From: an uncultured Bacillota bacterium | GTDB lineage: Bacteria; Sysuimicrobiota; Sysuimicrobiia; Sysuimicrobiales; Segetimicrobiaceae | DNA length: 64,000 nt | Direction of reading: 5' to 3' | Assembly (NCBI GenBank): GCA_963804645.1 | Contig: CAWDRG010000017.1 | Span: 544,001 to 608,000 of the forward strand | Position numbers and translations under genes: made by a program | The notes under the pieces: model-generated | The model's database searches: none | What the model was told of the DNA's origin: nothing | Seen by the model: only the letters and a program-made list of their open reading frames with translations | In this document: positions 1 to 64,000 of the stretch, piece by piece | How positions within the stretch are numbered: the first letter of the stretch is position 1 | How the letters are laid out: every line of letters begins with the position of its first letter

Positions 1-294
1 CAGCACCGTGAAGTCCTGTGAAAATACGTACGTCAGGCGGCCGTTGATCGCCCCATACCCGGTGACGACGCCGTCGGCGGGAGCCTCGATCCGGTCCATG
101 CCAAACGCCGTCGCGCGGTGGGTGACGAACTGGTCGAGCTCAACGAAGCTCCCGGGATCCAGCAGCTCCGCGACGCGCTCGCGGGCCGTCAGTTTGCCGG
201 CATCGTGCTGGCGGGCGGTCCGCTCGGGGCCGCCGCCCGCCGAGATGCGGGCCTTGCGCGCGCGCAGATCCGCGAGGCGCCCGTCCTCCGGCAC
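1..294 (-). CDS. Acyl-CoA (propionyl/methylmalonyl-CoA) carboxyltransferase beta subunit, N-terminal part; runs off the window edge
   Basis: Not in the ORF track. Manual translation from GTG at 294: [121 protein letters not shown] and QDFTV are typical PccB/MmdA motifs. Confidence 0.92.
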
Positions 295-301
295 CGGGCG
301 G

Positions 302-1639
302 CTAGGCCTGCCCCGAGCCGTCCATCATTGGGCGGATCGACAGGATGGCGTGCTTGTAGACCAGCTCCGTGGCGCCCTGCACGTCGAGCAGCAGGCTGTA
401 CGTCCCGACATCTCGCAGCACCGCGCGCGCCACCTCGTAGCCGTCCACGCAGCGCACGTGGACCGGCGTGCGGTTCGCGATGAGTGATTGATAAAACACG
501 TCCTCCATGGAGTGCCGGTTCGGAGTCGTGGACGTGCTTCCGGCGCGCGGAGCTTCCTGTCGCACTGTCGCTGTCACCCCTTCCTGTCCGGGCCGAATGT
601 CGCGTAAGTGTCGAATGATATCGGGGTCATCGGGGATGGGCGTCGTCCGTCCCGAGTTCGCCCGCGGCAGGGTCTCGGACACGCTGCCCACGCGCATGTC
701 CACCGCGGTCGCGGTAGAGGCCCGTGTCCGCGAGCGTGACGCGGCCTCCGGCTCATGCCATTCCTCCAGCACCTCGCCCCCATCCACCTCGCTCCCCTCC
801 TCGGACGCCGTCGGCGCGGGGGCGCGCGCGGTGCGTGGGTGCCGTTCGACCCATTCACCCTCGGACGGCGCTGCGTGCGACGGCGCGGGCGGGGTCCCGG
901 CGTGCGGCGGCTCGACGCGCTCCGCGGATCGCGCGTACTGGCGCATCGCCTCGAGCCGCGCACGGCGATCGCCCACGGGCAGCGGCGTCGCCGTCAACCC
1001 CGCGCGCATCGCCCACTTGACGACGGCGTCGAGGGCCGCCTCCACCATCGCGTCGGACGTGGATTCGGCCTGCGCGATGCCGAGCGACGTCTCCGGACCG
1101 CGCGGCATCGCGATCGAGATGCCGCACAGCGCGGTCGGCCGGTTGACGAACATCACGAGCGACGCCTGCTGGACCGTGATTTTCCGGTGGGCGGGCTCGA
1201 GCGCATCGCGGGCCGCGTCGACCGTTGCGGCCGCCAGCGCGCGGAATCGGTGCTGCGAGCCGGCCCCGCCGCGCGCGCGTCCCGTCGACGTGCGGTCCTC
1301 GCCGCCGCGGGCCCACGCGAGTTGGACGGTCGCGGTCATCTCCGTGGCCGCGACCGTCTCCTCGACGCGGAGGATCTGAAACCGCGGCAGCTCGCCCGGC
1401 CCGATGCCGGCGCGCGGCTGCGTGACTTCGATCCGCCACGGTTCGATCGGAATTCCGTACGTGCTCACGAGCGCCGCCGCGATCCCGCGCCGCACGGCCC
1501 GGACGTCCGCGCCGTGTTCGGCCGTCACATACACCTTCGCGACCTCGCCGGCCGGCGTAGTGAACACCCGCGCCGCGGCGACGCCGTCGAGGGTCCCGAG
1601 AAAACGCTCGATCTCTTCGGCGAAGACTTCCTTGGGCAT
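302..1639 (-). CDS. Multidomain protein: N-terminal conserved-hypothetical domain, Pro/Ala/Glu-rich linker, C-terminal Hfq (Sm-like) domain
   Basis: ATG at 1639 (MPKEVFAEE...), 445 aa. The C-terminus [60 protein letters not shown] follows the Hfq pattern, including the Sm2 YKHAI motif. Confidence 0.8.
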
Positions 1640-1750
1640 GGTCGCGCTATTTTCTCCCAGACACGGGCGGCTCCCTGCCTGACTTCGTCCGGGGCGCCGC
1701 ATCGCACACCGCACGCGTGTGCGGTGCGGCCGGGCTCGGGAATAGCCGGC

Positions 1751-2349
1751 TCAGAACGCCGGCATCGTTGCGGGGCGCTCGATCGGGGCGTCCACCATGA
1801 CGCCCTCACCGCCCAGGGCCCGCACGCGGCGGCCGTCGATCATGATCTGCACGGCCCGCACGTCTGGCGTCTGCGTGGCCGTGTACACGAGCTGCCACAC
1901 CCGGGCCAGCATGCTCGTGCTGCCGCCGCCCTGGGCAAAGGACCCCGTCAGATCTACCGTGGCCGTCCCGCCGGCCACCTCGAGGCGCCGCAGCGACGTC
2001 CCGCGGGGCACCTCGCTGACCAGCCCCTCGCGCCGCTCCGCCGCCGACGGACCGGCCAGCAGCGCGCGCACCGCCGACGTGATCCGCGCCGCCGGCCCGC
2101 CCGAGGGGACGGTGCGGTGGACCGCGACGAGCGATCCGGTCTCCGCGCTCCCCGTGTAGCGGACGAAAAACACCTCGACCGTGGCCTCGGCGGGCGGGCG
2201 GTGCGGCAGGGATCCCGGCCCCCGCAGCAGCCGCGCGGCGATCAGCCCCCCGACGATCACCACCGCCAGGACCAGCAGCCACCACGGGCGGCTCGCCGTG
2301 CGCTTCCGGGCACGCCGGCGCTCCCCGCCGCCGCGGCGCCGTGCGGGCA

Positions 2350-2350
<1 letters not shown>
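1751..2350 (-). CDS. GerMN-domain membrane-anchored protein
   Basis: Basic N-terminus, one TM helix (WWLLVLAVVIVGGLIAA), then ALLAGPSAAE...ATVDLTGSFAQGGGSTSMLARVWQLVYTATQ...VQIMIDG, typical of GerMN. Its ATG overlaps the ligA stop (TGATG). Confidence 0.85.
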
Positions 2351-4883
<2,533 letters not shown>

Positions 4884-4908
4884 CTCATCTCCTCCGGCGG
4901 CTCGCGGG

Positions 4909-6137
4909 CTACGCCCGCGCGAGCACGCGCTCCTCAAACGATGCCAGCGTCGGTTTGATCGTAATGGACGCTTCCACCACGTGCTCGACCGCCTCGATCG
5001 CCTTCAGCCCGATCCCCGAGATGATGGCCACGGTCACTTCGTCGGGGTCGATCACGCCGGCCTGCGCCAGCTTGCGCAGGACCCCCACCGTGACGCCGCC
5101 CGCCGGCTCGGTGAACAACCCTTCCGTCTCGGCGAGCAGCCGGATCGCGTCGATGATCTCGGCGTCGGTCACCGCCTCCGCCGCGCCGCCGCTGCGGCGG
5201 ACCAGATCCAGGACATACCCGCCGTCCGCGGGGCTGCCGATCGCGAGCGAGTGCGCGACCGTGTTGGGCCGGACCGGGATCACCGCCTCCGCGCGGTTGC
5301 GGTACGCGGTCACGACCGGACCGCACCCCTCGGGCTGCGCGGCCGTCATCCGGACCGTGTGCTCCGGGATCACCCCGAGGTCGCTGAAACTCCTGAAACC
5401 CCTTGTGGATCTTCATGAACATGTTGCCCGAGCCGATCGGCACGATCACGCGGTCGGGCGCCCGCCACCCGAGCTGCTCCGCGACCTCGAACCCGAGCGT
5501 CTTCGCGCCCTCGGAGTAGTACGGGCGGAGGTTAACGTTGGCGATCGCCCCAGTGGTGCTCCTCGCCGACCTCGAGGCACAGCCGGTTGACGTCGTCGTA
5601 CGTCCCCTCGACCTCGACGACGATGGGGTGATAGATCGCGGACCCAATCACCTTCGCGCGTTCGATCCCCTTCGGGATGAACACGACCGCGCGCAACCCG
5701 GCTTTGGCCGCGTGCGCGGCGACGGCGTTCGCGAGATTGCCGGTCGACGCGCACGACAGGACGTCGAAGTGGAACCGCTTCGACGTGGCGACCGCCATCG
5801 CGACGACCCGGTCCTTGAACGACCACGTCGGGTTTCGGGTGTCGTTTTTCAGGTACAGCTGCTTCAGGCCGAGCACCTTGCCGAGGCGATCCGCCTTGAC
5901 GAGCGGCGTGAACCCGGGGGCGAGATCCCACTCGGGCACGCGCTCCGCGGGCAGCAACGCCTCGTACCGCCACAACGAAGCCGGACCACGCGCGATCTGC
6001 TCACGAAGTGCGGGGCCGGTCAGCTTTCCAAGATCGTACTGCGCTTCCAGCGGGCCGAAACACTCCTCGCATACGAAGATCGGCTCAACCGGATAGCGCT
6101 TCCCGCACTCCCGGCACGCGAGCCCGACAACGGCCAT
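4909..6137 (-). CDS. Threonine-synthase-like PLP (fold II) enzyme; two apparent +1 frameshifts (about 5550 and 5388)
   Basis: CRECG/CEECFG Zn ribbon, NPTWSFKDR (PLP Lys), ASTGN. Other frames continue with NLRPYYSEGAKT...VPIGSG and AQPEGC...SLAIGSP...EGLFTEPAGG. Confidence 0.9.
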
Positions 6138-6227
6138 CTCTCCCCTCCCCTTTCACTCCTGCCGACCGCAGTCTGGCTGCTCCCTGTCGGGAACAGGCGG
6201 TCGCCCGGAGGCGCAGATTCTACCGCA

Positions 6228-6259
6228 CAACAAAAAGCCCCCTCCAACTCCGAGGGGGA
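6228..6259 (-). terminator. Intrinsic terminator (riboswitch expression platform)
   Basis: Minus strand CCCCCTC-GGAGTTG-GAGGGGG-CTTTTTGTTG immediately 3' of the aptamer. Confidence 0.88.
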
Positions 6260-6265
6260 TCTCTC

Positions 6266-6378
6266 CCTCTTATCTACCGGAATTGGATCTTCCGCGGGAG
6301 TTAGCACCACACCAGGTGGGAGCCTGGTAGGCTGCCGGGTGTCATCGGGCCCGTCCCTCAACCACTCTTGATAAGGAA
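6266..6378 (-). ncRNA. SAM-I (S-box) riboswitch
   Basis: Minus strand CTTATCAAGAGTGGTTGAGGGACGGGCCCGATGACACCCGGCAGCC...GGTGCTAACTCC...GATAAG. P1 (CTTATC/GATAAG) and the S-box core motifs are present. Confidence 0.95.
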
Positions 6379-6395
6379 GCTATGAAATTGATGTT

Positions 6396-6424
6396 AGACT
6401 AGCAACTCCCTGTTTTGCTGTCAA
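6396..6424 (-). promoter_or_regulatory. Sigma70-type promoter for the riboswitch leader
   Basis: TTGACA-17 bp-TAGTCT with an extended -10 TG, about 18 nt upstream of the aptamer. Confidence 0.85.
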
Positions 6425-6562
6425 GAGCAGGTCATGCGCCGGTGATCGGCCGGTGTCTGTCACCCGCGCACGCGCCCTGCGCGGCGACGCGGCCGCCCCG
6501 ACGCCTTGCGTGCGTGTTCGGTCCGGCGCGCCCCGCGCGCGACCGAAGCGGCCGTGTGCGGG

Positions 6563-6571
6563 TGGTATACT
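6563..6571 (+). promoter_or_regulatory. Extended -10 element, probably a leaderless promoter for lgt
   Basis: TGgTATACT 7 nt before the ATG at 6579; no SD sequence. Confidence 0.6.
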
Positions 6572-6578
6572 GGCCCCG

Positions 6579-7352
6579 ATGCATCCGGTCCTCTTCCATC
6601 TCGGTCCCCTCACACTTCGGTGGTACGGCGTCATGATGGGGCTCGCGCTGTTCCTCTCGGTCCCGATGACGGCGTACTTCGGCGAACGGTTCGGCATCCC
6701 GCGGGTCCTCCTCACGGAGCATCTCGCGCTCCCGCTGCTGGCGGTGCTGCTGATCGGCGCGCGGCTCGGCTACGTGGTGTCGCACCTCTCCGAGTTCGCC
6801 GGCGATCCGCTCGCGATCATCCTGCCGCCCTACGCCGGCCTCGCCTCCCACGGATCGATCGCCGCGGGCTTCGTGTTTCTCGCCTGGTGGTGCCGGCGCT
6901 ACCGGCAGCCGCTGTGGCGGGTCCTGGACGCGATGACCCCCGCGCTCCTGGTCGCCATCATGCTCGTCCGCTGGGGGAACTTCATGAACGGCGAGCTGCT
7001 CGGCGATCCGACGTCGCTGCCGTGGGGTGTGGCGATTCCGGGGCTGCCCGGCGGCCGCCTGCATCCGCTCCCGGTCTACGAGATCATCGGGACGGGGGCG
7101 ATCCTCGCGTGGATCCTGCCGCGCGCCGCGCATCGACCGTTCGACGGCGCGCTGTTCTGGTCGGCGATCATCGCCTCGTCCGTGCTGCGATTCGTGCTGG
7201 ACCTGCTGCGCAGCGAGGACCGCACCGCGGTGTTCCTGACGCTCGGCCAGATGGCCGCCCTCGTGCTGATCATCTGGGGCGCCTGGTTCCTCGCCCGCGG
7301 CTATCGACGTGCCGCGGCGCGGCCCTCACCGGAGCGGGCGCCCGGTCCCTAG
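6579..7352 (+). CDS. lgt: Prolipoprotein diacylglyceryl transferase
   Basis: MHPVLFHLGPLTLRWYGVM, GARLGYV, GLASHG, RWGNFMNGELLG, LPWG, HPLPVYE, RF. Confidence 0.95.
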   Translation: MHPVLFHLGPLTLRWYGVMMGLALFLSVPMTAYFGERFGIPRVLLTEHLALPLLAVLLIGARLGYVVSHLSEFAGDPLAIILPPYAGLASHGSIAAGFVFLAWWCRRYRQPLWRVLDAMTPALLVAIMLVRWGNFMNGELLGDPTSLPWGVAIPGLPGGRLHPLPVYEIIGTGAILAWILPRAAHRPFDGALFWSAIIASSVLRFVLDLLRSEDRTAVFLTLGQMAALVLIIWGAWFLARGYRRAAARPSPERAPGP

Positions 7353-7388
7353 CGGGGCGTCGCGGCCGGGGACGGCGGTCCGGGACGG

Positions 7389-8639
7389 CTACGGCGACGG
7401 GTGGCGCGCGTCATAGCGATCGAACTCCGGCACCGCGGCCGCGAGCACCCCCACGCCGATCATGCACGCCAGTCCTCCGGACACAATCGAGAACGGCACG
7501 CTGACGAGCGAGGCCACGACGCCCGCCTCCAAATTTCCGAGCTCGGGGCCGGTGGTCACGACGGCCTGCTCCATGCCGCTCAGCCGGCCCCGCATCCCGT
7601 CGTGGACCACCGTCAGCGCGATGGCGTCTCGAAACACGGCGCTCACAAAGTCGGCGCCGCCGGCGAGCACGAGGAACGCCAGCATCCACCCCAGCGATCC
7701 CGCGAGGCCGAACGCCACGATGGCGGCCCCCCACACCAGCACCGCCGCCATCACGACGCGCCCCTGGCGCCGCACTTGCGCGATGCCTCCGCTCAGGAGC
7801 GACGCGAGCAGCGCGCCCGCGTAGGGCGCGGCGTAGAGATAGCCGAGGACCTGCGCGCCTCCGCCCACGCGCTCCGCGATCGCCGGAAACAGCGACGTCG
7901 GCATGCCGAACACCATCGCGTTGAGGTCGACGGCGAACGTGGACTGGAGCACCCGCCGGCCGCGGAGGAAGCGCAGCCCTTCTCGGATCGACGCGAGGCC
8001 CGGGCGCGGCGTGCCGCGGGCGGGCGGCACCGGCGCCATCGCCGCGAGCGTCGCGAGCGCGACCAGAAACGCCGCGGCGTCCACGAGGTAGGCCCCCCCG
8101 ACCCCGATCCGCGCGATCAATACCCCGCCGACCACGGGCCCGATCAGCGACGCGGCGCTGCTGTTGACGCTCGTGAGCGCGAGCGCCGCGGGGAGCTTGG
8201 TGAGCGGCACCAGCCGCGGCACGATCGAGCCACTCCCCGGGGAGAGCAGCGCCGAGATTCCCACCGCCGCGGCGGCCAGGACGTAGATGATCCACAGACG
8301 CGGGACGGTGACGGCGTTGGCCGCGAGTGCCAGGGAGCACGCGGCGGCGCCTCCCTGCGCGCACAGGAGCAGCTTGCGCCGATCCACCGCATCCGCGATC
8401 GCCCCGCCCGGCAGCGAACACGCAAGCAGCGGCACGATCCGCACGAGCGCCAGCAGGCCGACCGCGAGCGACGACCCCGTGAGCCGGTACACCTGGAACG
8501 CGAGCGCGACCTGGGTCAGGTGGTCGGCGATGCCCGAGACGGACTGCCCGAGCCAGAACAGCCTGAATTCCCGCGACTCGCGCAGCAGCGCCGAGTCGAC
8601 GACGTGGGCCCGGAGCCGTTTGACGGGTCCGGCGCTCAT
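7389..8639 (-). CDS. MFS exporter (EntS/YbdA-like)
   Basis: About 12 TM segments, GGAIADAVDRRKLL, DLNAMVFGMPTSLFP. Confidence 0.88.
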   Translation of the reverse strand: MSAGPVKRLRAHVVDSALLRESREFRLFWLGQSVSGIADHLTQVALAFQVYRLTGSSLAVGLLALVRIVPLLACSLPGGAIADAVDRRKLLLCAQGGAAACSLALAANAVTVPRLWIIYVLAAAAVGISALLSPGSGSIVPRLVPLTKLPAALALTSVNSSAASLIGPVVGGVLIARIGVGGAYLVDAAAFLVALATLAAMAPVPPARGTPRPGLASIREGLRFLRGRRVLQSTFAVDLNAMVFGMPTSLFPAIAERVGGGAQVLGYLYAAPYAGALLASLLSGGIAQVRRQGRVVMAAVLVWGAAIVAFGLAGSLGWMLAFLVLAGGADFVSAVFRDAIALTVVHDGMRGRLSGMEQAVVTTGPELGNLEAGVVASLVSVPFSIVSGGLACMIGVGVLAAAVPEFDRYDARHPSP

Positions 8640-8657
8640 CGGCGGCCTGCGACCGCG

Positions 8658-10103
8658 TTACGACGTCGCGGAGTTCGCAGACACCCGCTCCGCCGCGGCA
8701 CCGCCTCGGGGATCCGCGTCGCCGAAGTTCATCATCCGGAGGCTGCTCACCACGCTCGCCACCGCGGCAAAGCACGCCGCGACCACGACCGCGAGGGTCG
8801 CGGCGTGCCCCGCCCGGCCGCCGTGCGCGACCACCCCGAAGATCAGCGCCACCAGCGCCGCCCCGATGGTCTGCCCGAGCAGGCGGGCCATGCTGACCAC
8901 CCCGCCGGCGTTGCCGGACCGAGACCGCGGGACGCTGGTGATGATCGCGCGGTTGTTCGGAGATTGGAAAAATCCGAATCCGAGCCCGCAGATCGTCATG
9001 CGCCAGACGATGTCCGCGGTCGTCGGATGCGCGGGGAGCAGCGCGACGAGCACGAGCCCGACCGCGAGGACGGCCAGCCCAACCCCGCCCAACACGCCGG
9101 CCGGATGACGGTCGGCAAGGCGGCCGGCGAACGGGGCCGCCACGCCCACCGCGATCGGCCAGGGCGTCAAGAGGAGCCCGGTCTCGACCTGCGACCGCCC
9201 GAGGACGTCCTGGAAGTAGAACGGCATCGCCACGAACGCGATCCCCTGCGCGGTAAAGGAGCACGTCGACGTCAGCGCCGAGAGCGCAAAGATCGGCCGG
9301 CGGAAGAGGTCGACCGGCAGGATCGGCACCGTCAGTGATTCCTGCCGGCGCACCAGGATCACGCCCACCGTCACCGCGCCGGCGAGTTCCGCCAGGACGA
9401 TCGGAAGGCCGAGGGCGTGCCCGAAGCTGTCGATGCCGGTGATCAGCAGGCCGAAGGTCAGGGCGCTCAGCACCGCGCTCGGCAGATCGAAATGGTCCCC
9501 CGACGGTTCGGTGTACGGCAGCGAGCGCAGGGCGAGCGTCAGCGCCACGATGCCGATCGGCACGTTGATCAGGAACAGCCACTGCCAGTGCGCGACCGCG
9601 AGCACGCCAGAGGCGATCGTGGGGCCGGCGGCCGAGGACGTCGCGATCACCAGCGTGTTGATGCCGATGCCCTGCCCCAGGAGCTTCTGCGGATACGTGT
9701 AGCGCACGAGCGCGGCGTTGACCGACATGATCCCCGCCGCCCCAAACCCCTGGAGCGCCCGCGCGAGCGCGAGCATCGGCAGCGTGGACGACAGCGCGCA
9801 CAGCAGCGAGGCGAGGGTAAACACGGCGAGGCCCATCCAGTAGATCCGCCGGTAGCCCATGATGTCGCCGAGGGACGCCAGCGGCGCCAGGCTCACCATC
9901 GCCGTCAGCTGGTAGGCGTTGACGACCCAGATCGACGACGCGGCGCTCGCGTGAAGATCCCGCGCGATCGTGGGCAGCGCCACGTTCGCGATCGCCCCGT
10001 CGAGACCGGCCATCGTGAGCGCCGTCGCGACGGTGGCCGCGGCCCAGTAGCGCTGGGGAATCGGGAGGCCGTCCGGCGCGTCCGACACGTCTCGTTCAGC
10101 CAT
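8658..10103 (-). CDS. MFS DHA2-type efflux transporter (YebQ/EmrB-like)
   Basis: LDGAIANVALPTIA, WVVNAYQL, LGDIMGYRR, WLFLINVPIG, FQSPNN. Confidence 0.9.
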   Translation of the reverse strand: MAERDVSDAPDGLPIPQRYWAAATVATALTMAGLDGAIANVALPTIARDLHASAASSIWVVNAYQLTAMVSLAPLASLGDIMGYRRIYWMGLAVFTLASLLCALSSTLPMLALARALQGFGAAGIMSVNAALVRYTYPQKLLGQGIGINTLVIATSSAAGPTIASGVLAVAHWQWLFLINVPIGIVALTLALRSLPYTEPSGDHFDLPSAVLSALTFGLLITGIDSFGHALGLPIVLAELAGAVTVGVILVRRQESLTVPILPVDLFRRPIFALSALTSTCSFTAQGIAFVAMPFYFQDVLGRSQVETGLLLTPWPIAVGVAAPFAGRLADRHPAGVLGGVGLAVLAVGLVLVALLPAHPTTADIVWRMTICGLGFGFFQSPNNRAIITSVPRSRSGNAGGVVSMARLLGQTIGAALVALIFGVVAHGGRAGHAATLAVVVAACFAAVASVVSSLRMMNFGDADPRGGAAAERVSANSATS

Positions 10104-10263
10104 CGGGCCTCCGGGAACTTGGCAGGATGTGACGCGAACGACCCCGTCCGTCGCCGGGACGTCCGGGATCGCGTGTCACCATTTCGCGATCGGAGGATCG
10201 ATTCCCCACGGGTCGGCCCCGCGGCCGTGCCCGACGAACGGGATACACGCGCGCGCCGCGCCC

Positions 10264-11892
10264 CTACGGTCTGGCGTACCAGTTTGCGGCGTCGCGGAAC
10301 ACGCCGAGGAAGCGCGGCACCGCGCCGCCGAGCTGCTTGACGTCCACCGCCCCGATGGAGTCGCGATAGTACAGGAGCACGACGGGCACGTCGGTGTTCA
10401 CGATCTCCTGGATCCGGTTCAAGAGCGGCTGCTGCTTGCGAGGATCCACGGTCTGGCGCGCCTCGTCCAGCAACCGATCCATCTCGGGATTGGAATACTG
10501 GCCGCTGTTCACCCCCGTGGTGATCGCCCCCGTGCTGAACCGCCGGCTGAGATCCGGATCGTTGTAGCCCCGGTTCCCGACGATCGCGAGGTCGAAGTCA
10601 TGGGTCACGACCAGGCGGTGCACCGCGGTGGCAAAGTCCGTCTGCTCGATCGTCACGTTGAACCCGGCGGTCCGGAGCATCTGCGTCACGACGGTGCCCA
10701 CGGCCGTCACCGTCGAGTCCCCGGTCGGGACGAGGAACCGGAGGGGGGCGCTCGCGTCGTAGTGCGCCTCCTGCAGCAGCTGCTTGGCGTGGGCCGGGTC
10801 GTACGTGTACGGATTCAGCGACTTGTCGTACCACGGCGTAAACGACGCGAACGGCGAGTAGGCGACCCGGCCCATCCCCAGGAGCACGTTCGCCACGATG
10901 GACTCGCGGTCGATCGCGTACATCATGGCCTGCCGGATGCGGACGTCGTCCAGCGGCTTCCGCTTCAGATTGGGGTAGATGACTGTGCCGGTCGTATTCG
11001 GGTACGAGGTGACCGCGATGTCGGGATTCCGCTTCAAGAGCGGCACATCTAGCGGCGGCAGCTCGCCGGTGCCCTCGCCAGGAATCACCTGCAGCTCCCC
11101 GCGCTCCAGCTCGGCGACGGCCGTCTCCGGGGTCAAGATCTTGATGTAGAGGTGATCGAGGGACGGCCGACGGCCGTAATAGTACGGGTTCCGCGCCAGC
11201 GTCACCAGCGTGTCGGTCTGATAGCTCGTGACCGCAAACGGACCGGAGGCCACCGACGGCACGCGCGCGAGGTCGCTCTTTTGGAGCAGCGAGAACGGCA
11301 CGGCCTGCAGGCTGTGGCGCGGCAGCGGCATCAGCTCGGTGCCGAACAGATCGAGGAAATCGGCCGAAGGCGCCACGGTGGTCACCTGGAAGACACGGTC
11401 GCTGACGATCTTGAATCCCGCGACCGCGGCGCTCTTGCCGCTCTTCCGCTCCGCGGCGCCCACGATCTCGGCGACCTCGTTCACCTTGTCGCTCGTCGTG
11501 TCCGGAGAAGACACGGCGAGCACCGTGTACTCAAAGTCCTGCGCCGTGATCGGGACGCCGTCGCTCCACCGGAGTCCCGGCCGCAGCGTGAACGTGTACG
11601 TCCGCCCGTCCGGGGAGATCGACCAGCGCTCGGCCAGGTCGGGAATCATCCGCAGATTGGGACTGTAGCTGATCAGCGACCGGTTCCCCACCTGGGAGAC
11701 CGTGATCGCAAACCCCGTCGCCGTGAAGTCGGGCAGGATCACGCTGCCGGGGGCCCCGAAGATCGCCATCGAGGCGTCCCCGCCGGCGCGCGGCTCGCCG
11801 AGCCCGCGGCCCGGCATCCCGAGCCCAATCGCCCCACACAGCCCCGCGCTCACGATCACGGCCAGCGCTGCCCGCAACGGGCCTCGCGTCAT
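10264..11892 (-). CDS. Family-5 ABC solute-binding protein (paralog group A)
   Basis: GAGGAGG RBS and ATG at 11892, signal peptide, PDLAERWSISPDGRTYTFTLRPGLRWSDG, DDVRIRQAMMYAIDR. Confidence 0.92.
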   Translation of the reverse strand: MTRGPLRAALAVIVSAGLCGAIGLGMPGRGLGEPRAGGDASMAIFGAPGSVILPDFTATGFAITVSQVGNRSLISYSPNLRMIPDLAERWSISPDGRTYTFTLRPGLRWSDGVPITAQDFEYTVLAVSSPDTTSDKVNEVAEIVGAAERKSGKSAAVAGFKIVSDRVFQVTTVAPSADFLDLFGTELMPLPRHSLQAVPFSLLQKSDLARVPSVASGPFAVTSYQTDTLVTLARNPYYYGRRPSLDHLYIKILTPETAVAELERGELQVIPGEGTGELPPLDVPLLKRNPDIAVTSYPNTTGTVIYPNLKRKPLDDVRIRQAMMYAIDRESIVANVLLGMGRVAYSPFASFTPWYDKSLNPYTYDPAHAKQLLQEAHYDASAPLRFLVPTGDSTVTAVGTVVTQMLRTAGFNVTIEQTDFATAVHRLVVTHDFDLAIVGNRGYNDPDLSRRFSTGAITTGVNSGQYSNPEMDRLLDEARQTVDPRKQQPLLNRIQEIVNTDVPVVLLYYRDSIGAVDVKQLGGAVPRFLGVFRDAANWYARP

Positions 11893-11975
11893 CTCGATCG
11901 CCTCCTCATCGCACCCACGGGCTCTCGCGAGGTTGAGGGAGCCCCGCGGCACGGGTTGTCGGCCGCCACGGTACC

Positions 11976-12890
11976 TCATGGGGGCGGCAGGGTCAAGGAC
12001 AGCACGTCCTTCGACATCTCCATGCGCACCGTCATCCACGGGTCCACCACCTGGCTGATGCGCAGATCGCCGGCCAGGCTCGTCAGCATATACGCGGCTT
12101 CGCGGGTGATCCCCCGCGCGCGGACGAGCAGCCCCACCATGTCCGCCGTCGCGAGGTGGCAGGCGCCTTCGAGTGTCGGCGCGCTGGCGATCGTCATCCA
12201 GGAGCGCGGGGTCTCGAGCAGCGGGCGGGCCGTGCGCCACCCTTTCACCAGGACGAACCGCATCACCACCGTGATCGGGACCCCGAGCCCCGTCCCCGCC
12301 ACCTCCCCGTCGCCCATGACGCCCTTGGGATCGCCCAGGCCGAACAGCGCCCCGGGCGCGCTGACCGGAAAGTACACCGTCGCGCCCCGCCGGATGTCGG
12401 TCGTGTCGAGGTTGCCCCCGTGATCGCCCGGCATGATGGTGCTGATCCCGGGCCCCGCCGGCGCCACGCCGATTGTGCCGATGCACGGGTCAAGCGGCAG
12501 CCGCACCCCCTCGTCGAACTGGACCGCCCCATCCGCGACCCGGCAGATCCGCGTGTGCGCCTCGGGGTAGCGGTCGCGCAGCAGCCCGAACCCGGGGATG
12601 ATCAGCACGTAGCCCCGCGGCGCGTCTACGCGGATCTCGCGGAGCTCGACGCCCAGGGTGTCGGTCACCTCGGCGCCTTCGACGTAGATCGGCCCGACGA
12701 CCGGATTCACGTGATCCGGGTCGACGGCGCGGTAAAGGTCGTCCGGCCGCTGGATCGTGCCGGCCATACCGTCCGGGACGTCCACCTCGATCCATTCCCC
12801 CGGACGCACCCGCCACGCCGGCGGCAGCGCGGCGTCGAACCGGTACGAGAGATGACTGGCGGAGATTCTGCGATCGATCGGCGTGGGCAT
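11976..12890 (-). CDS. Acetamidase/formamidase (FmdA/AmdA) family hydrolase
   Basis: ATG at 12890; VNPVVGPIYVEGA, PCIGTIGVAP, PGDHGGNLD, GDPKGVMGDGEV, LRISQVVD. Confidence 0.9.
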   Translation of the reverse strand: MPTPIDRRISASHLSYRFDAALPPAWRVRPGEWIEVDVPDGMAGTIQRPDDLYRAVDPDHVNPVVGPIYVEGAEVTDTLGVELREIRVDAPRGYVLIIPGFGLLRDRYPEAHTRICRVADGAVQFDEGVRLPLDPCIGTIGVAPAGPGISTIMPGDHGGNLDTTDIRRGATVYFPVSAPGALFGLGDPKGVMGDGEVAGTGLGVPITVVMRFVLVKGWRTARPLLETPRSWMTIASAPTLEGACHLATADMVGLLVRARGITREAAYMLTSLAGDLRISQVVDPWMTVRMEMSKDVLSLTLPPP

Positions 12891-12937
12891 CCCGTCCCCT
12901 CCCGTCATCGTCGAGGCGATCCGCCGCCTCGGGGATC

Positions 12938-13624
12938 TCAGGACTGGGGTGCGAGCAGCGTCCCGACCGCCGCGTTGGTGGTCACGACGTTGCCGATGGT
13001 CCGTTCGAGCCACCGCAGCGTGCGCTGGTGGGTCTCCTCGGAGTACGTCGCGCACGCGTCGCCGACCAGCACGACGCGGTAGCCGAGGTCTCGCGCGTCG
13101 CGGGCGGTCGACTCCACGCAGCCGTTCGTGATCAGCCCGGTGAGCAGCAGCGTCCGTTTGCCCATGTTCTGCAAGATCATGTGCAGCGGCGTCGAGTTGA
13201 ACGCGCTGCTCGTGATCTTGAACAGCACCACCTCGTCGGGCCGCGGGGTGAGCTCGGACACGATCTGGTTGCCCGGCGAATCCTTCGGCAGCCGGATGCC
13301 GAGCGCCCGGGTCACCTGCGAGCAGTCGCGCGCGTCCTTCGTGTGCGCGTTGATCGCGATGTAGATCACCTCGATCCCGACGCGCCGCGCGGCCGTGAGC
13401 AGCGTCGCGATGTTCCCGATCGCGGCCTGCACGCGTCCGAAGTAGTCCCGGTTGAGATCGGCCCGGCCCACATCCAAGAGGCGCTGCCCCTGCCCGGTGT
13501 CGGGCCGGGCGATGAAGTTCTGCATGTCGATCACCAGCAGTGCCGTGTCGCTCGGCCGGATCTCGAACGCCGGCAACCTCGGGTAGAGCGCGTCCATGTA
13601 CTCCTGCTCGATGTCGTGCGCCAT
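12938..13624 (-). CDS. Isochorismatase-family cysteine hydrolase
   Basis: ALLVIDMQN (Asp), FKITSSAF (Lys), TNGCVESTARDA (Cys). Confidence 0.92.
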   Translation of the reverse strand: MAHDIEQEYMDALYPRLPAFEIRPSDTALLVIDMQNFIARPDTGQGQRLLDVGRADLNRDYFGRVQAAIGNIATLLTAARRVGIEVIYIAINAHTKDARDCSQVTRALGIRLPKDSPGNQIVSELTPRPDEVVLFKITSSAFNSTPLHMILQNMGKRTLLLTGLITNGCVESTARDARDLGYRVVLVGDACATYSEETHQRTLRWLERTIGNVVTTNAAVGTLLAPQS

Positions 13625-13627
13625 CGC

Positions 13628-14543
13628 TCATCCTCCTCGATTCAGCTGACTTCTGGGATCCACCGCATCGCGGAGCCCGTCGCCGAGAAAGTTCACCGCA
13701 AGCGTCGCCACGAGGATCATGATGCCCGGGGGGATCCACAGCCAGGGCATGTACTCCAACGCGGTCAGCGACTGCGCATCCGAGAGCATGTTGCCCCAAC
13801 TGGCCGTCGGCGGCTGCACCCCCATCCCGAGAAAGCTCAGCGCCGCTTCCACGAGGATCGCGTTCGCGACCCCGAACGTGGCGGCCACCATCGCCGCCCC
13901 GGTCGTGTTCGGCAGGACGTGCCGGAAGATGAGCTTCCCGTCGCGCACGCCCGACGCGCGGGCCGCGAGCACGAACTCCTGGGACCGCAGCGTCAGCACG
14001 ATGCTGCGCACCAGCCGGGCGACCTCGGGCCACCCCAGCAGGCCGATCACGGCCATGATGTTCCAGATGCTGGGGCCGGTCAGGCCCACGATCACCATCA
14101 CCAGGATCAAGCGTGGGAAACGCCATGACCATGTCGCCGAAGCGCATGAGCACGCCGTCCACCAGCCCCCCGTAATACCCGGCCACCAGCCCGAGCGCCA
14201 GGCCGATCGTGAGATAGAACGCCACGCTCACGATGCCGACCGACATCGACACCCGGGACGCGTAAATCACCCGGCTGAGCACGTCCCGGCCGACCGTATC
14301 GGTGCCGAGCCAGTGGGCGGCGGACGGACCGGTGCGCGCCGAGGCCAGGTCGATATATGCCGGATCGTAGGGGGCGATGAGGGGCGCGGCGACCGCCACC
14401 ACGATGAGCGCAGCCAGCACCGCGGCGCCGGCGCACGCCAACCGGTGGCGCGCGAATCGGCGCAGCGCGGCGGACCGGGTCGACCGGTACGCCGGGTGGC
14501 GCGCGGCCGGTGCGAGCGAGGCGGCGGACGACGATCCCGTCAT
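13628..14543 (-). CDS. ABC permease, DppC/OppC type; +1 frameshift at about 14110
   Basis: HWLGTDTVGRDVLSR...MAFPTL in one frame; ILVMVIVG...EFVLAARASG...PPTASWG...FLGDGLRDAVDP in the next. Confidence 0.88.
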
Positions 14544-15493
14544 CACGCGTACCGGATTCTCGGATCCACGTAGGCGTACAGGACGTCGGCGGACAGGCTG
14601 CCGAGGACGACCATCGCGGCCACGATCAGGTTGATGCCCATCAGGATCGGGTAGTCGCGCTGGAGGATCGCCTGGATCGCCAGGGCGCCCATGCCCGGCC
14701 ACGCGAACACCTGCTCAATCACGACGGACCCGCCGAGCAGACGCGGCACGACGGCGGCCACCATCGTCACGAGCGGGAGGATCGCGTTGCGCAGGCTGTG
14801 GGTGTAGGTGACGCGGCGCGGCCCCAGGCCTTTGGCGCGCGCGGTGCGGATGTAGTCGGCATTCAACACTTCGAGCATGCCGGACCGCACGTACCGCACG
14901 AAGCTGCCCAGGCTGAACAGGCCGAGGGAGATGGACGGCAGGATCGCGTGGGCGAGAAACCCGTCCACGGTGAAGTGCGCACCCGTGTCCAGCATCCCTC
15001 CCGTCGGCAGCAGGCGGAGCTTCAGGGAGAACACGTAGATCGCGGCGAGCCCCAGGAAGAACCCGGGCACGGAGACGCCGAGCAGGCCGACCCCGGATGC
15101 CGCGTAGTCCCACGCGGAGTACGGCCGGGTGGCCGACAGCACGCCCAGCATCACCGCGAACACCACCGACATGACGACCGACAGCAGCACCAGGCCCGCG
15201 GTCGCCCCGAACCGCTCGCCGATGCGCCGGACGACCGGCTGGTAGTCCGCGTACGAGTACCCGAGGTTCCCCTGCGCGAGCTGTTCCACCCACAGGAGGT
15301 AGCGGACGTAGACGGGTTTGTCGAGGCCCAGTTCGATGCGCTTCGCCTCCCGCGCCGCGGGACCGGCGATCGGGTCCACGAGTGCGTCCACGGGGCTGCC
15401 CGGCGCCAGGTTGAGCAGCCCGTAGTTGATGATCGTCACCCCCAGGATGATCGGGATCGCGATGAGGAGCCGCCTGAGGATGAACTGGGCCAT
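14543..15493 (-). CDS. ABC permease, DppB/OppB type
   Basis: LGLDKP, GNLGYS, DYIRTARAKGL (EAA loop), RDYP, YAYVDPRIR. Confidence 0.94.
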   Translation of the reverse strand: MAQFILRRLLIAIPIILGVTIINYGLLNLAPGSPVDALVDPIAGPAAREAKRIELGLDKPVYVRYLLWVEQLAQGNLGYSYADYQPVVRRIGERFGATAGLVLLSVVMSVVFAVMLGVLSATRPYSAWDYAASGVGLLGVSVPGFFLGLAAIYVFSLKLRLLPTGGMLDTGAHFTVDGFLAHAILPSISLGLFSLGSFVRYVRSGMLEVLNADYIRTARAKGLGPRRVTYTHSLRNAILPLVTMVAAVVPRLLGGSVVIEQVFAWPGMGALAIQAILQRDYPILMGINLIVAAMVVLGSLSADVLYAYVDPRIRYA

Positions 15494-15500
15494 CGCGTCG

Positions 15501-17139
15501 CTACGGCTTCCGGTACCAGTTCGCGGCGTCCCGGAACACCCCGCCGAAGCGCGGCACCGCGCCGCCGAACTGCTTGGTGTTGACCGCGCCGATCGAGTCG
15601 CGGTAGTAGAGCAGGATCACGGGCAGGTCGGTCGTGACGATCTCCTGGATCTTGTAGAGGATCGGCAGCTGCTCCTTGAGCGTGACCGCGTGCTGCGCCT
15701 GATCGAGCAGCTGATCGAGCGCGGGGTTCGAGTACTGGCTGCCGTTGACGCCGCCGTTTGAGATCGCCGCAGTGCTGAACCGGCGGCTCAGATCGGAGTC
15801 GTTGAACCCGCGGTTCGACGCGATCGCCAGATCGAAGTCGTGCGTGATGATCAGCCGGTTCACCGCCGTGGCAAAGTCGGTCTGCTCGATCACGACGTTG
15901 AACCCGGCCGTGCGCAGCTCCTGCGCGATGATGGTCCCGACGTCGATCACGGTCGTGTCGCCGGTCGGGATCAAGAACCGGATCGGGGCGCTCGGATCGT
16001 AGTGCGCGTCCTGCATCAGCTGCTTCGCGTGGGCCGGGTCGTACTTGTACGGATTCAGCGACTTGTCGTACCAGGGCGTAAACGACGCGAAGGGCGAGTA
16101 GGCGACGCGACCCATCCCCAGCAGGGCGCTGGCGACGATCGCCTCCCGGTTGATCGCGTACGCCATCGCCTGGCGGACGCGCACGTCGTCGAGCGGCTTG
16201 CGCTTGATGTTGATGTACAGCGTCTCGGTGTTGGTGTTCGGGTACGAGGTCACCTCAAGATCCGGGTCGCGCTTCAACAGCGCGACGTCGATCGGCGGCA
16301 GCTCGCCGCTGATCTCCCCCGGAATGACCTGCAGCTCGCCCCGCTCCAGTTGCGCGACGGCCGTCTCCGGCGTCAGGACCTGAATGTAGAGGTGGTCGAG
16401 GGCCGGCCGGCGGCCGTAGTAGTAGGGGTTGCGGGTCATCGTCACGAGGGTGTCGGTCTGATAGTCCGAGATCGCGAACGGACCGGACGACACCGTCGGC
16501 ACGCGGGCGAAATCGCTCCTCTGGATCTGCGGCAGCGGGATCGACGCGGAGGCTGTGCTCCGGAATCGGCATCAGCTCCGTGCCGAACAGATCCAGGAAC
16601 GACGCCGACGGGGTCTCCGTCGTCACCTGGAACACGCGCGCGTTCACGATCTTGAACCCGGGCAGCGCGTCGGTCTTCCCGGCTTTGCGGGCCGTCGCAC
16701 CCGCGATCCCGGCAACCCACTGGAACCAGTTGCTGTTCGTCTGGGACGAGGACAGCACCATCGCCGTGTACTCGAAGTCCGCGGACGTGATCGGCGCCCC
16801 ATCGCTCCACCGAAGCCCCGGACGCAGCGTAAACGTGTACGTCCGGCCGTCCGGCGAGATCTTCCACGACTGGGCCATGTCCGGCTGCATCTGGAGATTG
16901 GGGCTGTAGCTGATCAGCGACCGGTTCGCCGTTTGGGCGACGGTCAGCGAAAAGTTGGTGGTCGTAAACACCGGAATCAGCCCGCTGCCCGGCGCGCCGA
17001 AGATCGCCATCGACGCGTCGCCGCCGCTCCGCGGCTGGCCGAATCCCGGACCCGCCGCGAGCGACCCGATCAGCGCGACCAACAGAAGACTCAGGCACAC
17101 CGACCGTGCGCTCCGGAGTCTGGTGGCTCGTGCGCTCAT
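15501..17139 (-). CDS. Family-5 ABC solute-binding protein (paralog group A); +1 frameshift at about 16548
   Basis: The N-half (track 16255..17139) and C-half (15501..16502) join as ...PEHSL|ASIPLPQIQRSDFARVPTVSSGPF, collinear with the paralogs at 10264 and 40476. Confidence 0.88.
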
Positions 17140-17191
17140 CCCGTTCGCCTCCTCATCGTGTGATCGTCCGTCGGCGCCGCGCGCCGTCCCA

Positions 17192-18498
17192 TCACGTCAG
17201 CTGCGCGGTCGTCTTCAAGATCCACCGAATGTGCTCCGGACGCTGCAGCGACGCGATGTCGGTCAGCGGATCCGCGTCCGTGACCAGGAGCTCGCCGACT
17301 TTACCCGCGGTCAGCGTGCCGAGCTGCTGCTCCAGTCCGAGCGCCGCCGCGGCCGTCTGCGTGCCGGCCACGAGCGCCTCCATCGGCGAAAAGCCGCAGG
17401 AGACGAAGTGCGCGAACTCGCGCGCGCTGCTCCCGTGTCCAAACAGGCCGCAGTCGGTCCCGAGCGCGATCTTGACCCCCATGTCGAGCGCGCGCTTGAG
17501 GTAGCGCTTCTGCGCCTCCAGCGTCCGGCGGGCCGTCTCGATCCCGAATGACTTCACGCCCCACGCCGCGCCTTCGGTCACGAGAAAGTAGAAGATGTCG
17601 AGGGTCGGGATCAGAAACGTCCCGCGGTCGACCATCAGCTGCAGCGTGTCGGGATCGTCGCCCAGGTCGTCGCCCCCGTGCTCGATCGTGTCGACGCCGC
17701 CCTCGACCGCGAGGCGCACGCCCGCGGCATGGGTGGCATGCGAGGCCACCTTGGCGCCGCGCGCGTGCGCCTCGCTCGTCATCGCGCGGATCTCCTCGAG
17801 CGTGAAGTTGGTGTGGTAGCGCGTCACGCCGCGATCGCCGACCAGGCTGCCCTCCGACGTGTAGATCTTGATCAAGATCCGCCCCGTCGCCGAAGTTCAG
17901 CCGCACGAGGCGGCGGCACTCCTCGACGCCGTCGGCAAACGCCGACCGCGGCCGAAACCGGACCACGAGGTCGTGGGGCAGGAGATGCGGGTCGCCGTGC
18001 CCCCCGCTCTGGGAGATCGCCCATCCGGCGGTCAGCAGCCGCGGGCCGGGCCAGCGTCCCTCCGCGACCGCTTTCCGCAGCGCGTAGGCGATGTCCGCCC
18101 AGCCGTGTCCCGAGCACCCGCATCGTGGTGAACCCGGCCCGAAGCGCGTCGAGGGCGTCCTGGGCCGCGACGATCGACTTGTAGGCTTCGTTCGCCGGGA
18201 TGTACCGCTCGAGCGCGCTGCGCCCGGTGTCCCCGGTGAAATGGACATGGCTGTCGATCAGACCGGGCAGCACCGTCTTGCCCCGGGCGTCGATCGTGCG
18301 CACGCCGGGCTCGGCCGGCACCGGAACGCGGGCGGCCGGACCGACGGCGGCGATGCGATCGCCGCGGATGACCACCGTCGCGTTCTCGATCGGCGGCGCC
18401 CCCGTCCCGTCGATCACCCGCCCGCCGGTGACCACGGTCGTCGTGTCGCGGGCGAGGTACACCAGTTTCTCGTGCAGATCGTGTGCCGCGTCGATCAT
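17192..18498 (-). CDS. Metal-dependent amidohydrolase (Xaa-Pro dipeptidase/ochratoxinase-like); +1 frameshifts at about 18110 and 17875
   Basis: PGLIDSHVH, AGFTTMR, ISQSGGHGD, GAD-LIKI, VASHA, DTIEHG and IALGTD are spread across three frames. Confidence 0.87.
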
Positions 18499-18791
18499 GA
18501 GCGTCCCTCCGGCGCCGACGGTTTCTTCTTCGAGAGATACGCGAGCTGGTAGTAGTCCGCGAACGCCATCGCGGGAAAGATCTGGATGCTCACGACATCG
18601 GTCCACGGCGCGGTGATGCGCGCCAGCGCCTCCGCGGACTCCGCTTCGGCGATGATCACGATGCGCTGCTGGCCGAGCAGCTGATAGTGCCCGAGCACCT
18701 TCACCCCTTCGGGGCGCGTATAGTGCTCGAAGCGCGCGAAGAGCCGATCGCGGGTCTCCATCGTATAGTCCTCGATCATCACAAACAGCAT
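18495..18791 (-). CDS. Small ferredoxin-like-fold protein (DUF3303/GYD/muconolactone-isomerase-like)
   Basis: GGAGG RBS; MLFVMIEDY...PEGVKVLGHY...IVIIAEAESAEAL...PWTDVVSIQIFPA (98 aa). Confidence 0.7.
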   Translation of the reverse strand: MLFVMIEDYTMETRDRLFARFEHYTRPEGVKVLGHYQLLGQQRIVIIAEAESAEALARITAPWTDVVSIQIFPAMAFADYYQLAYLSKKKPSAPEGRS

Positions 18792-18817
18792 CGGACCGCC
18801 TCCTCCCCCGTCGTCGT

Positions 18818-19313
18818 TCAGCGCTGCCGTGCGAGGCCCGGGGCCGTCTCGGCCGACAGCGCCGGCAGCCGCGCGTCGAGCTGCGCCCAGGGCGTGTACG
18901 CGTCGATCCAGTTCTGGACGCGGTTGAGCCCCAGCGAGAGGAGCGCCACCGCGTCGCCGAACTCCTCGGGACTTCGAAACGCCTTCGCCGCGAACGCGCC
19001 GGCCAGGTCGTCGGCGAGCCCGCAGGTGTCGTCCATGCGCCAGTGGGCCAGCCACACGCTGAGCTGCCGCAGGTACGCGGCGACCACCGCGCTCAGCGCG
19101 TCCACCGGCACCGTGCCCTCCCGGGCCAGCGCGCGGAACAGCTGCAGGTTCTGCGCAGACCACAGCAGGATCAGATTTGCGAACAGCGTCCCGCCCCACC
19201 GGCCGGCCGGAGGCAGCCGCGTCTCGCGGAGGCGCCGGATGTCCGGCGGCTCCTGCGCCCACACCGCGTCCACGAACCGCGTCAGCCGATCGACCGCCTC
19301 GCCATGTGTCCAT
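18818..19313 (-). CDS. Helical protein resembling the cucumopine synthase C-terminal bundle; frameshift near the start (about 19300)
   Basis: AGGAGG RBS and ATG at 19313 (MDTW...), then the main frame AVDRLTRFVDAVWAQEPPDIRRL...LNRVQNWIDAYTPW. W-x2-EP-x-D/E-I and NR-x3-W-x5-PW patterns as recalled for this domain. Confidence 0.6.
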
Positions 19314-19325
19314 CGCGCTCGCCTC

Positions 19326-19709
19326 CTAGGTCCGAGTCGCACGCACCGGCACGCTCACCGTCTCGTGCAAGCGCTCGGCGGCGCGGCGCACCCCGCTCAG
19401 GTTCTCGACCACACGGGCAAACACGCTCACCTTTCCGAACGGCACCACGTCGCCGTAGAACAGGCAGAGCGTCTGCATGTCCGGGAAGTACCCGATATCC
19501 CCCGTGGACACCGAGAGCACCTCGTTCTCGGGATCGGCGACGAAGGGCAGCATCACGATCATCTCGCCCCCGGCGAACTTCGCATGGATCGCGAAACTGT
19601 CGAGCGGGAGGCACTCGGCAAACCGTTTGGCGATGCCGGGTGCCTGCACATCCAGCAGCTCGCACACCGCCCGTTCCTCCCCGACCGTCAGGACAAACCG
19701 CTGACCCAT
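19326..19709 (-). CDS. DUF3830 / cyclophilin-like beta-barrel protein
   Basis: GAGGAGGT RBS; ELLDVQAP...LPL...HAKFAGGE...PEN...GDIGYF...LCLFYG...VSVFARV (127 aa). Confidence 0.78.
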   Translation of the reverse strand: MGQRFVLTVGEERAVCELLDVQAPGIAKRFAECLPLDSFAIHAKFAGGEMIVMLPFVADPENEVLSVSTGDIGYFPDMQTLCLFYGDVVPFGKVSVFARVVENLSGVRRAAERLHETVSVPVRATRT

Positions 19710-19819
19710 CTCGCTGACCTCCTCTGCGCCTCCGCCGGTCGGATCCGCCGCGCCGCGATCGTGCCGACCACGCATGCGACCCGGCGGGCGGTCCCCGGCG
19801 TCCCCGCACGCGAAGCCCG

Positions 19820-20926
19820 TCAGGCGAGAAACCGCGCCGGACGGAACGGCGCGAGGCGCACATCCTGGCGGCCTCGGATGATCTCGTCCGCCACAAGCGC
19901 GCCGAGGTGCGGCGCCAGCGTGACGCCGCTGTGCGTGACGACAAGGTAGTATCCGGCGACCCCGGGAAACGGCCCGACGGCCGAGTAGCCGTCCGCCGGG
20001 ATCGGACGGATCCCGAGGCGGACCGCCTCCGGCCGTACCCCGGCGATGCTCGGCAGCAGGCGGGCGGCGCGCGCCACGAGCTCGACGGACGCCGCAGCCG
20101 ACGGCCCCGGCTGAGTCTCCACCGTAAGGGCGTCGTCGACCTCGTGGCTGGCAATCACGAGACGTCCCGCGCCGTCGGGCCGGAGGTGGCACTCCGGCGC
20201 CCGCAGGAGATGCTGGACCCGCGCCGGCACCGGCGGGGTCAGGGCCAGCAGCCCGGCCGTCGGCGCGAGCGGGATGTCCAACCCCGCGGCGGCGGCCACC
20301 TCGCTCGCCCACCGTCCGGCGCAGTTCACCACGACGTCGGCGCCGTGGGCGCGGCCGTCGGCGGTCGTCACGCCGACGACCCGGTCGCCGTCGCGCCGGA
20401 GCGCGCGCACCCGCGACCCCGTGCGCAGCCGCCCGCCCGCGCGCGCCGCCGCCTGGATCAGGGCGTGCGCGTACACGACCGGGTCGATCCAGCCCTCCTC
20501 GGGAAAGTACGCGATCGTGGCGTCGGCCACGACGGCCGGATCGACGTCGGGCTCGAGCTCGCTGAACCGGCGGGCCGAGATCTCCTCGGCGGCGTACTCC
20601 CACGCGCACAGCCGCTCGATCCGCTGCCGCAGCGCCGCGCGGGGCGCCGCATCGGTGGCCCACTCGAGACTGCCGCCCCCGTGCAGCCACGGCGCGTCCC
20701 CAAACTCCTCCCGGAGCGCCGCGTGGGCGCGCATGCCGCCGACGTTGAGATCGTGGTAGGCGCGTGGCGGCTTGTTGTTCGCGTTCGTCCAGGCAAAGGT
20801 TGCCGACGACGTCCCGCCGGCGACGGTCCCGGCCTCCAGAATCGTCACCGCGGCGCCCGCCCGGGCGAGCCGATAGGCGACGGACGCGCCGACGACGCCG
20901 GCGCCGATCACGAGAATCTCGGTCAT
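19820..20926 (-). CDS. FAD-dependent oxidoreductase, DAO/glycine-oxidase family
   Basis: VIGAGVVG, GTSSATFAWTN, RPIPADG, VTHSGVTLAP, FRPARF. Confidence 0.92.
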   Translation of the reverse strand: MTEILVIGAGVVGASVAYRLARAGAAVTILEAGTVAGGTSSATFAWTNANNKPPRAYHDLNVGGMRAHAALREEFGDAPWLHGGGSLEWATDAAPRAALRQRIERLCAWEYAAEEISARRFSELEPDVDPAVVADATIAYFPEEGWIDPVVYAHALIQAAARAGGRLRTGSRVRALRRDGDRVVGVTTADGRAHGADVVVNCAGRWASEVAAAAGLDIPLAPTAGLLALTPPVPARVQHLLRAPECHLRPDGAGRLVIASHEVDDALTVETQPGPSAAASVELVARAARLLPSIAGVRPEAVRLGIRPIPADGYSAVGPFPGVAGYYLVVTHSGVTLAPHLGALVADEIIRGRQDVRLAPFRPARFLA

Positions 20927-20957
20927 CTGTCCACCTCCGCGCGCCCCGTCCGCAACC

Positions 20958-22496
20958 CTACGGCATCCATGACGCCGCCGCGATCCGCAGCATGTAGTCG
21001 TCGCGGGGGTGCCAGACCAGCATCTTGTCCGTCGCGTCCACGTTCGGCGCGGCGACCAGGGGAATCGCCGGCGCCTCCTGCAGGAACAGCATCTCGGCTT
21101 TCCGGTACAGATCCTTCGCCTGCGCCGGGTCCGCGAGGATATCCGCGGCCCCGAGGTACTGCGCGAACTGATCCGGCGAAGTCGCCCACAGCGAGACGGA
21201 TCCGTCCGCGGTGAACGTCCGCTCGGCGATGCCGCCGGCGTACCCGACGAAATCCGTGACGCGCATCCACGTCGCCTCGTACGGCAGCTTGCGCCCCTCG
21301 ACCTGGTCGACGAGGAGGACGCCGTAGTCCTCGGTCACGACCTTGGCCCGGACGCCGACCTTGCTCAACTGATCGGCGACGTTCAGCGTTGTGTCACGAT
21401 CCGCCGGAAACTGCCCCGTCATGGTCGCGATCGTCATGTCGAATCCGTTCGGATAGCCCGCATCTTTCAGCAGCTGCTTGGCGCGCGCCGGATCGTACGG
21501 AAAGCCCAGCACCGTCGTATCGCACCCCAGGCTGATGGCGCTGCAGAACGACGTCGCCGGGGCGACGGCGCCGTGCATGATGCCCTGCGCGATCGCGGTG
21601 CGGTCCACGGCCATGTTCAGCGCCTGCCGCACGCGCACGTCCGCGATCGGCCCCTTCGGGTTCACCAGGTTGAACAGGATGTAGTAAATCCCGGTGCTCG
21701 ACGCCTCCACGAGCTGCAGCCGCGGCGTTCGCTGGATCACCGCGTAATCGTCCGGCGGCACGTCGTTGATCACGTCCACCGACCCGGACAGCAGCGCCGC
21801 CAGCCGCGACGCCTGATCGGGAATCGTGCGGATAAAGGCGTGCGTGATCTTCGGCCGGCCCCCCCAATACGCGGGGTTCGCCTCCAACTCGACGTGGTCG
21901 TCCTTCGCCCAGCTCACGAACCGGTACGGCCCGGTCCCCACCGGATGCTTCGCGAGCGCGTCTTCGCCGTTCTGCGCCACGTACTGCGGCGGCAGCATCA
22001 TGCCGTAGTACGCGAGGTACGACGGCAGGAGCGGCCACGGCTGCGCCGTCGTCATCCGCACCGTCAGGTCGTCGACCACATCCACGGACTTGATCCCGCG
22101 GAGGAGCCCCGCCCCGGGCCACCGCGTCTTCGGATCCAGGGCGCGGCCGATCGTGAACTTGACCGCCGCCGCGTTGAACGGCTCGCCGTCGTGGAACTTC
22201 ACGCCCCGCCGCAGCTTGAACTCCCACACCGTCGGCGCCACCATCGTCCAGGACACCGCAAGCCCCGGCTGCAGCCGCAGGGTCCGGTCCCGGTCGATCA
22301 ACCCGTCGTAGATATTGCCGAGGACGTTGTACGTCAGCGTCGAAACGACTTTCTGCGGATCGCCCGTCAGCATATCCGACCCCTGCGCCACGGTCACGGT
22401 GTCCGGCGCGTGCGCCGCGAGTCCGCTCGGCGCTCCCGCGGCGAGCAGCCCCCCGAGCGCCGCCGTCACCACCGCTCCCACGCACCACCGCTTCAT
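20958..22496 (-). CDS. Family-5 ABC solute-binding protein (DppA/GsiB-like, group B)
   Basis: ATG at 22496 with signal peptide; LQPGLAVSW, WEFKLRRGVKFHDG, PVGTGPY, DVRVRQALNMAVDR. Confidence 0.92.
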   Translation of the reverse strand: MKRWCVGAVVTAALGGLLAAGAPSGLAAHAPDTVTVAQGSDMLTGDPQKVVSTLTYNVLGNIYDGLIDRDRTLRLQPGLAVSWTMVAPTVWEFKLRRGVKFHDGEPFNAAAVKFTIGRALDPKTRWPGAGLLRGIKSVDVVDDLTVRMTTAQPWPLLPSYLAYYGMMLPPQYVAQNGEDALAKHPVGTGPYRFVSWAKDDHVELEANPAYWGGRPKITHAFIRTIPDQASRLAALLSGSVDVINDVPPDDYAVIQRTPRLQLVEASSTGIYYILFNLVNPKGPIADVRVRQALNMAVDRTAIAQGIMHGAVAPATSFCSAISLGCDTTVLGFPYDPARAKQLLKDAGYPNGFDMTIATMTGQFPADRDTTLNVADQLSKVGVRAKVVTEDYGVLLVDQVEGRKLPYEATWMRVTDFVGYAGGIAERTFTADGSVSLWATSPDQFAQYLGAADILADPAQAKDLYRKAEMLFLQEAPAIPLVAAPNVDATDKMLVWHPRDDYMLRIAAASWMP

Positions 22497-22579
22497 CCCA
22501 CGCCCCCTTCCGACCGCGCTCCCCGGCGTTGGGCGCATTCCGGCGCGCGCGTCCGCGCTGCGCGACCCCGGACGCACGA

Positions 22580-24322
22580 TCACCAGCCGACCGCGTACGC
22601 CAGACGGCGCGGATCCGCGCCGCCGGCCAGCGTCCGCTCTGCCGAGTTCCGCACAACGGCGCACAGCGCGCCGGCCTTCGGCGTCCACTCCGGCCACGTC
22701 TCGACCCGGTGGCCGAGATCGGCGAGCTCGGCGCGGACGGTCTCCGGAATGCGCCCCTCAACGCTGAGCTGCCCCGGGCTGTACGGGTGCGGATGCGAGG
22801 TGGACGGGAAGTTGTAGCTGACGACCCGCGGGTGCTCGATCGCCTCCTGGGCTTCCATCCCGTGGTCGATGATGTTCACAAGCAGCTGCACCATGGCCTG
22901 CGGCTGCGCGTCGAGCCCGGGCGAGCCGTACACCATGAACGTCTCGCCGTCCTTCACGACGAGGCCGGGATTGGGAGACAGACGCGGCCGCTTCCCCGGC
23001 GCTACGCTCGACGGGTGGTCGGGATCCAGCCACGACTGATGGCCGCGCGGCGAGATGATGAAGCCGAGTCCGGGGACGATCGGCGTATCGCGGGCCCCGT
23101 CGCTCGGCGTCGCCGAGAACGCGTTCCCCTCCGCGTCCAGCACGCACAGATAACTCGTATCCGGCGGCACCGCGCCCCCCCGCGGCCGGGGCCGCCCGGC
23201 CGCCATCGCGGGCTTCCGGACCCCGGACTGGTACGCCCAGGGATCTCCGGGCGCCGGCATCTCGCCGGCCGCGCGGTCCATCCGGATCCGCCGCCGCCAC
23301 GCGTCCGCATACCCCTTGGACAGCAGGCCCTCGATCGGCACCGGCACAAACCGCGGGTCCCCGAGGTACGCGTGCCGGTCCGCGAACGCCGCATCGAGCG
23401 CCTCGACGATCAGGTGGAGCGCCCGCGCCGAGTTGTGCGGGATCGCGCCCATGTCGTATCCCTCGAGAATCGTCAGCGCCTGCAGGGCGACCGGCCCCTG
23501 GCACCACGGGCCGCACCCGTACACCTCGTATCCGCGATAGGTCGCGCGAATCGGCGGCTCCACTTCGACCGAGAATTCCGCCATATCCTCGGCAGTCAGC
23601 AGCCCGCCCTGCTCCTGGCAGAACCGCGCGGTGCGCTGCGCGATCTCGCCCTTATAGAAGAGGTCCCGCGCCGCCCGGAGGCCGGCGTGACGGCCCACTG
23701 CTCCGCGCTCCGCCGCGGCGAGCATCCGGAAGGTGCGCGCGAGATCCTTCTGCACGTAGCGCTCGCCCGGCTTCGGCGGCCGGCCGCGGCTCAACAGCAC
23801 CTCCCGCGACGAGGGCCATTGGCCCACCTTGTCGGCGATCCGCGCGATGTTCGCCGCGAGGAACTTGTTGACCGGAAACCCCTGCTCGCACAGCTCGATC
23901 GCGGGCGCCGCGACCTCGGCAAACGACATCGTCCCATAGCGGTCCAGCGCGGTGATCCAGGAGTCGATCGCGGACGGCACGACGGAGGCCAAGATGCCCG
24001 ACGAAATGTCGTTGCCGCGCCGCCGCAGTTCCTCGAGGGTGGCGGCCTTCGGCCACCATCCCAGGCCGCTGATCGTCGCCACCTCGCCGGTCCGCGCCAT
24101 GCGCAGCACGATCGGCGCGACCCCGCCGATGTTGGTCAGGTCGAACTGCAGGACGTTGATGCACAGCCCTGTCGCGACGCCGGCGTCAACGGCGTTGCCG
24201 CCGCGCTCCAGGATCTTGGTCCCGGCCATACTCGCGAGATAGTGCCCCGAGGACACCATGTAGTTTGACCCCAAGAACGACGGGCGTCGCGTGCTGAGCG
24301 ATTCCATCTCAAATCCGATCAT
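22580..24322 (-). CDS. Gamma-glutamyltransferase-family Ntn hydrolase
   Basis: GGNAVDAG, FYKGEIA, AFADR, DTSYLCVLDAEGN (Thr nucleophile), PGKRP, GGADPRR; GGAGGTG RBS. Confidence 0.92.
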   Translation of the reverse strand: MIGFEMESLSTRRPSFLGSNYMVSSGHYLASMAGTKILERGGNAVDAGVATGLCINVLQFDLTNIGGVAPIVLRMARTGEVATISGLGWWPKAATLEELRRRGNDISSGILASVVPSAIDSWITALDRYGTMSFAEVAAPAIELCEQGFPVNKFLAANIARIADKVGQWPSSREVLLSRGRPPKPGERYVQKDLARTFRMLAAAERGAVGRHAGLRAARDLFYKGEIAQRTARFCQEQGGLLTAEDMAEFSVEVEPPIRATYRGYEVYGCGPWCQGPVALQALTILEGYDMGAIPHNSARALHLIVEALDAAFADRHAYLGDPRFVPVPIEGLLSKGYADAWRRRIRMDRAAGEMPAPGDPWAYQSGVRKPAMAAGRPRPRGGAVPPDTSYLCVLDAEGNAFSATPSDGARDTPIVPGLGFIISPRGHQSWLDPDHPSSVAPGKRPRLSPNPGLVVKDGETFMVYGSPGLDAQPQAMVQLLVNIIDHGMEAQEAIEHPRVVSYNFPSTSHPHPYSPGQLSVEGRIPETVRAELADLGHRVETWPEWTPKAGALCAVVRNSAERTLAGGADPRRLAYAVGW

Positions 24323-24400
24323 CTCTCGCCACCTCCGCCCTGCCTCCCTCTCCGTGGGACCCATCCGAGCTCGACGCCGCGGTGCCCCCCGATCGCCCCG

Positions 24401-25945
24401 TCACTTCCACGACGCGTCGTGCATGATCAGCAGCAGGTCCGCCCGCGGCGTCCACTCCAGGTCGCGATTCATCCCGTTGGCATTGGGCGCCGTAAAGAGC
24501 GGAATCGCCGGCGCGTCGGCCTTGAACAGCATCTGCGCCTGGTGCAGCAGCGCCTTGATCTTGGCCGGGTCCGCCGCCTGGTCCGCCTCGTCCAGCAGAC
24601 GCTCGTACTCCGGATCGGCGGGCGACCAGGACGCGACCCCGCCCTGCGTGGTGAAGTTGGCCTCGCCAATCTCGCCCGCGTCGCCCCAAAAGCTCGTGTG
24701 CCGGAACAGGGCGGCGTCGGTCGTCAGCTTCTTGGTCACGAGCTGCTGCACAAGCACGCCGTAGTCCACGATCATCGGCCGGGCGCGCACGGCGACCCGG
24801 CTGAGCTGGTCCGCGAGCGCCACGGTCAGGTCGCGGTCTCCGGGATAGGCGCCCGACGACGTCGCCATCGTCATGTCGAACCCGTTCGGGTACCCCGCCT
24901 CGGCGAGCAGCGCCTTGGCGCGTTCGGGATCGTACGACCACTGCGCGATCGGCGAATCGCAGGCGAACTGCAGCGTCGTACAAAAGGTCGCGATCGGGGT
25001 CCCCGCGTCGTGCATGATGCCGGTCAGGAGCGCCTTCCGCGCGACCGCGTAGTTCAGCGCGACGCGCACCCGCTTGTCCGCGAGCGGCCGGTCCGCGGGG
25101 ATGTTGACGAGATTGAAGTGCAGAAAGAACATCGACAGGCTGGTGCCCTGCACCAGCTTGAGGCGCGGCGAATGCTGGATGGGCTCGAAGAGATCGGGAG
25201 GGATCAGATTGATCACGTCGACCGACCCGGCGAGCAGCTCGGCGAGCCGGGCCGAATCGTTCGGGATGACGCGGACGATGACGTGGGTGATCTTCGGCCG
25301 GCCCCCCCAGTAGTCGGCGTTCGCGGTGAGCTCGACGTGATCGTCCCGCACCCACTGCACCAGCTTGTAGGGCCCGGTCCCGATCGGATGCTGCACGAGC
25401 GCGTCGTCCCCGTTCTTCGCGAGATACGCCGGTGGCACGATCCATGAGGTCACCGCGAGACGCTGCAGAAAGGTGGCCGGGTCGATCGGCCGCGGCGTCA
25501 CGATGCGCACCGTGCCGGGGTCGACCGCAATCACCGAGCTGATCGGAGGATACCAGAGCGCCCGCGACCAGTGCTCCACCGGACTGAGCCCGCGCTCGAT
25601 CGAAAACTTCACGGCCTGCGCGGTGAGGGGCTCCCCGTCCTGGAATCGCACGCCCGGCCGCAGGGTGAACTCCCAGGTCGTGGGGTTGACCTGCGTCCAC
25701 GACACCGCGAGCCCGGGCACGAGGTGCAGGTTCGCGTCGCGGTTGAGCAGCGTTTCATAGATGTTGGCGAGCACGTTGGCGCCGTAGGTCGACGTGGTAC
25801 GGTGCGGATCGCCGTTCGTGATATCCGTGCCCTGTGCGATCACCACGGTGTCCCGGGCCGCGGCGGCCATCCCCGTCGTCGCACCGAGACCCGCGACCAG
25901 CGCCCCAATCACCACCCCGATGCCGATCGATCGCCAGCCGATCAC
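24401..25945 (-). CDS. Family-5 ABC solute-binding protein (group B)
   Basis: Signal peptide, PGLAVSW, WEFTLRPGVRFQDG, PIGTGPY; collinear with 20958-22496. Confidence 0.92.
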   Translation of the reverse strand: MIGWRSIGIGVVIGALVAGLGATTGMAAAARDTVVIAQGTDITNGDPHRTTSTYGANVLANIYETLLNRDANLHLVPGLAVSWTQVNPTTWEFTLRPGVRFQDGEPLTAQAVKFSIERGLSPVEHWSRALWYPPISSVIAVDPGTVRIVTPRPIDPATFLQRLAVTSWIVPPAYLAKNGDDALVQHPIGTGPYKLVQWVRDDHVELTANADYWGGRPKITHVIVRVIPNDSARLAELLAGSVDVINLIPPDLFEPIQHSPRLKLVQGTSLSMFFLHFNLVNIPADRPLADKRVRVALNYAVARKALLTGIMHDAGTPIATFCTTLQFACDSPIAQWSYDPERAKALLAEAGYPNGFDMTMATSSGAYPGDRDLTVALADQLSRVAVRARPMIVDYGVLVQQLVTKKLTTDAALFRHTSFWGDAGEIGEANFTTQGGVASWSPADPEYERLLDEADQAADPAKIKALLHQAQMLFKADAPAIPLFTAPNANGMNRDLEWTPRADLLLIMHDASWK

Positions 25946-25991
25946 GGCATCGTCACCTCACCCGCGCGCCGGGTGCCCATCGCCGGCGCGC

Positions 25992-27771
25992 TCACAGCGT
26001 CGTCACGTACGCTTCGCGGCGCGGATCCGCGCCGCCCATGAACACGCCTCGCTCGGAATCCTTCATCACCATGCACACCCCGCCGGCCGACCAGGACCAC
26101 TTCGGCCATTGGTCGATGTCGTGCCCGCGCCTCCGCAGCTCCGCCACGGTCTCCTCGGGCACGCCGATCTCGACCCGCAGCTTGCCCGGCTCGTACTTGT
26201 GCGGGAACGTCGAGGACGGGAACGAGTACGACGCTACGCGCGCCTGCTCCACCGCCTCCTGCGGGTTCATGCCCCAGCGCAGCACGTTGCTGAGCGCCTG
26301 CGTCATCGCCTGCGGCTGCCGGTCGTTCCCCGGCGACCCGAACGCGATGTACGGGATGCCTCCGCGGCAGACGAGCGCCGGGTTCGGTGTGAGCCGGGGC
26401 CGCTTGCCGGGCGCGACCACGTTGGGATTCGCCGGGTCGAGGCTCGACTGCGACCCGCGCTCCGAGATATGCAGGCCGAGCCCTGGGATCACGGCCCCGT
26501 TGGCGTATCCGTCGCTCGGCGTCACCGAAAACGCGTTGCCGTAGCGATCCATCACGGACAGATAGGAGGTGCCCGAGATCTCATCCCCGGCGGTCGCCGC
26601 CCCGCTCGGCTCGGGCGCCGCTGCGGCGGGACGCGGGTATCCCGGGATGTCCCCCGCCGCCGGCATCTCCGGGCACGCCCGTGCCGGATCGAGGCGCGCG
26701 CGGCGCTCCGCGAGATACGCGGGCGACGTCAGGCGCTCCATCGGCACGTCGATGAACCGGGGATCCCCGCAGTACCGCTCCCGGTCGGCAAATCCCAACT
26801 TGAGCGCCTCGACGATGTGGTGCACCGCATCCGGGCCGTTGTGCGGGAACTGCTCCAGCGGCACCCCGTCGAGGATCCCGTTGGCGATCAGCAGCGCCGG
26901 CCCCTGACTCCACGGCCCGCAGCCGTACAGCTCGCAGCCCCGGTACTCGACGCGCCCGGCCGGCTCCTCGGGCGCCTGGAACGACGCGAAATCCTCCTCG
27001 GACAGAAACCCGCCGTTGTGGCGGGAGTACTCCACCATCGCCTTCGCGATCGGCCCGCGGTAGAAGTAGTCCCGGACCGCGTCGAGCCCCTCTTCCCGCG
27101 TGCGCGCGCGGGCGCGCTCCTCGACCTCGCACAGCGCCCGCAGCGTGTTCGCCAAATCCCGCTGCACCACGATGTCGCCGACCTCCGGGGGCTCCCCGTT
27201 TCGAAGGAAGATCTCGCGGTTCGCCGGATGCCGCCGGTAGCTCTCGACCATCGTCATGATGCTGTGGGCCATGAAGTGATGTACCGGGAACCCCTCCGCT
27301 GCGAGCCGGATCGCGTCCGTCGCCACCTCGGAGAAGCGCATCGTCCCGTAGTTGCGCAGCGCCAGCAGCCACGCGTCCGCCGCCGCCGGCACGACGCACT
27401 TGAGACATGTCCGCCGGGATCTTCCCGCCGCGCTCCCGCACGAAGTAGTCCAGCGTAATCGCCCGCGGGAACGGCCCCACCCCGGCGATCGTCGTCACGC
27501 GGCCCGTCGCCGCGTGGTAGAGAATCATCGGCGCAACGCCCGAGAAGCTGCACATGTCGTTGTGGACCACGTTCAGCACCAGGCCCGCGGCCACGCCGGC
27601 GTCGATCGCGTTGCCCCCCGCCGCCAGCACGCGCAGCCCGGCGAACGCCGCGGCGTAGTGCCCCGCCGCGACCATGCCCCCCGTCCCCATCACCAACGGA
27701 CGCGACATCCGCTGCCGCACCGACCACGTCTTCGCCCCGTACGCGGTTTCCTCGTTCACGCTCAGCGACAT
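25992..27771 (-). CDS. Gamma-glutamyltransferase-family Ntn hydrolase; +1 frameshift at about 27400
   Basis: N-part GGNAIDAG...KIPADMS joins CVVPAAADAW...GTSYLSVMDRYGN...GGADPRR. Confidence 0.88.
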
Positions 27772-27817
27772 GACACCCCTCCTCGTGATGCGGTACGACC
27801 GAACGATGGGCCGCGCA

Positions 27818-29005
27818 TCAGCCGAGCGTGCCCAGAGGACGGCTGACCGGATCCATCTTGAAGGCGCGCACCGTCTCCGGGTCGAGACGCATGAAGCGCG
27901 ACGGCTGCAGTTCGGCGAGCGCGTCGTCGCCCTTGCCGCTCAGGGCGTCCGCGACGGCGCGCCCAACCGCCGGCGCCAGCTGAAACCCGTGTCCGGAAAA
28001 TCCCGTGGCCACGTACAGTCCGTCGAGGCCGACCGCCGGGCCGATGAGCGGGACCCCGTCGATCGTCTCGCCCTCGAGGCCGCACCACGACCGCGCGACG
28101 CGACGCGGCGCGAGCGGCGGGAACACCGCGGACGCGACCTCCCAACTTCCGTCCACGTTCTCGGGAAGCACGCGGCAGGTCATCGCGGGCGTCCCGGCCC
28201 CGTCGATCGCGGACGGCCAGCCGCCGCCGATGAAGTACTCGCCGGTCGGGAGCTGCTTCAGCGACAGCCGGCGCCCGATGCCGCTGACCGTCGGCGCCAG
28301 CACCGGCGGCCCGGGGTCGGTGAGCAGCATCTGCGGCGCGCGCGGGGCGACCGGGAGATCGAGGCCGACGTCGTCGGCCACCCGGGGGCTCCACGCGCCC
28401 GCGGCCAGCACTACCCACGCCGCGGTCAGACGCTCCCCATCGAGGGCGACCGTCCGCACCGCGTCACCGGAGCGCTCCAGCCGGACCTCGCGCGCCCCGG
28501 TGCGGTAGCGGACCCCGCGCGCCGCGGCCGCGGCGGCGAACGCGCGTGTCGCCTTCGGCGGATTGGCCTGCCCGTCGCTCGCGCTGTAGGCGCCGAGCTT
28601 GGCCCCCGGGGTGATGCCGGGGGCAAGGCGCTGCACCTCCGCCGCGCCCACGAGGCGCACGTCGAGGCCGGCCGCGCGCTCGCGTGCGACGCGCGCGTCG
28701 AGCACGGGGACATCCTCGTCGCGCTCGACGATGTGCAGATGGCCGCCCTGGCGAAAGTCGAACGCCGTCCCGAGTTCGCGCTCGAGCCCCGGCCAGCGGC
28801 GCGAGGCTTCACGCGTGAGCGGCCACTCGCGCGGATCTCGATTCTGCTGCCGCACGCCGCCGGCGCTCGCCCAGGAGGCGCTCGGCGGCACGGCGGGCTC
28901 GGCGATATCGACGACGACCACCGACACCTTGCGCAGCGCGAGGTGGTAGGCGATCGACGATCCGATGATGCCGCCGCCGACGATCACGATCTCAGAGTGG
29001 GCCAT
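27818..29005 (-). CDS. FAD-dependent oxidoreductase, sarcosine-oxidase-beta / opine-oxidase-B-like DAO family
   Basis: VGGGIIG, ASWASAGGVR, DGQANP, WCGL, DGVPLIG, TGFSGHGFQLAP. Confidence 0.92.
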   Translation of the reverse strand: MAHSEIVIVGGGIIGSSIAYHLALRKVSVVVVDIAEPAVPPSASWASAGGVRQQNRDPREWPLTREASRRWPGLERELGTAFDFRQGGHLHIVERDEDVPVLDARVARERAAGLDVRLVGAAEVQRLAPGITPGAKLGAYSASDGQANPPKATRAFAAAAAARGVRYRTGAREVRLERSGDAVRTVALDGERLTAAWVVLAAGAWSPRVADDVGLDLPVAPRAPQMLLTDPGPPVLAPTVSGIGRRLSLKQLPTGEYFIGGGWPSAIDGAGTPAMTCRVLPENVDGSWEVASAVFPPLAPRRVARSWCGLEGETIDGVPLIGPAVGLDGLYVATGFSGHGFQLAPAVGRAVADALSGKGDDALAELQPSRFMRLDPETVRAFKMDPVSRPLGTLG

Positions 29006-29107
29006 CGCGTGCCTCCCGCAGGCCCGGGGCGAGGGCGTTCACGTCCTCGCGGTCGGGCGTCCTGTCTTCTCGGCGCGACCCGCGCGCTCCTGGCACCGGG
29101 CGCCGGA

Positions 29108-30614
29108 TCACCGGCCGCGCAGCAGCGCGCGGACGGCGTCGCGCAGCGCCGCCGCCGCCTTGTCGACCCGAGCGGCGCGTACCGCGTGTGCCCGCTCCTC
29201 CGCCCGCAGACGGCGCTCCGCCTCTCGGATCATGCGGCGCACTTCCCGCGGCGCCGGACCCCCGGGATGCGCCCGGCCCTCGACCGAGCGCCGCGGATCG
29301 AGCGCGCGGCGCAGCGCGCCCGCGTCGAGCCGGGCGGGGCGACCGACGACACGCCGGGCCACACGGTCCACCAGGTCACCCCCGATCTGGTCGGCGCGGA
29401 GCCCGGCCGCGATGGCCTCGCGCACGACGCCGCCGACCACGTGGTGGGCCTCGCGGAATGACATCCGGCCGCTGCGGACCAGCAGATCGGCGAGATCGGT
29501 CGCCGTGGAGAAGTCCGCCCGGGCGCGCGCCTCGAGGAGCGCCGCGTTCGGCCGCGCCGTCGCGAGCACGAGGTTGAGGAGCACGGCGCACGCCCGCGCC
29601 TCGTCGCGGGCGTGCCACAGCCAGTGCGTGGACTCCCGGTTCCCGTCCACCGTGTTGGTAAAGTTCGTCATCTTGACCGCGGCGGCCATCGAGACGAACG
29701 CCGCCAGCAGGTGCGCCGGCTTCCCCTTGAGGTGCTCGAGCACGACGGGGTTCTTCTTCTGGGGCATGATGCTCGACGTCCCCGCCACGCGGTCCGGGAA
29801 GTCCACGGACCCGAACTCGTGGGTGAACCAGATGTAGCAGTCCTGCGCGAGCCGGCTGCAGGTCGAGCCCGAAGATCGCCCATCCGGCGAGCAGCTCCAG
29901 CGCGAAGTCGCGCGACGCCACGGCGTCGAGCGTGTGCTCGACGATCCCGTCGAACCCCAGCAGGCGCGCCGGCAGCGCCCGGTCGATCGGGAACGTCGTC
30001 CCCGCGAGCGCGCACGCGCCCAGCGCCGAGCGGTTGGCGCTCTCGTAGGCGCCCGCGATGCGCCGCGTGTCGCGCTCGAGCGCGGCGGCAATGCCGACGA
30101 GGTAATGGCCGAACGTCAAGGGCTGGGCGGGCTGCAGGTGCGTGTAGCCCGGCATCACGATCGACGCGTACCGTCGGGCCTGCGCCAGCGCCGTCCGCCG
30201 GGCCTGGAACAGGAGCGGGACATACTCGAGCAGCGTGTCGCGGATCATCAGGCGCGTGATCGTGGCGCCCAGGTCGTTCCGGCTGCGCGCGGTATGCATC
30301 TGCCCGCCGATATCCGTACCGGTGAGCTTGATGACCGCGGCCTCGTAGTTAAAGTACGTGTCCTCCAGCTGCGGGTCCAGGCGGAAGCCCCGCACCCCGC
30401 GGCGCTCGAGCGCCGCCAGCGCGCGCAGGATCTTACGCGCGGCCGGCACGGAGATGATCCGCTGCTTGGCGAGCATCAAGACGTGCGCCCGGTTCACGGC
30501 CGTCATGTGGGCGAAGCTGCTGCCGAACTCCTCGCGGAGGCGCGGGAGATAGAGGTACTCGACCACCTCCGGCGCCGCCGCTTCCGCGAGCCGTTCGGTC
30601 ACCTTGGATTTCAC
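29108..30614 (-). CDS. Argininosuccinate-lyase/fumarase superfamily lyase (non-canonical ArgH-like); +1 frameshift at about 29869
   Basis: HTARSRND, MPGYTHLQPAQP, GTSSIMPQKKNP, FREAHHVVG. Lacks the LWGGRF N-terminus typical of ArgH. Confidence 0.88.
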
Positions 30615-31666
30615 GACGCCACCTCCTCGGCCGGCAGCACCTGCGCGAGCACCCGCCGCATGTTGCCGCCCAGCACCAACCCGACGTCCGCCTCGCTGTA
30701 CCCGCGCGCGAGCAGCGCCTCGATGAGCCGACCGAGCTGCTCGCGGTCGTCGAGATCCTTCGGCCGCTCGGCCAGCACCTGCGCGATCCGCTCGTACGGC
30801 CAGCCCGCTCCCTCAAACATCCGGATCTCATCCCGGTCGGTGCCGAGATCGGTCACGGCCACGTGCTGAATGCCCGCGACCTCAGCGACGTGCTCGAGAT
30901 GCGCGACCAGCCCGTCGATCGGCGTGTACTGGCGGCCGATGAACCGGGGGATGTAGATGAGGCCCAGCACGCCGCCCTTGCCCGCGAGCAGCTTGAGCTG
31001 CGCGTCCGTGAAGTTGCGCGGATGATCAAACACCGCGCGGCTGTTGGCGTGCGAGGCGACCACCGGCTGGTCGCTCGCTTCGACCACGTGCACGAACCCC
31101 GGGTCCGAGATGTGCGAGACGTCGAGGAGGATGCCGAGGCGGTTCGCCTCCTTCACTACCGCCCGCCCGAACCGGGAGAGCCCGCCGCCGGTACGACCCT
31201 CCCGGCGGCCGTCGACCAGCTCGTTGCGCAGGTCGTGGCTCATCCCAAGCACCCGCATCCCCAGGCGGTAGAAATTGCGGAGATGGGCGAGGTTCTGTTC
31301 GAGCGGCCGGCCGCCCTCGAGCGCCAGCACGATGCGCAGCCGCCCGGGCTGCGGCGCTTCGGGCAGGTCCCCTTTCGTCCGCACGATTGAGACCGCGGGG
31401 GCGACCGCGGCGAGTTCCCGCAGGAAGAAGTCCCAGAGCTCCAGCGCCCCGTGCAGGGGGCGCTGGGCGCCGTTCAGGTGCGCCTCCGTGTCCCCGCTGA
31501 CCGCGACCACGAGCACATCGATGCCGGCGCCGGTCAGCTTCTCCAGCCAGTACCGCTGCACCACGCCGCGCTCGCCCCGATTCATGCGGTCCACGAGGGC
31601 GTAGATGTCGGTATGCCCCTTGACGATCACCGTGCTCCCGCGCAGCCGCTCCACGTCACCAGCCAT
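30611..31666 (-). CDS. Membrane/renal-type dipeptidase (peptidase M19)
   Basis: GHTD, LEGG, GGGLSRFG, DVSH, SHAN, HPRN. Confidence 0.9.
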   Translation of the reverse strand: MAGDVERLRGSTVIVKGHTDIYALVDRMNRGERGVVQRYWLEKLTGAGIDVLVVAVSGDTEAHLNGAQRPLHGALELWDFFLRELAAVAPAVSIVRTKGDLPEAPQPGRLRIVLALEGGRPLEQNLAHLRNFYRLGMRVLGMSHDLRNELVDGRREGRTGGGLSRFGRAVVKEANRLGILLDVSHISDPGFVHVVEASDQPVVASHANSRAVFDHPRNFTDAQLKLLAGKGGVLGLIYIPRFIGRQYTPIDGLVAHLEHVAEVAGIQHVAVTDLGTDRDEIRMFEGAGWPYERIAQVLAERPKDLDDREQLGRLIEALLARGYSEADVGLVLGGNMRRVLAQVLPAEEVAS

Positions 31667-31687
31667 CGATCAACCTCCTCCTCATCC

Positions 31688-32548
31688 TCACCGCACGTCG
31701 CCGAATCTCGGATCGAGCGCATCGCGCAGTCCGTCCCCCAGCATGTTGAAGCCCAACACCGCCAGCGTGATCGCGAGGCCGGGGAAGATCGAGATCCACG
31801 GCGCCGAGAGGATCGACACGAGCCCGTCGCTCACCATCAGTCCCCACGCCGGCGTCGGGGGCGGCAGGCCGAGGCCGAGGAAGCTGAGGCTCGCCTCAAC
31901 CAAGATCGCCGACCCGATGAGCAGCGAACCCGTCACGATCACCGGCGCCAAAATGTTCGGCAGCACGTGCACGAACATCAGCCGGAGGTCTCCGGCGCCG
32001 ATCCCGCGCGCCGCCTCGACGTAGGACGCCTCCCGCTGCACCCGCGTGTCGCCGCGCACCAGACGCGCGAATCGCGGGAAGCTCGCGACGCCGATCGCGA
32101 GCAGCGTATTGACCGGTGACGGGCCCAGGATTGCAATAACGAAGATGGCCAGCAAATAGATGGGGAACGCGAGCAGGACGTCCACGAGCCGCATGATCGC
32201 GGCGTCGAGGAATCCGCCGAAAAAGCCCGCGATCAAGCCCGCCGCGACGCCCGTCGCGAGCCCGAAGAACACCGCGCCGACCGACACGGTCAGCGACACG
32301 CGGCCCCCGTACAGCATGCGGCTCAGGGTATCGCGTCCGAGCCGATCGGTGCCGAGCCAGTGCGCGAACGTCGGCGGCTGGCTGTGGCTGAACACGTCCT
32401 GGGCGCTCGGATCGTAGGGCGCCAGCAGCGGCGCGGTCGCGGCCACCAGCAGCAGACCCGCCACGATCGCGCCGCCCGCGCGGAGCGGCCAGGAACGCAT
32501 CATGCGGACGCTCCGCCGCGTGCGCCCGCGCAGCGCCGCGAGGCTCAT
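31688..32548 (-). CDS. ABC permease, DppC type
   Basis: HWLGTDRLGRD, YVEAARGIGA, EASLSFLGLG, GDGLRDALDP. Confidence 0.94.
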   Translation of the reverse strand: MSLAALRGRTRRSVRMMRSWPLRAGGAIVAGLLLVAATAPLLAPYDPSAQDVFSHSQPPTFAHWLGTDRLGRDTLSRMLYGGRVSLTVSVGAVFFGLATGVAAGLIAGFFGGFLDAAIMRLVDVLLAFPIYLLAIFVIAILGPSPVNTLLAIGVASFPRFARLVRGDTRVQREASYVEAARGIGAGDLRLMFVHVLPNILAPVIVTGSLLIGSAILVEASLSFLGLGLPPPTPAWGLMVSDGLVSILSAPWISIFPGLAITLAVLGFNMLGDGLRDALDPRFGDVR

Positions 32549-33486
32549 CCGAACCGGACCCGCGGGTCGACCAGCGCGTACGACACGTCGACCACGGTGT
32601 TGGCGACCACGATGAGCGCGATATAGAACAGCATCGTCCCCTGGATCTGCGGATAGTCGCGCGCCCGCATCGCGTCGATCAACAGATGGCCGATCCCCGG
32701 CCGGCCGAAGACGATCTCGATCACGGTGGTGCCGGCCAGCAGGCGGCCGAGATCGATCCCCACGATCGTCAAGATCGGCGTCATCGCGTTCGGCAGCGCA
32801 TGCCCCCGGACCACGCGGCGCCCCGACAGTCCTTTCGCGCGCGCCGTGCGCAGGAAATCCTGTCCCAGGACCTCGAGCATCGTCGACCGGGTCAGTCGGG
32901 CGATCAGCGCGGCGGACGAGAGGCCCAGCACGGCCGCCGGAAGGATCAGGTGCGTCACCACGGTCAGCGGCTGCGCGAAATCTCCGGCCCCGATCGAGGG
33001 CAGCCAGTCGAGATCGAGGGAAAACCAGAGCATGAACAGGATGGCGACGAGAAACGACGGCATCGTGACGCCGGCGACCGCGACGAGCATCGTCAGGTGG
33101 TCCGCCCAGCGGCCGCGCCGGAGCGCGGAGAAAATCCCCACCGGCACTCCGAGGCCCACCGCGAGCGCCAAGCTGCTCAGGGCGAGGACGAGGGTGTAGG
33201 GAAACTGTGCCCAGACTGCCTGCAGCACCGCCTGGTGCGTCCGGAACGACACCCCGAAATCGCCGGTCGAGACCCGGCGGAGGTACTCGGCCAGCTGGGC
33301 CGGCAGCGGACGGTCGAGATCCAGCGCCCGCCGCACTGCCGCATACGCGTCCGGCGAGTAGTCCTCCCCGAGAAACAGGAGCGCGGGATCGCCCGGAACG
33401 ATGCGCACCATCAGGAACACCACAATCAGCGCCCCCGCCAGCGTCGCGGCCAATCCGACGGCCCGTCGAGCGAGGAAGCCGATCAC
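32545..33486 (-). CDS. ABC permease, DppB type
   Basis: PGDPA, GDFGVS, QDFLRTARAKG, RDYP, YALVDPRVR. Confidence 0.94.
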   Translation of the reverse strand: MIGFLARRAVGLAATLAGALIVVFLMVRIVPGDPALLFLGEDYSPDAYAAVRRALDLDRPLPAQLAEYLRRVSTGDFGVSFRTHQAVLQAVWAQFPYTLVLALSSLALAVGLGVPVGIFSALRRGRWADHLTMLVAVAGVTMPSFLVAILFMLWFSLDLDWLPSIGAGDFAQPLTVVTHLILPAAVLGLSSAALIARLTRSTMLEVLGQDFLRTARAKGLSGRRVVRGHALPNAMTPILTIVGIDLGRLLAGTTVIEIVFGRPGIGHLLIDAMRARDYPQIQGTMLFYIALIVVANTVVDVSYALVDPRVRFG

Positions 33487-33493
33487 GAGACGA

Positions 33494-34516
33494 TTAGGAG
33501 GGGCGGGCGGGCAGCACCTGGCGGAACACCCGCAGGAAGTTGCCGCCCGCGATCTTGTCGACGTCGGCGTCCGAATAGCCGCGGTCGAAGATCCCGTCGA
33601 TCAGATGCGGAAACTCGGCCAGCGTCTCAAACCCGTCCAGCACGGTCGGCTCCTTGCTGGCGAACGTCTCATCCTTCGGCGGCCGGCGGCGCTGCAGCCG
33701 GCCCGACAGGTCGAGCCCGATCCCGACGTGATCGACGCCGGCGGTCTGCACCATGTGATCCAGATGGTCGAGCATCTTGGACAGCGTGGGATGCGTCGGA
33801 TCGATCCGCCCGGGCGAGTGCTGCAGGCCGATCACCCCGCCGGTCTGCGCGACCGCGCGCAGCTGGTCGTCCGCCAGATTGCGGGGATGCGGGGTCACCG
33901 CCGCGGAGTTGGCGTGGCTGCATACCAGCGGCCCCTGGTTGACCTCGAGCATCTGCCAAAATCCGCGCGGGGCCGCGTGCGCGACGTCGACGACCATCCC
34001 CAGCCGGTTCATCTCGCGGACGATGTCGACGCCGGCCCGGCTGAGCCCGCCGCCGGTCTCGAGTTCCATCGCGCCGTCGCCGAGCTCGTTGCGGTAGTTC
34101 CACATCGGCTGGACCATCCGCACGCCCAGCTCGAAGAAGGTCCGCAGCAGCCGGACGCTGCCCTCGAGCGGGCGGCCGCCCTCGATCGTCAACATCAGGG
34201 AGAACACGTCGCTCGGCCGGACCGGCAGATCCTCGCGCCACCGGACCAGCCGCACGCGGCCGGCGGTGTCGGCGACTTCCTCGCGCACCTCCTCGAGATT
34301 TTCGAGGGCGCCGCGCAGCGGCAGATCCGATTTGTTCACGTGCAGCTGCGAGTCGCCGGCGAACGCGTACACGATCATGTCGAGGCCCACGCCCCGCCAG
34401 CGCGGCAGGATGTCCGAGGCCAGCGGATGCTCGACGCCGGCCCGGCGAAGCTCGTTCAGATAGTAGATGTCGTGGTGGCCGTCCATCGTGATGCCGGACA
34501 CTCTGCGCGCACTCAT
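33494..34516 (-). CDS. Membrane/renal-type dipeptidase (peptidase M19)
   Basis: DGHHD, IEGG, GGGLSRAG, DVAH, SHAN, HPRN, HVGIGLD, GGNFLRV. Confidence 0.92.
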   Translation of the reverse strand: MSARRVSGITMDGHHDIYYLNELRRAGVEHPLASDILPRWRGVGLDMIVYAFAGDSQLHVNKSDLPLRGALENLEEVREEVADTAGRVRLVRWREDLPVRPSDVFSLMLTIEGGRPLEGSVRLLRTFFELGVRMVQPMWNYRNELGDGAMELETGGGLSRAGVDIVREMNRLGMVVDVAHAAPRGFWQMLEVNQGPLVCSHANSAAVTPHPRNLADDQLRAVAQTGGVIGLQHSPGRIDPTHPTLSKMLDHLDHMVQTAGVDHVGIGLDLSGRLQRRRPPKDETFASKEPTVLDGFETLAEFPHLIDGIFDRGYSDADVDKIAGGNFLRVFRQVLPARPS

Positions 34517-34532
34517 CGCCTCACCGTCCCGG

Positions 34533-36068
34533 TTAGATGGAGTAGGTCTCGAGCCGGTACACGAGCAGCCCCGGGACGACGCCCTTCACCCCGGGACGCC
34601 AGGCGTACAGAATGTTCGGGTAGAGCAGCGGGACGACGGGCGCGTCGGCCTGGATCTTCTGCTGCGCCGCGGCGTAGAATTCGAGGCGCTTCTGCGGGTC
34701 GACCGCGTCCCGGGCGCCTTCGATCAGCGCGTCGGCGCCTCGGTACGAGGACACGTTCGGGTACGGGATCTGCGCGCTGTCGAAGTACGGGACGAGAATC
34801 TGGTCCGGTTCCAGACGAAGCGAGTTGATCGCCAGCATGTCGAACTGATGCGCCTGGCGCCGCTGCTCGAAGACCGCGCGGTCGAGCGCGGTAATCTGAA
34901 TCCGCACCCCCACGGCGCGCCACTGCTGTTGCAGGACCGCCGCCATGTCGGGCCAATCGCCCGTGCCGTCGGAGATGAAGTCGAACGTCTTGTTCTTGAC
35001 GGCCGCGGGCAACCCGGCTTCCGCGAGCAGCGCGCGCGCCCGCTCCGGATCGTACGGGTACCGCTCCGCCTTGAGATACCCGAACATGTTCGGGTTCAGG
35101 ACGCTGTTGGCGATGGTGCCCTGTCCGAGCCAAATCCGCTGCACGATGTCGCTCTTGTTCGTCGCGTAGTTCAGCGCCTGGCGCACGCGCACGTCGTCGA
35201 ACGGAGGACGCTCCATGTTGAGGTGGACCCAGTATGTGCGCGGGCCGACGATGCTCTTGCTGCCCACCCGATTGCTGCGCGAGATGCGCTGCATGACGTC
35301 GGGCACGTCGAAGTAGGACACGTCCAGGTCGCCCCGCTCCAGCGCGATCTCCGCCGTCGAAGCATCCGGCACGATGCGAAACATGGCGCGCTGGATCTTG
35401 GGGGGCGGACCGTAGAAGTCTCTGTTGGCCGACACGTGCACGCCCTGACCCGGGACCCATTGGTCGACGACGTACGGGCCCGTCCCGACGACGTTCGCGG
35501 AATAGTCCTTGCCGTACCGTTCGAGCGCCCGCTGGTTGACGATGTAGCCCGGCCGGTACGCGAGCACCGAGGAGAGGAACGCGCCGTACGGTTTGTCGAG
35601 CGTAATGGTCACCGTGTAGGGGTCGACGGCCGTGACCGCGCGCACCGGCTCCAGATCGGCACGAAACCGGGAGCCGAGCTTCGGATCCTTGATCCGGTCG
35701 AGCGAGTACTTCACGTCCGCGGCGGTCAGTTCGCCGAACCCGCGCTGCCACTTCACACCCTGGCGAAGGTGAAAGGTGTACGTCCGGCCGTCCGGGGACA
35801 GGTCCCACTTGGTCGCCAGGTCCGGAAGAATCTCGGTGCTGCCGGGCGTCTGCCGCACGAGACCCGAATACACCACGTACGCCACCGCGTAGTCTTGCCC
35901 GCTCGTCATCAGGGCGGGGTCCAGGGTGAGCAGCTCGTCGTCCAGCCTGAGGTTGAACTCCGCCGGCTGCGCGGCGGCGGCGGGCAGCCGCCCGAGGACC
36001 GGGAACCCCTTCGCGGCCAGCGCGCCCGCGCCGGCCAGCACCCCCGCGAGCAAGGTGCGACGCTTCAT
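34533..36068 (-). CDS. Family-5 ABC solute-binding protein with probable Tat signal
   Basis: ATG at 36068 (MKRRTLLAG...), PDLATKWDLSPDGRTYTFHLRQGVKW, VGTGPY. Confidence 0.92.
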   Translation of the reverse strand: MKRRTLLAGVLAGAGALAAKGFPVLGRLPAAAAQPAEFNLRLDDELLTLDPALMTSGQDYAVAYVVYSGLVRQTPGSTEILPDLATKWDLSPDGRTYTFHLRQGVKWQRGFGELTAADVKYSLDRIKDPKLGSRFRADLEPVRAVTAVDPYTVTITLDKPYGAFLSSVLAYRPGYIVNQRALERYGKDYSANVVGTGPYVVDQWVPGQGVHVSANRDFYGPPPKIQRAMFRIVPDASTAEIALERGDLDVSYFDVPDVMQRISRSNRVGSKSIVGPRTYWVHLNMERPPFDDVRVRQALNYATNKSDIVQRIWLGQGTIANSVLNPNMFGYLKAERYPYDPERARALLAEAGLPAAVKNKTFDFISDGTGDWPDMAAVLQQQWRAVGVRIQITALDRAVFEQRRQAHQFDMLAINSLRLEPDQILVPYFDSAQIPYPNVSSYRGADALIEGARDAVDPQKRLEFYAAAQQKIQADAPVVPLLYPNILYAWRPGVKGVVPGLLVYRLETYSI

Positions 36069-37006
36069 GATGGCCTCCGCCGGATCCCGTAGTAGCGTTC
36101 CCGCGCGGTGACGCGTTCGCGGCGGCGGGACAACCGCGGGACGTGGATCGAGGGCGGCGCACTGCGCGCGCCGCCGTGCAGGTGACGGTCGAACGGCGTC
36201 GGGGACGCGAACTCCAGAAAGAACGGAAACCGGTCGGTCGCGAGCTTCGACTCCACGTACAGCACCGGCCGTCCGGCGGCGGTGTACGAGATTCTCCGCG
36301 TCAGCATCACGGGCATCGCCGGCGGCCGCCGCAGCCGCCGCGCATCGCCGGCCGCAAGCGGGCGCGCCGCGATCCACATCTCCGTGCGGACCACGGCCGC
36401 GCCGACCTGCTGCGCGGCGATCGTGAGAAAGAGTTCCTGCTGCAGGTCCCGCGGCCGCACGCGCCCCGCCATCAGCTGCGCGGGAATCATCCCGACCTCG
36501 AGCGCCGTCGGTGTGTCCCGCACGATCGCGATCCGAGTCGCCCGCCACAGGGGCGTGCCGACGGAGACGTCCAAGATGCGGGCGTGCTCGGCATCGGCGG
36601 GCACCGTCGTGACGTCGACCAGCCGGTGGTGCGCCACGGGCGGCCGCCGCTTGGGGCCGCGCCCGGCGAAGGTCAGCCCGCCGACGCCGAACTGGAACTT
36701 GGGGGCGGCGACATACGTGCCGGCCCCCCGGCGCCGGTAGATCAGCCCCTCACGGGCGAGCTCAGCAAGCGCCGCGCGGACCGTGATGCGGCTCACGCGG
36801 TACCGCGTACAGAGCGCCTGTTCCGTGGGAATGCGGTCCCGAAACTCGCCGCGCGAGATCTTCTGGACGAGGCTGTTGCGGACGTGGAGATACTTGACGA
36901 CGACCGCGGGCTGCGCGGGTGACGCGGCGCTGATCCGCGGCGCCGGCCCGGACCTCGCGGCCGGCGCGCGTTCGGACACAGCGGGCTCGCGCTGCAGTCG
37001 ACCCAT
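36065..37006 (-). CDS. GntR-family regulator, HutC subfamily (HTH + UTRA)
   Basis: GGAGGTG RBS and ATG at 37006; IPTEQALCTRYRVSRITVRAAL...RRRGAGTYV, followed by a UTRA-like C-domain. Confidence 0.92.
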   Translation of the reverse strand: MGRLQREPAVSERAPAARSGPAPRISAASPAQPAVVVKYLHVRNSLVQKISRGEFRDRIPTEQALCTRYRVSRITVRAALAELAREGLIYRRRGAGTYVAAPKFQFGVGGLTFAGRGPKRRPPVAHHRLVDVTTVPADAEHARILDVSVGTPLWRATRIAIVRDTPTALEVGMIPAQLMAGRVRPRDLQQELFLTIAAQQVGAAVVRTEMWIAARPLAAGDARRLRRPPAMPVMLTRRISYTAAGRPVLYVESKLATDRFPFFLEFASPTPFDRHLHGGARSAPPSIHVPRLSRRRERVTARERYYGIRRRPS

Positions 37007-37057
37007 CGACGCACACCTCCGCACCGGTGCGCTGGCGCACGCCGGTGACGCGTGACT

Positions 37058-37069
37058 TTGATATAACAA
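37058..37069. promoter_or_regulatory. Candidate GntR/HutC operator in the divergent promoter region
   Basis: Near-palindrome TTGATATAACAA (one mismatched pair) in an AT-rich patch between the divergent gntR and ggt genes. Confidence 0.55.
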
Positions 37070-37182
37070 CTGTAAATCCTCCTTGGAGGAACTGCGCCCC
37101 ACCGCCCGAACTATTGCCGGGACTTCCATCTGCCCGTGGTGCCGCTTCGCCAACCGAACGGTCCGACAAGGAGGGCGCATCG

Positions 37183-38964
37183 ATGGAGCAACACGCAGAG
37201 ACGATCTATGGCGCGCGCACGTGGTCGATCCGCACGGAGATCGCCCGCCCGCTGGTGATGGGCGTGCACGGCATGGTCTCGGGGGGCCACTATCTCGCCG
37301 CCGCGGCCGGGATGCGCGTGCTCGCCGCCGGCGGGAACGCGATCGATGCCGGCGTCGCCGGCGGCATCGTGTTGAACGTCGTGCACAACGACATGTGCGC
37401 GTTCGCGGGGGTCGCCCCGATCATCCTCTACCACGCCGGCACGAAGCGGGTCACCACGTTCGCCGGAACCGGGACGTGGCCCCGCGCGATCTCCCGCGAC
37501 TACTTCATGCGCGAGAAGCAGGGCCGCATCGGACTGGGCCTGGCCGCGTGCGTCGTGCCCTCCGCGGCCGACGCGTGGCTGTCCGCGCTCCGCCAGTACG
37601 GGACGAAAACGTTCGGCGAGGTCGCGGAGAGCGCGATCCGGATCGCCCACGACGGCTTCCCCGTCCATCATTTCATGGCGCGCAGCATCGGTGGATTTCT
37701 CAATAACTACCGCGCGCATCCGATGAATCGGGAGATCTACCTGCGCAACGGGGAGCCCCCGAAGGTGGGCGACGTCATCGTCCAGCATGAACTCGGCGCG
37801 ACGCTCCAGGCGATGGCGGACGCGGAGCGGAAGGCGCGGGGCACCCGCGAGCACGGCATCGACGCCGCCCGGGATTACTTCTACCGCGGCCCGATCGCCA
37901 AAGCCATGGTCGCCTACTCCAAGACGCGCGGGGGGTTCTTCAGCGAAGAAGACTTTGCGGCGTACGAAGCTCGGGAGGAGGCGGCCCCGCACGTGACCTT
38001 CCGGAACCATGAGGTCTACGGCTGCGGACCGTGGAGTCAGGGGCCGGCGTTCCTCGAGGCGCTCGGCATCCTCGACGGCGTCCCGATGGACGGGGCCGCG
38101 CCCCACAGCCCGGAGGTCATCCACCGGCAGGTGGAAGCGCTCAAGCTGGCGTTCGCCGACCGCGAGCGCTACCTGGGCGATCCCCTCGTGGTGGCGGTGC
38201 CCATGGAGCAGCTCCTGTCCCCGTCGTATCTCGACGCGCAGCGCGCCCGGATCGATCCCCGCCACGCGTATCCGGGCTGTCCCCCGGCCGGGGAGATCCC
38301 GGGCTTTCCCCGCCGCGAGCCGCCACCGCCGACGGGTGAGGTCCCGGTCGTGACGACGCGGACGCCGTCCGCGGACCTCCCAGGCACGTCCTATTTCTGC
38401 GCGATGGATCGCGACGGGAATATCTTCTCCGCGACGCCGAGCGACGGCTACAGCCAGAGCGAGGTCATCCCAGGACTCGGGCTGGCGATCTCCGAACGGG
38501 GCCTGCAGGGCAGCCTCGACCCGAACAACCCGAACGTGGTCGCGCCGGGAAAGCGCATCCGGCTCACACCGAACCCCGCCCTGGTGCTGCGCGACGGCGA
38601 GCCGTTCATGGCGATCGGCTCGCCGGGGGCGGATCGGCAGCCGCAGGCGATGACGCAGGTGCTCAGCAAGATCCTCATCTGGGGGATGAACCCGCAGCAC
38701 GCGGTGGAACACCCGCGGTTCGCCTCGTTCTCATTCCCCCAGGGCGCGTTCCCGCACCAGTACGAACCCCGCAAGCTGCGTGCCGAAGCGGACGTGCCGG
38801 AGGAGGCGGCGGTGCAGCTGCGCGCGTACGGACACGATGTCGAACGCTGGCCGAAGTGGTCGTGGTCGGCCGGCGGCGTCTGCGTCGTCATGCGCGATCC
38901 GGAGCAACGCGTGTTCCTGGGCGGGGCAGACCCGAGGCGCGAGGGGTACGCGGTTGCGGTGTAG
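37183..38964 (+). CDS. Gamma-glutamyltransferase-family Ntn hydrolase
   Basis: AAGGAGG RBS; GGNAIDAG, GTSYFCAMDRDGN, PGKRIRLTPNP, GGADPRR. Close paralog of 25992-27771. Confidence 0.93.
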   Translation: MEQHAETIYGARTWSIRTEIARPLVMGVHGMVSGGHYLAAAAGMRVLAAGGNAIDAGVAGGIVLNVVHNDMCAFAGVAPIILYHAGTKRVTTFAGTGTWPRAISRDYFMREKQGRIGLGLAACVVPSAADAWLSALRQYGTKTFGEVAESAIRIAHDGFPVHHFMARSIGGFLNNYRAHPMNREIYLRNGEPPKVGDVIVQHELGATLQAMADAERKARGTREHGIDAARDYFYRGPIAKAMVAYSKTRGGFFSEEDFAAYEAREEAAPHVTFRNHEVYGCGPWSQGPAFLEALGILDGVPMDGAAPHSPEVIHRQVEALKLAFADRERYLGDPLVVAVPMEQLLSPSYLDAQRARIDPRHAYPGCPPAGEIPGFPRREPPPPTGEVPVVTTRTPSADLPGTSYFCAMDRDGNIFSATPSDGYSQSEVIPGLGLAISERGLQGSLDPNNPNVVAPGKRIRLTPNPALVLRDGEPFMAIGSPGADRQPQAMTQVLSKILIWGMNPQHAVEHPRFASFSFPQGAFPHQYEPRKLRAEADVPEEAAVQLRAYGHDVERWPKWSWSAGGVCVVMRDPEQRVFLGGADPRREGYAVAV

Positions 38965-39000
38965 CCCGGCACCTCACCGGACGGGACCGCCCAGCGTCCC

Positions 39001-40479
39001 GTGAGCGGCGGCGGAAGCCTGCGTCCCGAGGCCTCGGCAGAAGAGACCGCCGGGCTCATCCGGAGCGGCGCGGTGACCTCCACCGAGGTGACGCGGGCCT
39101 GCCTGGACCGCATCCGCGCCCTCGACGGCGCGCACCATGCGTTCATTACGCTCCTGGAAGCGGACGCGCTCGCTGCCGCGGCGCGGGCCGACGACGAGCT
39201 CAGACGCGGACGGTCCGTCGGCCCGCTGCACGGGGTTCCCGTCACCGTCAAGGATGCGTTTCTTCTCCGCGGCACCCCCACCACGATCGGCGCCGTGATG
39301 CTCCGCACCGACGCGCCCGCGGAGAACGACGCCGCGTGCCTGGACCGCCTCAGGGACGCGGGCGCCGTGGTGCTCGGCAAGACCAACGTGGGAAGCGGCA
39401 TCGCGTGGCAGACGGCCGGACTCAGCGCGACGCGCCTGCCCCCCGCGGAGAATCCGTGGCGCCGCGGACGCACCCTCGGCGGGTCGAGCAGCGGGTCCGC
39501 CGTCGCGGTCGCGCTCGGCATGGGATACGCGAGCGTCGGATCGGATTCCGGCGGCTCCGTGCGGAATCCCGCCGCGCTCTCGGGCCTCGTCGGCCTCAAG
39601 CCGACCTTCGGCCGGGTCAGCCAGTACGGCTGCGTATACGGGCTCTGCCGGTCGCTCGAGCATGTTGGCCCCCTCACCCGCACCGTCCGCGACGCGGCGA
39701 TTCTGCTGAGCTGCCTCGCGGGCCGCGATCCGCGGGATCCTACCTCCGCGGACGCGCCGGTACCGGACTACCTGGCTGCGGTCGCCGACGCGGCGCCCGA
39801 GCCGCTGCGGATCGGCTGGTTCTCAGACGGCGGGCCGCTCGGCGCCGAGCCCGACGTCCTGGCGCGCGTCGCCGACGCGACGCGGGTGCTGCGGAACCTC
39901 GGCATGTCGGTCGAGGCGGTACCCGCGCCGGCCGCGGATCCGGAGCTGTGGTATGAGCTCACCCTGTTCGAGGAGGCCGACGCGCTCGACGAGACGGTGC
40001 CGGCCCTGACCGCGTATCAGGAATACGGACGCGCCAACCTTCGCCGGAAACGGGACCGAGTGTCGCGCGCCGCCGCAGCCCGCGCGGCGAACATCCGCAG
40101 CGCCTACGCGGCGCTGTTCTCGCGGTTCGACCTCTTGGCGCTCCCGACCGCCCCGCTCACCGCGACGCCGCTGACCGCGCCGATCCTGCAGTGGAACGGG
40201 TCCGCCCGCGACGCGCTGGACCTGTACCTGGCAAATACGTGGGTGTTCAACCTGACCGGGCACCCGGCGATCACGCTCCCGTGCGGGTTCGACCGCGACC
40301 GCATGCCGGTCGGCATGCAGCTCGCGGCGCGGCACTTCGACGAGGCGCGCCTGCTCGGCGCGGCCGCGAGGTACGAAGCCACGGTCGGACGGTTCCCGCT
40401 GCCCGCCTCCGAGCCGCCCGCTCTTCGTCCCACGGATGGCTCGATCCTGACCACGCCGAATGGAGGGAGTGTCCCATGA
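39001..40479 (+). CDS. Amidase-signature family enzyme
   Basis: GPLHGVPVTVKD (Lys), GGSSSGS, GSDSGGSVRNPA (Ser nucleophile), GLKPT. Confidence 0.93.
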   Translation: MSGGGSLRPEASAEETAGLIRSGAVTSTEVTRACLDRIRALDGAHHAFITLLEADALAAAARADDELRRGRSVGPLHGVPVTVKDAFLLRGTPTTIGAVMLRTDAPAENDAACLDRLRDAGAVVLGKTNVGSGIAWQTAGLSATRLPPAENPWRRGRTLGGSSSGSAVAVALGMGYASVGSDSGGSVRNPAALSGLVGLKPTFGRVSQYGCVYGLCRSLEHVGPLTRTVRDAAILLSCLAGRDPRDPTSADAPVPDYLAAVADAAPEPLRIGWFSDGGPLGAEPDVLARVADATRVLRNLGMSVEAVPAPAADPELWYELTLFEEADALDETVPALTAYQEYGRANLRRKRDRVSRAAAARAANIRSAYAALFSRFDLLALPTAPLTATPLTAPILQWNGSARDALDLYLANTWVFNLTGHPAITLPCGFDRDRMPVGMQLAARHFDEARLLGAAARYEATVGRFPLPASEPPALRPTDGSILTTPNGGSVP

Positions 40480-42098
40480 GCACGCACCGCCACGCCGCGT
40501 GGGCCCTGTTCACGGTGGTCATCGTCGCGGCACTGCTCGCCGGCCTGGCCGGATCCGCCCGGCCGGATGCCGCCCCGCGCCAGGGCGGCGACGCATCGAT
40601 GGCGATCTTCGGCGCGCCCGGGAGCACGCTGCTGCCAGGCTTCCCGCAAACGAACTACGCGGTGACCGTTTACCAGAGTGCGAATCGGACCCTGGCCAGC
40701 TACAGCCCCAACCTTCGAATGCTGCCGGACCTCGCCGACCGGTGGAGCATCGCCGCCGACGGCCGCACCTACACGTTCCACCTGCGCGCGGGGATTCGCT
40801 GGAGCGACGGGACACCGATCACCTCCGGGGACTTCGAGGCCACGGTCCTGCTCCTCTCCGCGAAGGACGCCGCCAGTCCCTGGTTCAACAACGTGGACCA
40901 AATCGTCGGCGCGAAAGACCGCAAAGCCGGGAAAAGTGAGGCGCTCCCGGGGTTCAAGATCGTCGACGCCCAGACGTTCCAGGTCACCACCGAGACGCCG
41001 TCGGCCACGTTCCTGGACCTGTTCGGGACCGAGATGATCCCCCTCCCCGCGAAGCAGATCACCGGCACCCCGCCGGTCGCGCTGCTGAAAAGCGATTTCG
41101 CGAGGGTCCCCTCGGTGTCGTCCGGCCCGTTCTACATCACCGGGTATCAAACGGATACGCTCGTCACGATGGCGCGGAATCCGTATTACTACGCCCGGCG
41201 CCCGGCCCTCGACCACGTCTTCATTAAGATCCTCAGCCCGGAGACCGGCATCGCGGAACTCGAGCGGGGCGAACTGCAGGTCGCGCCCGGCGAGGCCAGC
41301 GGCGAAGTGCCGCCCGGGGAGGTGGCCGCCCTGAAGCAGGACCCCGACGTCACCGTCACCACGTACCCCAACATCGACGTCGTCGCCATCGCCCTGAACC
41401 TCAAGCACCCCCCGCTCGACGACGTGCGGATCCGTCAGGCGATGATGTACGCGATCGATCGCCCGGCGATCGTCGCGACCGTGCTGCTGGGCATGGCGCA
41501 GGTCGCGTACTCGCCGTTCGTCTCGTTTGCGCCGTACTACGACCGCTCGCTGAACCCATACGCGCGCAACCTCGACCGCGCGCGCGAACTGATGCGGGAC
41601 GCCCACTACGATCCGAACACCCGCCTCCGGCTCCTCATTCCGACCGGCGACAGCACGCTCACGGCCGCCGGGACCGTCGTCCAGCAGATGCTGCAGCAGG
41701 CCGGGTTCACGCTCCAGATCGAGCAGACGGACTTCGCCACCATGGTCGTGCGCCAGCGCACCCACGACTTTGACGTCGCCGTCTCGATCAACCGGGGCTT
41801 CAACAACCCCGATCTGAGCCGGCGGTTTTCCACCAATGCGATCACGTCGGGAGTCAACTATGGTCAGTACTCCAATCCGGAGCTCGACCGTCTGCTCGAC
41901 CAGGCGCGCGAGACTCCCGTCCTGTCGCAGGCGACCCCGTCGCTCGACAAGATCCAGGAGATCCTCAACCGCGATGTGCCGGTCTTGCTGCTCTACTACC
42001 GGGACTCGATCGGGGCCGTCAACACCAAGCAGCTCGGCGGCGCGATCCCACGGTTCGGCGGCGTGCACCGCGACATGGCCGACTGGTACCTGAAATAG
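40476..42098 (+). CDS. Family-5 ABC solute-binding protein (paralog group A)
   Basis: ATG at 40476; GGDASMAIFGAPGS and YYRDSIGAVNTKQLGGA are shared with the genes at 10264 and 15501. Confidence 0.93.
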   Translation: MSTHRHAAWALFTVVIVAALLAGLAGSARPDAAPRQGGDASMAIFGAPGSTLLPGFPQTNYAVTVYQSANRTLASYSPNLRMLPDLADRWSIAADGRTYTFHLRAGIRWSDGTPITSGDFEATVLLLSAKDAASPWFNNVDQIVGAKDRKAGKSEALPGFKIVDAQTFQVTTETPSATFLDLFGTEMIPLPAKQITGTPPVALLKSDFARVPSVSSGPFYITGYQTDTLVTMARNPYYYARRPALDHVFIKILSPETGIAELERGELQVAPGEASGEVPPGEVAALKQDPDVTVTTYPNIDVVAIALNLKHPPLDDVRIRQAMMYAIDRPAIVATVLLGMAQVAYSPFVSFAPYYDRSLNPYARNLDRARELMRDAHYDPNTRLRLLIPTGDSTLTAAGTVVQQMLQQAGFTLQIEQTDFATMVVRQRTHDFDVAVSINRGFNNPDLSRRFSTNAITSGVNYGQYSNPELDRLLDQARETPVLSQATPSLDKIQEILNRDVPVLLLYYRDSIGAVNTKQLGGAIPRFGGVHRDMADWYLK

Positions 42099-42157
42099 CA
42101 TGCGGCGCGACACCGAGGCATCGCGCCGGACTGTCTCGCGATGAAGGGGGCACGCAT

Positions 42158-43228
42158 ATGAGCCAACTGACGATCGGCGTCATCGGCGCCGGCAACGCGG
42201 GGCTGGCGATGGCCGCCGATATGGCGACGCGCGGCCACCGGATCCTGGCGATCTACGACAGCGACCCGGCGGCGGTGCGCGCGGTGACGACTCGCGGCGG
42301 CGTCGAACTCGTCGGGCCGCTGCTCTCGGGCGTCGTTCCGTTGATCGCGACCGGCGTGCTCGAGGACGCGGTGAGCGAGGCCGACGTCGTCTTCGTCATG
42401 GTCCCGGCCACCGCGCACGCGGCCGTGGCCGAGGCGCTCGCGGGGATGATCCGCCCGTCGCAGACGATCGTCGTCTGCCCCGGCTACGTGGGGAGCACGC
42501 TCCTGTTTCGGCGGGCGATGCGGCGCCGCGGCGTCGAGGCGCTGCCGGGCCTCATCGAGACGACGACGATGCCGTTCGCGGCCCGGCTCGTGGCGCGCGG
42601 ACAGGTGGGCGTCAAAGGCATCAAGAAAGCGCTGCACCTCGCGGCGCTGCCGAACACCGACACCGCGCGCGCGGTCGCGCTCCTGCAGCCGGCCTTCCGG
42701 CCGCGCCTGATCGCCGCGGCGAACGTGCTGGAGGCCGGCTTCAACAATCCGAACGCGATCGGGCACGTCCCGCTGACGGTCATGAACTGGGGCCGCATCG
42801 AAGGCGAGACGTTCTCGCGGCACTTCGACTACCACGACTGGATCTCACCCGGCATCCACCGGGTGTCCGAGGCCCTGGACGCGGAGCGCACGGCGGTCAT
42901 GCGCGCGCTCGGCCTGCGTCCGGTGAGCCACGAAGAGTTTACCGCACTGAGCTACGATGCGAAGTGGGAGATCGTCGACGCGAAGGAAGAGGTCCCGCCG
43001 TCGAGCTGGACGATCCCTCCCAGATTCTTGGATGAGGACGTGCCGTGCGGGCTGGTGCCGATCAGCTCCATCGGCGCGCAGGCGGGAGTCCGCACGCCGG
43101 TCACGGACGCCCTGATCGCCCTCGCCAGCCTCTCGCGCGGGACAGATTTCAGGCAGGCCGGAAGGACCGCCGAGGCCCTCGGGCTCGGGGGGTTGTCGGC
43201 TGACCAGATCACGGCGCTCGTCAGCTAG
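42158..43228 (+). CDS. NAD(P)-dependent opine (octopine/nopaline) dehydrogenase family
   Basis: IGAGNAG Rossmann motif, VPATAH, CPG, NNPNAIGH, LDAER, RFLDEDVPCGLVP, TPVTDALI, GRT. Confidence 0.9.
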   Translation: MSQLTIGVIGAGNAGLAMAADMATRGHRILAIYDSDPAAVRAVTTRGGVELVGPLLSGVVPLIATGVLEDAVSEADVVFVMVPATAHAAVAEALAGMIRPSQTIVVCPGYVGSTLLFRRAMRRRGVEALPGLIETTTMPFAARLVARGQVGVKGIKKALHLAALPNTDTARAVALLQPAFRPRLIAAANVLEAGFNNPNAIGHVPLTVMNWGRIEGETFSRHFDYHDWISPGIHRVSEALDAERTAVMRALGLRPVSHEEFTALSYDAKWEIVDAKEEVPPSSWTIPPRFLDEDVPCGLVPISSIGAQAGVRTPVTDALIALASLSRGTDFRQAGRTAEALGLGGLSADQITALVS

Positions 43229-43232
43229 CCGG

Positions 43233-43255
43233 GCGCCGCGAGGCGGTCGCGGCGC
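43233..43255. terminator. 9-bp GC hairpin between convergent genes
   Basis: GCGCCGCGA-ggcgg-TCGCGGCGC fills most of the 27-bp gap; no U-tract. Confidence 0.5.
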
Positions 43256-44656
43256 TCAGCGCCCCGGGTCGCGCTGCCGCGCCTTGGCCTCCTGGAGCAC
43301 TTCCGCGCCGGCGTCGACGACGCGCTCCCCCTCGCCGCGTTCAAGATTAGTGTTGGTGATCCCGTACGCCCACCGATACCGGTCCTGGTCCAGGACCTCC
43401 TCAAGCGGCACGCTGTTGACGAGATCGAACTCCGCGGCGCTCGGCAGGTACCCGAGGTAGTCGTTCGTGTACGCGAGGACCAGCGTGGTAGCGAACGGGC
43501 TCAACTCGCGCATCCGCCGGCCCAGCTGGCTGAACAGCTCGAACGGATTGCCGACGATCCCGACATCACCAACGGCGAGGGCCTGCATCTCCGCCTGCAT
43601 CGGCGCGTCCTGCTTCTCCAGCATGCCGGCGTACATCGCCACGGCGCCCTTCTGGTACATCGTCGGAAACCGCTGCGCCGAGTTCATCGTGTGGAGGTCG
43701 GGCGGCCAGATCTCCGGGTACGCCGGCTCGGGGGTCCGCTCGAGCCGCTCCTGCACCGCCCGGACTTCCTCCCGCGACCACGGCAGCCGGCGGCGTTTGA
43801 GCGCCACGGTCCGCGCGGACGCGCCGACCGGCTGCGACGGCTCGGTCCGAATCCCCGGCAGCAGGGCAATCACGCGCTCCGCGATCGCCTTCCCGAGCCG
43901 GTCCCGGTGCTCGTAGGTCTGCGGGAGCGCCTCGGGATTGCCGAACCAGTAGTTCCAGGGGCCGACGTCACCCGCACAGCCCTGCACGAACATCGGGGTG
44001 ATCCCGGGATGCGCCGCCTCCACCGCCGCCCGGAACGCGGCCGGAAACTCCGCGTTCCACAACAGCGTGTGCCCGGCCATCGAGATCGGGTGGCACGCGA
44101 ACGACGCGACCGCCGCGATCGGCCGGCCGTCCTCCCCGTCGACCCGGAGCACGCCGATGGTGTCGTCCGGAGGCTGCTCATGCCGGACCCGGTTGCTCGT
44201 GAGCCCGCGGCCGGTCGTGACGGCACCGCCGACGCGGGCGGGGCGCCGGGCGGAGTACGCGCCGAACACCGCGCCGGCGATCAGATCCGGCAGCGCCTGT
44301 TCATAGCCGTCGAACCCCGATGAGTGGCGGGTCGCCGTGACGCCGCTCCCCCGGGACAGGCTCGCCGCGCTGTGGTTGTGGGAGGCGTTCAGCATGACCG
44401 CGTCGGGTGGGATCCCGGTGAGCGCCTGCACGCGCGCGCGCACCTCGTCCCGAAGCACCGTGCCGAAGAACCCGAGGTCCGCCCCAACCAGCGCGACCGT
44501 GCGCCGGCCGTCGTCCAGGACGAGCGCCTGCGCCTTCAGCGGCTCATGCCGGCCGACCGCGAGTCCAGGGTTGCGCAGGCGCCACAGGCTGTGGGGCAGC
44601 CCGTACGGTGGGGTGATGTCGGCTTCCGCGACTCCGGCCAGCAGCGTGCTTGCCAT
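43256..44656 (-). CDS. Neutral/alkaline-ceramidase-like Zn amidohydrolase
   Basis: AGVAEADITP, ASHNHSA, FACHP, QGCAGD, PFELF, GYLP. Confidence 0.82.
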   Translation of the reverse strand: MASTLLAGVAEADITPPYGLPHSLWRLRNPGLAVGRHEPLKAQALVLDDGRRTVALVGADLGFFGTVLRDEVRARVQALTGIPPDAVMLNASHNHSAASLSRGSGVTATRHSSGFDGYEQALPDLIAGAVFGAYSARRPARVGGAVTTGRGLTSNRVRHEQPPDDTIGVLRVDGEDGRPIAAVASFACHPISMAGHTLLWNAEFPAAFRAAVEAAHPGITPMFVQGCAGDVGPWNYWFGNPEALPQTYEHRDRLGKAIAERVIALLPGIRTEPSQPVGASARTVALKRRRLPWSREEVRAVQERLERTPEPAYPEIWPPDLHTMNSAQRFPTMYQKGAVAMYAGMLEKQDAPMQAEMQALAVGDVGIVGNPFELFSQLGRRMRELSPFATTLVLAYTNDYLGYLPSAAEFDLVNSVPLEEVLDQDRYRWAYGITNTNLERGEGERVVDAGAEVLQEAKARQRDPGR

Positions 44657-44716
44657 GATGGGCCTCCCTCTCCGATTGGGTGCGTGGACGATTGATCGTG
44701 CGGGGCGCAGGTCCCG

Positions 44717-45727
44717 CTACAGGAGCTCGTCACGGGAACAGCGCTGGCCCACCACCGCCAGGCAGTCGCCCTGCCCGATCGTCGCGATCGCGCGGACGAC
44801 GCAGACGATGCCGGCGCTCTGCGCCGTCACCTCCACCGGGGCGCGGTCCGGCCGCTCGATGAAGTGGATGCGGCCCACGACGTGGCCGCGCGTGATCGGC
44901 TCCCCCAGCGTGACGGCCGCTTCGAACAACCCGCTCTCGGGCGCCATGGTGTAGTCCTCACGCGCGAGCGCTTTCAGGATGAGGCCGTCCGGGAGGCCGC
45001 GCGCGGCCCGCGTCTCGACCCTGCCGGCAAGCACGCCGACGTGCCGCAGAAAGTTCCGGGCGCCGTACGCGGCGATCCGGTGGATCTCCGCGGTCGTGTA
45101 TCCGCCGCCGCCGAGTTCGGTGCCGATCGTGATTTTGCCCTGCCGCTCGGCCTCGCCGACGAGCAGCCCGCCGCCGCCGATGTTGATGTAGAGCACGTGG
45201 TAGTCGGTACCGAACGCGAGCATCGCGTCGACCATCGCGCGGCGCTGGGCCGGATCGTCGACCCAGTGCATCTCCGACCACGGCAGATGGAGCGAGGACC
45301 GGCCTCCGCTGTGAATGTCGCAGACCGCGTCGCACAGCGGGAACAGCACGCGCGTGAAGTAGTCCGCCAGCTGCTGGTCCGGCCGTCCGGTGGGCGACCC
45401 GGGAAAGCTGCGGTTGAAGTCGACGCCGCTCGGCCAATTTCGCGTATACGCGCGCGAGGCATCGGGCGACACGCACGGCAGAATAATCAGCCGGCCGTGC
45501 ACATCCTCCGGCCGCACCTCCCGCGCGAGGTTGAACGCGGCGATCTGCCCCTCCGGCTCATCCCCGTGGACCCCACCCGTCACGAGCGCCGTGGGGCCCT
45601 CGCCGTGCTTCACGCAGATCGCGGGGATGTACCCGTTCGTCCATCCGCCCGCCGGGATCTCGAGGTGGCCGACCTGCTTGCCCGGCCGCTCGAAGTCCAC
45701 CGTGCTCAGTACGGGAGAATCACTCAC
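44717..45727 (-). CDS. Succinylglutamate desuccinylase/aspartoacylase family deacylase (DoeB/EutE-like)
   Basis: GGVHGDEPEG, FNRSFPG, DIHSGG, TELGGGG. Confidence 0.9.
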   Translation of the reverse strand: MSDSPVLSTVDFERPGKQVGHLEIPAGGWTNGYIPAICVKHGEGPTALVTGGVHGDEPEGQIAAFNLAREVRPEDVHGRLIILPCVSPDASRAYTRNWPSGVDFNRSFPGSPTGRPDQQLADYFTRVLFPLCDAVCDIHSGGRSSLHLPWSEMHWVDDPAQRRAMVDAMLAFGTDYHVLYINIGGGGLLVGEAERQGKITIGTELGGGGYTTAEIHRIAAYGARNFLRHVGVLAGRVETRAARGLPDGLILKALAREDYTMAPESGLFEAAVTLGEPITRGHVVGRIHFIERPDRAPVEVTAQSAGIVCVVRAIATIGQGDCLAVVGQRCSRDELL

Positions 45728-45728
45728 C

Positions 45729-46622
45729 CTACACCTCGCGCAATCGGGGATCGAGGATGTCCCGCATCCCGTCCCCGAGGAAGTTGAACCCCAGCACGAC
45801 GATCATGATCGCTAGGCCCGGATAGATGACAAGCCATGGCGCGAGCTCCATATACGAGCGCGCGGTGTTGAGCATGTTGCCCCACGACGGTTCGGGCGGC
45901 TGCGTCCCCAGCCCCAAGAAGCTCAGCGCCGCCTCCGTGAGGATCGCCGTCGAGAGATACACCGTGACGAGGATGATGACCGGTGCGATCAGGTTCGGGA
46001 TCAGGTGGCGCGCGACGATACGGAGATCCGACGCGCCGATGCTGCGGGCCGCCTCGACGTGCGGCAGTCCCATAATACTGAGCGCGGATCCCCGCACGAC
46101 GCGGCCGAACGCCGGCGCGTAGATGATGCCGATCGCGATCATCGCGTTCGTCCGCGTCGGCCCGAGCAGGCCCGCGATCATGATGGCCAGGACGAGGCCG
46201 GGCACGGCGAAGATAATATCCAGGATCCGCATCAGGACCGCGTCGGTGCGGCCCCGATAGAATCCCGCGAACACGCCGATCGTGCTGCCGAGCGCGAACG
46301 CGATCAGCACGGCGATGATCCCGACCTGCAGCGAGACCGACGCGCCGTGGATGACGCGGGCGAGCTCGTCGCGCCCGAGCTCGTCGGTGCCCATCGGATG
46401 CGCGAGGCTCGGCGCCAGCAGGCGGTGCCAGGCCTGGTCCGCGTAGTTGACCCGCCACAGGAGCGGCCCGCCAAGCGCGACCAGGACCGTGCCGAGCACG
46501 ATCACCAGCCCCGCGATCCCGATCGGGTTGCGCCACAGGCGTGCGGCCGTGAAGCGCCCGCGCCGCGGAGGCGCGGCGCTGCGCGCCGCCTGCTGGAGTC
46601 CGACCGCCTGGGGCGCGCTCAT
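45729..46622 (-). CDS. ABC permease, DppC type
   Basis: HPMGTDELGRD, HVEAARSIGA, PPEPSWG. Confidence 0.94.
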   Translation of the reverse strand: MSAPQAVGLQQAARSAAPPRRGRFTAARLWRNPIGIAGLVIVLGTVLVALGGPLLWRVNYADQAWHRLLAPSLAHPMGTDELGRDELARVIHGASVSLQVGIIAVLIAFALGSTIGVFAGFYRGRTDAVLMRILDIIFAVPGLVLAIMIAGLLGPTRTNAMIAIGIIYAPAFGRVVRGSALSIMGLPHVEAARSIGASDLRIVARHLIPNLIAPVIILVTVYLSTAILTEAALSFLGLGTQPPEPSWGNMLNTARSYMELAPWLVIYPGLAIMIVVLGFNFLGDGMRDILDPRLREV

Positions 46623-47569
46623 GCGTGCTCGATGCGGGGATCGATGACCCCGTACAGCAGGTCGACCAGCAGGTTCACGAACACAAAGACGCCGGCCAGG
46701 AACAAGGCGGACATCTCGATCACTGGGTAGTCGCGGGCGTAGATCCCCTGGACGAGCGTGTACCCCATCCCGGGCAGGCCGAAGATCACCTCAACGACGG
46801 TCGCCCCGCCCATCAGGCCGCCGACCTGAAACCCGATCACGGTGACCACGGGGATCAGCGAGTTCCGCAGCGCGTGGCGAAACACCACGGCGTGCGACGA
46901 CGCCCCCTTCGCCCGCGCCGTGCGCACGTAGTCCTGGCCGAGCACCTCGAGCATCGTCGCGCGCGTCATGCGCATGATGACCGCCAGCAGGTACACGGAG
47001 ATCGCGACCACCGGGATCGCCACCTGGCTGAGGTTGCCGGCGAGATCGCGCGACGGCGGAATCCACGTGACCGGCGGCACCCAATGGAACACGAGCGAGC
47101 TGACGAGCAGCGCGAGCGTCGCGAACCAGAAGTTGGGCACCGAGAGGCCCATGAGGCCGCACACTCGGCTGGCCAGGTCTGTGCCGGTGTTGGGCCGCAC
47201 CGCCGACAGCACGCCGAGCGGCACGCCGACGACCGTGGCCAGCAGCACGGCGAGGACGGCCAGTTCGCTCGTGATCGGCAGCGCACGGGCCATGACCGCG
47301 GCGATCGGCTCGCCGGTCGTGAACGACTTGCCCAGATGGCCCGTGACGACGCCGCCGATCATCTTGACGTACTGCAGCGGCACCGGATCGGTCAGCCCGA
47401 GCGAGACCCGGACCGCCTGCTTCGCCGCGGCGGTCGCGCTGACGTCGCCGCTGAACATCGCGTCCACGACGTCCCCCGGCAGAAGCCGCACCAGCGCGAA
47501 GATGAGCACCGACATGCCGAGGAGCGTGGGGATGAGGAGCAGCAGGCGGCCGGCTACATACCGCAGCAT
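46619..47569 (-). CDS. ABC permease, DppB type
   Basis: ATG at 47569 (MLRYVAGRL...), QDYVRTARAKG, RDYP. Confidence 0.94.
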   Translation of the reverse strand: MLRYVAGRLLLLIPTLLGMSVLIFALVRLLPGDVVDAMFSGDVSATAAAKQAVRVSLGLTDPVPLQYVKMIGGVVTGHLGKSFTTGEPIAAVMARALPITSELAVLAVLLATVVGVPLGVLSAVRPNTGTDLASRVCGLMGLSVPNFWFATLALLVSSLVFHWVPPVTWIPPSRDLAGNLSQVAIPVVAISVYLLAVIMRMTRATMLEVLGQDYVRTARAKGASSHAVVFRHALRNSLIPVVTVIGFQVGGLMGGATVVEVIFGLPGMGYTLVQGIYARDYPVIEMSALFLAGVFVFVNLLVDLLYGVIDPRIEHA

Positions 47570-47662
47570 TGACCGCTCCGCGTCAGGCGCGCGGCCGGCC
47601 TGGGCCGCGCCGCCGTCGGCTCGAATCGGGGGCGGCGCCCGCACGGCGCCGCCCCTCCGCGA

Positions 47663-49300
47663 TCAGCTGACCCACGACTGGAGAAGCCCAACCTCGTTGC
47701 CGACGAACGACACGTAGTAGCCGTTCACGCGCTTGCGGACGACCTGGTACACCATCGGGTTGACGAGCGGAATCGCGGGCCACTCCGTGATGATGATCTC
47801 CTGCATCCGGCGGTACAGCGGCAGGCGCTTGACCGGGTTGGTCTCGTGGATCCCCTGGAAGTAGAGGGTGTTGAGCTCCTGGTTGTTGTAGCCGCCGCCG
47901 TACCACACCTTGTCGATGGAGCTCGTCGGGTCGAAGTCGGCGATGTACCCGCTGGGATCTCCGCGCATGCCGCGGCCCGTGTTCTGCCACTCGAACGACC
48001 CGTTGCCGTTGTTCGCGGCGAACGTGCCGATCTCGAGCGGCTGCACCGTCACGTTGATGTTGATCGCCGCGAGCTGCTGCTTGATCACCTGCGCGGACTC
48101 GGTGTAGTCCGTGGGGTGCGCGATCGACTGCAGGGTGACCGCGAAGCCGTTGGGAACCCCAGCCTCAGCCATGAGCTGCTTGGCCTTGTTCACATCGTAG
48201 ACCTCGTACGTGTGATGCAGCGCGTCCTGCGGGATTGGCCAATCCCCGTACCCGATCGGGATCTTGCTCGTGAAGTAGGCGTCGCCGCCGTACACCTTGT
48301 CGATGATCTCCTGGCGGTTGATCGCCGCGCTGATCGCCTGGCGGACCTTCACGTTGTTCCAGGCCTTGCCGTCGCCGTGGATCGTGAGCTCCATCTCCCG
48401 GAACGCCGCCTGCAGGCCCTTGAGCACGGTCAGGTTCGAGTCGTTGGCCATGGTCTTGGTCGTGTCCGACGTGAACGTCGACCCGTCGATCGCGCCGGTG
48501 CGCAGCGCGGCGACGCGCGCCTGCTCGTCCTGCATGACCTTCATCGTGATGCCGTCCAGGTACGGGAGCGACTTGTTCCAGTAGTCCTGGTTCCGCACGA
48601 ACGTGCTGTGGTCGTTCGGGACGAACTCGGTCAGCTTGAACGGCCCGGTCCCCACGGCCTTCGTCCGGACGTCCATCTGATCGTACAGACCCTTCGGGAC
48701 GATCCACGAGTACCGCCCCCACGCGAGATACCCGAGGAGGGTCGCGTCGGGTTCGCCCATGTGCACCGTGACCGTATACTTGTCCGTCGCGTCGACGCCC
48801 ACGATCTTGGGATAGAAGCCCTGGATCACGCCGGGCGGCGGCGGGGTCTTCTGCAGCTCCAGCGAGTACTTGACGTCGTCGGCCGTGAAGTCTTGCCCGT
48901 TGTGGAACTTGACGCCCTGGCGCAGCTTGAAGACGTACGTCTTGTTGTCCGGAATCTGGAAGGACGTCGCCAGCGCGGGCAAGATTTTGAGATTCTTATC
49001 CCAGGCGAGCAGCGACTCGTAGACGAGCGACGTCACCTCGAACGACGAGCCGGCGACGCCGCCGAACGGCGCATAGTTGACCGGGTCGGACGTCATGCCC
49101 CACGTGATGGTGCCCCCGCGCTTCGGGGCCGCCGCCGCGTAGGCGGCCGATCCCAGCAACTGCGGTCCGGACCCCTCGAGGAGCCACGCCCCGGCCAGGC
49201 CGCTGCCGGCCGCCACGCCTGCGCGCACGAGCTCCCGGCGGGTCAGACGGCGGCCGCGCGGCCGCTCCGGGGTCGAGTCGATCGCATGCTCGTTCTTCAT
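47663..49300 (-). CDS. Family-5 ABC solute-binding protein with Tat signal
   Basis: ATG at 49300; LTRRELV twin-Arg motif; YVFKLRQGVKFHNG, VGTGPF. Confidence 0.92.
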   Translation of the reverse strand: MKNEHAIDSTPERPRGRRLTRRELVRAGVAAGSGLAGAWLLEGSGPQLLGSAAYAAAAPKRGGTITWGMTSDPVNYAPFGGVAGSSFEVTSLVYESLLAWDKNLKILPALATSFQIPDNKTYVFKLRQGVKFHNGQDFTADDVKYSLELQKTPPPPGVIQGFYPKIVGVDATDKYTVTVHMGEPDATLLGYLAWGRYSWIVPKGLYDQMDVRTKAVGTGPFKLTEFVPNDHSTFVRNQDYWNKSLPYLDGITMKVMQDEQARVAALRTGAIDGSTFTSDTTKTMANDSNLTVLKGLQAAFREMELTIHGDGKAWNNVKVRQAISAAINRQEIIDKVYGGDAYFTSKIPIGYGDWPIPQDALHHTYEVYDVNKAKQLMAEAGVPNGFAVTLQSIAHPTDYTESAQVIKQQLAAININVTVQPLEIGTFAANNGNGSFEWQNTGRGMRGDPSGYIADFDPTSSIDKVWYGGGYNNQELNTLYFQGIHETNPVKRLPLYRRMQEIIITEWPAIPLVNPMVYQVVRKRVNGYYVSFVGNEVGLLQSWVS

Positions 49301-49373
49301 CGTCGCGTCCCCTCCGTTTCTTGTGGCGGCCGCGTGCGTCGCCGATGCGGCGGACGGGGCTCCCACGAGTCGA

Positions 49374-50801
49374 CTACCGGAGCGCGTGCTCCGGACGTTC
49401 GGTTTCCTTATAGAACTCGCGCAGGGCGGCGACGGTTCCATCCACGAGCCTGGCCGCCGCCTCCGGCGCGAACGGGGAGGTCTCCACCTCGTATCCCCCG
49501 TTGGGGTACTCCTCCGCGGTCGGGATATATCCTCCCCAGCCTCCGACGTAGCCACCGAACCAGGTATACGGAAACGGGGAGCCGGCCTTCACGGCGAGTC
49601 CGATCTCGGCGAAGGGCTCGTTCGCCACCGCGGCCAGCACCACCGGACCAAGGCGCAGCAGGTAGAGGTCCACGGGCTGCTCGGTCCGTCCGCCGAACGC
49701 GCGCGCCCGCGTCAGGGTCATGTTGGCGCGCTTCGTCACGAACGTCGCGGCCTCGATCTCCGCGTCCGGGGCGCCTCGGGCGACGAGCGCCTGCAGGGTC
49801 CGCTGCGCGTCGCGGAGGCGCGCCTCCGCCTCCGCCACCGGCGGCTGGGGCCGGAGCGGCAGGCGGAGCTCCACTACCCGGCTCCGCACGATCGGCTCCG
49901 GGCCTGCCACCGGGCGGGCCGCCCACTTGCCGAGCGACGCCCCGGATTCCCAGACCCGCTCGTGCACGAACTCGACCGGGGGCACGCGGATCCCGAGGTA
50001 CACGCGCGCCGCCTCGCACCCGACGAGCATCCCGAGCCGCCGCAGCACCCCCGCGTCGTCGGTAAACCCCTCGGGCCCGGGCCCGACGTTGCCGGTGGCG
50101 CCCTGCGCGAATAGACACGTGGCCCCGGTCAGCTGCTCCACGGTGCGCTTCAGATGCCCCGGCCAGTCGGCCGTGATCCGCCGGAACGTCGGCCCCGCCG
50201 TCGTCGGATGCATCGTGTAGCCCACGATCGCCGCGATGGGGCGGCCGTCCGTGCCGTCGATCCGCACGACGAGCACCGCGGGGTCGATGATCCCCGTCGG
50301 GTTCACGCCGGCGGCGCGACGGCCGTCGGGCGCCGTCTCGCGCCGGTTCACCGCCACGCGGCTCTCGCCCACGCCCGCCCCGAGGCGCGCCGGGCGGAGG
50401 TCGCCGAGCGCGATCCGGGCGGCGCCGGCGGCGAACGCCGGCAGCATCTCGTAGTACCGCCGCAGCTCGGCCGTGCCTTCCAGCCAGTCCCACCGGCTCG
50501 GCGGCGGCCCGGTGTGATTGTGGGTCACGGAGACCCGCACCTGCTCGGGACGAATCCCGACCACGCGGCCGACGGCCTGGGCGATCGTGCGGGACTCCTC
50601 ATCCGTGATGATCACCAGGTCCAGATCCACGATCGCCGCGCGCTCGCGTCCGTCGTCGACCACGAGCACGGTCGCCCACAGGTCGGTCTCGATCCCCTCG
50701 GGGTACACGTGGGTCTGCGCCCCCCAGCCCGCGTGCGGCACGTTGAGCGGCGGCGTAATCGTCGCGCGCCCGACCCCGGCGCGGAACGCCGTCTCCGTCA
50801 T
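49374..50801 (-). CDS. Neutral/alkaline-ceramidase-like Zn amidohydrolase
   Basis: AGVGRATITP, VTHNHTGP, VNRR, YTMHPT, QGATGN, EPF, GYIPT. Confidence 0.84.
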   Translation of the reverse strand: MTETAFRAGVGRATITPPLNVPHAGWGAQTHVYPEGIETDLWATVLVVDDGRERAAIVDLDLVIITDEESRTIAQAVGRVVGIRPEQVRVSVTHNHTGPPPSRWDWLEGTAELRRYYEMLPAFAAGAARIALGDLRPARLGAGVGESRVAVNRRETAPDGRRAAGVNPTGIIDPAVLVVRIDGTDGRPIAAIVGYTMHPTTAGPTFRRITADWPGHLKRTVEQLTGATCLFAQGATGNVGPGPEGFTDDAGVLRRLGMLVGCEAARVYLGIRVPPVEFVHERVWESGASLGKWAARPVAGPEPIVRSRVVELRLPLRPQPPVAEAEARLRDAQRTLQALVARGAPDAEIEAATFVTKRANMTLTRARAFGGRTEQPVDLYLLRLGPVVLAAVANEPFAEIGLAVKAGSPFPYTWFGGYVGGWGGYIPTAEEYPNGGYEVETSPFAPEAAARLVDGTVAALREFYKETERPEHALR

Positions 50802-52144
50802 GCGAGGGCCGCCTCCGCGACGCCGATGCTCTCGCCGAGGATGTCGCACATTTCATCGATGTCGCGCACGGTGGAGATCAGCGGCGGCGCGAACGCCGCG
50901 AAGTCGTCCCCGCAGCGCAGCAGGAGGCCGCGCTCGCGGCACGCGCGCTCCACGACCTTGCCAGGCCGGACCGCCGGACCGAACCGCGCCTTCGTCCGTC
51001 GATCCGCGACGAACTCGACGCCCTGCAGCATGCCGGCGCCCCGGACGTCGCCGATGATCGAGTACCGCGCGGCGAGCCCCTCGAGGCGCTCGCGGAGGTG
51101 CGCGCCCTGCCGCCGGGCGTTCCCGATGAGATCGCGCTCGATCAGCTGGGTGAGCGCCGCCACCCCCGCCGCGCACGCCACGGGGTTGCCGCCGTAGGTG
51201 TGCCCGTGGTGGAACTGCCGCTGCTCGCCCGCCTCGCCGTAGAACGCGTCGGCGATCCGGTCCCGGATCAGGATCGCGGACAGCGGCGCGTACCCGCCGC
51301 TCATGCCCTTCCCGCAGCACGTGATGTCCGGGGCCGCGTGATAATACTCGGACGCGAACATCTCGCCGAGCCGGCCGAACCCGGTGATGATCTCGTCGTA
51401 GATCAGGACGACGTTGTGGCGGGTGCAGACCTCCCGCAGGAGCCGCAGATAGTCCGGCGGCGGCACCATGAATCCCGCGGACGAGATCGAGATCGGCTCG
51501 ACGATCACCGCGGCGACCGTCTCGGGATCCTCCATCTGGATCGTCTTCTCGATCAGCCCGACGCACGTGCGCCCGCAGGTCGGGTACGTTTGGTCGAACG
51601 GGCACCGGTAGCAGTACGGTGGATGGACGTGCAGAAACCCGACGCCGAGCGGCTCGTACGGTGATTTCCGGTCGCGCCCGCCCCCCGCCGACAGCGCCCC
51701 CATCGTGCCGCCGTGGTACCCGCCGTAGCGGCCGATGATCTTGTACTTCCGCGGATGGCCGGTCTGCTGGTGATACTGGCGCGTCAGCTTCATCGCGGCC
51801 TCCGTCGCCTCGGAGCCTCCGCTCATGAGCTTCACGGCGCCGACACCCTCGGGCGCGATGCGCAGCAGGATCTCGGTCAGCTTGAGCGCCGGGGGCGTCG
51901 TGCTGTGGAGCGGCGGTGCGAACGCGAGCTGCTGCGCCTGCGCGATCATCGCCTCGATCACCGGCAGATTGCCGTGGCCCAAGCTGGTCACAAACACGCC
52001 CGACAGCCCGTCGATATACTGCTTGCCCGTGGAGTCGGTCAGCCGGATGCCTTCCCCGCCGACGAAGACCAGCGGGTCTTTCACGAACTCCTGCATCTGC
52101 ATGAAATCCAGGAACAGATGCGGCAGCGCGTCTCGAGTCTCCAT
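50798..52144 (-). CDS. Class-III aminotransferase (omega-amine/BioA-like)
   Basis: SGGSEA, YHG, AVIVEP, DEIITGFGR, GKGMSGGYAP (PLP Lys), HGHTY. Confidence 0.94.
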   Translation of the reverse strand: METRDALPHLFLDFMQMQEFVKDPLVFVGGEGIRLTDSTGKQYIDGLSGVFVTSLGHGNLPVIEAMIAQAQQLAFAPPLHSTTPPALKLTEILLRIAPEGVGAVKLMSGGSEATEAAMKLTRQYHQQTGHPRKYKIIGRYGGYHGGTMGALSAGGGRDRKSPYEPLGVGFLHVHPPYCYRCPFDQTYPTCGRTCVGLIEKTIQMEDPETVAAVIVEPISISSAGFMVPPPDYLRLLREVCTRHNVVLIYDEIITGFGRLGEMFASEYYHAAPDITCCGKGMSGGYAPLSAILIRDRIADAFYGEAGEQRQFHHGHTYGGNPVACAAGVAALTQLIERDLIGNARRQGAHLRERLEGLAARYSIIGDVRGAGMLQGVEFVADRRTKARFGPAVRPGKVVERACRERGLLLRCGDDFAAFAPPLISTVRDIDEMCDILGESIGVAEAALA

Positions 52145-52172
52145 GTGCCACCCTCCTCCGCGGTCCGCAGCG

Positions 52173-53294
52173 CTAACGGTCGGTGCGGTACCGCGTCACA
52201 ATCTCCTCGTTCAACTCGACCCCCAACCCCGGGCCCTGCGGGATCCGCACGGTCCCGTGCGACACCACGAGATCGCTGCGCGCCAGCTCCCGGCGCAGCG
52301 GCGACTCGGCCACCGAGTACTCCACGAAGGGGACCGCGGGCAGCGTGGCGGCGAAGTGCACCGACGCCGCGACCAGAATCTCCGACTTCCACGCGTGCGG
52401 CACCAACAGCGCGTGGTGGGACGCGGCAAGATCCGCGATCCGGCGCCCCTGGGTGAACCCGCCCGCGCGCGCGAGGTCGGGCTGGATCACGTCGACGCGG
52501 CCGATCTCCAGGAGGTCGTGGAACGCGCTCGCCAGCGACTCCTGCTCGCCCGTCGCGATCCGCGTGCCCCGCGAGGCCGCGGTCAGGCGCGCCCACCCGT
52601 CCAGGTCGTCGCTCGCGAGCGCCTCCTCGAGCCAGAACGGCGCGTACTCGTGAAACGCGTCGAGGCGGCGCACCGCCTCCCGCAGCGTCCACGCCGCCCC
52701 GGCGTCGACGAGCAGCGCGGCGTCACCGATCGCCCTCCGCGCCTCCCGCACGAGCGCCACATCGGTCGCGAGATCCGGCCCCATCGGTCCCCAGCCGAAC
52801 TTCACCGCCCGGTAGCCCTGCGAGACGTAGCGCTGCGCGCGCTCCCGCATCCGCGCGTGGTCCGCCTCGAACAGCATGCTGGCGTAGAGGGGCAGCGTCT
52901 CGCGGCGCGCTCCGCCGAGCAGCGTGTGAATCGGCTGCCCGAGCGCCTTGCCTTTGATGTCCCACAGCGCGAGGTCGACCGCGGAGATCGCCTGCACGGC
53001 GACGCCGCCGCGCCCCATCCACAGCGTGCCGTCGTACATCTTGTCCCACAGGCGCTCGGTGTGCAGCGGATCTTCGCCGACCAGCATGCTCGCGAGCCCG
53101 CGCGACCGCCACCACGACTCGGGCGCGTCCACGAGCGCCTTCACGACGCTCGGCGACGAATCGGCCTCCCCGATCCCGGTGATCCCCTCGTCGGTGTGCA
53201 CGCGCACGATCACGTCGTCCTGGATCCCGTCCGCGATCGTCGCATCGAGCTCCGGAAGCCTGAGCGGGATCGCCTCGACCTTGGTGATCTTCAT
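52173..53294 (-). CDS. Mandelate racemase/muconate lactonizing enzyme family
   Basis: SAVDLALWD, AVKFGW, LVDAG, LEE, TGEQ, QPD, VPH. Confidence 0.9.
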   Translation of the reverse strand: MKITKVEAIPLRLPELDATIADGIQDDVIVRVHTDEGITGIGEADSSPSVVKALVDAPESWWRSRGLASMLVGEDPLHTERLWDKMYDGTLWMGRGGVAVQAISAVDLALWDIKGKALGQPIHTLLGGARRETLPLYASMLFEADHARMRERAQRYVSQGYRAVKFGWGPMGPDLATDVALVREARRAIGDAALLVDAGAAWTLREAVRRLDAFHEYAPFWLEEALASDDLDGWARLTAASRGTRIATGEQESLASAFHDLLEIGRVDVIQPDLARAGGFTQGRRIADLAASHHALLVPHAWKSEILVAASVHFAATLPAVPFVEYSVAESPLRRELARSDLVVSHGTVRIPQGPGLGVELNEEIVTRYRTDR

Positions 53295-53309
53295 GGCGCC
53301 TCCCGCCGC

Positions 53310-54470
53310 CTACCAGTCCGCGACCGAGCCGTCGTCGTGGAAGTAGCGCAGGAGCGGCTCCTGCGCCATCGGATGCTTGGCCGCTTCGCGCTCGTCGATC
53401 TCCAGCCCGAGGCCGGGACGCGTCGGCGCGAGCGCGTAGCCGCCGGCGCGTCCGAGCGGCTCGTCCACGATGTCATCCCGCCACGGGACATCCGAGCGCA
53501 TCTGCTCCTGAATCAGGAAGTTCGGGGTGGACAGCGCGACGTGCAGCGCCGCCGCCTGGGCGATCGGCCCGGCGGGATTGTGGGGCGCCACGGCGACGTA
53601 GTAGGTCTCGGCCATCGCCGCGATCCGCTTGATCTCCGAGAGCCCGCCGCAGTGCCCGACGTCCGCCTGCACCACGGCGCACGCGCGCTGCTCCAGCAGC
53701 GGCCGAAACTGGAACCGGGTCGTGAGGCGCTCGCCCGTCGCCACGGGACACGGCTGCTGGCGCGCGACTTCGGCCATCGCCTCCACGTTCTCCGGCGGAC
53801 ACGGCTCCTCGATGAACAGCGGCGCGTAGGGGGCGACCGCCCGGCCGTACTGGATGCCCATCGCCGGCGACGTGCGCCCGTGGAAATCCAGCATGATGTC
53901 CACGCCGTCGCCGACCGCCTCCCGGAGCGTCCCCATCAGCCGGTCGAGCAGACGGACCGGCCCGGGGCCTTCGAGCGGCCCGGTCCGCGGGACGAACACC
54001 GCCTTGACCGCGGTAAACCCCTCGGCCACCGACGCCTGCGCGTGCTCGGCGACCGCGTCGGGGGTAAACGTCTCGTAGACGGCGTCGGGCGCGCCGCCGC
54101 CGAGGTGATCGTACAGCCGCACCCGGTCGCGCACCGCGCCCCCCAGGAGTTGATAGACCGGGACCCCGCGCACCTTGCCCGCGATGTCCCAGAGCGCCTG
54201 GTCGATGCCGCTGAGCGCGCTCATCGCGACGATCCCCCCGCGGAAGAACGCCTGCCGGCTCATGACCTGCCAGAGATGCTCCGTCCGCAGCGGGTCCTGC
54301 CCCACCACAAACGGCGCGAAGTCTTCCACACAGGCGGCTACCGCGCGGGTCTTCCACTCCGTCGTGCACTCGCCCCAGCCGACGACGCCCTCGTCGGTCT
54401 CGACCTTCACGAAGATCCAATTCCGCATCCGGGCACCCACGACCACGGGCCGTACTGCGGCAATCCTCAC
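53310..54470 (-). CDS. Galactonate-dehydratase-like enolase-superfamily enzyme
   Basis: GTG at 54470; RNWIFVKVETDEG, GWGE, SGIDQALWD, DFHGR, IEEP, TGER, APHNP, DGSVADW (DgoD-like). Confidence 0.88.
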   Translation of the reverse strand: MRIAAVRPVVVGARMRNWIFVKVETDEGVVGWGECTTEWKTRAVAACVEDFAPFVVGQDPLRTEHLWQVMSRQAFFRGGIVAMSALSGIDQALWDIAGKVRGVPVYQLLGGAVRDRVRLYDHLGGGAPDAVYETFTPDAVAEHAQASVAEGFTAVKAVFVPRTGPLEGPGPVRLLDRLMGTLREAVGDGVDIMLDFHGRTSPAMGIQYGRAVAPYAPLFIEEPCPPENVEAMAEVARQQPCPVATGERLTTRFQFRPLLEQRACAVVQADVGHCGGLSEIKRIAAMAETYYVAVAPHNPAGPIAQAAALHVALSTPNFLIQEQMRSDVPWRDDIVDEPLGRAGGYALAPTRPGLGLEIDEREAAKHPMAQEPLLRYFHDDGSVADW

Positions 54471-54653
54471 GCTCTGCCCCCGTCCGGCCGGCGTCCGCGA
54501 ACGGCGCAGGGCGCGTCGCCGGACCTCGATCGATGGGTTCGCCCACGCGCAAATCGCCACCTCCCGCGCGCGCGGCAGGCGTTCACCCGCACCGCGACGA
54601 ACAGCGGTGCGGCGCGCCGGTCGACGGCGCAGCAGGCACTGGGGAGCGCGTGA

Positions 54654-55871
54654 ATGAGCCGGACGGCTGGGGGCACTCGCACGACGCGGTTCGACACGAT
54701 CATCGCCGGGGGACGCGTGCTCGACCCGGCGTCGAAGCTCGATGCCACGGCGGACGTCGGTATCGCCGACGGGAAGATCGCCGCGGTCGCGCCCGGGCTC
54801 AACCCGGCCGACGCGGCCCGCGTCGTGGACGCGCGCGGCCAGGTCGTCACCCCGGGACTGATCGATCTGCACACCCACGTGTACTGGGGCGCGACCTACT
54901 ACGGGGTCGAGCCCGACCCGGTCGCCGCGCGCACCGGGGTCACGACCTGGCTCGATGTCGGCAGCGCCGGCGCGTACGGCTTTCCGGGATTCCGGCGGTT
55001 CATCATCGAGCCGAGCCGGGCGACCGTGTACGCGCTGCTGAACCTCTCCGCGATCGGATTGATCGCGCGGTCGTGGGAGTTCGTGAACCTACGCTACTGC
55101 GACGCCGAGGTGGCCGAGAAGATCGTCGACGCGCACCGCGACGTCATCCTCGGCATCAAGGCCCGCATCGACCAGTCGACGACCGAAGGCGTCGGCATCC
55201 GGCCGCTCGAGATGGCGCGCGCCCTCGCCGACCGCGTGGGGCTCCCGCTGATGGTCCACATCGCCAGCGGGCCGCCGACGATCGAGGAGGTCCTCGCGCT
55301 CCTGCGGCCGGGGGACATCCTGACCCACTGCTCGACCGGCGGGACGCAGCGGATCGTCACCCCCTCCGGCTCGGTGCGCGAGGAAGTGAAGCAGCTGCAC
55401 GACCGGGGCCTGATCCTCGACGTCGGGCACGGCACCGGCTCGTTCAGTTATGAGGTCGCGGAGGCGATGCTGAACCAGGGGCTCCTGCCCGACGTCATCA
55501 GCAGCGACATCCATCAACTCAGCATTCAGGGGCCGATGTTCGACCTGCCGACGACGCTCTCCAAGTTCCTCAATCTGGGCATGAGCCTTCCGGACGTGAT
55601 CGAGCGCGCGACCGTGCGCCCGGCCCGGGCGATGCGCAAGCCCGAGCTCGGCACGCTGCGGCCCGGCGGGCGCGCCGACGTGGCGGTGTTCCGGCTCGAG
55701 CAGGGAGAGTACGCGTTCTACGACGTCGCGATGACCCGGCGGAACGGCTCGACGCGGCTGGTGAACACGCTCACGATGGTCGGCGGCGAACCGCTGGCGC
55801 GGACCGCGGAGCGTCCGGTCCACGTCTGGGCGACGCTGCCGGAGCACCAGCAGCGGATCCTGCAGCGCTAG
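54654..55871 (+). CDS. Amidohydrolase/deacetylase, dihydroorotase-like (EF_0837-type)
   Basis: PGLIDLHTHVY, DVGSAG, GIKAR, MVHI, GDILTH, DVGHGTGSFS, ISSD. Confidence 0.9.
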   Translation: MSRTAGGTRTTRFDTIIAGGRVLDPASKLDATADVGIADGKIAAVAPGLNPADAARVVDARGQVVTPGLIDLHTHVYWGATYYGVEPDPVAARTGVTTWLDVGSAGAYGFPGFRRFIIEPSRATVYALLNLSAIGLIARSWEFVNLRYCDAEVAEKIVDAHRDVILGIKARIDQSTTEGVGIRPLEMARALADRVGLPLMVHIASGPPTIEEVLALLRPGDILTHCSTGGTQRIVTPSGSVREEVKQLHDRGLILDVGHGTGSFSYEVAEAMLNQGLLPDVISSDIHQLSIQGPMFDLPTTLSKFLNLGMSLPDVIERATVRPARAMRKPELGTLRPGGRADVAVFRLEQGEYAFYDVAMTRRNGSTRLVNTLTMVGGEPLARTAERPVHVWATLPEHQQRILQR

Positions 55872-55933
55872 CGTCCTCCCCGCGGGGGACGAGGCCGCCG
55901 CCGGGCTCTCGCCCGGGCGCCGGCCTTGTCACG

Positions 55934-56806
55934 TCACAGCGCCGAGAGCGCGGCAAACTCCTCATCGCTCAAGCGCACCGCCGCGGCCCCGATGTTCTCC
56001 TCGAGGTGGGCGATCGACGATGTCCCGGGAATCGGCAGCATCACCGGCGACCGCCTGAGCAGCCACGCCAGCGCCTCCTGGGCCGGCGTGACTCCTGGGG
56101 GCGGCGCGATCTCCTCCACGCGCCGGTCGCGCGGGGGCACGAACGCGCCGCTCGCCACCGGACGCCAGGGCAGGAACGCCAGCCCGTCCCGCGTGCACAC
56201 ATCAACGACGGGATCGGACGTCCGATCCGACAGATTGTAGCGGTTCTGCACCGACACCACGCGCGCCATGCTGCGGGCGACCGCAAGCTGCTCCGTGGTC
56301 ACGTTCGAGACGCCGATGTGCCGGATCTTGCCCAGGGACTGCGCGTGCACCAACGCGCCGAGTGACTCGTCGAGCGGGACCTTCGGGTCCACCCGGTGGA
56401 GCTGGTACAGGTCGATCCGCTCCAGCCGAAGGCGCCGCAGGCTCCCGTCCAGCGCCTCCCGGAGATGCTCGGGGCGGCCGTCGGGCACCCATCCGCCGCC
56501 GGGGGGGCGCAGCAGCCCGCCCTTGGTCGCGATCACCAGCCCGGGCGGATACGGATAGAGCGCCTCGGCGATCAACCGCTCTGAGACGGCCGGCCCGTAC
56601 GAGTCGGCGGTATCGATGAAGTTGACGCCGAGCTCGACGGCGCGCCGCAGGACCGCCTTGGCCTGCTCGAGATCAGGCGGCTCGCCGATGACGCCCGGAC
56701 CGGTGATCCGCATCGCCCCGTACCCAAGCCGGTGCACGATAAGATCGCCGATGGCGACGGTGCCCGCCGCCGCGGCGTTCGGCCGATCGCGATGCGTCGG
56801 CATCAC
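55934..56806 (-). CDS. Aldo/keto reductase
   Basis: LGYGAMR, IDTADSYG, ATKGG, IDLYQLH, IGVSN, PIPGT. Confidence 0.94.
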   Translation of the reverse strand: MMPTHRDRPNAAAAGTVAIGDLIVHRLGYGAMRITGPGVIGEPPDLEQAKAVLRRAVELGVNFIDTADSYGPAVSERLIAEALYPYPPGLVIATKGGLLRPPGGGWVPDGRPEHLREALDGSLRRLRLERIDLYQLHRVDPKVPLDESLGALVHAQSLGKIRHIGVSNVTTEQLAVARSMARVVSVQNRYNLSDRTSDPVVDVCTRDGLAFLPWRPVASGAFVPPRDRRVEEIAPPPGVTPAQEALAWLLRRSPVMLPIPGTSSIAHLEENIGAAAVRLSDEEFAALSAL

Positions 56807-56807
56807 G

Positions 56808-57446
56808 TCAGCTCCGCCCCGTCGCGAGGACGCGCGCGGCGTCCCGGGCGTCGCGCGCGGTCATCGGCTTGTTGTAGATGGGGGAGCCCGGCTGCTGGAG
56901 CCGTCCGCCGTCCCGGAGCGAGCCGGTGTCGATCGGGGCGAACCCGATCTCCTCGATCAGCCGCGACACGACCGCCTTCGCGTCCGCGTCGTCCCCGGCC
57001 ACGAACAGCGCCAAGCGGTCGTCGACGGGACTCCCGGGCTGGCCCTTGGCGGCGAGGGTCTGGTAGAACATCGTGTTGAAGGCCTTCACGACGCGGGCGC
57101 CGCGCAGAGACTCGGCGACCAGTTCGCTCGACGTGCGCGGCCCCAGCGACAGATCGCCGTCCCGCTGCGGATAGTAGTTCATCGCGTCGATCACGATCTT
57201 GCCGGACAGCGCCGCGTCCGGCAGCGTCGTGTACTTCCCGAGCGGAATCGCGACGAGGACGACCTGCCCGAACCTCGCCGCCTCGTCGACGGTCCCCGCC
57301 CGCACCCCGGGGCCGAGCGCGGCGATCTGGGGTGCCAGCGACGCCGGTCCGCGGGAGTTGGCGATCATGACCTGATGGCCGGCCTTCGCGAACAGCGTCG
57401 CGGCCGTGCCGCCGATCTTGCCCGAGCCGATGATCCCGATATCCAC
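56808..57446 (-). CDS. NADPH-dependent F420-reductase-like oxidoreductase
   Basis: GTG at 57446; IGIIGSGKIG, ANSRGP, IDAMNYYP, VVKAFNT, AGDD. Confidence 0.88.
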   Translation of the reverse strand: MDIGIIGSGKIGGTAATLFAKAGHQVMIANSRGPASLAPQIAALGPGVRAGTVDEAARFGQVVLVAIPLGKYTTLPDAALSGKIVIDAMNYYPQRDGDLSLGPRTSSELVAESLRGARVVKAFNTMFYQTLAAKGQPGSPVDDRLALFVAGDDADAKAVVSRLIEEIGFAPIDTGSLRDGGRLQQPGSPIYNKPMTARDARDAARVLATGRS

Positions 57447-57593
57447 GCGCGGCCCCCTCACTCTCGTCGTGCCGTTTGCCTGCATAACGCGCGCCGCCTC
57501 CATTCCATGCCCCCTGGCGCGGCCCGCGGGCGCGCGGGAGAACGGCGGCCCGAGGGGGAACTCAGGCGTCGAGACGCACCGAGGAGGCGGGTC

Positions 57594-58586
57594 GTGGCCA
57601 CGATCAACTGGGGAGTACTCGGCGTCGCCAACATCGCGGTGCGCGCGGTGATTCCCGCACTCCAACGCGCTCGCAACGCCCGGCTCGTCGCGATCGCGAG
57701 CCGGACGGCGGCCCGGGCGCAGGAAGCCGCCCAGCGCCTCAAGATCCCGCGATCCCACGCGTCGTACGAGGCGCTGCTTGCGGACCCGGAGATCCAGGCG
57801 GTCTACATCCCGCTGCCCAACACGCTGCACTGCGAGTGGACCGTCCGATGCGCCGCGGCCGGGAAGCACGTGCTGTGCGAAAAGCCGCTCGCCGTCTCGG
57901 CGGCGGAGTGCGACGCGATGATCGCGGCCTGCCGGCGCCACGGGGTCGTTTTAATGGAAGCGTTCATGTACCGGTTCCATCCGCGCACCGAACGCGTCCT
58001 CGAGATCGTGCGCGCCGGCGGCATCGGCGACGTGCGGCTCGTGCGGGCGGCGTTCACGTTCGCGACGCGGGAACGGCGCGGCAACATTCGGTTCGACCCC
58101 GCGCTCGGCGGCGGCGCGCTCAATGACGTCGGGTGCTACGCGACGAACCTCTGCCGCGCCGTCCTGGGCGAGGCGAGCGAGGTCGTCGCGTTCGGCACGA
58201 TCGGGTCGACCGGGGTCGACGAGACGGCGGCCGGGCTGCTGCGGTGCGCCGACGGCCGCGTGGGCATGATCGACTGCGGCATCACCCTGCCCCGCCGCGA
58301 GACCTACGAGATCGTCGGAACGACGGGGCGCGTGGTGGTGCCGAATCCGGGCGCGTTCCTGCCCACGATGGCCGAGACGACGCTCGACATCGTGCGCGGA
58401 GCCGACCGGGACGTCGTCACGATCCCGGGCACGGACCAGTATCAGCGGATGGTGGAGCACTTCGGGGATGTCCTCTCCGGCGAGCGCCTCGCGCTGCCGC
58501 CGGACGACGCCGTCGCGAACGTGCGGACGATCGCGGCGCTGCGCGCCTCGCTGGAGCACGGCACACCCACGACGGTGACGGTGTAG
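57594..58586 (+). CDS. Gfo/Idh/MocA oxidoreductase
   Basis: GAGGAGG RBS and GTG at 57594; WGVLGVANIA, YIPLPN, GKHVLCEKP, GGGALNDVGCY. Confidence 0.93.
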   Translation: MATINWGVLGVANIAVRAVIPALQRARNARLVAIASRTAARAQEAAQRLKIPRSHASYEALLADPEIQAVYIPLPNTLHCEWTVRCAAAGKHVLCEKPLAVSAAECDAMIAACRRHGVVLMEAFMYRFHPRTERVLEIVRAGGIGDVRLVRAAFTFATRERRGNIRFDPALGGGALNDVGCYATNLCRAVLGEASEVVAFGTIGSTGVDETAAGLLRCADGRVGMIDCGITLPRRETYEIVGTTGRVVVPNPGAFLPTMAETTLDIVRGADRDVVTIPGTDQYQRMVEHFGDVLSGERLALPPDDAVANVRTIAALRASLEHGTPTTVTV

Positions 58587-58609
58587 CCGCCCCGCGGCCC
58601 AGGAGGCGG

Positions 58610-59506
58610 CTACCTCATCCGACGGCCGGCGGGGCGCGCGGCGCGGGACGGCGCCGGAACCGACGCCGGGTCGAATCCGACCCACTCGATCCCGGCCACT
58701 CCCTCAAAGCGCTTCGCCATGACTTCGAGGGCTTCCGGGTTGTTGTCCACGAGCACGAATCGTCTGCCGAGTTGGTACGCCGCCTCGCCCGTCGTGCCGC
58801 TGCCCGCGAAAAAGTCGAGCACCGTGTCGCCCGGGCGCGACGACGCGGTGACGATCCGCTTGAGAATCGCGAGCGGCTTCTGCGTGGGATAGCCGGTGCG
58901 CTCGCGCCCGGCCGTCGGCACGATCGTCTGCCACCACACGTCCGTGGGGAGCTTCCCGCGCGCCGCCTTCTCCGGTCCGACCAAGTTCGGGGCCATGTAC
59001 GGGAGACGATCGATGTCGGCGCCGTTGAACACGTAGCGCGCCGGGTTCTTGACGTAAAACAGGATGCTGTCGTGCTTGGCGGGCCACCGCCGAGGGCTGC
59101 GGCCGCCGAAATCATACGCCCAGATGATCTCGTTGAGAAAGCACGCCCGGCCGAACACCTCGTCCAGCAGGACCTTGCAGTAGTGCACTTCTCGGTAGTC
59201 GGTGTGAAAGTAAAACGATCCGTCGGGCGCGAGCACGCGGTGCGCTTCTCGCAGGCGCGGCGCCAGGAATCCGAGATAGTCGTCAAAGTCGTCGGCGAAG
59301 GCGCGGGTGCCGAGCTCGATCGTGGCATACCGCCGTCCCTGGAAGCCGATCCGGTCGCCGCGCTCGGACCGCACGGTCTTGATGCGGGTGCGGCGCTGCG
59401 TCTTCCGGGTGTTGAACGGCGGGTCGATGTAGATCAGCGGCACCGAGTCGGACGGCAGCCGTCGCAGCACCTCAAGGTTGTCGCCCGCGTACACCGCGTG
59501 GGTCAT
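58610..59506 (-). CDS. Orphan N4/N6 DNA methyltransferase, beta class
   Basis: Catalytic DPPF near the N-terminus, then YPTQKP and SAM-binding LDFFAGSGTT near the C-terminus. Confidence 0.92.
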   Translation of the reverse strand: MTHAVYAGDNLEVLRRLPSDSVPLIYIDPPFNTRKTQRRTRIKTVRSERGDRIGFQGRRYATIELGTRAFADDFDDYLGFLAPRLREAHRVLAPDGSFYFHTDYREVHYCKVLLDEVFGRACFLNEIIWAYDFGGRSPRRWPAKHDSILFYVKNPARYVFNGADIDRLPYMAPNLVGPEKAARGKLPTDVWWQTIVPTAGRERTGYPTQKPLAILKRIVTASSRPGDTVLDFFAGSGTTGEAAYQLGRRFVLVDNNPEALEVMAKRFEGVAGIEWVGFDPASVPAPSRAARPAGRRMR

Positions 59507-59561
59507 CGCTCAGGGCTCCCGCCCGGCAGCGCGAGACACACCCGCCGCGGCGGACCGCGAA

Positions 59562-61547
59562 CTAAGTCGCCACATCTGGCGGGGGCGTCGTCACGGGGGA
59601 CGCACCGGACGTCCCTCCGGGACCCGCGCGGCTGGACGCGGCGGGCACAACGCCGCTGAGGTGGGTCAGGGGTCTCGTGCCGTCGTCGGGGCGGTCGTAC
59701 GCGACGCCCTTCAGGTACAGATCGAAGAAATCCCGCATGTCGCGGAGCAATCGCCTGACGTTGGCCCGTGCCGTGACGTAGTACGTTTCCCCCTGGTAGA
59801 CCTTGTACCAGAACGGCTTGTAGTACGCCTCGAGCGCCAACGCAAAGAATCGGGCCTGCGGCGACCCCGGGTACTTGCCTTCGCCGTGCACGACAAAACA
59901 CGGCGTCGCCGCCCGCCGGACATGCAGCAGGGATGAGCACCGCCGGTAGACGTCCTCGTTCTCGTCGAGCCGTCCCAGCTTGTACTCGAGTTGCTTCACG
60001 TGGCGCAGTTCCTCGGTGCCGCTTCGGACCCGGTAGATGAAGTCGCAGTAGCCGGAGCACGGGACCGCCGCCTGAAATGCCCCGGGCGGGGCGAACGCCA
60101 CCGCCGCCATCGTCATGGTCCCGCCGTAACTGTTTCCGGTGATGCCGATGTGCTCGGCGTCGACCTCCGGCAGGCCCCGCAGGTACTCGGCGCCCGCGAT
60201 CGCATCGCGCAGGTCCCCGTGGCCCCAATCCTTCCGGTTGAGATCTTCGAACGCCCGCCCGTATCCCGAGCTGCCCCGGACGTTCGGCAGCAGCACGACG
60301 TACCCCGCGTCGACGAAATACTGTACCTGGGGCTGGAACGTATCCATGAACTGGCTCGTCGGGCCGCCGTGAATCCACAGCAGACCGGGACACGCGCGGC
60401 CCCGGTTCGCCGGCCGGTACAGGTACGCGTGGATCGTCCGCCCGTCAAACGTCGGGTACGCGATCTTGTCGGGCGCCGCGAGACGGCCTTCCACGCCTCC
60501 CCCGAGCATCGAGCGCGTCAGCGGCCGGGCCTGGCCGTCCGCGACGCTCACCACCCACACATCGTTGGGCGTGAGCGGCGTGCCGAACAGATAACTCAGC
60601 CGCGTGCCGTCCGGCGACCAGGCGGGGGCGGTGCACACCCCCATCGTCGGGGCCACGAGCGCACGGGGAGCTCCCCCATCGATGGGCGCGATGCGCAGCT
60701 CCACCGTGCCGTTGTGGTTTTCCGTGTAGGCGACGAACCGACCATCGGGGGACCAGACCGCGTCATTTTGATCCGCCTCGGCCGGCGCCACCCGCCGAGG
60801 ATCCCCGCCGTCGACCGGCGCGGCCCAGATGTTGATCCAGCCGCTTCGCTGCGAGCGGAACAGAAACGTCCGCCCGTCCGGAGATACGCGGGGATGGCCA
60901 AACGCGCTGCCGTAATGATAGTCGAAGAAGTCGGTGTCGCGCAGGACGAGCCTCGGATCGGTCCCATCGGCGTTGATCAGGATCACGTCGTGATCGGTCC
61001 ACGCCTCGTTCAGCCGGACATACAGGATGCGCCCGTCCGGGGTGAACGCCGGATACGTCTCGTAGCGGGCGTCCCCGGTGAGCCGGCGGGCATCGCCGGC
61101 CGGCACCGTCACGCGCACGACGTCAAACGTTCCGCTGGCGTTGGAGGCGACCGCGAGCGCGCGTCCGTCGGGCGCCCAGGCGAACGTTTCGATGCGGCCG
61201 CCGAGCCTGGTCAGCTGCCGCTCGCCGGACCCGTCCGCGGGCCACAGCCAGATCTCGTCCGCACCCGTCTTCGCCGACACGTACGCGATGTATTCGCCGG
61301 TGGGCGACCACTGCGGTCTGGCAAGCGCCAGATGCCCGACGCCGCCCATCCCCACCGTCAGTCGGACCGGCGGGCCTCCGGCCGGAGAGACGCTCCACAA
61401 CTCGGCGGGACCGCCGAGGCCGGATGTGAAGACGACCGCGGTTCCGTCCGGCGCCCACTGCGGCGTCTCGGTCCCACCGACGGCCTGCAGCACCAGCAGG
61501 TGGTCCACCGACACGCCCGTCGGCCCGCCGACGCGTTCACTCCTCAC
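59562..61547 (-). CDS. S9 (acylaminoacyl-peptidase-like) fold protein: beta-propeller + alpha/beta hydrolase with non-canonical triad
   Basis: Repeated WSPDG (PD40) motifs, IHGGP, PNVRGSSGYG, GNSYGG. The Asp and His positions read HGEGKYP and GETYY. Confidence 0.88.
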   Translation of the reverse strand: MRSERVGGPTGVSVDHLLVLQAVGGTETPQWAPDGTAVVFTSGLGGPAELWSVSPAGGPPVRLTVGMGGVGHLALARPQWSPTGEYIAYVSAKTGADEIWLWPADGSGERQLTRLGGRIETFAWAPDGRALAVASNASGTFDVVRVTVPAGDARRLTGDARYETYPAFTPDGRILYVRLNEAWTDHDVILINADGTDPRLVLRDTDFFDYHYGSAFGHPRVSPDGRTFLFRSQRSGWINIWAAPVDGGDPRRVAPAEADQNDAVWSPDGRFVAYTENHNGTVELRIAPIDGGAPRALVAPTMGVCTAPAWSPDGTRLSYLFGTPLTPNDVWVVSVADGQARPLTRSMLGGGVEGRLAAPDKIAYPTFDGRTIHAYLYRPANRGRACPGLLWIHGGPTSQFMDTFQPQVQYFVDAGYVVLLPNVRGSSGYGRAFEDLNRKDWGHGDLRDAIAGAEYLRGLPEVDAEHIGITGNSYGGTMTMAAVAFAPPGAFQAAVPCSGYCDFIYRVRSGTEELRHVKQLEYKLGRLDENEDVYRRCSSLLHVRRAATPCFVVHGEGKYPGSPQARFFALALEAYYKPFWYKVYQGETYYVTARANVRRLLRDMRDFFDLYLKGVAYDRPDDGTRPLTHLSGVVPAASSRAGPGGTSGASPVTTPPPDVAT

Positions 61548-61674
61548 GCGTGCCCCCTATCCCAATACCGACCGGCCGCGGTCAATGACACCGGGGACCC
61601 GATCGATCACTCGGCGCGCCCGGTCGCGAACCTCCCCGGCACTCGCGGCACACCGATCATGCCGCGCGCGCAGG

Positions 61675-62703
61675 TTACGCGTAGACGTCCAGCGTGAGCG
61701 CACTGACGTCGGGATCCGGGCTCTCCTTGGCGAACGCCACCGCCGCTTCGATCTCCTGCGCCACGTCGGCCCGCAGCGCCTCCGCCGAGGCGGCGGTCAG
61801 GTGCTTGTGCGCGATCAGGGTCTGCTGAAGCTGCTCGATCGCATCCCGGGTCCGCCACGTGTCGACCTCGGCCTTGTCCCGGTAGTTGAGCGGATCGCCG
61901 ACGTGGTGCCCGAGGTACCGGTAGGTGACGCAGACGACGAGGGACGGCCCGTCCCCGGACCGCGCGCGCTCCACCGCCTCGCCGACGGTCCGGTAGACCG
62001 CGAGGACGTCCATCCCGTCGCAGCTCACGCCCGGGAAGCCGTACGAATCCGCGCGCACCGCCGGATCCGGGACCGACGTAAACCGGTCCGCCCGCGCCGA
62101 CATCGCGTACTGGTTGTTCTCGCAGATGTACACGACCGGCAGCTTCCAGATGCTCGCGAGGTTGGCCGCCTCGTGGAAGATCCCCTGGTTCAGGGCGCCG
62201 TCGCCGAAGAAGCACAGGACCACGTCGCCGCTCCCGGCGAGCTTCGCCGCGAGCGCCGCGCCGGTCGCCAGCCCGATGCCGGCGCCGACGATGCCGTTGG
62301 CGCCGAGGATCCCGGCGTCCACGTCGGCGATGTGCATCGACCCGCCCTTCCCCTTGCAGTACCCGGTCGCCTTGCCGAGCAGCTCGGCCATCATCAGCCG
62401 AGGGTCCCCGCCCTTCGCGAGACAGTGACCGTGGCCCCGGTGCGTGCTGGTGATCCGGTCGCCCGGATGCAGAACGCCGCAGGCGCCCACCGCGACCGCC
62501 TCCATCCCGATGTATGGATGGGTCGTGCCCCGCATCGCACCTTCGCGGTAGAGATCCAGCGCGCGCTCGTCGAACCGCCGGATGAGCAGCATGGTCCTCA
62601 GCATCGCGACAAGGCGGTCCGCGGTCAGCTCGGCCGGGATTCGCACCGCCGGGGCCGTCCGTGTGCCTTCCTTGCGCGTCTTCGATGCGCGTACCGCCGC
62701 CAT
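61675..62703 (-). CDS. TPP-dependent 2-oxoacid/acetoin dehydrogenase E1 alpha
   Basis: STHRGHGH, GKGGSMH, GANGIVG, FGDGA...ENN TPP motif, TYRYLGH. Confidence 0.94.
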   Translation of the reverse strand: MAAVRASKTRKEGTRTAPAVRIPAELTADRLVAMLRTMLLIRRFDERALDLYREGAMRGTTHPYIGMEAVAVGACGVLHPGDRITSTHRGHGHCLAKGGDPRLMMAELLGKATGYCKGKGGSMHIADVDAGILGANGIVGAGIGLATGAALAAKLAGSGDVVLCFFGDGALNQGIFHEAANLASIWKLPVVYICENNQYAMSARADRFTSVPDPAVRADSYGFPGVSCDGMDVLAVYRTVGEAVERARSGDGPSLVVCVTYRYLGHHVGDPLNYRDKAEVDTWRTRDAIEQLQQTLIAHKHLTAASAEALRADVAQEIEAAVAFAKESPDPDVSALTLDVYA

Positions 62704-62869
62704 GGTCACACCTCGGGCGCGCCGGCATCGGGGCCGGGCGCGCCCTCCGTGTTCGCTGGCGCGCACGGCAAACCCTACAGCCGCCGTCGGGGCAGGAATC
62801 GGGTCGCGTAGCGGCGCATTTTGCCAGACGGACGATCGACCTTCATCTCCACATCGAGGGACGCGCATT

Positions 62870-63894
<1,025 letters not shown>

Positions 63895-63895
<1 letters not shown>

Positions 63896-64000
63896 TGGCC
63901 ACGACCGTCGTCCTGCCGAAGCTGGGCCTCACGCAGGACGAGGGCACCATCGTCCGGTGGCTCAAGCGCGAGGGCAGCGCCGTCACCAAAGGCGAGCCGC
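63895..64000 (+). CDS. Lipoyl-domain protein (probably E2), N-terminus; runs off the window edge
   Basis: TGATG overlap with E1 beta; [35 protein letters not shown]. Confidence 0.88.

Follow-up and report, generated by a model that had tools for sequence, protein, structure and literature searches.

The usual Hfq of the bacterial phylum CSP1-3 (Sysuimicrobiota) is a fusion protein, in which the Hfq domain forms the C-terminus and is preceded by a spacer and a folded N-terminal module, hereafter called the N-module, which is predicted to dimerise and contains a domain that resembles the leucine-sensing allosteric domain of the biosynthetic enzyme LeuA (2-isopropylmalate synthase). Among bacterial RNA chaperones, Hfq has been studied most, and its known variation lies, to our knowledge, almost wholly in the disordered C-terminal tail. 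The gene discussed here is encoded on a contig of an uncultured soil bacterium of this phylum, within a stretch of 64,000 nucleotides that was analysed as a whole and is referred to as the window.

302..1639, minus strand: N-module/spacer/Hfq fusion gene, 445 aa, stop codon at 302-304 (open frame and translation)

The minus-strand frame is open over positions 302-1714; the gene start was assigned to the ATG at 1639 because the N-terminus MP(K/R)EV is common to all relatives, and a GGGAG sequence is located 14 nt 5' of this ATG. In the AlphaFold2 model of the full-length protein, a folded region (residues 1-241, pLDDT mostly >90) is followed by a disordered spacer (243-373) and the Hfq domain (378-437). 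An earlier note on this DNA had described a larger protein that ends in an Hfq domain of about 68 aa, preceded by a domain of about 210 aa and a linker of about 150 aa; the 445-aa open frame and the Pfam match described below agree with this architecture, and the three sizes were correct within about 30 residues, as judged from the model boundaries.

Full-length homologues with the same architecture, which the earlier note had proposed to look for in related genomes, are frequent: 79 homologues of 250-480 aa align over their full length and have an identical layout, and the fusion-family profile matches 79 of the 94 CSP1-3 genomes, 75 of them at E <= 1e-45. Pfam Hfq matches were obtained in 64 of these 94 genomes, nearly all of them in frames of 365-908 aa, and a canonical short Hfq frame is present in just one. 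The fusion gene is also the sole Hfq match of the source genome, which is 96.8% complete. Low complexity, a GC content of approximately 73% and poor sequence conservation make the spacer a place where a sequencing or assembly error could have merged two adjacent genes; however, both profiles are found in a single stop-free frame at 46 of 50 related loci from independent species genomes, the remaining four being three contig ends and one frameshift within the N-domain. Moreover, the long frames recur throughout the phylum, and an independent contig covering positions 250-1590 across the spacer carries 13 substitutions and 0 gaps, that is, no indels. The linker is thus free of stops and frameshifts, as the earlier note had read it, the merging of two genes is essentially refuted, and an assembly error does not account for the fusion.

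The gene lies between the following neighbours:

1751..2344 (start approximate), minus strand: GerM (Germane) domain protein, upstream neighbour (Pfam PF10646, E 1.1e-21)
2350..4551, minus strand: NAD-dependent DNA ligase LigA, upstream beyond the GerM gene (Pfam ligase domains)
1..294, minus strand: start of the gene for an acyl-CoA carboxyltransferase (PccB-like), downstream neighbour (Pfam Carboxyl_trans, E 1.6e-202 on L052:8744-10294)

The PccB-like gene opens a carboxylase/methylmalonyl-CoA mutase cluster, which runs past the window and continues, according to Pfam, with biotin carboxylase, BCCP, MCM and MeaB. Clustering of the neighbours was set aside because spurious GC-rich frames merged clusters, and tblastn searches with named neighbours were used instead. 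By this approach, 46 of 50 related loci have the GerM gene upstream of the fusion gene and in the same orientation (score 'up' in 38 and 'in' in eight, the latter reflecting over-long frames), 41 have the ligA gene upstream (40 'up' and one 'in' from an over-long frame) and 44 the pccB gene downstream. The order ligA-gerM-[fusion gene]-pccB looks like plain phylum-wide synteny, and no RNA-metabolism genes were detected among the neighbours with Pfam; the neighbourhood was therefore dropped as a functional clue. A promoter and terminator scan of positions 1-2600 returned no candidates. Contigs from RNA libraries match positions 529-759, 920-1063 and 1597-1796 of the window, which is a weak hint of expression, as they cover the gene only partially and DNA carry-over could contribute.

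The C-terminal part of the protein is recognised as Hfq by several approaches.

329..508, minus strand: Hfq/Sm domain, residues 378-437 (Pfam PF17209, PDB Hfqs, model pLDDT 90-94)

The Pfam Hfq search, which had been named as a check of the C-terminal Hfq assignment, scored the whole protein at 29.9 bits and the isolated domain at 35.1 bits over residues 380-438, above the cut-off of 27, and the solved Hfqs 6gwk (Caulobacter), 4y91 (Thermotoga) and 1kq1 (S. aureus) are matched at E 1.4e-5 to 7.1e-5. The domain is modelled as an Sm fold with a helix (378-388) and five strands (392-397, 402-410, 415-420, 423-428 and 432-437; pLDDT 90-94), and it shares this layout with canonical bacterial Hfq (PF17209), together with the Sm2 motif YKHAI (428-432), the aromatic residue of the uridine pocket and the single gene copy. 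Among 50 sequences of the family, K429 and H430 are present in all, position 428 is occupied by F in 39 cases and by Y in 11, and the pocket residue Y414, which aligns to that of the solved Hfqs, is conserved in 44. E379, L386, H394, R396, C397, G400, Y401, E402 and E425 are likewise invariant in all 50.

In contrast to canonical Hfqs, which have a C-terminal tail, the fusion is extended at its N-terminus by 377 aa that include two folded domains, and neither miaA nor hflX is its neighbour. By its sequence, the Hfq core is also atypical. The NCBIfam equivalog cut-off of TIGR02383 is missed (36.3 and 41.4 bits versus 61.7), and the core is acidic, with a median pI of 5.8, a median net charge of -2 and 49 of 50 cores below pI 7. 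Work on E. coli has shown that a glutamine of the N-terminal helix contacts uridine and that Hfq possesses a basic patch on its rim. In all 50 sequences, glutamate replaces the glutamine of the LQD/IQD motif present in 6gwk, 4y91 and 1kq1, and the rim segment reads I-A-N-R, so that at most one arginine is left in this gene at the positions of the E. coli arginine patch. These deviations would suit a protein whose Sm domain is chiefly an oligomerisation platform, in which the N-module is the functional part, with the same role as its stand-alone relatives, a role linked to hpf and HD-GYP genes, and the ring presents six copies of it, rather than an RNA chaperone. The large size (2307 cluster representatives) and separate genomic context of the stand-alone relatives of the N-module described below point in the same direction, as does the fact that cyanobacterial Hfq acts through protein partners. 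However, the Sm2 motif and the pocket aromatic are retained, the invariant block H-x-R-C-R-D-G-Y-E maps to the strand that forms the distal RNA-binding face in known Hfqs, and the genome encodes no second Hfq that could take over the RNA-related tasks. A mere platform function is hence considered unlikely.

The N-module comprises two domains and a terminal helix.

1412..1639, minus strand: N-module domain 1, residues 1-76, alpha-beta-beta-alpha-beta, ferredoxin-like (AlphaFold2 pLDDT ~90)
986..1390, minus strand: N-module domain 2, residues 84-218, (beta-beta-beta-alpha)x2, LeuA allosteric-domain-like, with the predicted dimer interface
917..970, minus strand: conserved helix DRRxxLExMR, residues 224-241, a feature of the fused family that lies outside the matches to stand-alone relatives

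Modelled separately, the N-module reaches a pLDDT of 83.9. It belongs to no Pfam or NCBIfam family, its sequence profile found nothing below E 0.35 in the PDB, and the ESM Atlas returned only clusters of 'hypothetical proteins' (scores 0.90-0.91). Weak matches to Ribosomal_S30AE in three of 48 N-modules (E 0.019) were taken as chance. Domain 1 resembles the C-terminal domains of CDF metal transporters (9jj3_A, Z 9.1 over 73 aa, rmsd 2.6; 6vd9_A, Z 8.8), the C-terminal subdomains of ANL enzymes (Z 7-9) and the EscJ ring motif (Z 7.7). As many unrelated families reach Z 7-9, the candidate assignments as ring-building motif, CDF C-terminal domain or ANL subdomain were rejected, and domain 1 is treated as a common fold from which no function is deduced. 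R24, G31, R50 and R69 are invariant in domain 1 of the fused family. In the models, the DRRxxLExMR helix spans residues 225-241; its R225 is invariant, and conservation reaches at least 90% at D224 and E230.

The profile of the N-module retrieved 2307 representative-cluster proteins at E <= 1e-3, most of which are stand-alone proteins of 205-260 aa. This family consists of 'hypothetical proteins' of approximately 215 aa from Carboxydocella, Dethiobacter, Caloranaerobacter, Coriobacteriia and many metagenome-assembled genomes, and it lacks a Pfam or NCBIfam model. Its members contain both N-module domains in the same order, but neither the spacer nor the Hfq domain, and carry signature motifs that differ from those of the fused family (EIHVLA, PKQIVRD and DHKKISVAQ); the matches stop near profile position 212, before the DRRxxLExMR helix. 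The fused and stand-alone families align with an hhalign probability of 100% (E 6.7e-40, 208 columns), and the source genome itself encodes a stand-alone paralogue with 29% identity over 212 aa. Judged from these alignments, the N-module belongs to a widespread family of two-domain proteins that mostly stand alone, and is a diverged copy of them. The stand-alone gene is usually encoded between hpf, found upstream in 28 of 80 loci, and a MASE9-HD-GYP gene, found downstream in 55 of 80; a survey of HD-GYP proteins contained nothing on the gene neighbouring HD-GYP genes. An hfq gene was found beside the stand-alone gene in none of 80 metagenome loci at E <= 0.01, a count that a very different Hfq could escape because the Hfq profile was built from the divergent fused family. 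Outside the fusion, these loci thus give no separate functional connection of the two parts, which weighs against the working model described below.

The comparison with LeuA was made at the level of both structure and sequence. Domain 2 superimposes on M. tuberculosis LeuA (3fig_A) with Z 9.2 over 109 residues at an rmsd of 2.5 A and on the regulatory domain of LiCMS (3f6g_B) with Z 9.0 at an rmsd of 3.0 A (109 of 115 residues aligned), and Foldseek detects LeuA matches at E 2e-5. The stand-alone family aligns to a LeuA_dimer alignment of 24 sequences with an hhalign probability of 90.2% (E 1.5e-6, 114 columns), whereas the direct comparison of the fused N-module with LeuA_dimer yields only 3.3%. 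The homology is thus a transitive link, and domain 2 appears to be remotely homologous to the allosteric domain of LeuA and the citramalate synthase CimA via its stand-alone relatives, which bears out the likeness to the LeuA regulatory domain noticed earlier. The Pfam model PF08502 (LeuA_dimer), which in all 21 related genomes searched (21 of 21) picked up the true LeuA/CimA genes and nothing else, matched none of the 48 fused N-modules and gave matches below threshold in nine of 51 stand-alone relatives (best E 2.5e-4, 21.4 bits versus 24.9). In addition, domain 2 differs from the LeuA/CimA domains in that those are attached to a DRE-TIM synthase and Pfam detects no catalytic TIM barrel in the fusion protein.

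The beta-beta-beta-alpha repeats also recall the folds of dsRBD, RAD52 and PUR proteins, and the N-module could accordingly be a second nucleic-acid-binding unit, giving the protein two RNA-binding surfaces. Foldseek matches to dsRBD proteins (8dfv_K, E 1.7e-4) and PUR-alpha, similarities to RAD52 (Z 7.7, 77 aa, rmsd 2.7) and the Dicer dsRBD (Z 7.2, 54 aa, rmsd 1.4) and several invariant arginines are in line with such a function. However, the matches of this type span half of the domain with TM scores of 0.15-0.25, whereas the LeuA and LiCMS domains cover the whole domain at higher Z, in agreement with the sequence profiles, and the pI of the N-module is close to neutral (median 6.3). Nucleic acid binding by the N-module is therefore regarded as very unlikely.

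The pattern of conservation bears on a possible role in ligand sensing. Arginines are invariant at positions 24, 50, 69 and 131 and near-invariant at 91, 123 and 133 in the fused family. The GDGPVDA loop, which is invariant across 24 LeuA/CimA domains, is replaced in the hhalign alignments to LeuA_dimer by a longer arginine-rich loop (120-133, G-x-A-R...R-x-R). Leucine is thus an unlikely ligand, and the conserved arginines and the arginine-rich loop suggest that an anionic ligand is possible. A homodimer through domain 2 is predicted: the N-module scored 0.71, the best of three controls 0.00, and at least 40% of the contacts agree between runs with a partner pLDDT of at least 74. The predicted interface is formed by residues 157-190, 204 and 208. 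Among proteins solved as same-chain pairs, 20 of 30 attain this mark, compared with one of 23 solved as single chains; these counts are only rough because our own alignment was used. The score may also reflect the likeness to solved dimers of LeuA regulatory domains. A scaffolding role, as the earlier note had considered for the N-domain, or a dimerising one gains support from this predicted homodimer.

The two folded parts are joined by the spacer, which contains a single conserved motif.

521..913, minus strand: disordered spacer, residues 243-373 (AlphaFold2, pLDDT <50)
563..628, minus strand: conserved spacer motif [19 protein letters not shown], residues 338-359 (alignment of 50 loci)

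In 48 sequences, the distance between the two profile matches ranges from 46 to 146 aa with a median of 85.5. The family consensus of the motif is (E/Q)IRPE(R)xGGAA, with D340, P350 and G354 at least 90% conserved. It is unfolded in the full-length monomer model, which shows no confident contact of the motif with either domain, and it overlaps a candidate internal start site. Two products could arise from the gene if translation also started at an in-frame codon about 20 codons before the Sm helix, namely the full-length fusion and a normal-sized Hfq, which could assemble into rings that differ in their number of N-modules. An in-frame ATG, GTG or TTG located 9-12 codons past the IRP motif and preceded by a Shine-Dalgarno (SD)-like match (at least 5 nt at a spacing of 4-12 nt) is present in 26 of 50 loci, compared to 39 of 933 other in-frame start codons of the same genes, and valine at this site is encoded by GTG in 20 of 29 cases versus 44% across the same genes; as the sequences are related, these counts overstate the signal. 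On the other hand, the peptide E-G-G-A-A-(M/V) alone yields GAGGG followed by ATG or GTG, the preceding arginine is encoded by CGT or CGA in 15 of 23 cases, CGG, a codon that would make for a stronger SD sequence, is depleted (17% versus 35%), and the gene in the window has just a GTG with a 4-nt AGGA. The signals for an internal start after the IRPE-GGAA motif are thus mixed at the sequence level, and the production of two proteins seems rather improbable. M378 was rejected as a further candidate start, as an ATG or GTG codon is present in just 30 of 50 loci and no SD sequence precedes it.

Taken together, the observations can be accommodated by a working model with a roughly even chance of being correct, in which a hexameric Sm ring carries six tethered N-modules that pair under the control of a ligand and thereby gate or cross-link the ring. 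An Hfq gene would have been joined to a copy of the stand-alone two-domain protein in an ancestor of most CSP1-3/Sysuimicrobiota, and the C-terminal Sm domains would assemble into the usual Hfq ring. The N-terminus of Hfq exits on the proximal face; because it emerges there, the six spacers, with their IRPE-GGAA motifs and basic R-x4-R segments, would lie over this face. The R-x4-R segment directly precedes helix 1, and the proximal face normally holds U-rich RNA 3' ends. The six N-modules are predicted to pair through their LeuA-type domains, which could produce three dimers per ring or contacts between rings. A small anionic ligand that binds to the LeuA-type domain would probably govern this pairing. 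Ligand-set pairing would then tune either the accessibility of the RNA-binding faces or the cross-linking of rings into larger RNA-protein assemblies. It is tempting to speculate, though this is a long shot, that the phylum has swapped its ordinary Hfq for a ligand-gated multivalent scaffold of six-fold Sm rings and two-fold LeuA-type sensor dimers on long disordered tethers, which forms RNA-protein networks or condensates upon a metabolite or nucleotide signal, and that the stand-alone parent family represents, in that case, a new and widespread kind of receptor for small molecules that is linked to ribosome hibernation or to signalling by cyclic nucleotides.

Literature searches did not turn up a bacterial Hfq that carries a folded domain at its N-terminus, and Hfq is not mentioned in the main text of two genomics papers on CSP1-3. 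Eukaryotic Edc3 offers an analogy, as it combines an LSm domain, a disordered linker and a dimerising YjeF-N domain, and multivalency of this type can build RNA-protein granules. The fusion shares with Edc3 the combination of an Sm-type domain, a disordered linker and a separate dimerisation domain; however, the domain order is opposite, the dimerisation folds are not related to each other, and homology does not extend past the Sm fold. Sm or Hfq-like domains fused to another folded domain also occur in archaea: a review describes archaeal plasmid zinc-finger-Hfq proteins, in which the Hfq-like domain is C-terminal to an N-terminal domain, and Pyrobaculum SmAP3, which consists of an Sm domain plus an extra C-terminal alpha/beta domain (PMC3710371). 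Their partner domain is a C2H2 zinc finger or an alpha/beta domain; the proteins are archaeal or plasmid-borne, and none of them serves a bacterial phylum as its only Hfq encoded on the chromosome.

The Hfq form that is the sole one in most of the phylum thus carries a folded sensor-type module, predicted to dimerise, at the end opposite to the usual tail, and this end adjoins the face that normally binds the 3' ends of small RNAs. The analysis also brings out a large family (2307 clusters) that contains a LeuA-type domain and is encoded in a conserved genomic context. Bacteria of the CSP1-3 phylum are abundant in soils and hot springs. If the N-module responds to a ligand, the fusion would be the first Hfq with directly signal-controlled activity; if it only cross-links rings, it would provide a natural test of multivalency in bacterial RNA-protein assemblies. 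Should the protein indeed be a ligand-gated scaffold, it would represent a bacterial counterpart of the Edc3-type LSm scaffolds.

On the minus strand, window positions 302-1714 form a single open frame. Because the relatives all begin with MP(K/R)EVFAE, the start was placed at the ATG at 1639, which has a GGGAG 14 nt upstream and leaves a protein of 445 amino acids. The earlier note had described an N-terminal domain, a linker and a C-terminal Hfq domain in one frame, and this layout is correct: Pfam Hfq matches residues 380-438 with 29.9 bits for the whole protein and 35.1 bits for the domain alone (cut-off 27), and a full-length AlphaFold2 model, built with a 30-sequence alignment, has three parts.

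Window 302-1639, minus strand: fused hfq gene
Residues 1-241: N-module, confidently folded
Residues 243-373: spacer, pLDDT below 50
Residues 378-437: Hfq core (Sm domain), helix and five strands, pLDDT 90-94

The NCBIfam Hfq models match below their equivalog cut-offs (TIGR02383, 36.3 bits versus 61.7). The Hfq domain aligns with the solved Hfqs of Caulobacter (6gwk), Thermotoga (4y91) and S. aureus (1kq1) at E-values of 1.4e-5 to 7.1e-5, and their YKHAI motif is identical to that of the fused protein.

In a large protein collection, 79 homologues of 250-480 amino acids were found, and the 30 of these that were aligned share the layout from end to end. Relatives of the same architecture, which the earlier note had proposed to look for, were obtained by scanning one genome per prokaryotic species: 46 of the 50 related loci carry the N-module and Hfq profiles in one stop-free frame, three break off at the end of a contig (L013 and L045, both from one MAG, and L017) and one, L014, contains a frameshift. 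The stop or frameshift in the linker that the note had considered was not encountered, since the frameshift of L014 (L014:5965-7072) lies inside the N-domain and outside the spacer, with residues 1-89 in the other frame; it is either a sequencing error or the sign of a pseudogene. Furthermore, a contig of an independent short-read peat metagenome matches 250-1590 without gaps, differing by 13 substitutions, and none of the four independent runs compared lists an indel relative to the gene. With 46 single-frame loci and a contig crossing the spacer without gaps, an assembly artefact is virtually impossible. Three contigs of metatranscriptome libraries (529-759, 920-1063 and 1597-1796) are a weak sign of transcription.

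The 50 loci are labelled as Armatimonadota, 'Bacillati bacterium ANGP1', Bacillota, Candidatus Fervidifonticultor, Calidihabitans or Geohabitans. Coordinate matches placed five differently labelled records within our 94-genome set of the window's phylum, to which the MAG 'Armatimonadetes bacterium CSP1-3' also belongs (L033 corresponds to genome G011). According to PMC11604079, Candidatus Fervidifonticultor, Calidihabitans and Geohabitans are genera of the phylum CSP1-3, named Sysuimicrobiota.

The fused gene is the sole Hfq match in the window's own genome, which is 96.8% complete. Pfam Hfq matches 64 of the 94 phylum genomes, nearly always in open frames of 365-908 amino acids, and the profile of the fused family matches 79 genomes, 75 of them at E <= 1e-45, thereby also finding all six genomes of one sister genus that are missed by Pfam Hfq. 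These tallies take in the unpublished genomes G025 and G017, and the conclusions are independent of both. In family f5 (G080-G091), most of whose genomes are at least 94% complete, neither the fused Hfq (0/12) nor a stand-alone relative of the N-module (0/12) nor a Pfam Hfq match was found, and the same holds for the single genome of family f7 (G093; 0/1 for each). A canonical short Hfq is present in only one of the 94 genomes (G056:C156:1965-2150; 81-amino-acid frame, 103.9 bits), which also has the fused form, and could stem from bin contamination or horizontal acquisition. Five of the six genomes of sister genus g2 have, beside the full-length gene, extra short frames of 75-183 amino acids whose match to the family profile is confined to its Hfq part (E 1e-17 to 5e-25):

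G063:C1:11311-11577, short Hfq-only frame
G058:C251:13903-14082, short Hfq-only frame
G061:C38:64268-64444, short Hfq-only frame
G060:C67:5546-5791, short Hfq-only frame
G062:C29:9664-10059, short Hfq-only frame

These frames may go back to the fused gene and represent a secondary, stand-alone copy. Most of the phylum shares the order ligA, gerM-domain gene, fused hfq, pccB, biotin carboxylase, BCCP, methylmalonyl-CoA mutase and meaB (window 1-4551 and L052, the locus extending it), with GerM upstream in 46 and PccB downstream in 44 of the 50 loci; miaA and hflX are absent from the neighbourhood. We read this conserved order as inherited synteny.

Within the Hfq core, E379, L386, H394, R396, C397, G400, Y401, E402, E425, K429 and H430 are invariant among 50 sequences. 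In known Hfqs, the uridine pocket is marked by an aromatic residue together with the K-H of YKHAI; as K429 and H430 are invariant and Y414 is kept in 44 of 50 sequences, this signature is retained. The distal-face strand carries an invariant H-x-R-C-R-D-G-Y-E block. Solved Hfqs possess the Gln of the LQD/IQD motif, whereas the aligned residue of the fused core is always Glu. In addition, the rim segment of the window's gene has at most one Arg, and an acidic core is seen in 49 of 50 sequences (median pI 5.8, median net charge -2). The exchange of Gln for Glu, the Arg-poor rim and the acidic core count against an ordinary chaperone role; in these features the core is closer to the Hfqs of Gram-positive bacteria, which anneal weakly, than to the E. 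coli type.

The spacer between the two profile matches comprises 46-146 amino acids (median 85.5; 48 sequences). Approximately 25-35 residues before the Sm helix, it contains the motif (E/Q)IRPE(R)xGGAA, which is kept across the phylum and occupies the 13 residues 347-359 of the window's protein; a basic R-x4-R segment follows it, immediately before the helix. An internal start in this region would yield two products from one frame. M378 was rejected as such a start: only 30 of the 50 loci have ATG or GTG at this codon, and a Shine-Dalgarno sequence is absent. Downstream of GGAA, an in-frame ATG, GTG or TTG preceded at 4-12 nt by a Shine-Dalgarno-like match of 5 nt or more is found in 26 of 50 loci, compared to 39 of 933 in-frame start codons at other places in these genes, and Val at this site is encoded by GTG in 20 of 29 cases versus a background of 44%, counts that are not independent as the sequences are related. 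However, GAGGG is encoded by the peptide motif itself, the site of the window's gene is weak (GTG with AGGA), and 15 of 23 preceding Arg codons are CGT or CGA, the Shine-Dalgarno-strengthening CGG being depleted. Two products from one frame are improbable. These rare Arg codons before E/Q/P-G-G (window 563-628; L002-L051) make up 18% combined in the same genes, and their excess at the motif suggests selection at the nucleotide level.

Modelled alone with a 48-sequence alignment, the N-module reaches a pLDDT of 83.9. Domain 1 (residues 1-76), built as alpha-beta-beta-alpha-beta, resembles many unrelated domains at Z 7-9, including CDF-transporter C-terminal domains, C-terminal subdomains of ANL enzymes and EscJ ring motifs, and no function was drawn from this likeness. 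Domain 2 (residues 84-218) has a (beta-beta-beta-alpha)x2 fold, which superposes on the regulatory domains of M. tuberculosis LeuA (3fig_A; Z 9.2, 109 residues, rmsd 2.5 A) and Leptospira citramalate synthase (3f6g_B; Z 9.0, 109/115 residues, rmsd 3.0 A); independently of superposition, Foldseek ranks LeuA chains top (E 2e-5). In hhalign-type profile-profile comparisons, the fused family matches a family of stand-alone relatives (100% probability, E 6.7e-40), which in turn matches 24 LeuA/CimA allosteric domains, all from this phylum (90.2%, E 1.5e-6, 114 columns), and the direct comparison of the fused family with LeuA gives 3.3%. Pfam LeuA_dimer has sub-threshold matches in 9 of 51 stand-alone and 0 of 48 fused members, which places the N-module outside PF08502 by its thresholds. 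The loose likeness to the LeuA regulatory domain proposed in the earlier note therefore stands for the fold and as remote, transitive homology, but not as Pfam membership. LeuA has an invariant GDGPVDA loop, to which feedback-resistant mutations map, whereas the fused N-module has a longer, Arg-rich loop instead; leucine is therefore unlikely to be its ligand, and an anionic ligand is a reasonable guess. That the N-module serves as a second nucleic-acid-binding unit appears quite improbable.

Modelled as two copies, the N-module is predicted to form a symmetric pair through residues 157-190, 204 and 208 in the second half of domain 2, with a score of 0.71 versus 0.00 for the best of three controls; the runs share at least 40% of contacts, and the partner pLDDT is at least 74. 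Of 30 proteins solved as one-chain pairs, 20 reached this mark, as did 1 of 23 solved as single chains; both counts apply only roughly here because our own alignment was used. Since LeuA regulatory domains have been solved as dimers, part of this result may reflect likeness. The prediction supports a putative pairing via domain 2.

A search of 1.84 billion cluster representatives with the N-module profile returned 2307 proteins at E <= 1e-3, 921 of them also at E <= 1e-10. The matches listed below the fused family are stand-alone proteins of about 205-260 amino acids, spanning profile positions of about 5-215. Despite these 2307 representatives, neither Pfam nor NCBIfam has a model for the family, and wherever named, its members are 'hypothetical protein' (cultured Carboxydocella, Dethiobacter and Caloranaerobacter; Coriobacteriia). 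The window's genome encodes one:

G000:C1:58305-58955 (L054:1519-2175; L159:5324-5980), minus strand, stand-alone paralogue, 218 amino acids

This paralogue, located directly upstream of secA and lnt, is 29% identical to the N-module over 212 amino acids and scores 176 bits with the stand-alone profile versus 97 bits with the fused one. At 80 metagenome loci of stand-alone relatives (L055-L134), no neighbouring Hfq was found with a profile derived from the fused family (E <= 0.01). Neighbours, counted by clustering with one representative of each confirmed by Pfam, are a MASE9-HD-GYP membrane protein downstream (55/80), a long-form ribosome hibernation factor upstream (28/80) and a DUF5317 membrane protein downstream (25/80), a context that hints at stationary-phase or cyclic-nucleotide biology; a published HD-GYP survey does not discuss the neighbouring stand-alone gene. 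It is rather unlikely that the Sm ring is a mere scaffold on which the N-module acts as these relatives do.

In the mechanism that we favour, the Sm domains would assemble as a hexameric ring. Because the N-terminus of Hfq sits on the proximal face, the six tethers, together with the basic pre-helix segments and IRPE-GGAA motifs, would lie over and crowd this face. The six N-modules could pair via their LeuA-type domains, either inside one ring or between rings, and pairing or ligand binding may alter access to the RNA-binding faces or the degree of cross-linking. The analysis establishes the layout of the protein, its phylum-wide conservation, the folds and the remote homology and adds a predicted dimer, and from these the ring, RNA binding, the ligand and their coupling are inferred. 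For this four-step mechanism as a whole, our confidence and our doubt are evenly balanced.

Sm domains fused to other domains have been described: the examples given by Mura et al. (PMC3710371) include proteins of archaeal plasmids, in which an N-terminal zinc finger is combined with a C-terminal Hfq-like domain, as well as SmAP3, whose Sm domain has an extra C-terminal domain. Literature searches revealed no bacterial Hfq that carries a folded domain at its N-terminus, and 'Hfq' is absent from the main text of two CSP1-3 genomics papers, the supplements of which might list the gene. As the default Hfq of a phylum that is both abundant and uncultured, the fused protein makes the idea of a regulated Hfq directly testable, and for both reasons it should be of moderately high interest to RNA biologists.

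Follow-up and report, generated by a model that had tools for sequence, protein, structure and literature searches.

A mosaic of probable import and breakdown modules carrying opine-type enzyme families in an uncultured bacterium

The region at 19 to 43 kb of a 64,000-nucleotide stretch of DNA, here called the window, raises the question of what several opine-type enzymes encoded close to each other are doing there. An earlier note had seen in them a convergence of opine enzymes, indicating uptake and breakdown of opine-like or aminopolycarboxylate compounds. The host is an uncultured high-GC bacterium from peat or soil.

Gene content and proposed working

The families named in that note are all present, and their assignments are established (Table 1): an octopine/nopaline dehydrogenase-family gene (ODH) starting 60 nt past the stop of an SBP_bac_5 ORF, two DAO-family genes, a lyase of the fumarate-eliminating family and a real cucumopine-synthase-like pair, the barrel half of which is recognized by Pfam and the helical half by its match to PDB entry 9k0a (E 8e-4). 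The genes nevertheless form a mosaic of import and breakdown modules and not one system or pathway. The same span also holds three γ-glutamyltranspeptidases (GGTs), two M19 dipeptidases, an amidase, five family-5 binding proteins (SBPs), two permeases and a GntR/UTRA regulator; all of these, together with the amidohydrolase, had been left out. Peptide and γ-glutamyl bonds, which had been left unweighed, are what the commonest enzymes here (GGT, M19, amidase) suggest as targets.

Table 1. Features of the locus by position in the window. Modules: A, conserved core; B, conserved, divergent from the regulator; C, insertion in this genome; D, insertion.
Feature	Module	Position	Strand	Evidence and remarks
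Family-5 SBP	adjoins A	10264 to about 11900	-	
FmdA/AmdA-family amidase	adjoins A	about 11976-12900	-	
Isochorismatase-family hydrolase	A	12938-13624	-	PF00857 E 2.3e-42; syntenic in sister genome
Two permeases	A	13628-14540, 14543-15493	-	artefactual break at 14112
SBP0	A	15501-17139	-	artefactual break at 16544
Amidohydrolase	A	17192-18606	-	resembles Caulobacter Xaa-Pro dipeptidase, score under cut-off; artefactual breaks at 17874/17877 and 18109/18112
DUF3303 small protein, about 99 aa	A	18495-18791	-	PF11746 E 9.3e-17; ATG at 18791; orthologue of 100 aa on a short-read contig
Helical-bundle half, Cucumopine_C-like	A	18818-19312 (ORF read as 18818-19342)	-	164 aa without the extra letter at 19310
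β-barrel half, cyclophilin-like, 127 aa	A	19326-19709	-	DUF3830 E 9.4e-11; Cyclophil_like2 E 6.6e-8
DAO1, DAO-family flavoenzyme	A	19820-20926	-	DAO E 9.1e-57
SBP1	D	20958-22697 (ORF bounds)	-	Pfam
GGT1	D	22580-24364	-	Pfam
SBP2	D	24401-25945	-	Pfam
GGT2	A	25992-27771	-	G_glu_transpept in pieces 25992-27392 and 26581-27771; artefactual break 27402/27403
DAO2, DAO-family flavoenzyme	A	27818-29005	-	DAO E 6.8e-68
Argininosuccinate/EDDS-lyase-family C-N lyase paralogue	C	29108-30614	-	Lyase_1 and ASL_C2 over two frames
M19 dipeptidase a	C	30611-31666	-	Peptidase_M19 E 2.8e-75
Two ABC permeases	C	31688-33486	-	DppB/OppB type (BPD_transp_1, BPD_transp_1_N); DppC/OppC type (BPD_transp_1, OppC_N)
M19 dipeptidase b	C	33494-34516	-	Peptidase_M19 E 1.7e-80
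SBPx, family-5	C	34533-36060	-	SBP_bac_5 E 1.2e-89 in ORF 34533-36548
GntR/UTRA (HutC-type) regulator	A (between B and C/A)	36065-37180 (ORF bounds)	-	GntR E 3.5e-16; UTRA E 1.3e-20
GGT3	B	37027-38964 (ORF bounds)	+	G_glu_transpept E 7.5e-111
Amidase-signature amidase	B	39001-40479	+	Amidase E 9.4e-103
SBP3, family-5	B	40191-42098 (ORF bounds; true start about 40490)	+	SBP_bac_5 E 2e-75
ODH, CENDH-type NAD(P) opine dehydrogenase, 356 aa	B	42158-43228	+	PF02317 Octopine_DH 102.5 bits, cut-off 30
One-letter insertions of this assembly		14112, 15499, 16544, 17874/17877, 18109/18112, 19310, 27402/27403		absent from run contigs

The reading preferred here, with a probability of roughly 0.55, is that of a chromosomal, nutrient-scavenging island which imports and dismantles small N-linked amino-acid conjugates. 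It can be divided into four or more modules, every one of them centred on a binding protein of the Dpp/Opp/opine type (family 5). We infer the substrates throughout, and none can be named from sequence. The conjugates would be bound extracellularly and then imported with the help of Opp/Dpp ATPases encoded elsewhere; that the window holds no ABC ATPase gene counts against the reading. Amide and γ-glutamyl bonds would then be hydrolysed and leftover secondary-amine bonds cut by three chemically distinct predicted types of C-N cleavage, namely NAD(P)-dependent oxidation by ODH, FAD-dependent oxidation by the DAO enzymes, and fumarate elimination by the lyase. A cucumopine-type adduct of an amino acid and an oxo acid would be the substrate of the split McbB-fold heterodimer encoded beside DAO1. 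The common GntR regulator (HTH from residue 97) presumably couples modules A and B.

A plainer account, rather unlikely but to be taken seriously, is that the locus scavenges peptides, glutathione and γ-glutamyl peptides, importing ordinary di-/oligopeptides and γ-glutamyl compounds; ODH, DAO and the McbB-fold pair would then be side activities, directed not at opine-like conjugates but at freed amino acids such as sarcosine, D-amino acids or imino acids resembling proline. The three GGTs, two M19 dipeptidases, amidase and Xaa-Pro-dipeptidase-like amidohydrolase indeed outnumber the opine-type genes, and the DAO proteins match structures of glycine oxidase, sarcosine oxidase and proline dehydrogenase, the top matches being 7fgp_A, 'Glycine/D-amino acid oxidase' (E 8.6e-91, followed by glycine oxidase at 2.2e-23), for DAO1 and 1y56_B (118.5 bits) for DAO2. 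Both DAO proteins are without the A and C partner subunits that define the flavin opine dehydrogenases, the true opine oxidases. The binding proteins score highest with the peptide binders DppA and Lmo0135, and the GsiB model (top NCBIfam match of module D) also lies near; however, GsiB, Opp4A and all other NCBIfam peptide-binder models stay far under their cut-offs. They lie about as far from peptide binders of the DppA type as from AgaA, which binds opine lactams (122 and 104 bits, respectively, for SBP3, whose nearest solved structures these are), and do not allow peptides and opines to be told apart. All NCBIfam amidase models are likewise under cut-off for the module B amidase. What plain scavenging leaves without a role is the CENDH-type dehydrogenase, with its dyad intact and in last place in an SBP operon, the conserved McbB-fold enzyme that DAO1 and DUF3303 flank in four assemblies, and an EDDS-lyase-like paralogue additional to the true argH.

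Conservation and modularity

Gene order and its conservation are established by the syntenic locus of a sister genome, where GGT3-amidase-SBP3-ODH diverge from GntR-DAO2-GGT2-DAO1-pair-DUF3303-amidohydrolase-SBP0-permeases-isochorismatase with 78–95% amino-acid identity, the regulator lying directly before DAO2. The core order was seen again on two short-read metagenome contigs, and this recurrence is more than chance. The span is not one system: counterparts of 20958–25945, the SBP-GGT-SBP block, and of 29108–36060, the block with the lyase and M19 genes, are missing from the sister locus.

That the entire gene set at 19 to 43 kb works on one complex substrate is accordingly improbable, even if about 25 genes, closely packed on one strand with short spacers and a single regulator mid-way, might suggest it, and even if promoter and terminator signals at the module borders do not exceed those of shuffled sequence and terminator-like sites between the blocks are no more than expected by chance. 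Apart from the two missing blocks, one of the contigs, in which a GGT immediately precedes DAO1, speaks against it, and several ligands are indicated by the number of binding proteins, five in the span, and by the presence of two pairs of permeases (the module C pair inside the span, the module A pair, 13628–15493, just below its start). The lyase also speaks against it, since no orthologue was found in the five sister genomes searched (top match 45% identity). This protein, carrying the loop SSIMPQKKN, is encoded by two ORF pieces, one covering Lyase_1 positions 47–258 and the other 260–306 plus ASL_C2, which score 202 and 141.6 bits with the argH model (cut-off 279.5); the true argH lies elsewhere in the genome (575 bits). 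Against PDB it is about equally near to true argininosuccinate lyases (97–148 bits; Thermus thermophilus enzyme 148.5) and to the 6G3D group (118 bits), whose identifiers belong to EDDS lyase (PMC6973171). In the same module, an overlapping 549-aa ORF (34513–36162) was rejected as a gene, being an out-of-frame artefact over SBPx.

Gene integrity is established as well. What look like frameshifts are single letters inserted in this assembly: contigs from four of four public runs (two studies) are without one window letter at the positions given in Table 1, the letter in GGT2 being left out in contigs of every run; at the lyase break, about 29858, three of the contigs listed bridge the position with one gap each, and this break is probably an assembly insertion too.

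Direction of the encoded chemistry

The uptake and breakdown direction proposed in the earlier note fits the context, as uptake and catabolism are what the family-5 binding proteins with their permeases, the numerous hydrolases and a GntR/UTRA regulator of the HutC type point to. Its argument against staphylopine-type synthesis gains in scope, no NAS/CntL-like gene having been found in the whole 96.8%-complete genome. ODH aligns over its full length (residues 4–353, E 4.6e-51) with the Arthrobacter N-(1-D-carboxyethyl)-L-norvaline dehydrogenase 1BG6; residues 10–15 read GAGNAG, and His203, Arg289 and Asp294 align with His202, Arg292 and Asp297 of 1BG6, an opine-dehydrogenase His-Asp dyad being described in PMC10787698. 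Orthologues were found in only two of seven genomes of the genus, including this one. Paralogues, 33–41% identical, occur in many different contexts and the family is therefore no marker of one pathway. The enzyme would work in the catabolic direction.

Family-5 binding proteins in other bacteria import opine metallophores. It is conceivable, if very improbable, that ODH and/or the McbB-fold pair make such a metallophore or a β-carboline-like metabolite that the binding proteins re-import. The binding proteins do match the NCBIfam CntA model, but with 67–119 bits against a cut-off of 800. The characterized McbB, KslB and cucumopine-synthase relatives are all synthases, as are many opine dehydrogenases (PMC12012969, PMC12536604 and PMC10787698). 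Besides the lack of a NAS/CntL-like gene, the regulator and the many hydrolases in the operons speak against synthesis; the PDB search with ODH listed only three sequences, 1BG6 and two of scallop octopine dehydrogenase, none named staphylopine dehydrogenase. No NRPS, PKS or exporter was found among the ORFs scanned at 10–55 kb; two MFS-type transporter genes lie at 7389–10103.

Decay of the region, with lyase, amidohydrolase, GGT2, SBP0 and one permease as pseudogenes, is hardly credible, for although at least six window genes are split between frames and DAO2 and the helical gene are also broken in the sister genome, the extra letters are missing exactly at the breaks in the run contigs, short-read orthologues are unbroken (amidohydrolase 471 aa, SBP 636 aa) and GC3 stays at 0.85–0.95 over the breaks.

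The split McbB-fold pair

The most unusual element of the island is the split pair, which has DAO1 and DUF3303 as its neighbours in each of four assemblies, the barrel half being 85–94% identical in the three others. The helical half, which sits just beyond the start of the span considered earlier, reaches only 14.5 bits with Cucumopine_C (E 0.043), under the Pfam threshold of 27 bits. Its 12 relatives at E ≤ 0.001 include ten of 151–172 aa and one of 122 aa; among 1.84 billion proteins it has 92 representatives, 37 of them of 145–180 aa and 18 of at least 280 aa, and 12 of the latter begin with a domain of the DUF3830/cyclophilin-like kind. A second split pair, 26–31% identical, occurs in uptake operons of three other genomes. 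Complex prediction has the two halves bind each other as a heterodimer, with a score of 0.71 versus 0.02 for the best control (116 of 157 solved complexes attain this mark, as do two of 215 mismatched pairs), with at least 86% of contacts agreeing across runs and a partner pLDDT of at least 86; this pass may be partly due to solved two-domain relatives that the model remembers. No position was mapped in the split enzyme for the catalytic Glu of McbB/KslB, and the enzyme presumably acts in the catabolic direction.

The split/fused relation and the fold are established through a fused homologue, P0016, the N-half of which is 64% identical to the barrel protein of the window. Its predicted model (pLDDT 88.3) superimposes on McbB (3X27) with E 4e-12 and TM 0.74/0.71 in Foldseek, and with Z 28.1 and an rmsd of 2.7 Å over 273 aligned residues in VIA. 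Fused P0016 thus has the fold of the Pictet-Spenglerase McbB; McbB is a single chain, whereas the version in the window is encoded by two genes, a rare form of a fold whose known examples have until now all been single-chain synthases of opines and alkaloids.

Gene content and modules of the island

Genes of the window, which has a G+C content of about 70%, were called from third-position GC and then scanned against Pfam and NCBIfam. Uptake and hydrolysis genes are densely packed, running on the minus strand from about 37.2 to 10.3 kb and on the plus strand from 37.0 to 43.2 kb. The earlier note had regarded 19326-43228 as a convergence of enzymes acting on opines and N-carboxyalkyl amino acids, and all the families it named are present: an octopine dehydrogenase-family gene (ODH) following a substrate-binding protein (SBP), two DAO-family genes, a lyase and a cucumopine-synthase-like pair made up of a barrel gene and a helical gene. 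Left unmentioned there were three gamma-glutamyltranspeptidases (GGT1 to GGT3), two M19 dipeptidases, an amidase-signature enzyme, an amidohydrolase and a GntR/UTRA regulator, together with five of the window's eight family-5 binding proteins and two of its three permease pairs.

Positions of the oxidoreductase, lyase and split-pair genes in the window
Feature	Position	Strand	Remark
ODH, Octopine_DH family	42158-43228	+	begins 60 nt past the stop of an SBP_bac_5 ORF
DAO1	19820-20926	-	Pfam DAO
DAO2	27818-29005	-	Pfam DAO
Lyase	29108-30614	-	Lyase_1/ASL_C2
Barrel gene of the pair, cyclophilin-like	19326-19709	-	Pfam
Helical gene of the pair	18818-19312	-	weak Cucumopine_C match (E 0.043) and KslB structures

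The sister genome G004, of the same genus and 65% complete, is syntenic with the window locus at 78-95% amino-acid identity. One of its arms carries GGT3, the amidase, SBP3 and ODH; the divergent arm carries the GntR regulator, DAO2, GGT2, DAO1, the barrel and helical genes, a DUF3303 gene, the amidohydrolase, SBP0, two permeases and an isochorismatase-like gene. Two blocks of the window are absent at this locus of G004, namely SBP2-GGT1-SBP1 (20958-25945) and SBPx-M19-permease-permease-M19-lyase (29108-36060). No orthologue of the lyase was found in the five sister genomes searched, where the best match has 45% identity, and on the short-read metagenome contig L026 a GGT gene lies immediately upstream of DAO1, as in G004. 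The span is therefore a mosaic of two conserved modules with a common regulator and of the two blocks, which are insertions. A promoter and terminator scan of 17500-37400 gave no promoter-like and eight terminator-like sites, against 1.1 and 5.5 +/- 2.7 in shuffled sequences; all sites lie inside genes and are thus uninformative on operon borders. Despite the eight family-5 SBP genes and three permease pairs, no ABC ATPase gene was found in the window. All 22 matches of the genome to oligo_HPY (Opp/Dpp ATPase) lie outside it, the nearest Opp/Dpp-type ATPase pair being about 68 kb off on the same contig (G000:C17:474655-475938), so the importers must borrow ATPases encoded elsewhere.

The lyase, the amidohydrolase, GGT2, SBP0 and one permease are each divided between frames. 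Contigs of four public peat-metagenome runs (two studies) were aligned to the window at 13-31 kb; they are without one window letter at 14112, 15499, 16544, 17874/17877, 18109/18112, 19310 and 27402/27403, and carry one extra letter after 19779. These sites coincide with the frame changes of the window. At the break of the lyase near 29858, each of the three bridging contigs among those listed has one gap, and the amidohydrolase (a 471-aa ORF) and the SBP (636 aa) are whole on the short-read contig L025. We conclude from these alignments that the frame breaks are in all probability insertions of this assembly and the genes intact in nature, the evidence of the runs being partly dependent since the best-matching run may be the source sample. 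Such scattered one-letter insertions that break genes matter to any annotator of this assembly. A PALP gene at 4909-6137 is likewise split over two ORFs and may hold another one.

Two further ORFs deserve comment. A 549-aa ORF at 34513-36162, with no Pfam or PDB match, was considered as a novel protein and rejected: its translation is rich in Arg, Ala, Gly and Pro, and it lies out of frame over a family-5 SBP gene. The 470-aa ORF at 302-1714 matches Hfq in its last 60 residues only and is probably an over-long call in high-GC DNA upstream of a normal hfq. Directly downstream of the span, at 43256-54878, lies a further uptake cluster with two permeases, an SBP, a class-III aminotransferase, two MR_MLE enzymes (one of them above the galactonate-dehydratase cut-off, at 382.9 against 311 bits), two proteins matching solely the N-terminal part of neutral ceramidase, and a DoeB/AstE-like deacylase, which at 258.6 bits is below its cut-off.

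The opine dehydrogenase, the DAO proteins and the lyase

ODH aligns over its full length with the N-(1-D-carboxyethyl)-L-norvaline dehydrogenase (CENDH, also ArODH) of Arthrobacter sp. 1C (PDB 1BG6; E 4.6e-51), a catabolic, inducible enzyme. The other PDB matches, among three distinct sequences listed in all, are scallop octopine dehydrogenases only (E about 1e-9). A Rossmann motif of the N-terminal GxGxxG/A type is present as GAGNAG at residues 10-15, and the Octopine_DH helical domain scores 102.5 bits against a Pfam gathering score of 30. His203, Arg289 and Asp294 align with positions 202, 292 and 297 of 1BG6 (counted along the alignment), to which we take the catalytic roles of that enzyme to belong, and the His-Asp dyad is in place. 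This dyad is given as conserved among ODHs in the accessible part of PMC10787698. Judged by sequence, ODH is a sound member of PF02317; membership of this family fixes neither substrate nor pathway. Among the 40 relatives searched an orthologue (84% identity) occurs only in G004, and the paralogues within its taxonomic order, 33-41% identical, adjoin genes as varied as hydantoinase/IclR, PF13941 MutL, MR_MLE, PrpD, M24/creatinase, isochorismatase and a luciferase-like gene, contexts among which no shared theme was found. The genome holds a second Octopine_DH gene on another contig (G000:C9:815176-816228), 36% identical to the window ODH and, at 152 bits, the stronger Pfam match; the G+C content of its locus is lower, at 0.62.

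DAO1 matches PDB 7FGP ('Glycine/D-amino acid oxidase') over its full length with E 8.6e-91, far above any glycine or sarcosine oxidase; a literature search for 7FGP found no paper with that identifier. For DAO2 the nearest match is the beta subunit of a proline dehydrogenase from an archaeon, which was deposited under the name of sarcosine oxidase. In the flavin opine dehydrogenases (OdhABC, that is NoxABC/OoxABC), the genes of the A and [2Fe-2S] C subunits stand in tandem with that of B, according to the parts available of PMC6733357 and PMC8087989. Both DAO1 and DAO2 have the DAO-family character of the B subunit. DAO1 is flanked by SBP1 and the barrel gene and DAO2 by the lyase and GGT2, with spacers of 32-111 nt, and we found no ORF for a ferredoxin-type or a second FAD subunit beside either of them. 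Lacking adjacent A and C subunit genes, both fall outside the flavin opine dehydrogenases. Stand-alone relatives oxidise secondary amines.

The lyase has the Lyase_1 and ASL_C2 domains and carries the S-x2-M-x2-K-x-N loop with the catalytic serine as SSIMPQKKN, which places it in the subfamily of argininosuccinate lyases (ASLs) and EDDS lyase. Its two pieces score 202 and 141.6 bits with the argH equivalog model, each below the cut-off of 279.5, and the true argH, at 575 bits, is on contig C1, so that the lyase is a paralogue. Its N-terminal half scores 148.5 bits with the Thermus thermophilus ASL, 118 with EDDS lyase and 97-104 with the E. coli and animal ASLs, where the EDDS-lyase score refers to the 6G3D group (6G3D-6G3I, grouped as one identical sequence in the PDB search) and 6RX8; entries 6G3H, 6RX8 and 6RXA are EDDS lyase in the portion of PMC6973171 consulted. 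It is a fair inference that the enzyme would eliminate fumarate from an N-substituted aspartate. ODH and this EDDS-lyase-like paralogue are candidate biocatalysts for the formation of C-N bonds.

The split McbB-fold pair

The most unusual part of the span is the split pair. The window helical protein does not reach the Cucumopine_C gathering score (14.5 against 27 bits). When it was searched against a collection of 5.8 billion clusters, 12 proteins were found at E <= 0.001, ten of them of 151-172 aa and one of 122 aa; a profile built from 11 of these reaches the helical domain of KslB with E 1.7e-5, and one family member, P0094, scores 51 bits with Cucumopine_C. An exhaustive profile search of 1.84 billion representatives gave 92 clusters, of which 37 are of 145-180 aa, 18 of at least 280 aa, 16 between these and 21 shorter. 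Twelve of the 18 long forms have a DUF3830/cyclophilin-like N-terminal domain, P0089 has the domain order of KslB, and P0018 and P0022 have no Pfam match. P0017, P0021 and P0036 represent a third architecture, in which an N-terminal domain other than the cyclophilin-like one accompanies the helical domain. Among the fused forms P0016 is the best: its N-terminal half shares 64% identity with the window barrel protein, and it matches the helical profile with E 3.4e-46. In the window pair the two domains are encoded by two genes instead of one polypeptide; this form was found in four assemblies, with a spacer of 13 nt on contigs L025 and L026. BLASTP of the long ORFs of the contigs L019 and L017 against the barrel protein gave no fused form, and separate barrel genes are located upstream on them. 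Among 94 genomes of the phylum searched the helical family is present in five, all of this genus, and in none outside it. Scanning with two peptide patterns and the helical profile returned only the sister genome from genome contigs (one of 199 pattern matches), and at least two close relatives among the 596 pattern matches listed from metagenome contigs.

The fold was assessed mainly through the fused homologue and only indirectly for the window halves. The model of P0016 (pLDDT 88.3, pTM 0.86) matches McbB (3X27) over the whole length and in the same domain order, with a Foldseek E of 4e-12 and TM scores of 0.74/0.71, and a VIA Z of 28.1 at an rmsd of 2.7 A over 273 of 309 residues; it thus has the beta-barrel and helical-bundle fold. 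Its barrel matches KslB residues 179-317 (Z 18.5), and structure-based alignments with McbB and KslB show 15-18% identity. This KslB domain holds the catalytic Glu274, equivalent to McbB Glu97, in the sections at hand of PMC12012969. One Glu is invariant in the family, Glu49 in the window protein and Glu55 in P0016; the fold searches give ranges, not residue equivalences. AlphaFold on the barrel protein alone, from four sequences, reached a pLDDT of 42.8, and this model was set aside. The window pair was predicted to bind with a score of 0.71, against 0.02 for the best control; of 157 solved complexes 116 attain the mark for binding, as do two of 215 mismatched pairs, counts that hold roughly here, where our own alignments were used. 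At least 86% of contacts are common to the prediction runs, and the pLDDT of the partners is at least 86. This result may partly be memory of solved two-domain relatives. On these models the pair is predicted to fold and work like an McbB-type enzyme; with its helical half below the Pfam threshold, it is a candidate member of PF18631.

The genus has a second split pair, 26-31% identical, within further uptake operons. It comes after a DAO gene in G006. In genomes G001 and G002 (G001:C75, 6972-12336, and G002:C79) it stands after an SBP and a permease gene and before PALP and ornithine-cyclodeaminase (OCD)-family dehydrogenase genes, with IclR and hydantoinase A/B genes divergent nearby. A similar PALP-OCD pairing is that of SbnA and SbnB, which synthesise diaminopropionate by way of an N-carboxyalkyl intermediate. 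Tblastn of P0016 against plasmids gave two weak matches (E 6e-4 and 1e-3), the former without annotation at its location, so that only the context of the latter is annotated: a fused homologue of 25% identity at 8902-9759 of a plasmid of Neorhizobium sp. NCHU2750, annotated as a hypothetical protein, with pdhABC-like, proC-like, GntR and livKHMGF neighbours, again a catabolic-looking setting. Genes of binding-protein-dependent importers occur in three of the four gene contexts inspected (the window operon, that of G001/G002 and the weak match of Neorhizobium); the fourth, on a short contig of G006, has a DAO oxidase upstream only. In the literature listings and passages searched, we found neither a split or catabolic form of McbB, KslB or cucumopine synthase nor an McbB-fold enzyme that is split and shares an importer operon with an adjacent flavin oxidase; searches for DUF3830, DUF3303, PF12903 and PF11746 found nothing relevant.

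Possible function and comparison with known systems

Uptake and breakdown of opine-like compounds had been proposed for the span. Several features favour this direction: importers, a HutC-type regulator and many amide hydrolases are found together, and no NRPS, PKS or exporter gene was found among the ORFs scanned at 10-55 kb. Two MFS-type transporter genes lie at 7389-10103. The observation that no nicotianamine-synthase-like gene is visible extends to the whole genome (96.8% complete), in which PF03059 has no match, a control search having matched in one of 14 genomes; the CntL component of a CntKLM staphylopine-type synthesis was thus not found. A diet specific to opines is less well supported. 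DppA (119-122 bits), Lmo0135 (111-142) and the opine-lactam binder AgaA (98-104) give about equal scores with the binding proteins, and the commonest enzymes of the island cut peptide and gamma-glutamyl bonds; both count against such a diet. We favour, with a probability of roughly 0.55, a mosaic island for small N-linked amino-acid conjugates, the secondary-amine bonds of which would be cleaved in three ways. The main rival is plain scavenging of peptides and gamma-glutamyl compounds, which we consider rather unlikely. A bolder reading, improbable as it stands, is a catabolic 'retro-Pictet-Spengler' route in which the split heterodimer and DAO1, perhaps with the DUF3303 protein and the amidohydrolase, would open Pictet-Spengler-type cyclic adducts of amino acids and oxo acids, for example opines like cucumopine or mikimopine, or carboxy-tetrahydro-beta-carbolines. 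If true, a fold whose known members are all synthases would gain its first degradative role, and the two conserved modules would make up a dedicated opine-like regulon in an uncultured lineage of peat or soil outside the Agrobacterium world.

If the favoured reading of conjugate breakdown is true, peat and soil bacteria far from Agrobacterium keep dedicated gear for opine-like secondary-amine conjugates, and such conjugates would serve as nutrients more widely than the example of crown gall implies. The most useful lead is the split McbB-fold enzyme, which belongs to a small family with fused and split forms and may offer a new reaction direction or substrate class, in a fold of interest to biocatalysis.

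Among known systems, ODH is a new member and the lyase a new paralogue of known families. ODH shares with CENDH (1BG6) its length, the two-domain build, the Rossmann motif and the His/Arg/Asp positions; however, its sequence is well diverged and it is the last gene of a GGT-amidase-SBP operon. The lyase belongs to the same subfamily of the aspartase/fumarase superfamily as the ASLs and the EDDS lyase of Chelativorans sp. BNC1 (6G3D-6G3I, 6RX8), with the same domains and serine loop, but is nearer to the T. thermophilus ASL and has genes of two M19 dipeptidases and an importer in its vicinity. The split pair has the beta-barrel and helical-bundle architecture of McbB (3X27), KslB (9NS6, 9K0A) and the cucumopine/mikimopine synthases (PF18631, 'type III opine synthases'), whereas its two genes stand next to a DAO oxidase gene within an operon for import, and not in T-DNA or a biosynthetic cluster; all characterised members of the fold are synthases, as far as the parts seen of PMC12536604 and PMC12012969 extend. 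The island as a whole resembles the opine catabolic regions of Agrobacterium Ti/Ri plasmids (noc, occ, sac/lec) loosely. Common to both are binding-protein-dependent import and a DAO-family oxidoreductase and, beside the paralogous split pair of G001/G002, hydantoinase A/B and an OCD-family gene; Ti plasmids also carry an NAD-dependent odh gene (PMC6733357, in the part available). In contrast to those regions, the window is without the three-subunit NoxABC/OoxABC set, its binding proteins are of family 5 instead of the polar-amino-acid type, its regulator is GntR instead of LysR, and the locus belongs to the chromosome of an uncultured bacterium and has many extra amide hydrolases.

Follow-up and report, generated by a model that had tools for sequence, protein, structure and literature searches.

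Serine peptidases of family S9 carry a catalytic triad that is ordered Ser-Asp-His and lies in characteristic motifs, including a GGSYGG-type sequence around the nucleophilic Ser (PMC13181208). For the alpha/beta-hydrolase fold in general, the acid is described after strand 6 or 7 and the His after strand 8 (PMC4613230). The gibberellin receptor GID1 is a non-catalytic protein of this fold (PMC3531792), in which Ser191 and Asp289 are kept and the His is replaced by Val319 (PMC9663428). The S9C peptidases compared here are the Geobacillus S9 carboxypeptidase (8WT1), the puromycin-hydrolysing peptidases (7C72 and 3AZO), Aeropyrum ApAAP (1VE6 and 1VE7), the Deinococcus S9 peptidase (5YZM) and Sporosarcina AAP (5L8S). 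Among inactive S9B homologues, DPP6 and DPP10 preserve the S9 architecture with an incomplete triad from which the Ser has been lost, and Ser-Lys-Tyr hydrolases of the class C beta-lactamase type belong to another fold and require SxxK and YxN motifs.

The window analyzed here is a stretch of 64,000 nucleotides from an uncultured Bacillota bacterium (GCA_963804645.1, contig CAWDRG010000017.1), and the gene of interest occupies positions 59562..61547 on its minus strand, on which all features given below also lie. The gene has a GTG start with a purine-rich stretch on its 5' side and a TAA stop, and encodes an S9-fold protein of 661 residues in which no signal peptide was seen by eye. Residues of about 27-345 (60513..61469) form a beta-propeller of PD40 repeats (Pfam PF07676), with seven blades counted from the strands of an AlphaFold2 model, and residues of about 353-615 (59703..60491) form an alpha/beta-hydrolase domain recognized by Peptidase_S9 (PF00326, E 2e-32) and by structure matches. 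The model, built with 113 sequences, has a mean pLDDT of 91.7 and a pTM of 0.90, and is confident in both of the altered loops discussed below. The S9 fold proposed in the original prediction is borne out by the top structural matches, which all belong to S9: 8WT1 (Z 35.0, rmsd 3.2 A, 580 aligned residues, 26% identity), 7C72 (Z 34.9), 3AZO (Z 33.7) and 1VE7 (Z 33.1). Neither a non-S9 or His-less solved relative nor a solved structure of a member of the present clade occurs among the fold-search matches listed, where the best sequence identity is about 20-26%, and a search of the ESM Atlas with homologue P0058 returned only generic S9 clusters. The C-terminal tail, residues 637-661 (59565..59639), has pLDDT values under 50 and is probably disordered; before it, an RPLTHLSG motif at residues 623-634 (window about 59646-59681) is common to the closest homologues.

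Within this architecture the nucleophile is intact, as had been predicted: Ser473 (60129..60131) stands in a GNSYGG motif, and Tyr474 and the HGG oxyanion-hole motif (residues 393-395, 60363..60371) are kept alongside it. The other two triad positions are altered. The loop after strand 7, HGEGKYP (59868..59888; PCFVVHGEGKYPG over His554-Gly561), is one residue short and lacks the catalytic Asp. In the YQGETYYV sequence after strand 8, Tyr589 occupies the canonical His slot and Tyr590 that of the canonical Gly (59778..59783). Alignments to solved S9 structures set the catalytic-His position of 8WT1 and 5YZM on Tyr589, which upholds the proposed exchange of His for Tyr. The parallel claim that Asp had become Lys survives in the sense that the loop holds no conserved acid, but the pairing of Lys558 with the Asp depends on the alignment: phmmer places it on the Asp of 8WT1, and MAFFT on the Arg of the DxR motif, where 88 of 114 canonical relatives carry Arg. 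The protein thus has the propeller and alpha/beta-hydrolase domains of an S9 enzyme and a Ser in a GGSYGG-type motif, and is set apart from S9 peptidases by the loss of two defining features, the Asp after strand 7 and the His after strand 8. The NCBIfam equivalogs for the AtxE2 lasso isopeptidase and Dpp5 score the query at 149 against a cut-off of 400 bits and at 116 against 900 bits, respectively, and none of six proteins scored passes either.

These changes are shared by a large group of homologues. A search with residues 350-630 yielded 1465 matches, of which the best 120 were taken by E-value without a motif filter; all of these best 120 (58-99% identity) have Ser473, Tyr589 and Tyr590. 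Close homologues that keep Asp and His, the finding that would have spoken against the original prediction, did not occur, and the loss is family-wide. A pool of 264 clade sequences comprises the 121 closest (query included), 16 representatives, 37 genome-locus proteins and 90 sequences from a search in which a divergent member was the query, leaving out truncated or frameshifted representatives and four canonical matches of the latter search; its rows beyond the first 121 were assigned by score and motif reading. Ser473 is present in 264/264, usually as GTSYGG, and His393 in 261/262. The canonical His slot holds His in 0/264 clade members, a count that is partly circular beyond the first 121 because those rows were assigned partly by motif, compared with 112/114 of the nearest canonical S9 proteins, used as a control. 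A His does occur elsewhere in 585-592 in ten members, and in four of these it is residue 588. Position 589 is Tyr in 227, Phe in 24, Gly in nine and Pro in one of 261 sequences, and position 590 is Tyr in 250 and Phe in one of 261. Position 558 varies, both among the 121 closest (Arg 56, Lys 35, Gln 11, and others) and in the pool of 264 (Arg 121, Lys 44, Gln 21, Leu 21, and others; basic in 165). No Asp is conserved at one column of the strand-7 loop: an Asp lies anywhere in columns 556-559 in 25/264 members and a DxR in six, all within a lineage-specific insertion. Gly557 is present in 257/264 and Lys577 in 264/264, and position 518 is Lys in 211/264 and Gln in 41. Asp402 (260/262) corresponds, by its offset from HGG, to the hinge residue Asp376 described in PMC3338720, and is probably structural.

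In a tree that sets 36 domains of the clade against 32 canonical ones, trait columns included, the members form a single clade with 100/99 support, and the loss of the His and Asp is a trait of the whole family. The clade shares with the S9C peptidases the propeller plus alpha/beta-hydrolase layout, the GxSYGG elbow and the HGGP and NxRGSxGYG motifs; it differs from them in having no Asp after strand 7, a Tyr-Tyr pair for His-Gly after strand 8, and new conserved motifs. The latter are SGY (Tyr500, 60048..60050; 260/264), E-x-R-H-x-K, the propeller motif WxDH (Trp183 to His186, 60990..61001; Trp in 248/249, His in 246/249) and FFDY, within the propeller loop D204-x-x-F-F-D209-Y210 (60918..60938; Asp209 and Tyr210 in 250/250). 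Residues conserved specifically in the clade are Tyr500, Glu513, His516, Gly557, Lys577 and Tyr590, together with Trp183, His186, Asp209, Tyr210 and Gln260 of the propeller. Unlike DPP6 and DPP10, the clade never loses the Ser (264/264). The Tyr beside a Ser nucleophile that marks the class C beta-lactamase type would be shared only if Tyr590 were catalytic; in the clade the Ser is followed by YGG, with no SxxK and no invariant Lys near the site. The sub-lineage of the query has Lys523 (59979-59981), against Glu in 248/264 members, and a two-residue insertion at residues 506-507 (60027-60032), ahead of the ELRH motif.

Some divergent sequences depart further from the canonical S9 pattern. P0135, P0271-P0278, P0130, P0354, P0355 and P0133 have lost His516 and the Tyr-Tyr pair, and some have deleted loops, with the Ser, SGY and propeller motifs retained; these are likely pseudoenzymes inside the clade. 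In the outgroup, P0252 and P0193 are separate S9 proteins with damaged triads: in one, Gly replaces the Ser and Arg the His; in the other, the Ser is intact and Arg replaces the His.

Three residues missed by the original prediction, namely His516 and Glu513 after strand 6 and the adjoining Tyr590, are better candidates for catalytic partners of Ser473 than those it named. The reading that we tentatively place first is a stand-alone serine hydrolase that acts on small amides or peptides after their import, in which a relocated His516-Glu513 pair would serve as base and Tyr590 would assist. The catalytic His might accordingly be imagined as having moved from after strand 8 to the helix after strand 6, a tentative proposal, with the tyrosine pair filling the old His site. 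In such an enzyme, Ser473 would attack the carbonyl and HGG would stabilize the oxyanion, while His516, held by Glu513 on the helix after strand 6, would take the proton directly or through a water, and Tyr590 would help on the leaving-group side. Tyr or Phe589 may plug the space vacated by the His-Asp pair, for which the new Gly557 would give room, and Lys or Arg558 could retain the substrate-binding role of the DxR arginine. We infer the activity, the substrate class and the identity of the base. Were the triad rebuilt in this way, imported amides or peptides could conceivably, though we hold this tentatively, be broken down by uncultured soil, peat and marine microbes.

The placement of His516 rests on alignment. 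The motif E513-L-R-H516 (60000..60011), in which His516 is present in 243/264 and Glu513 in 235/262 members, is specific to the clade, and in the AlphaFold2 secondary structure the two residues are spaced i, i+3 at the start of the helix. It aligns without gaps to Asp482-Ala-Ala-Phe485 of ApAAP, and the gap-free alignment of the same genome's paralogue gives Tyr500 = Val471, Glu513 = Asp482 and His516 = Phe485. Phe485 and Val471 of ApAAP are reported to contact ligands docked at the active-site Ser445 (PMC4394528), and Asp482 to pair, through a salt bridge, with Arg526 next to the catalytic Asp (PMC3338720). His516 is therefore predicted at an active-site pocket position. An equivalence of Lys/Arg558 with Arg526 fits this picture, because Asp482, the counterpart of Glu513, pairs with Arg526; position 558 is Arg in 121/264 and Lys in 44/264, with the register uncertain by one residue. 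Against a role as base, the ApAAP equivalent of His516 lines the acyl-side pocket, which is not the base position.

Covariation within the clade bears on the same reading. In a non-redundant set of 110 members under 80% identical, position 590 is Tyr in 96/96 members with His516 and in 6/14 without it; Glu513 is found in 90/94 of those with His516 and is mostly lost in the 14 without. Against the relocated pair, Glu513 is replaced in six non-redundant His516-bearing members. Glu513, Glu587 and Asn596 relax in members lacking His516. This joint conservation and loss suggests that His516, Glu513 and Tyr590 act as one active-site module, although a module lost jointly could equally be a ligand pocket. 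A whole-protein tree of 49 rows with the trait loops excluded (midpoint root, no outgroup) gives six changes at His516, at least five of them forced, and scatters the His516-less rows, so repeated loss is the simpler reading; a basal position of these members, suggested by a first domain tree, is not retained. Other histidines considered as substitutes, His211 (125/250), His72 (96/219), His443 (179/264) and His554 (205/264), are too variable.

The relocated pair is also favored by the constraint on the gene. In NG86 comparisons of ten pairs, from five genes of four genomes and with dS near saturation and GC-biased, dN/dS is 0.14-0.40 in the catalytic domain versus 0.17-0.40 in the propeller, and 0.07 and 0.09 over residues 549-613, which hold the altered loops, in the two closest pairs. 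The catalytic domain is under purifying selection and evolves no faster than the propeller. The Ser473 codon is AGC or AGT in all 42 copies read from DNA, and Gly, one transition away, is never seen. Two RNA libraries contain one 159-base and one 219-base contig on the gene, which as contigs cannot show transcription.

His516 is absent from 21/264 members, in at least five separate changes, and all 21 keep Ser473, so the conservation of the Ser is independent of His516 and is not proof of catalysis; the Ser is needed for something in which His516 is dispensable. In a second reading, somewhat doubtful but weighty and close to the pseudoenzyme option of the original prediction, the protein would be a non-catalytic, GID1-like binder that stores, shuttles or senses a ligand, with a carboxylate or carbonyl gripped by its Ser and HGG motif. 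His516, Arg515, Lys518, Tyr500 and Tyr590 would then form a specific ligand pocket with Trp183, His186, Asp209 and Tyr210 of the propeller. Such a role accords with the absence of two of the three triad residues from all 264 members, with the persistence of the Ser even where His516 and the Tyr-Tyr pair are gone, and with the former Asp and His loops, whose length differs widely between subclades. The rule set out by MEROPS likewise makes the protein a non-peptidase homologue (PMC3625958), and further S9 genes of the same genome look intact in their Ser, Asp and His motifs. GID1 provides the precedent, counting against the relocated base, of a receptor that retains the Ser after replacement of the catalytic His (PMC9663428, PMC3531792). 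The likeness is incomplete: GID1 keeps its Asp, has Val at the His slot, acts with a DELLA partner and lacks a propeller, whereas the clade is without the Asp, has an aromatic residue in place of the His and has gained a conserved His elsewhere, and shows no fixed partner gene. The joint conservation of His516, Glu513 and Tyr590 fits a catalytic module as well as it fits a pocket.

Genomic context also weighs against a binder. No conserved transporter, regulator or signaling partner was found across 30 regions and four further ones, and no partner gene recurs across phyla; SusC/SusD recur only in related Gemmatimonadota. A SusC-like gene (Pfam checked) lies close by in 12 of the 30 regions compared; these 12 are mostly from related Gemmatimonadota and are not independent. 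Neighbors of other members include M20, M24, M28, S15 and S8 peptidases, amidases, amidohydrolases, gamma-glutamyltranspeptidase and family-5 binding proteins, seen in scans of 41 and 59 ORFs in which many other neighbors are unrelated or unnamed. The clade is patchy: of 61 related genomes, five matched at 1e-60 with seven matches, two of them canonical S9 proteins, and clade members occur in 4/61. We infer that a patchy, stand-alone gene with hydrolases and uptake systems around it more typically encodes a catabolic enzyme than a receptor, in keeping with the relocated His516-Glu513 base. In the window itself, the flanking genes for an E1 dehydrogenase subunit and a DNA methylase are uninformative on function. 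The latter, an N6/N4 DNA methyltransferase gene (58610-59506), lies 55 bases downstream on the same strand, with no restriction gene seen beside it, and does not recur next to relatives. Judged by eye, members from the related Gemmatimonadota have signal-peptide-like starts, and the clade has both secreted-looking and cytoplasmic forms.

A third reading, which we consider unlikely, retains an active serine enzyme and assigns the base to Tyr590 (or Tyr500), to the propeller pair His186-Asp204 in a closed form, or to the substrate. Unconventional use of the triad is known in alpha/beta-hydrolases (PMC10548524). His186 (246/249), Asp209 and Tyr210 (250/250) and Tyr500 (260/264) are all better kept than His516, and Tyr590 changes to Phe just once in 261. 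The AlphaFold2 secondary structure sets His186 in the outer b-c hairpin of blade 4, and in S9 topology we take this hairpin to cover the helix after strand 6 and not the Ser. The W183-x-D-H186 motif may supply an interface residue or a second-choice relocated His. No invariant Lys stands near Tyr590 to lower its pKa, Lys518 being Gln in 41 members and the invariant Lys577 probably lying at a distance from the site, in the turn that precedes strand 8, and P0278 lacks both His186 and His516.

The new Ser/Tyr/Lys arrangement of the original prediction, in which Tyr589 stands in for His and Lys558 for Asp, is very improbable. Although phmmer pairs the Asp of 8WT1 with Lys558 and its His with Tyr589, and Tyr589 is found in 121/121 closest homologues, position 558 is Lys in just 44/264 and basic in 165, and Phe at 589 in 24/261 shows the Tyr589 hydroxyl to be dispensable; natural variants already point to both residues as dispensable. 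Sequence error or decay in a single lineage has a practically negligible probability, for although one gene with two lost triad residues might suggest it, the pattern is common to 264 homologues in one well-supported clade, dN/dS is below 0.41 in 10/10 pairs, a second intact copy exists in the same genome, and independent contigs agree: in a peat-metagenome contig, 59616-60482 is covered gap-free with 16 substitutions, and among the differences listed none touches the codons of the three motifs, which rules out an assembly error. The best 120 homologues rule out chance as well.

The clade is a real and conserved variant of the S9 fold, apparently not described before: no prior description was found by title and abstract start in the full-text literature, a search that most subscription journals lie outside, and sources naming its proteins annotate them as ordinary peptidases. 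Its hosts include Chloroflexota, Gemmatimonadota, Armatimonadota, Acidobacteriota and, with one protein, Bathyarchaeia. Those named among the closest homologues include Thermomicrobiales, Roseiflexaceae and Armatimonadota, and the matches listed in genome loci include Gemmatimonadota, SAR202/Dehalococcoidia, Anaerolineae, Acidobacteriota and Gammaproteobacteria. Two plasmid proteins matched at 38-41% and carry the annotation S9 family peptidase. As a large natural family with the Ser, no canonical His in any member and a conserved His elsewhere, the clade offers a direct test of base mobility. Should it be active, rules by which an S9 protein without the His or Asp is taken as dead would be wrong for this clade, which would have a new catalytic layout; if inactive, it would be a bacterial GID1-like binder, and either outcome would correct the annotation of hundreds of proteins.

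Several loci carry more than one clade gene. The present genome has a second intact member, 70% identical (G000:C9:1017249-1019168; L083:10250-12169), flanked on one side by a family-5 solute-binding protein gene and on the other by a class V aminotransferase gene, with an S15 hydrolase and an amidase nearby. Two tandem clade genes occur in 8/29 loci, one of them frameshifted. Loci L004, L007, L008, L010, L014, L016 and L031 have a tandem pair of divergent clade genes, in most cases behind SusC/SusD, possibly representing a heterodimer or two specificities, and at L028:5640-9556 both tandem genes are broken over several frames, through assembly error or decay. A putative esterase of about 600 residues (PF00756, weak) adjoins the clade gene at L017:7878-9689, L020:585-2414 and L025:4038-5939 and lies nearby in two more loci. 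Another S9 gene of the same genome (G000:C9:1337307-1337930) has the elbow GNSKG, with Lys after the Ser, apparently intact Asp and His motifs, and GETH where the clade reads GETY.
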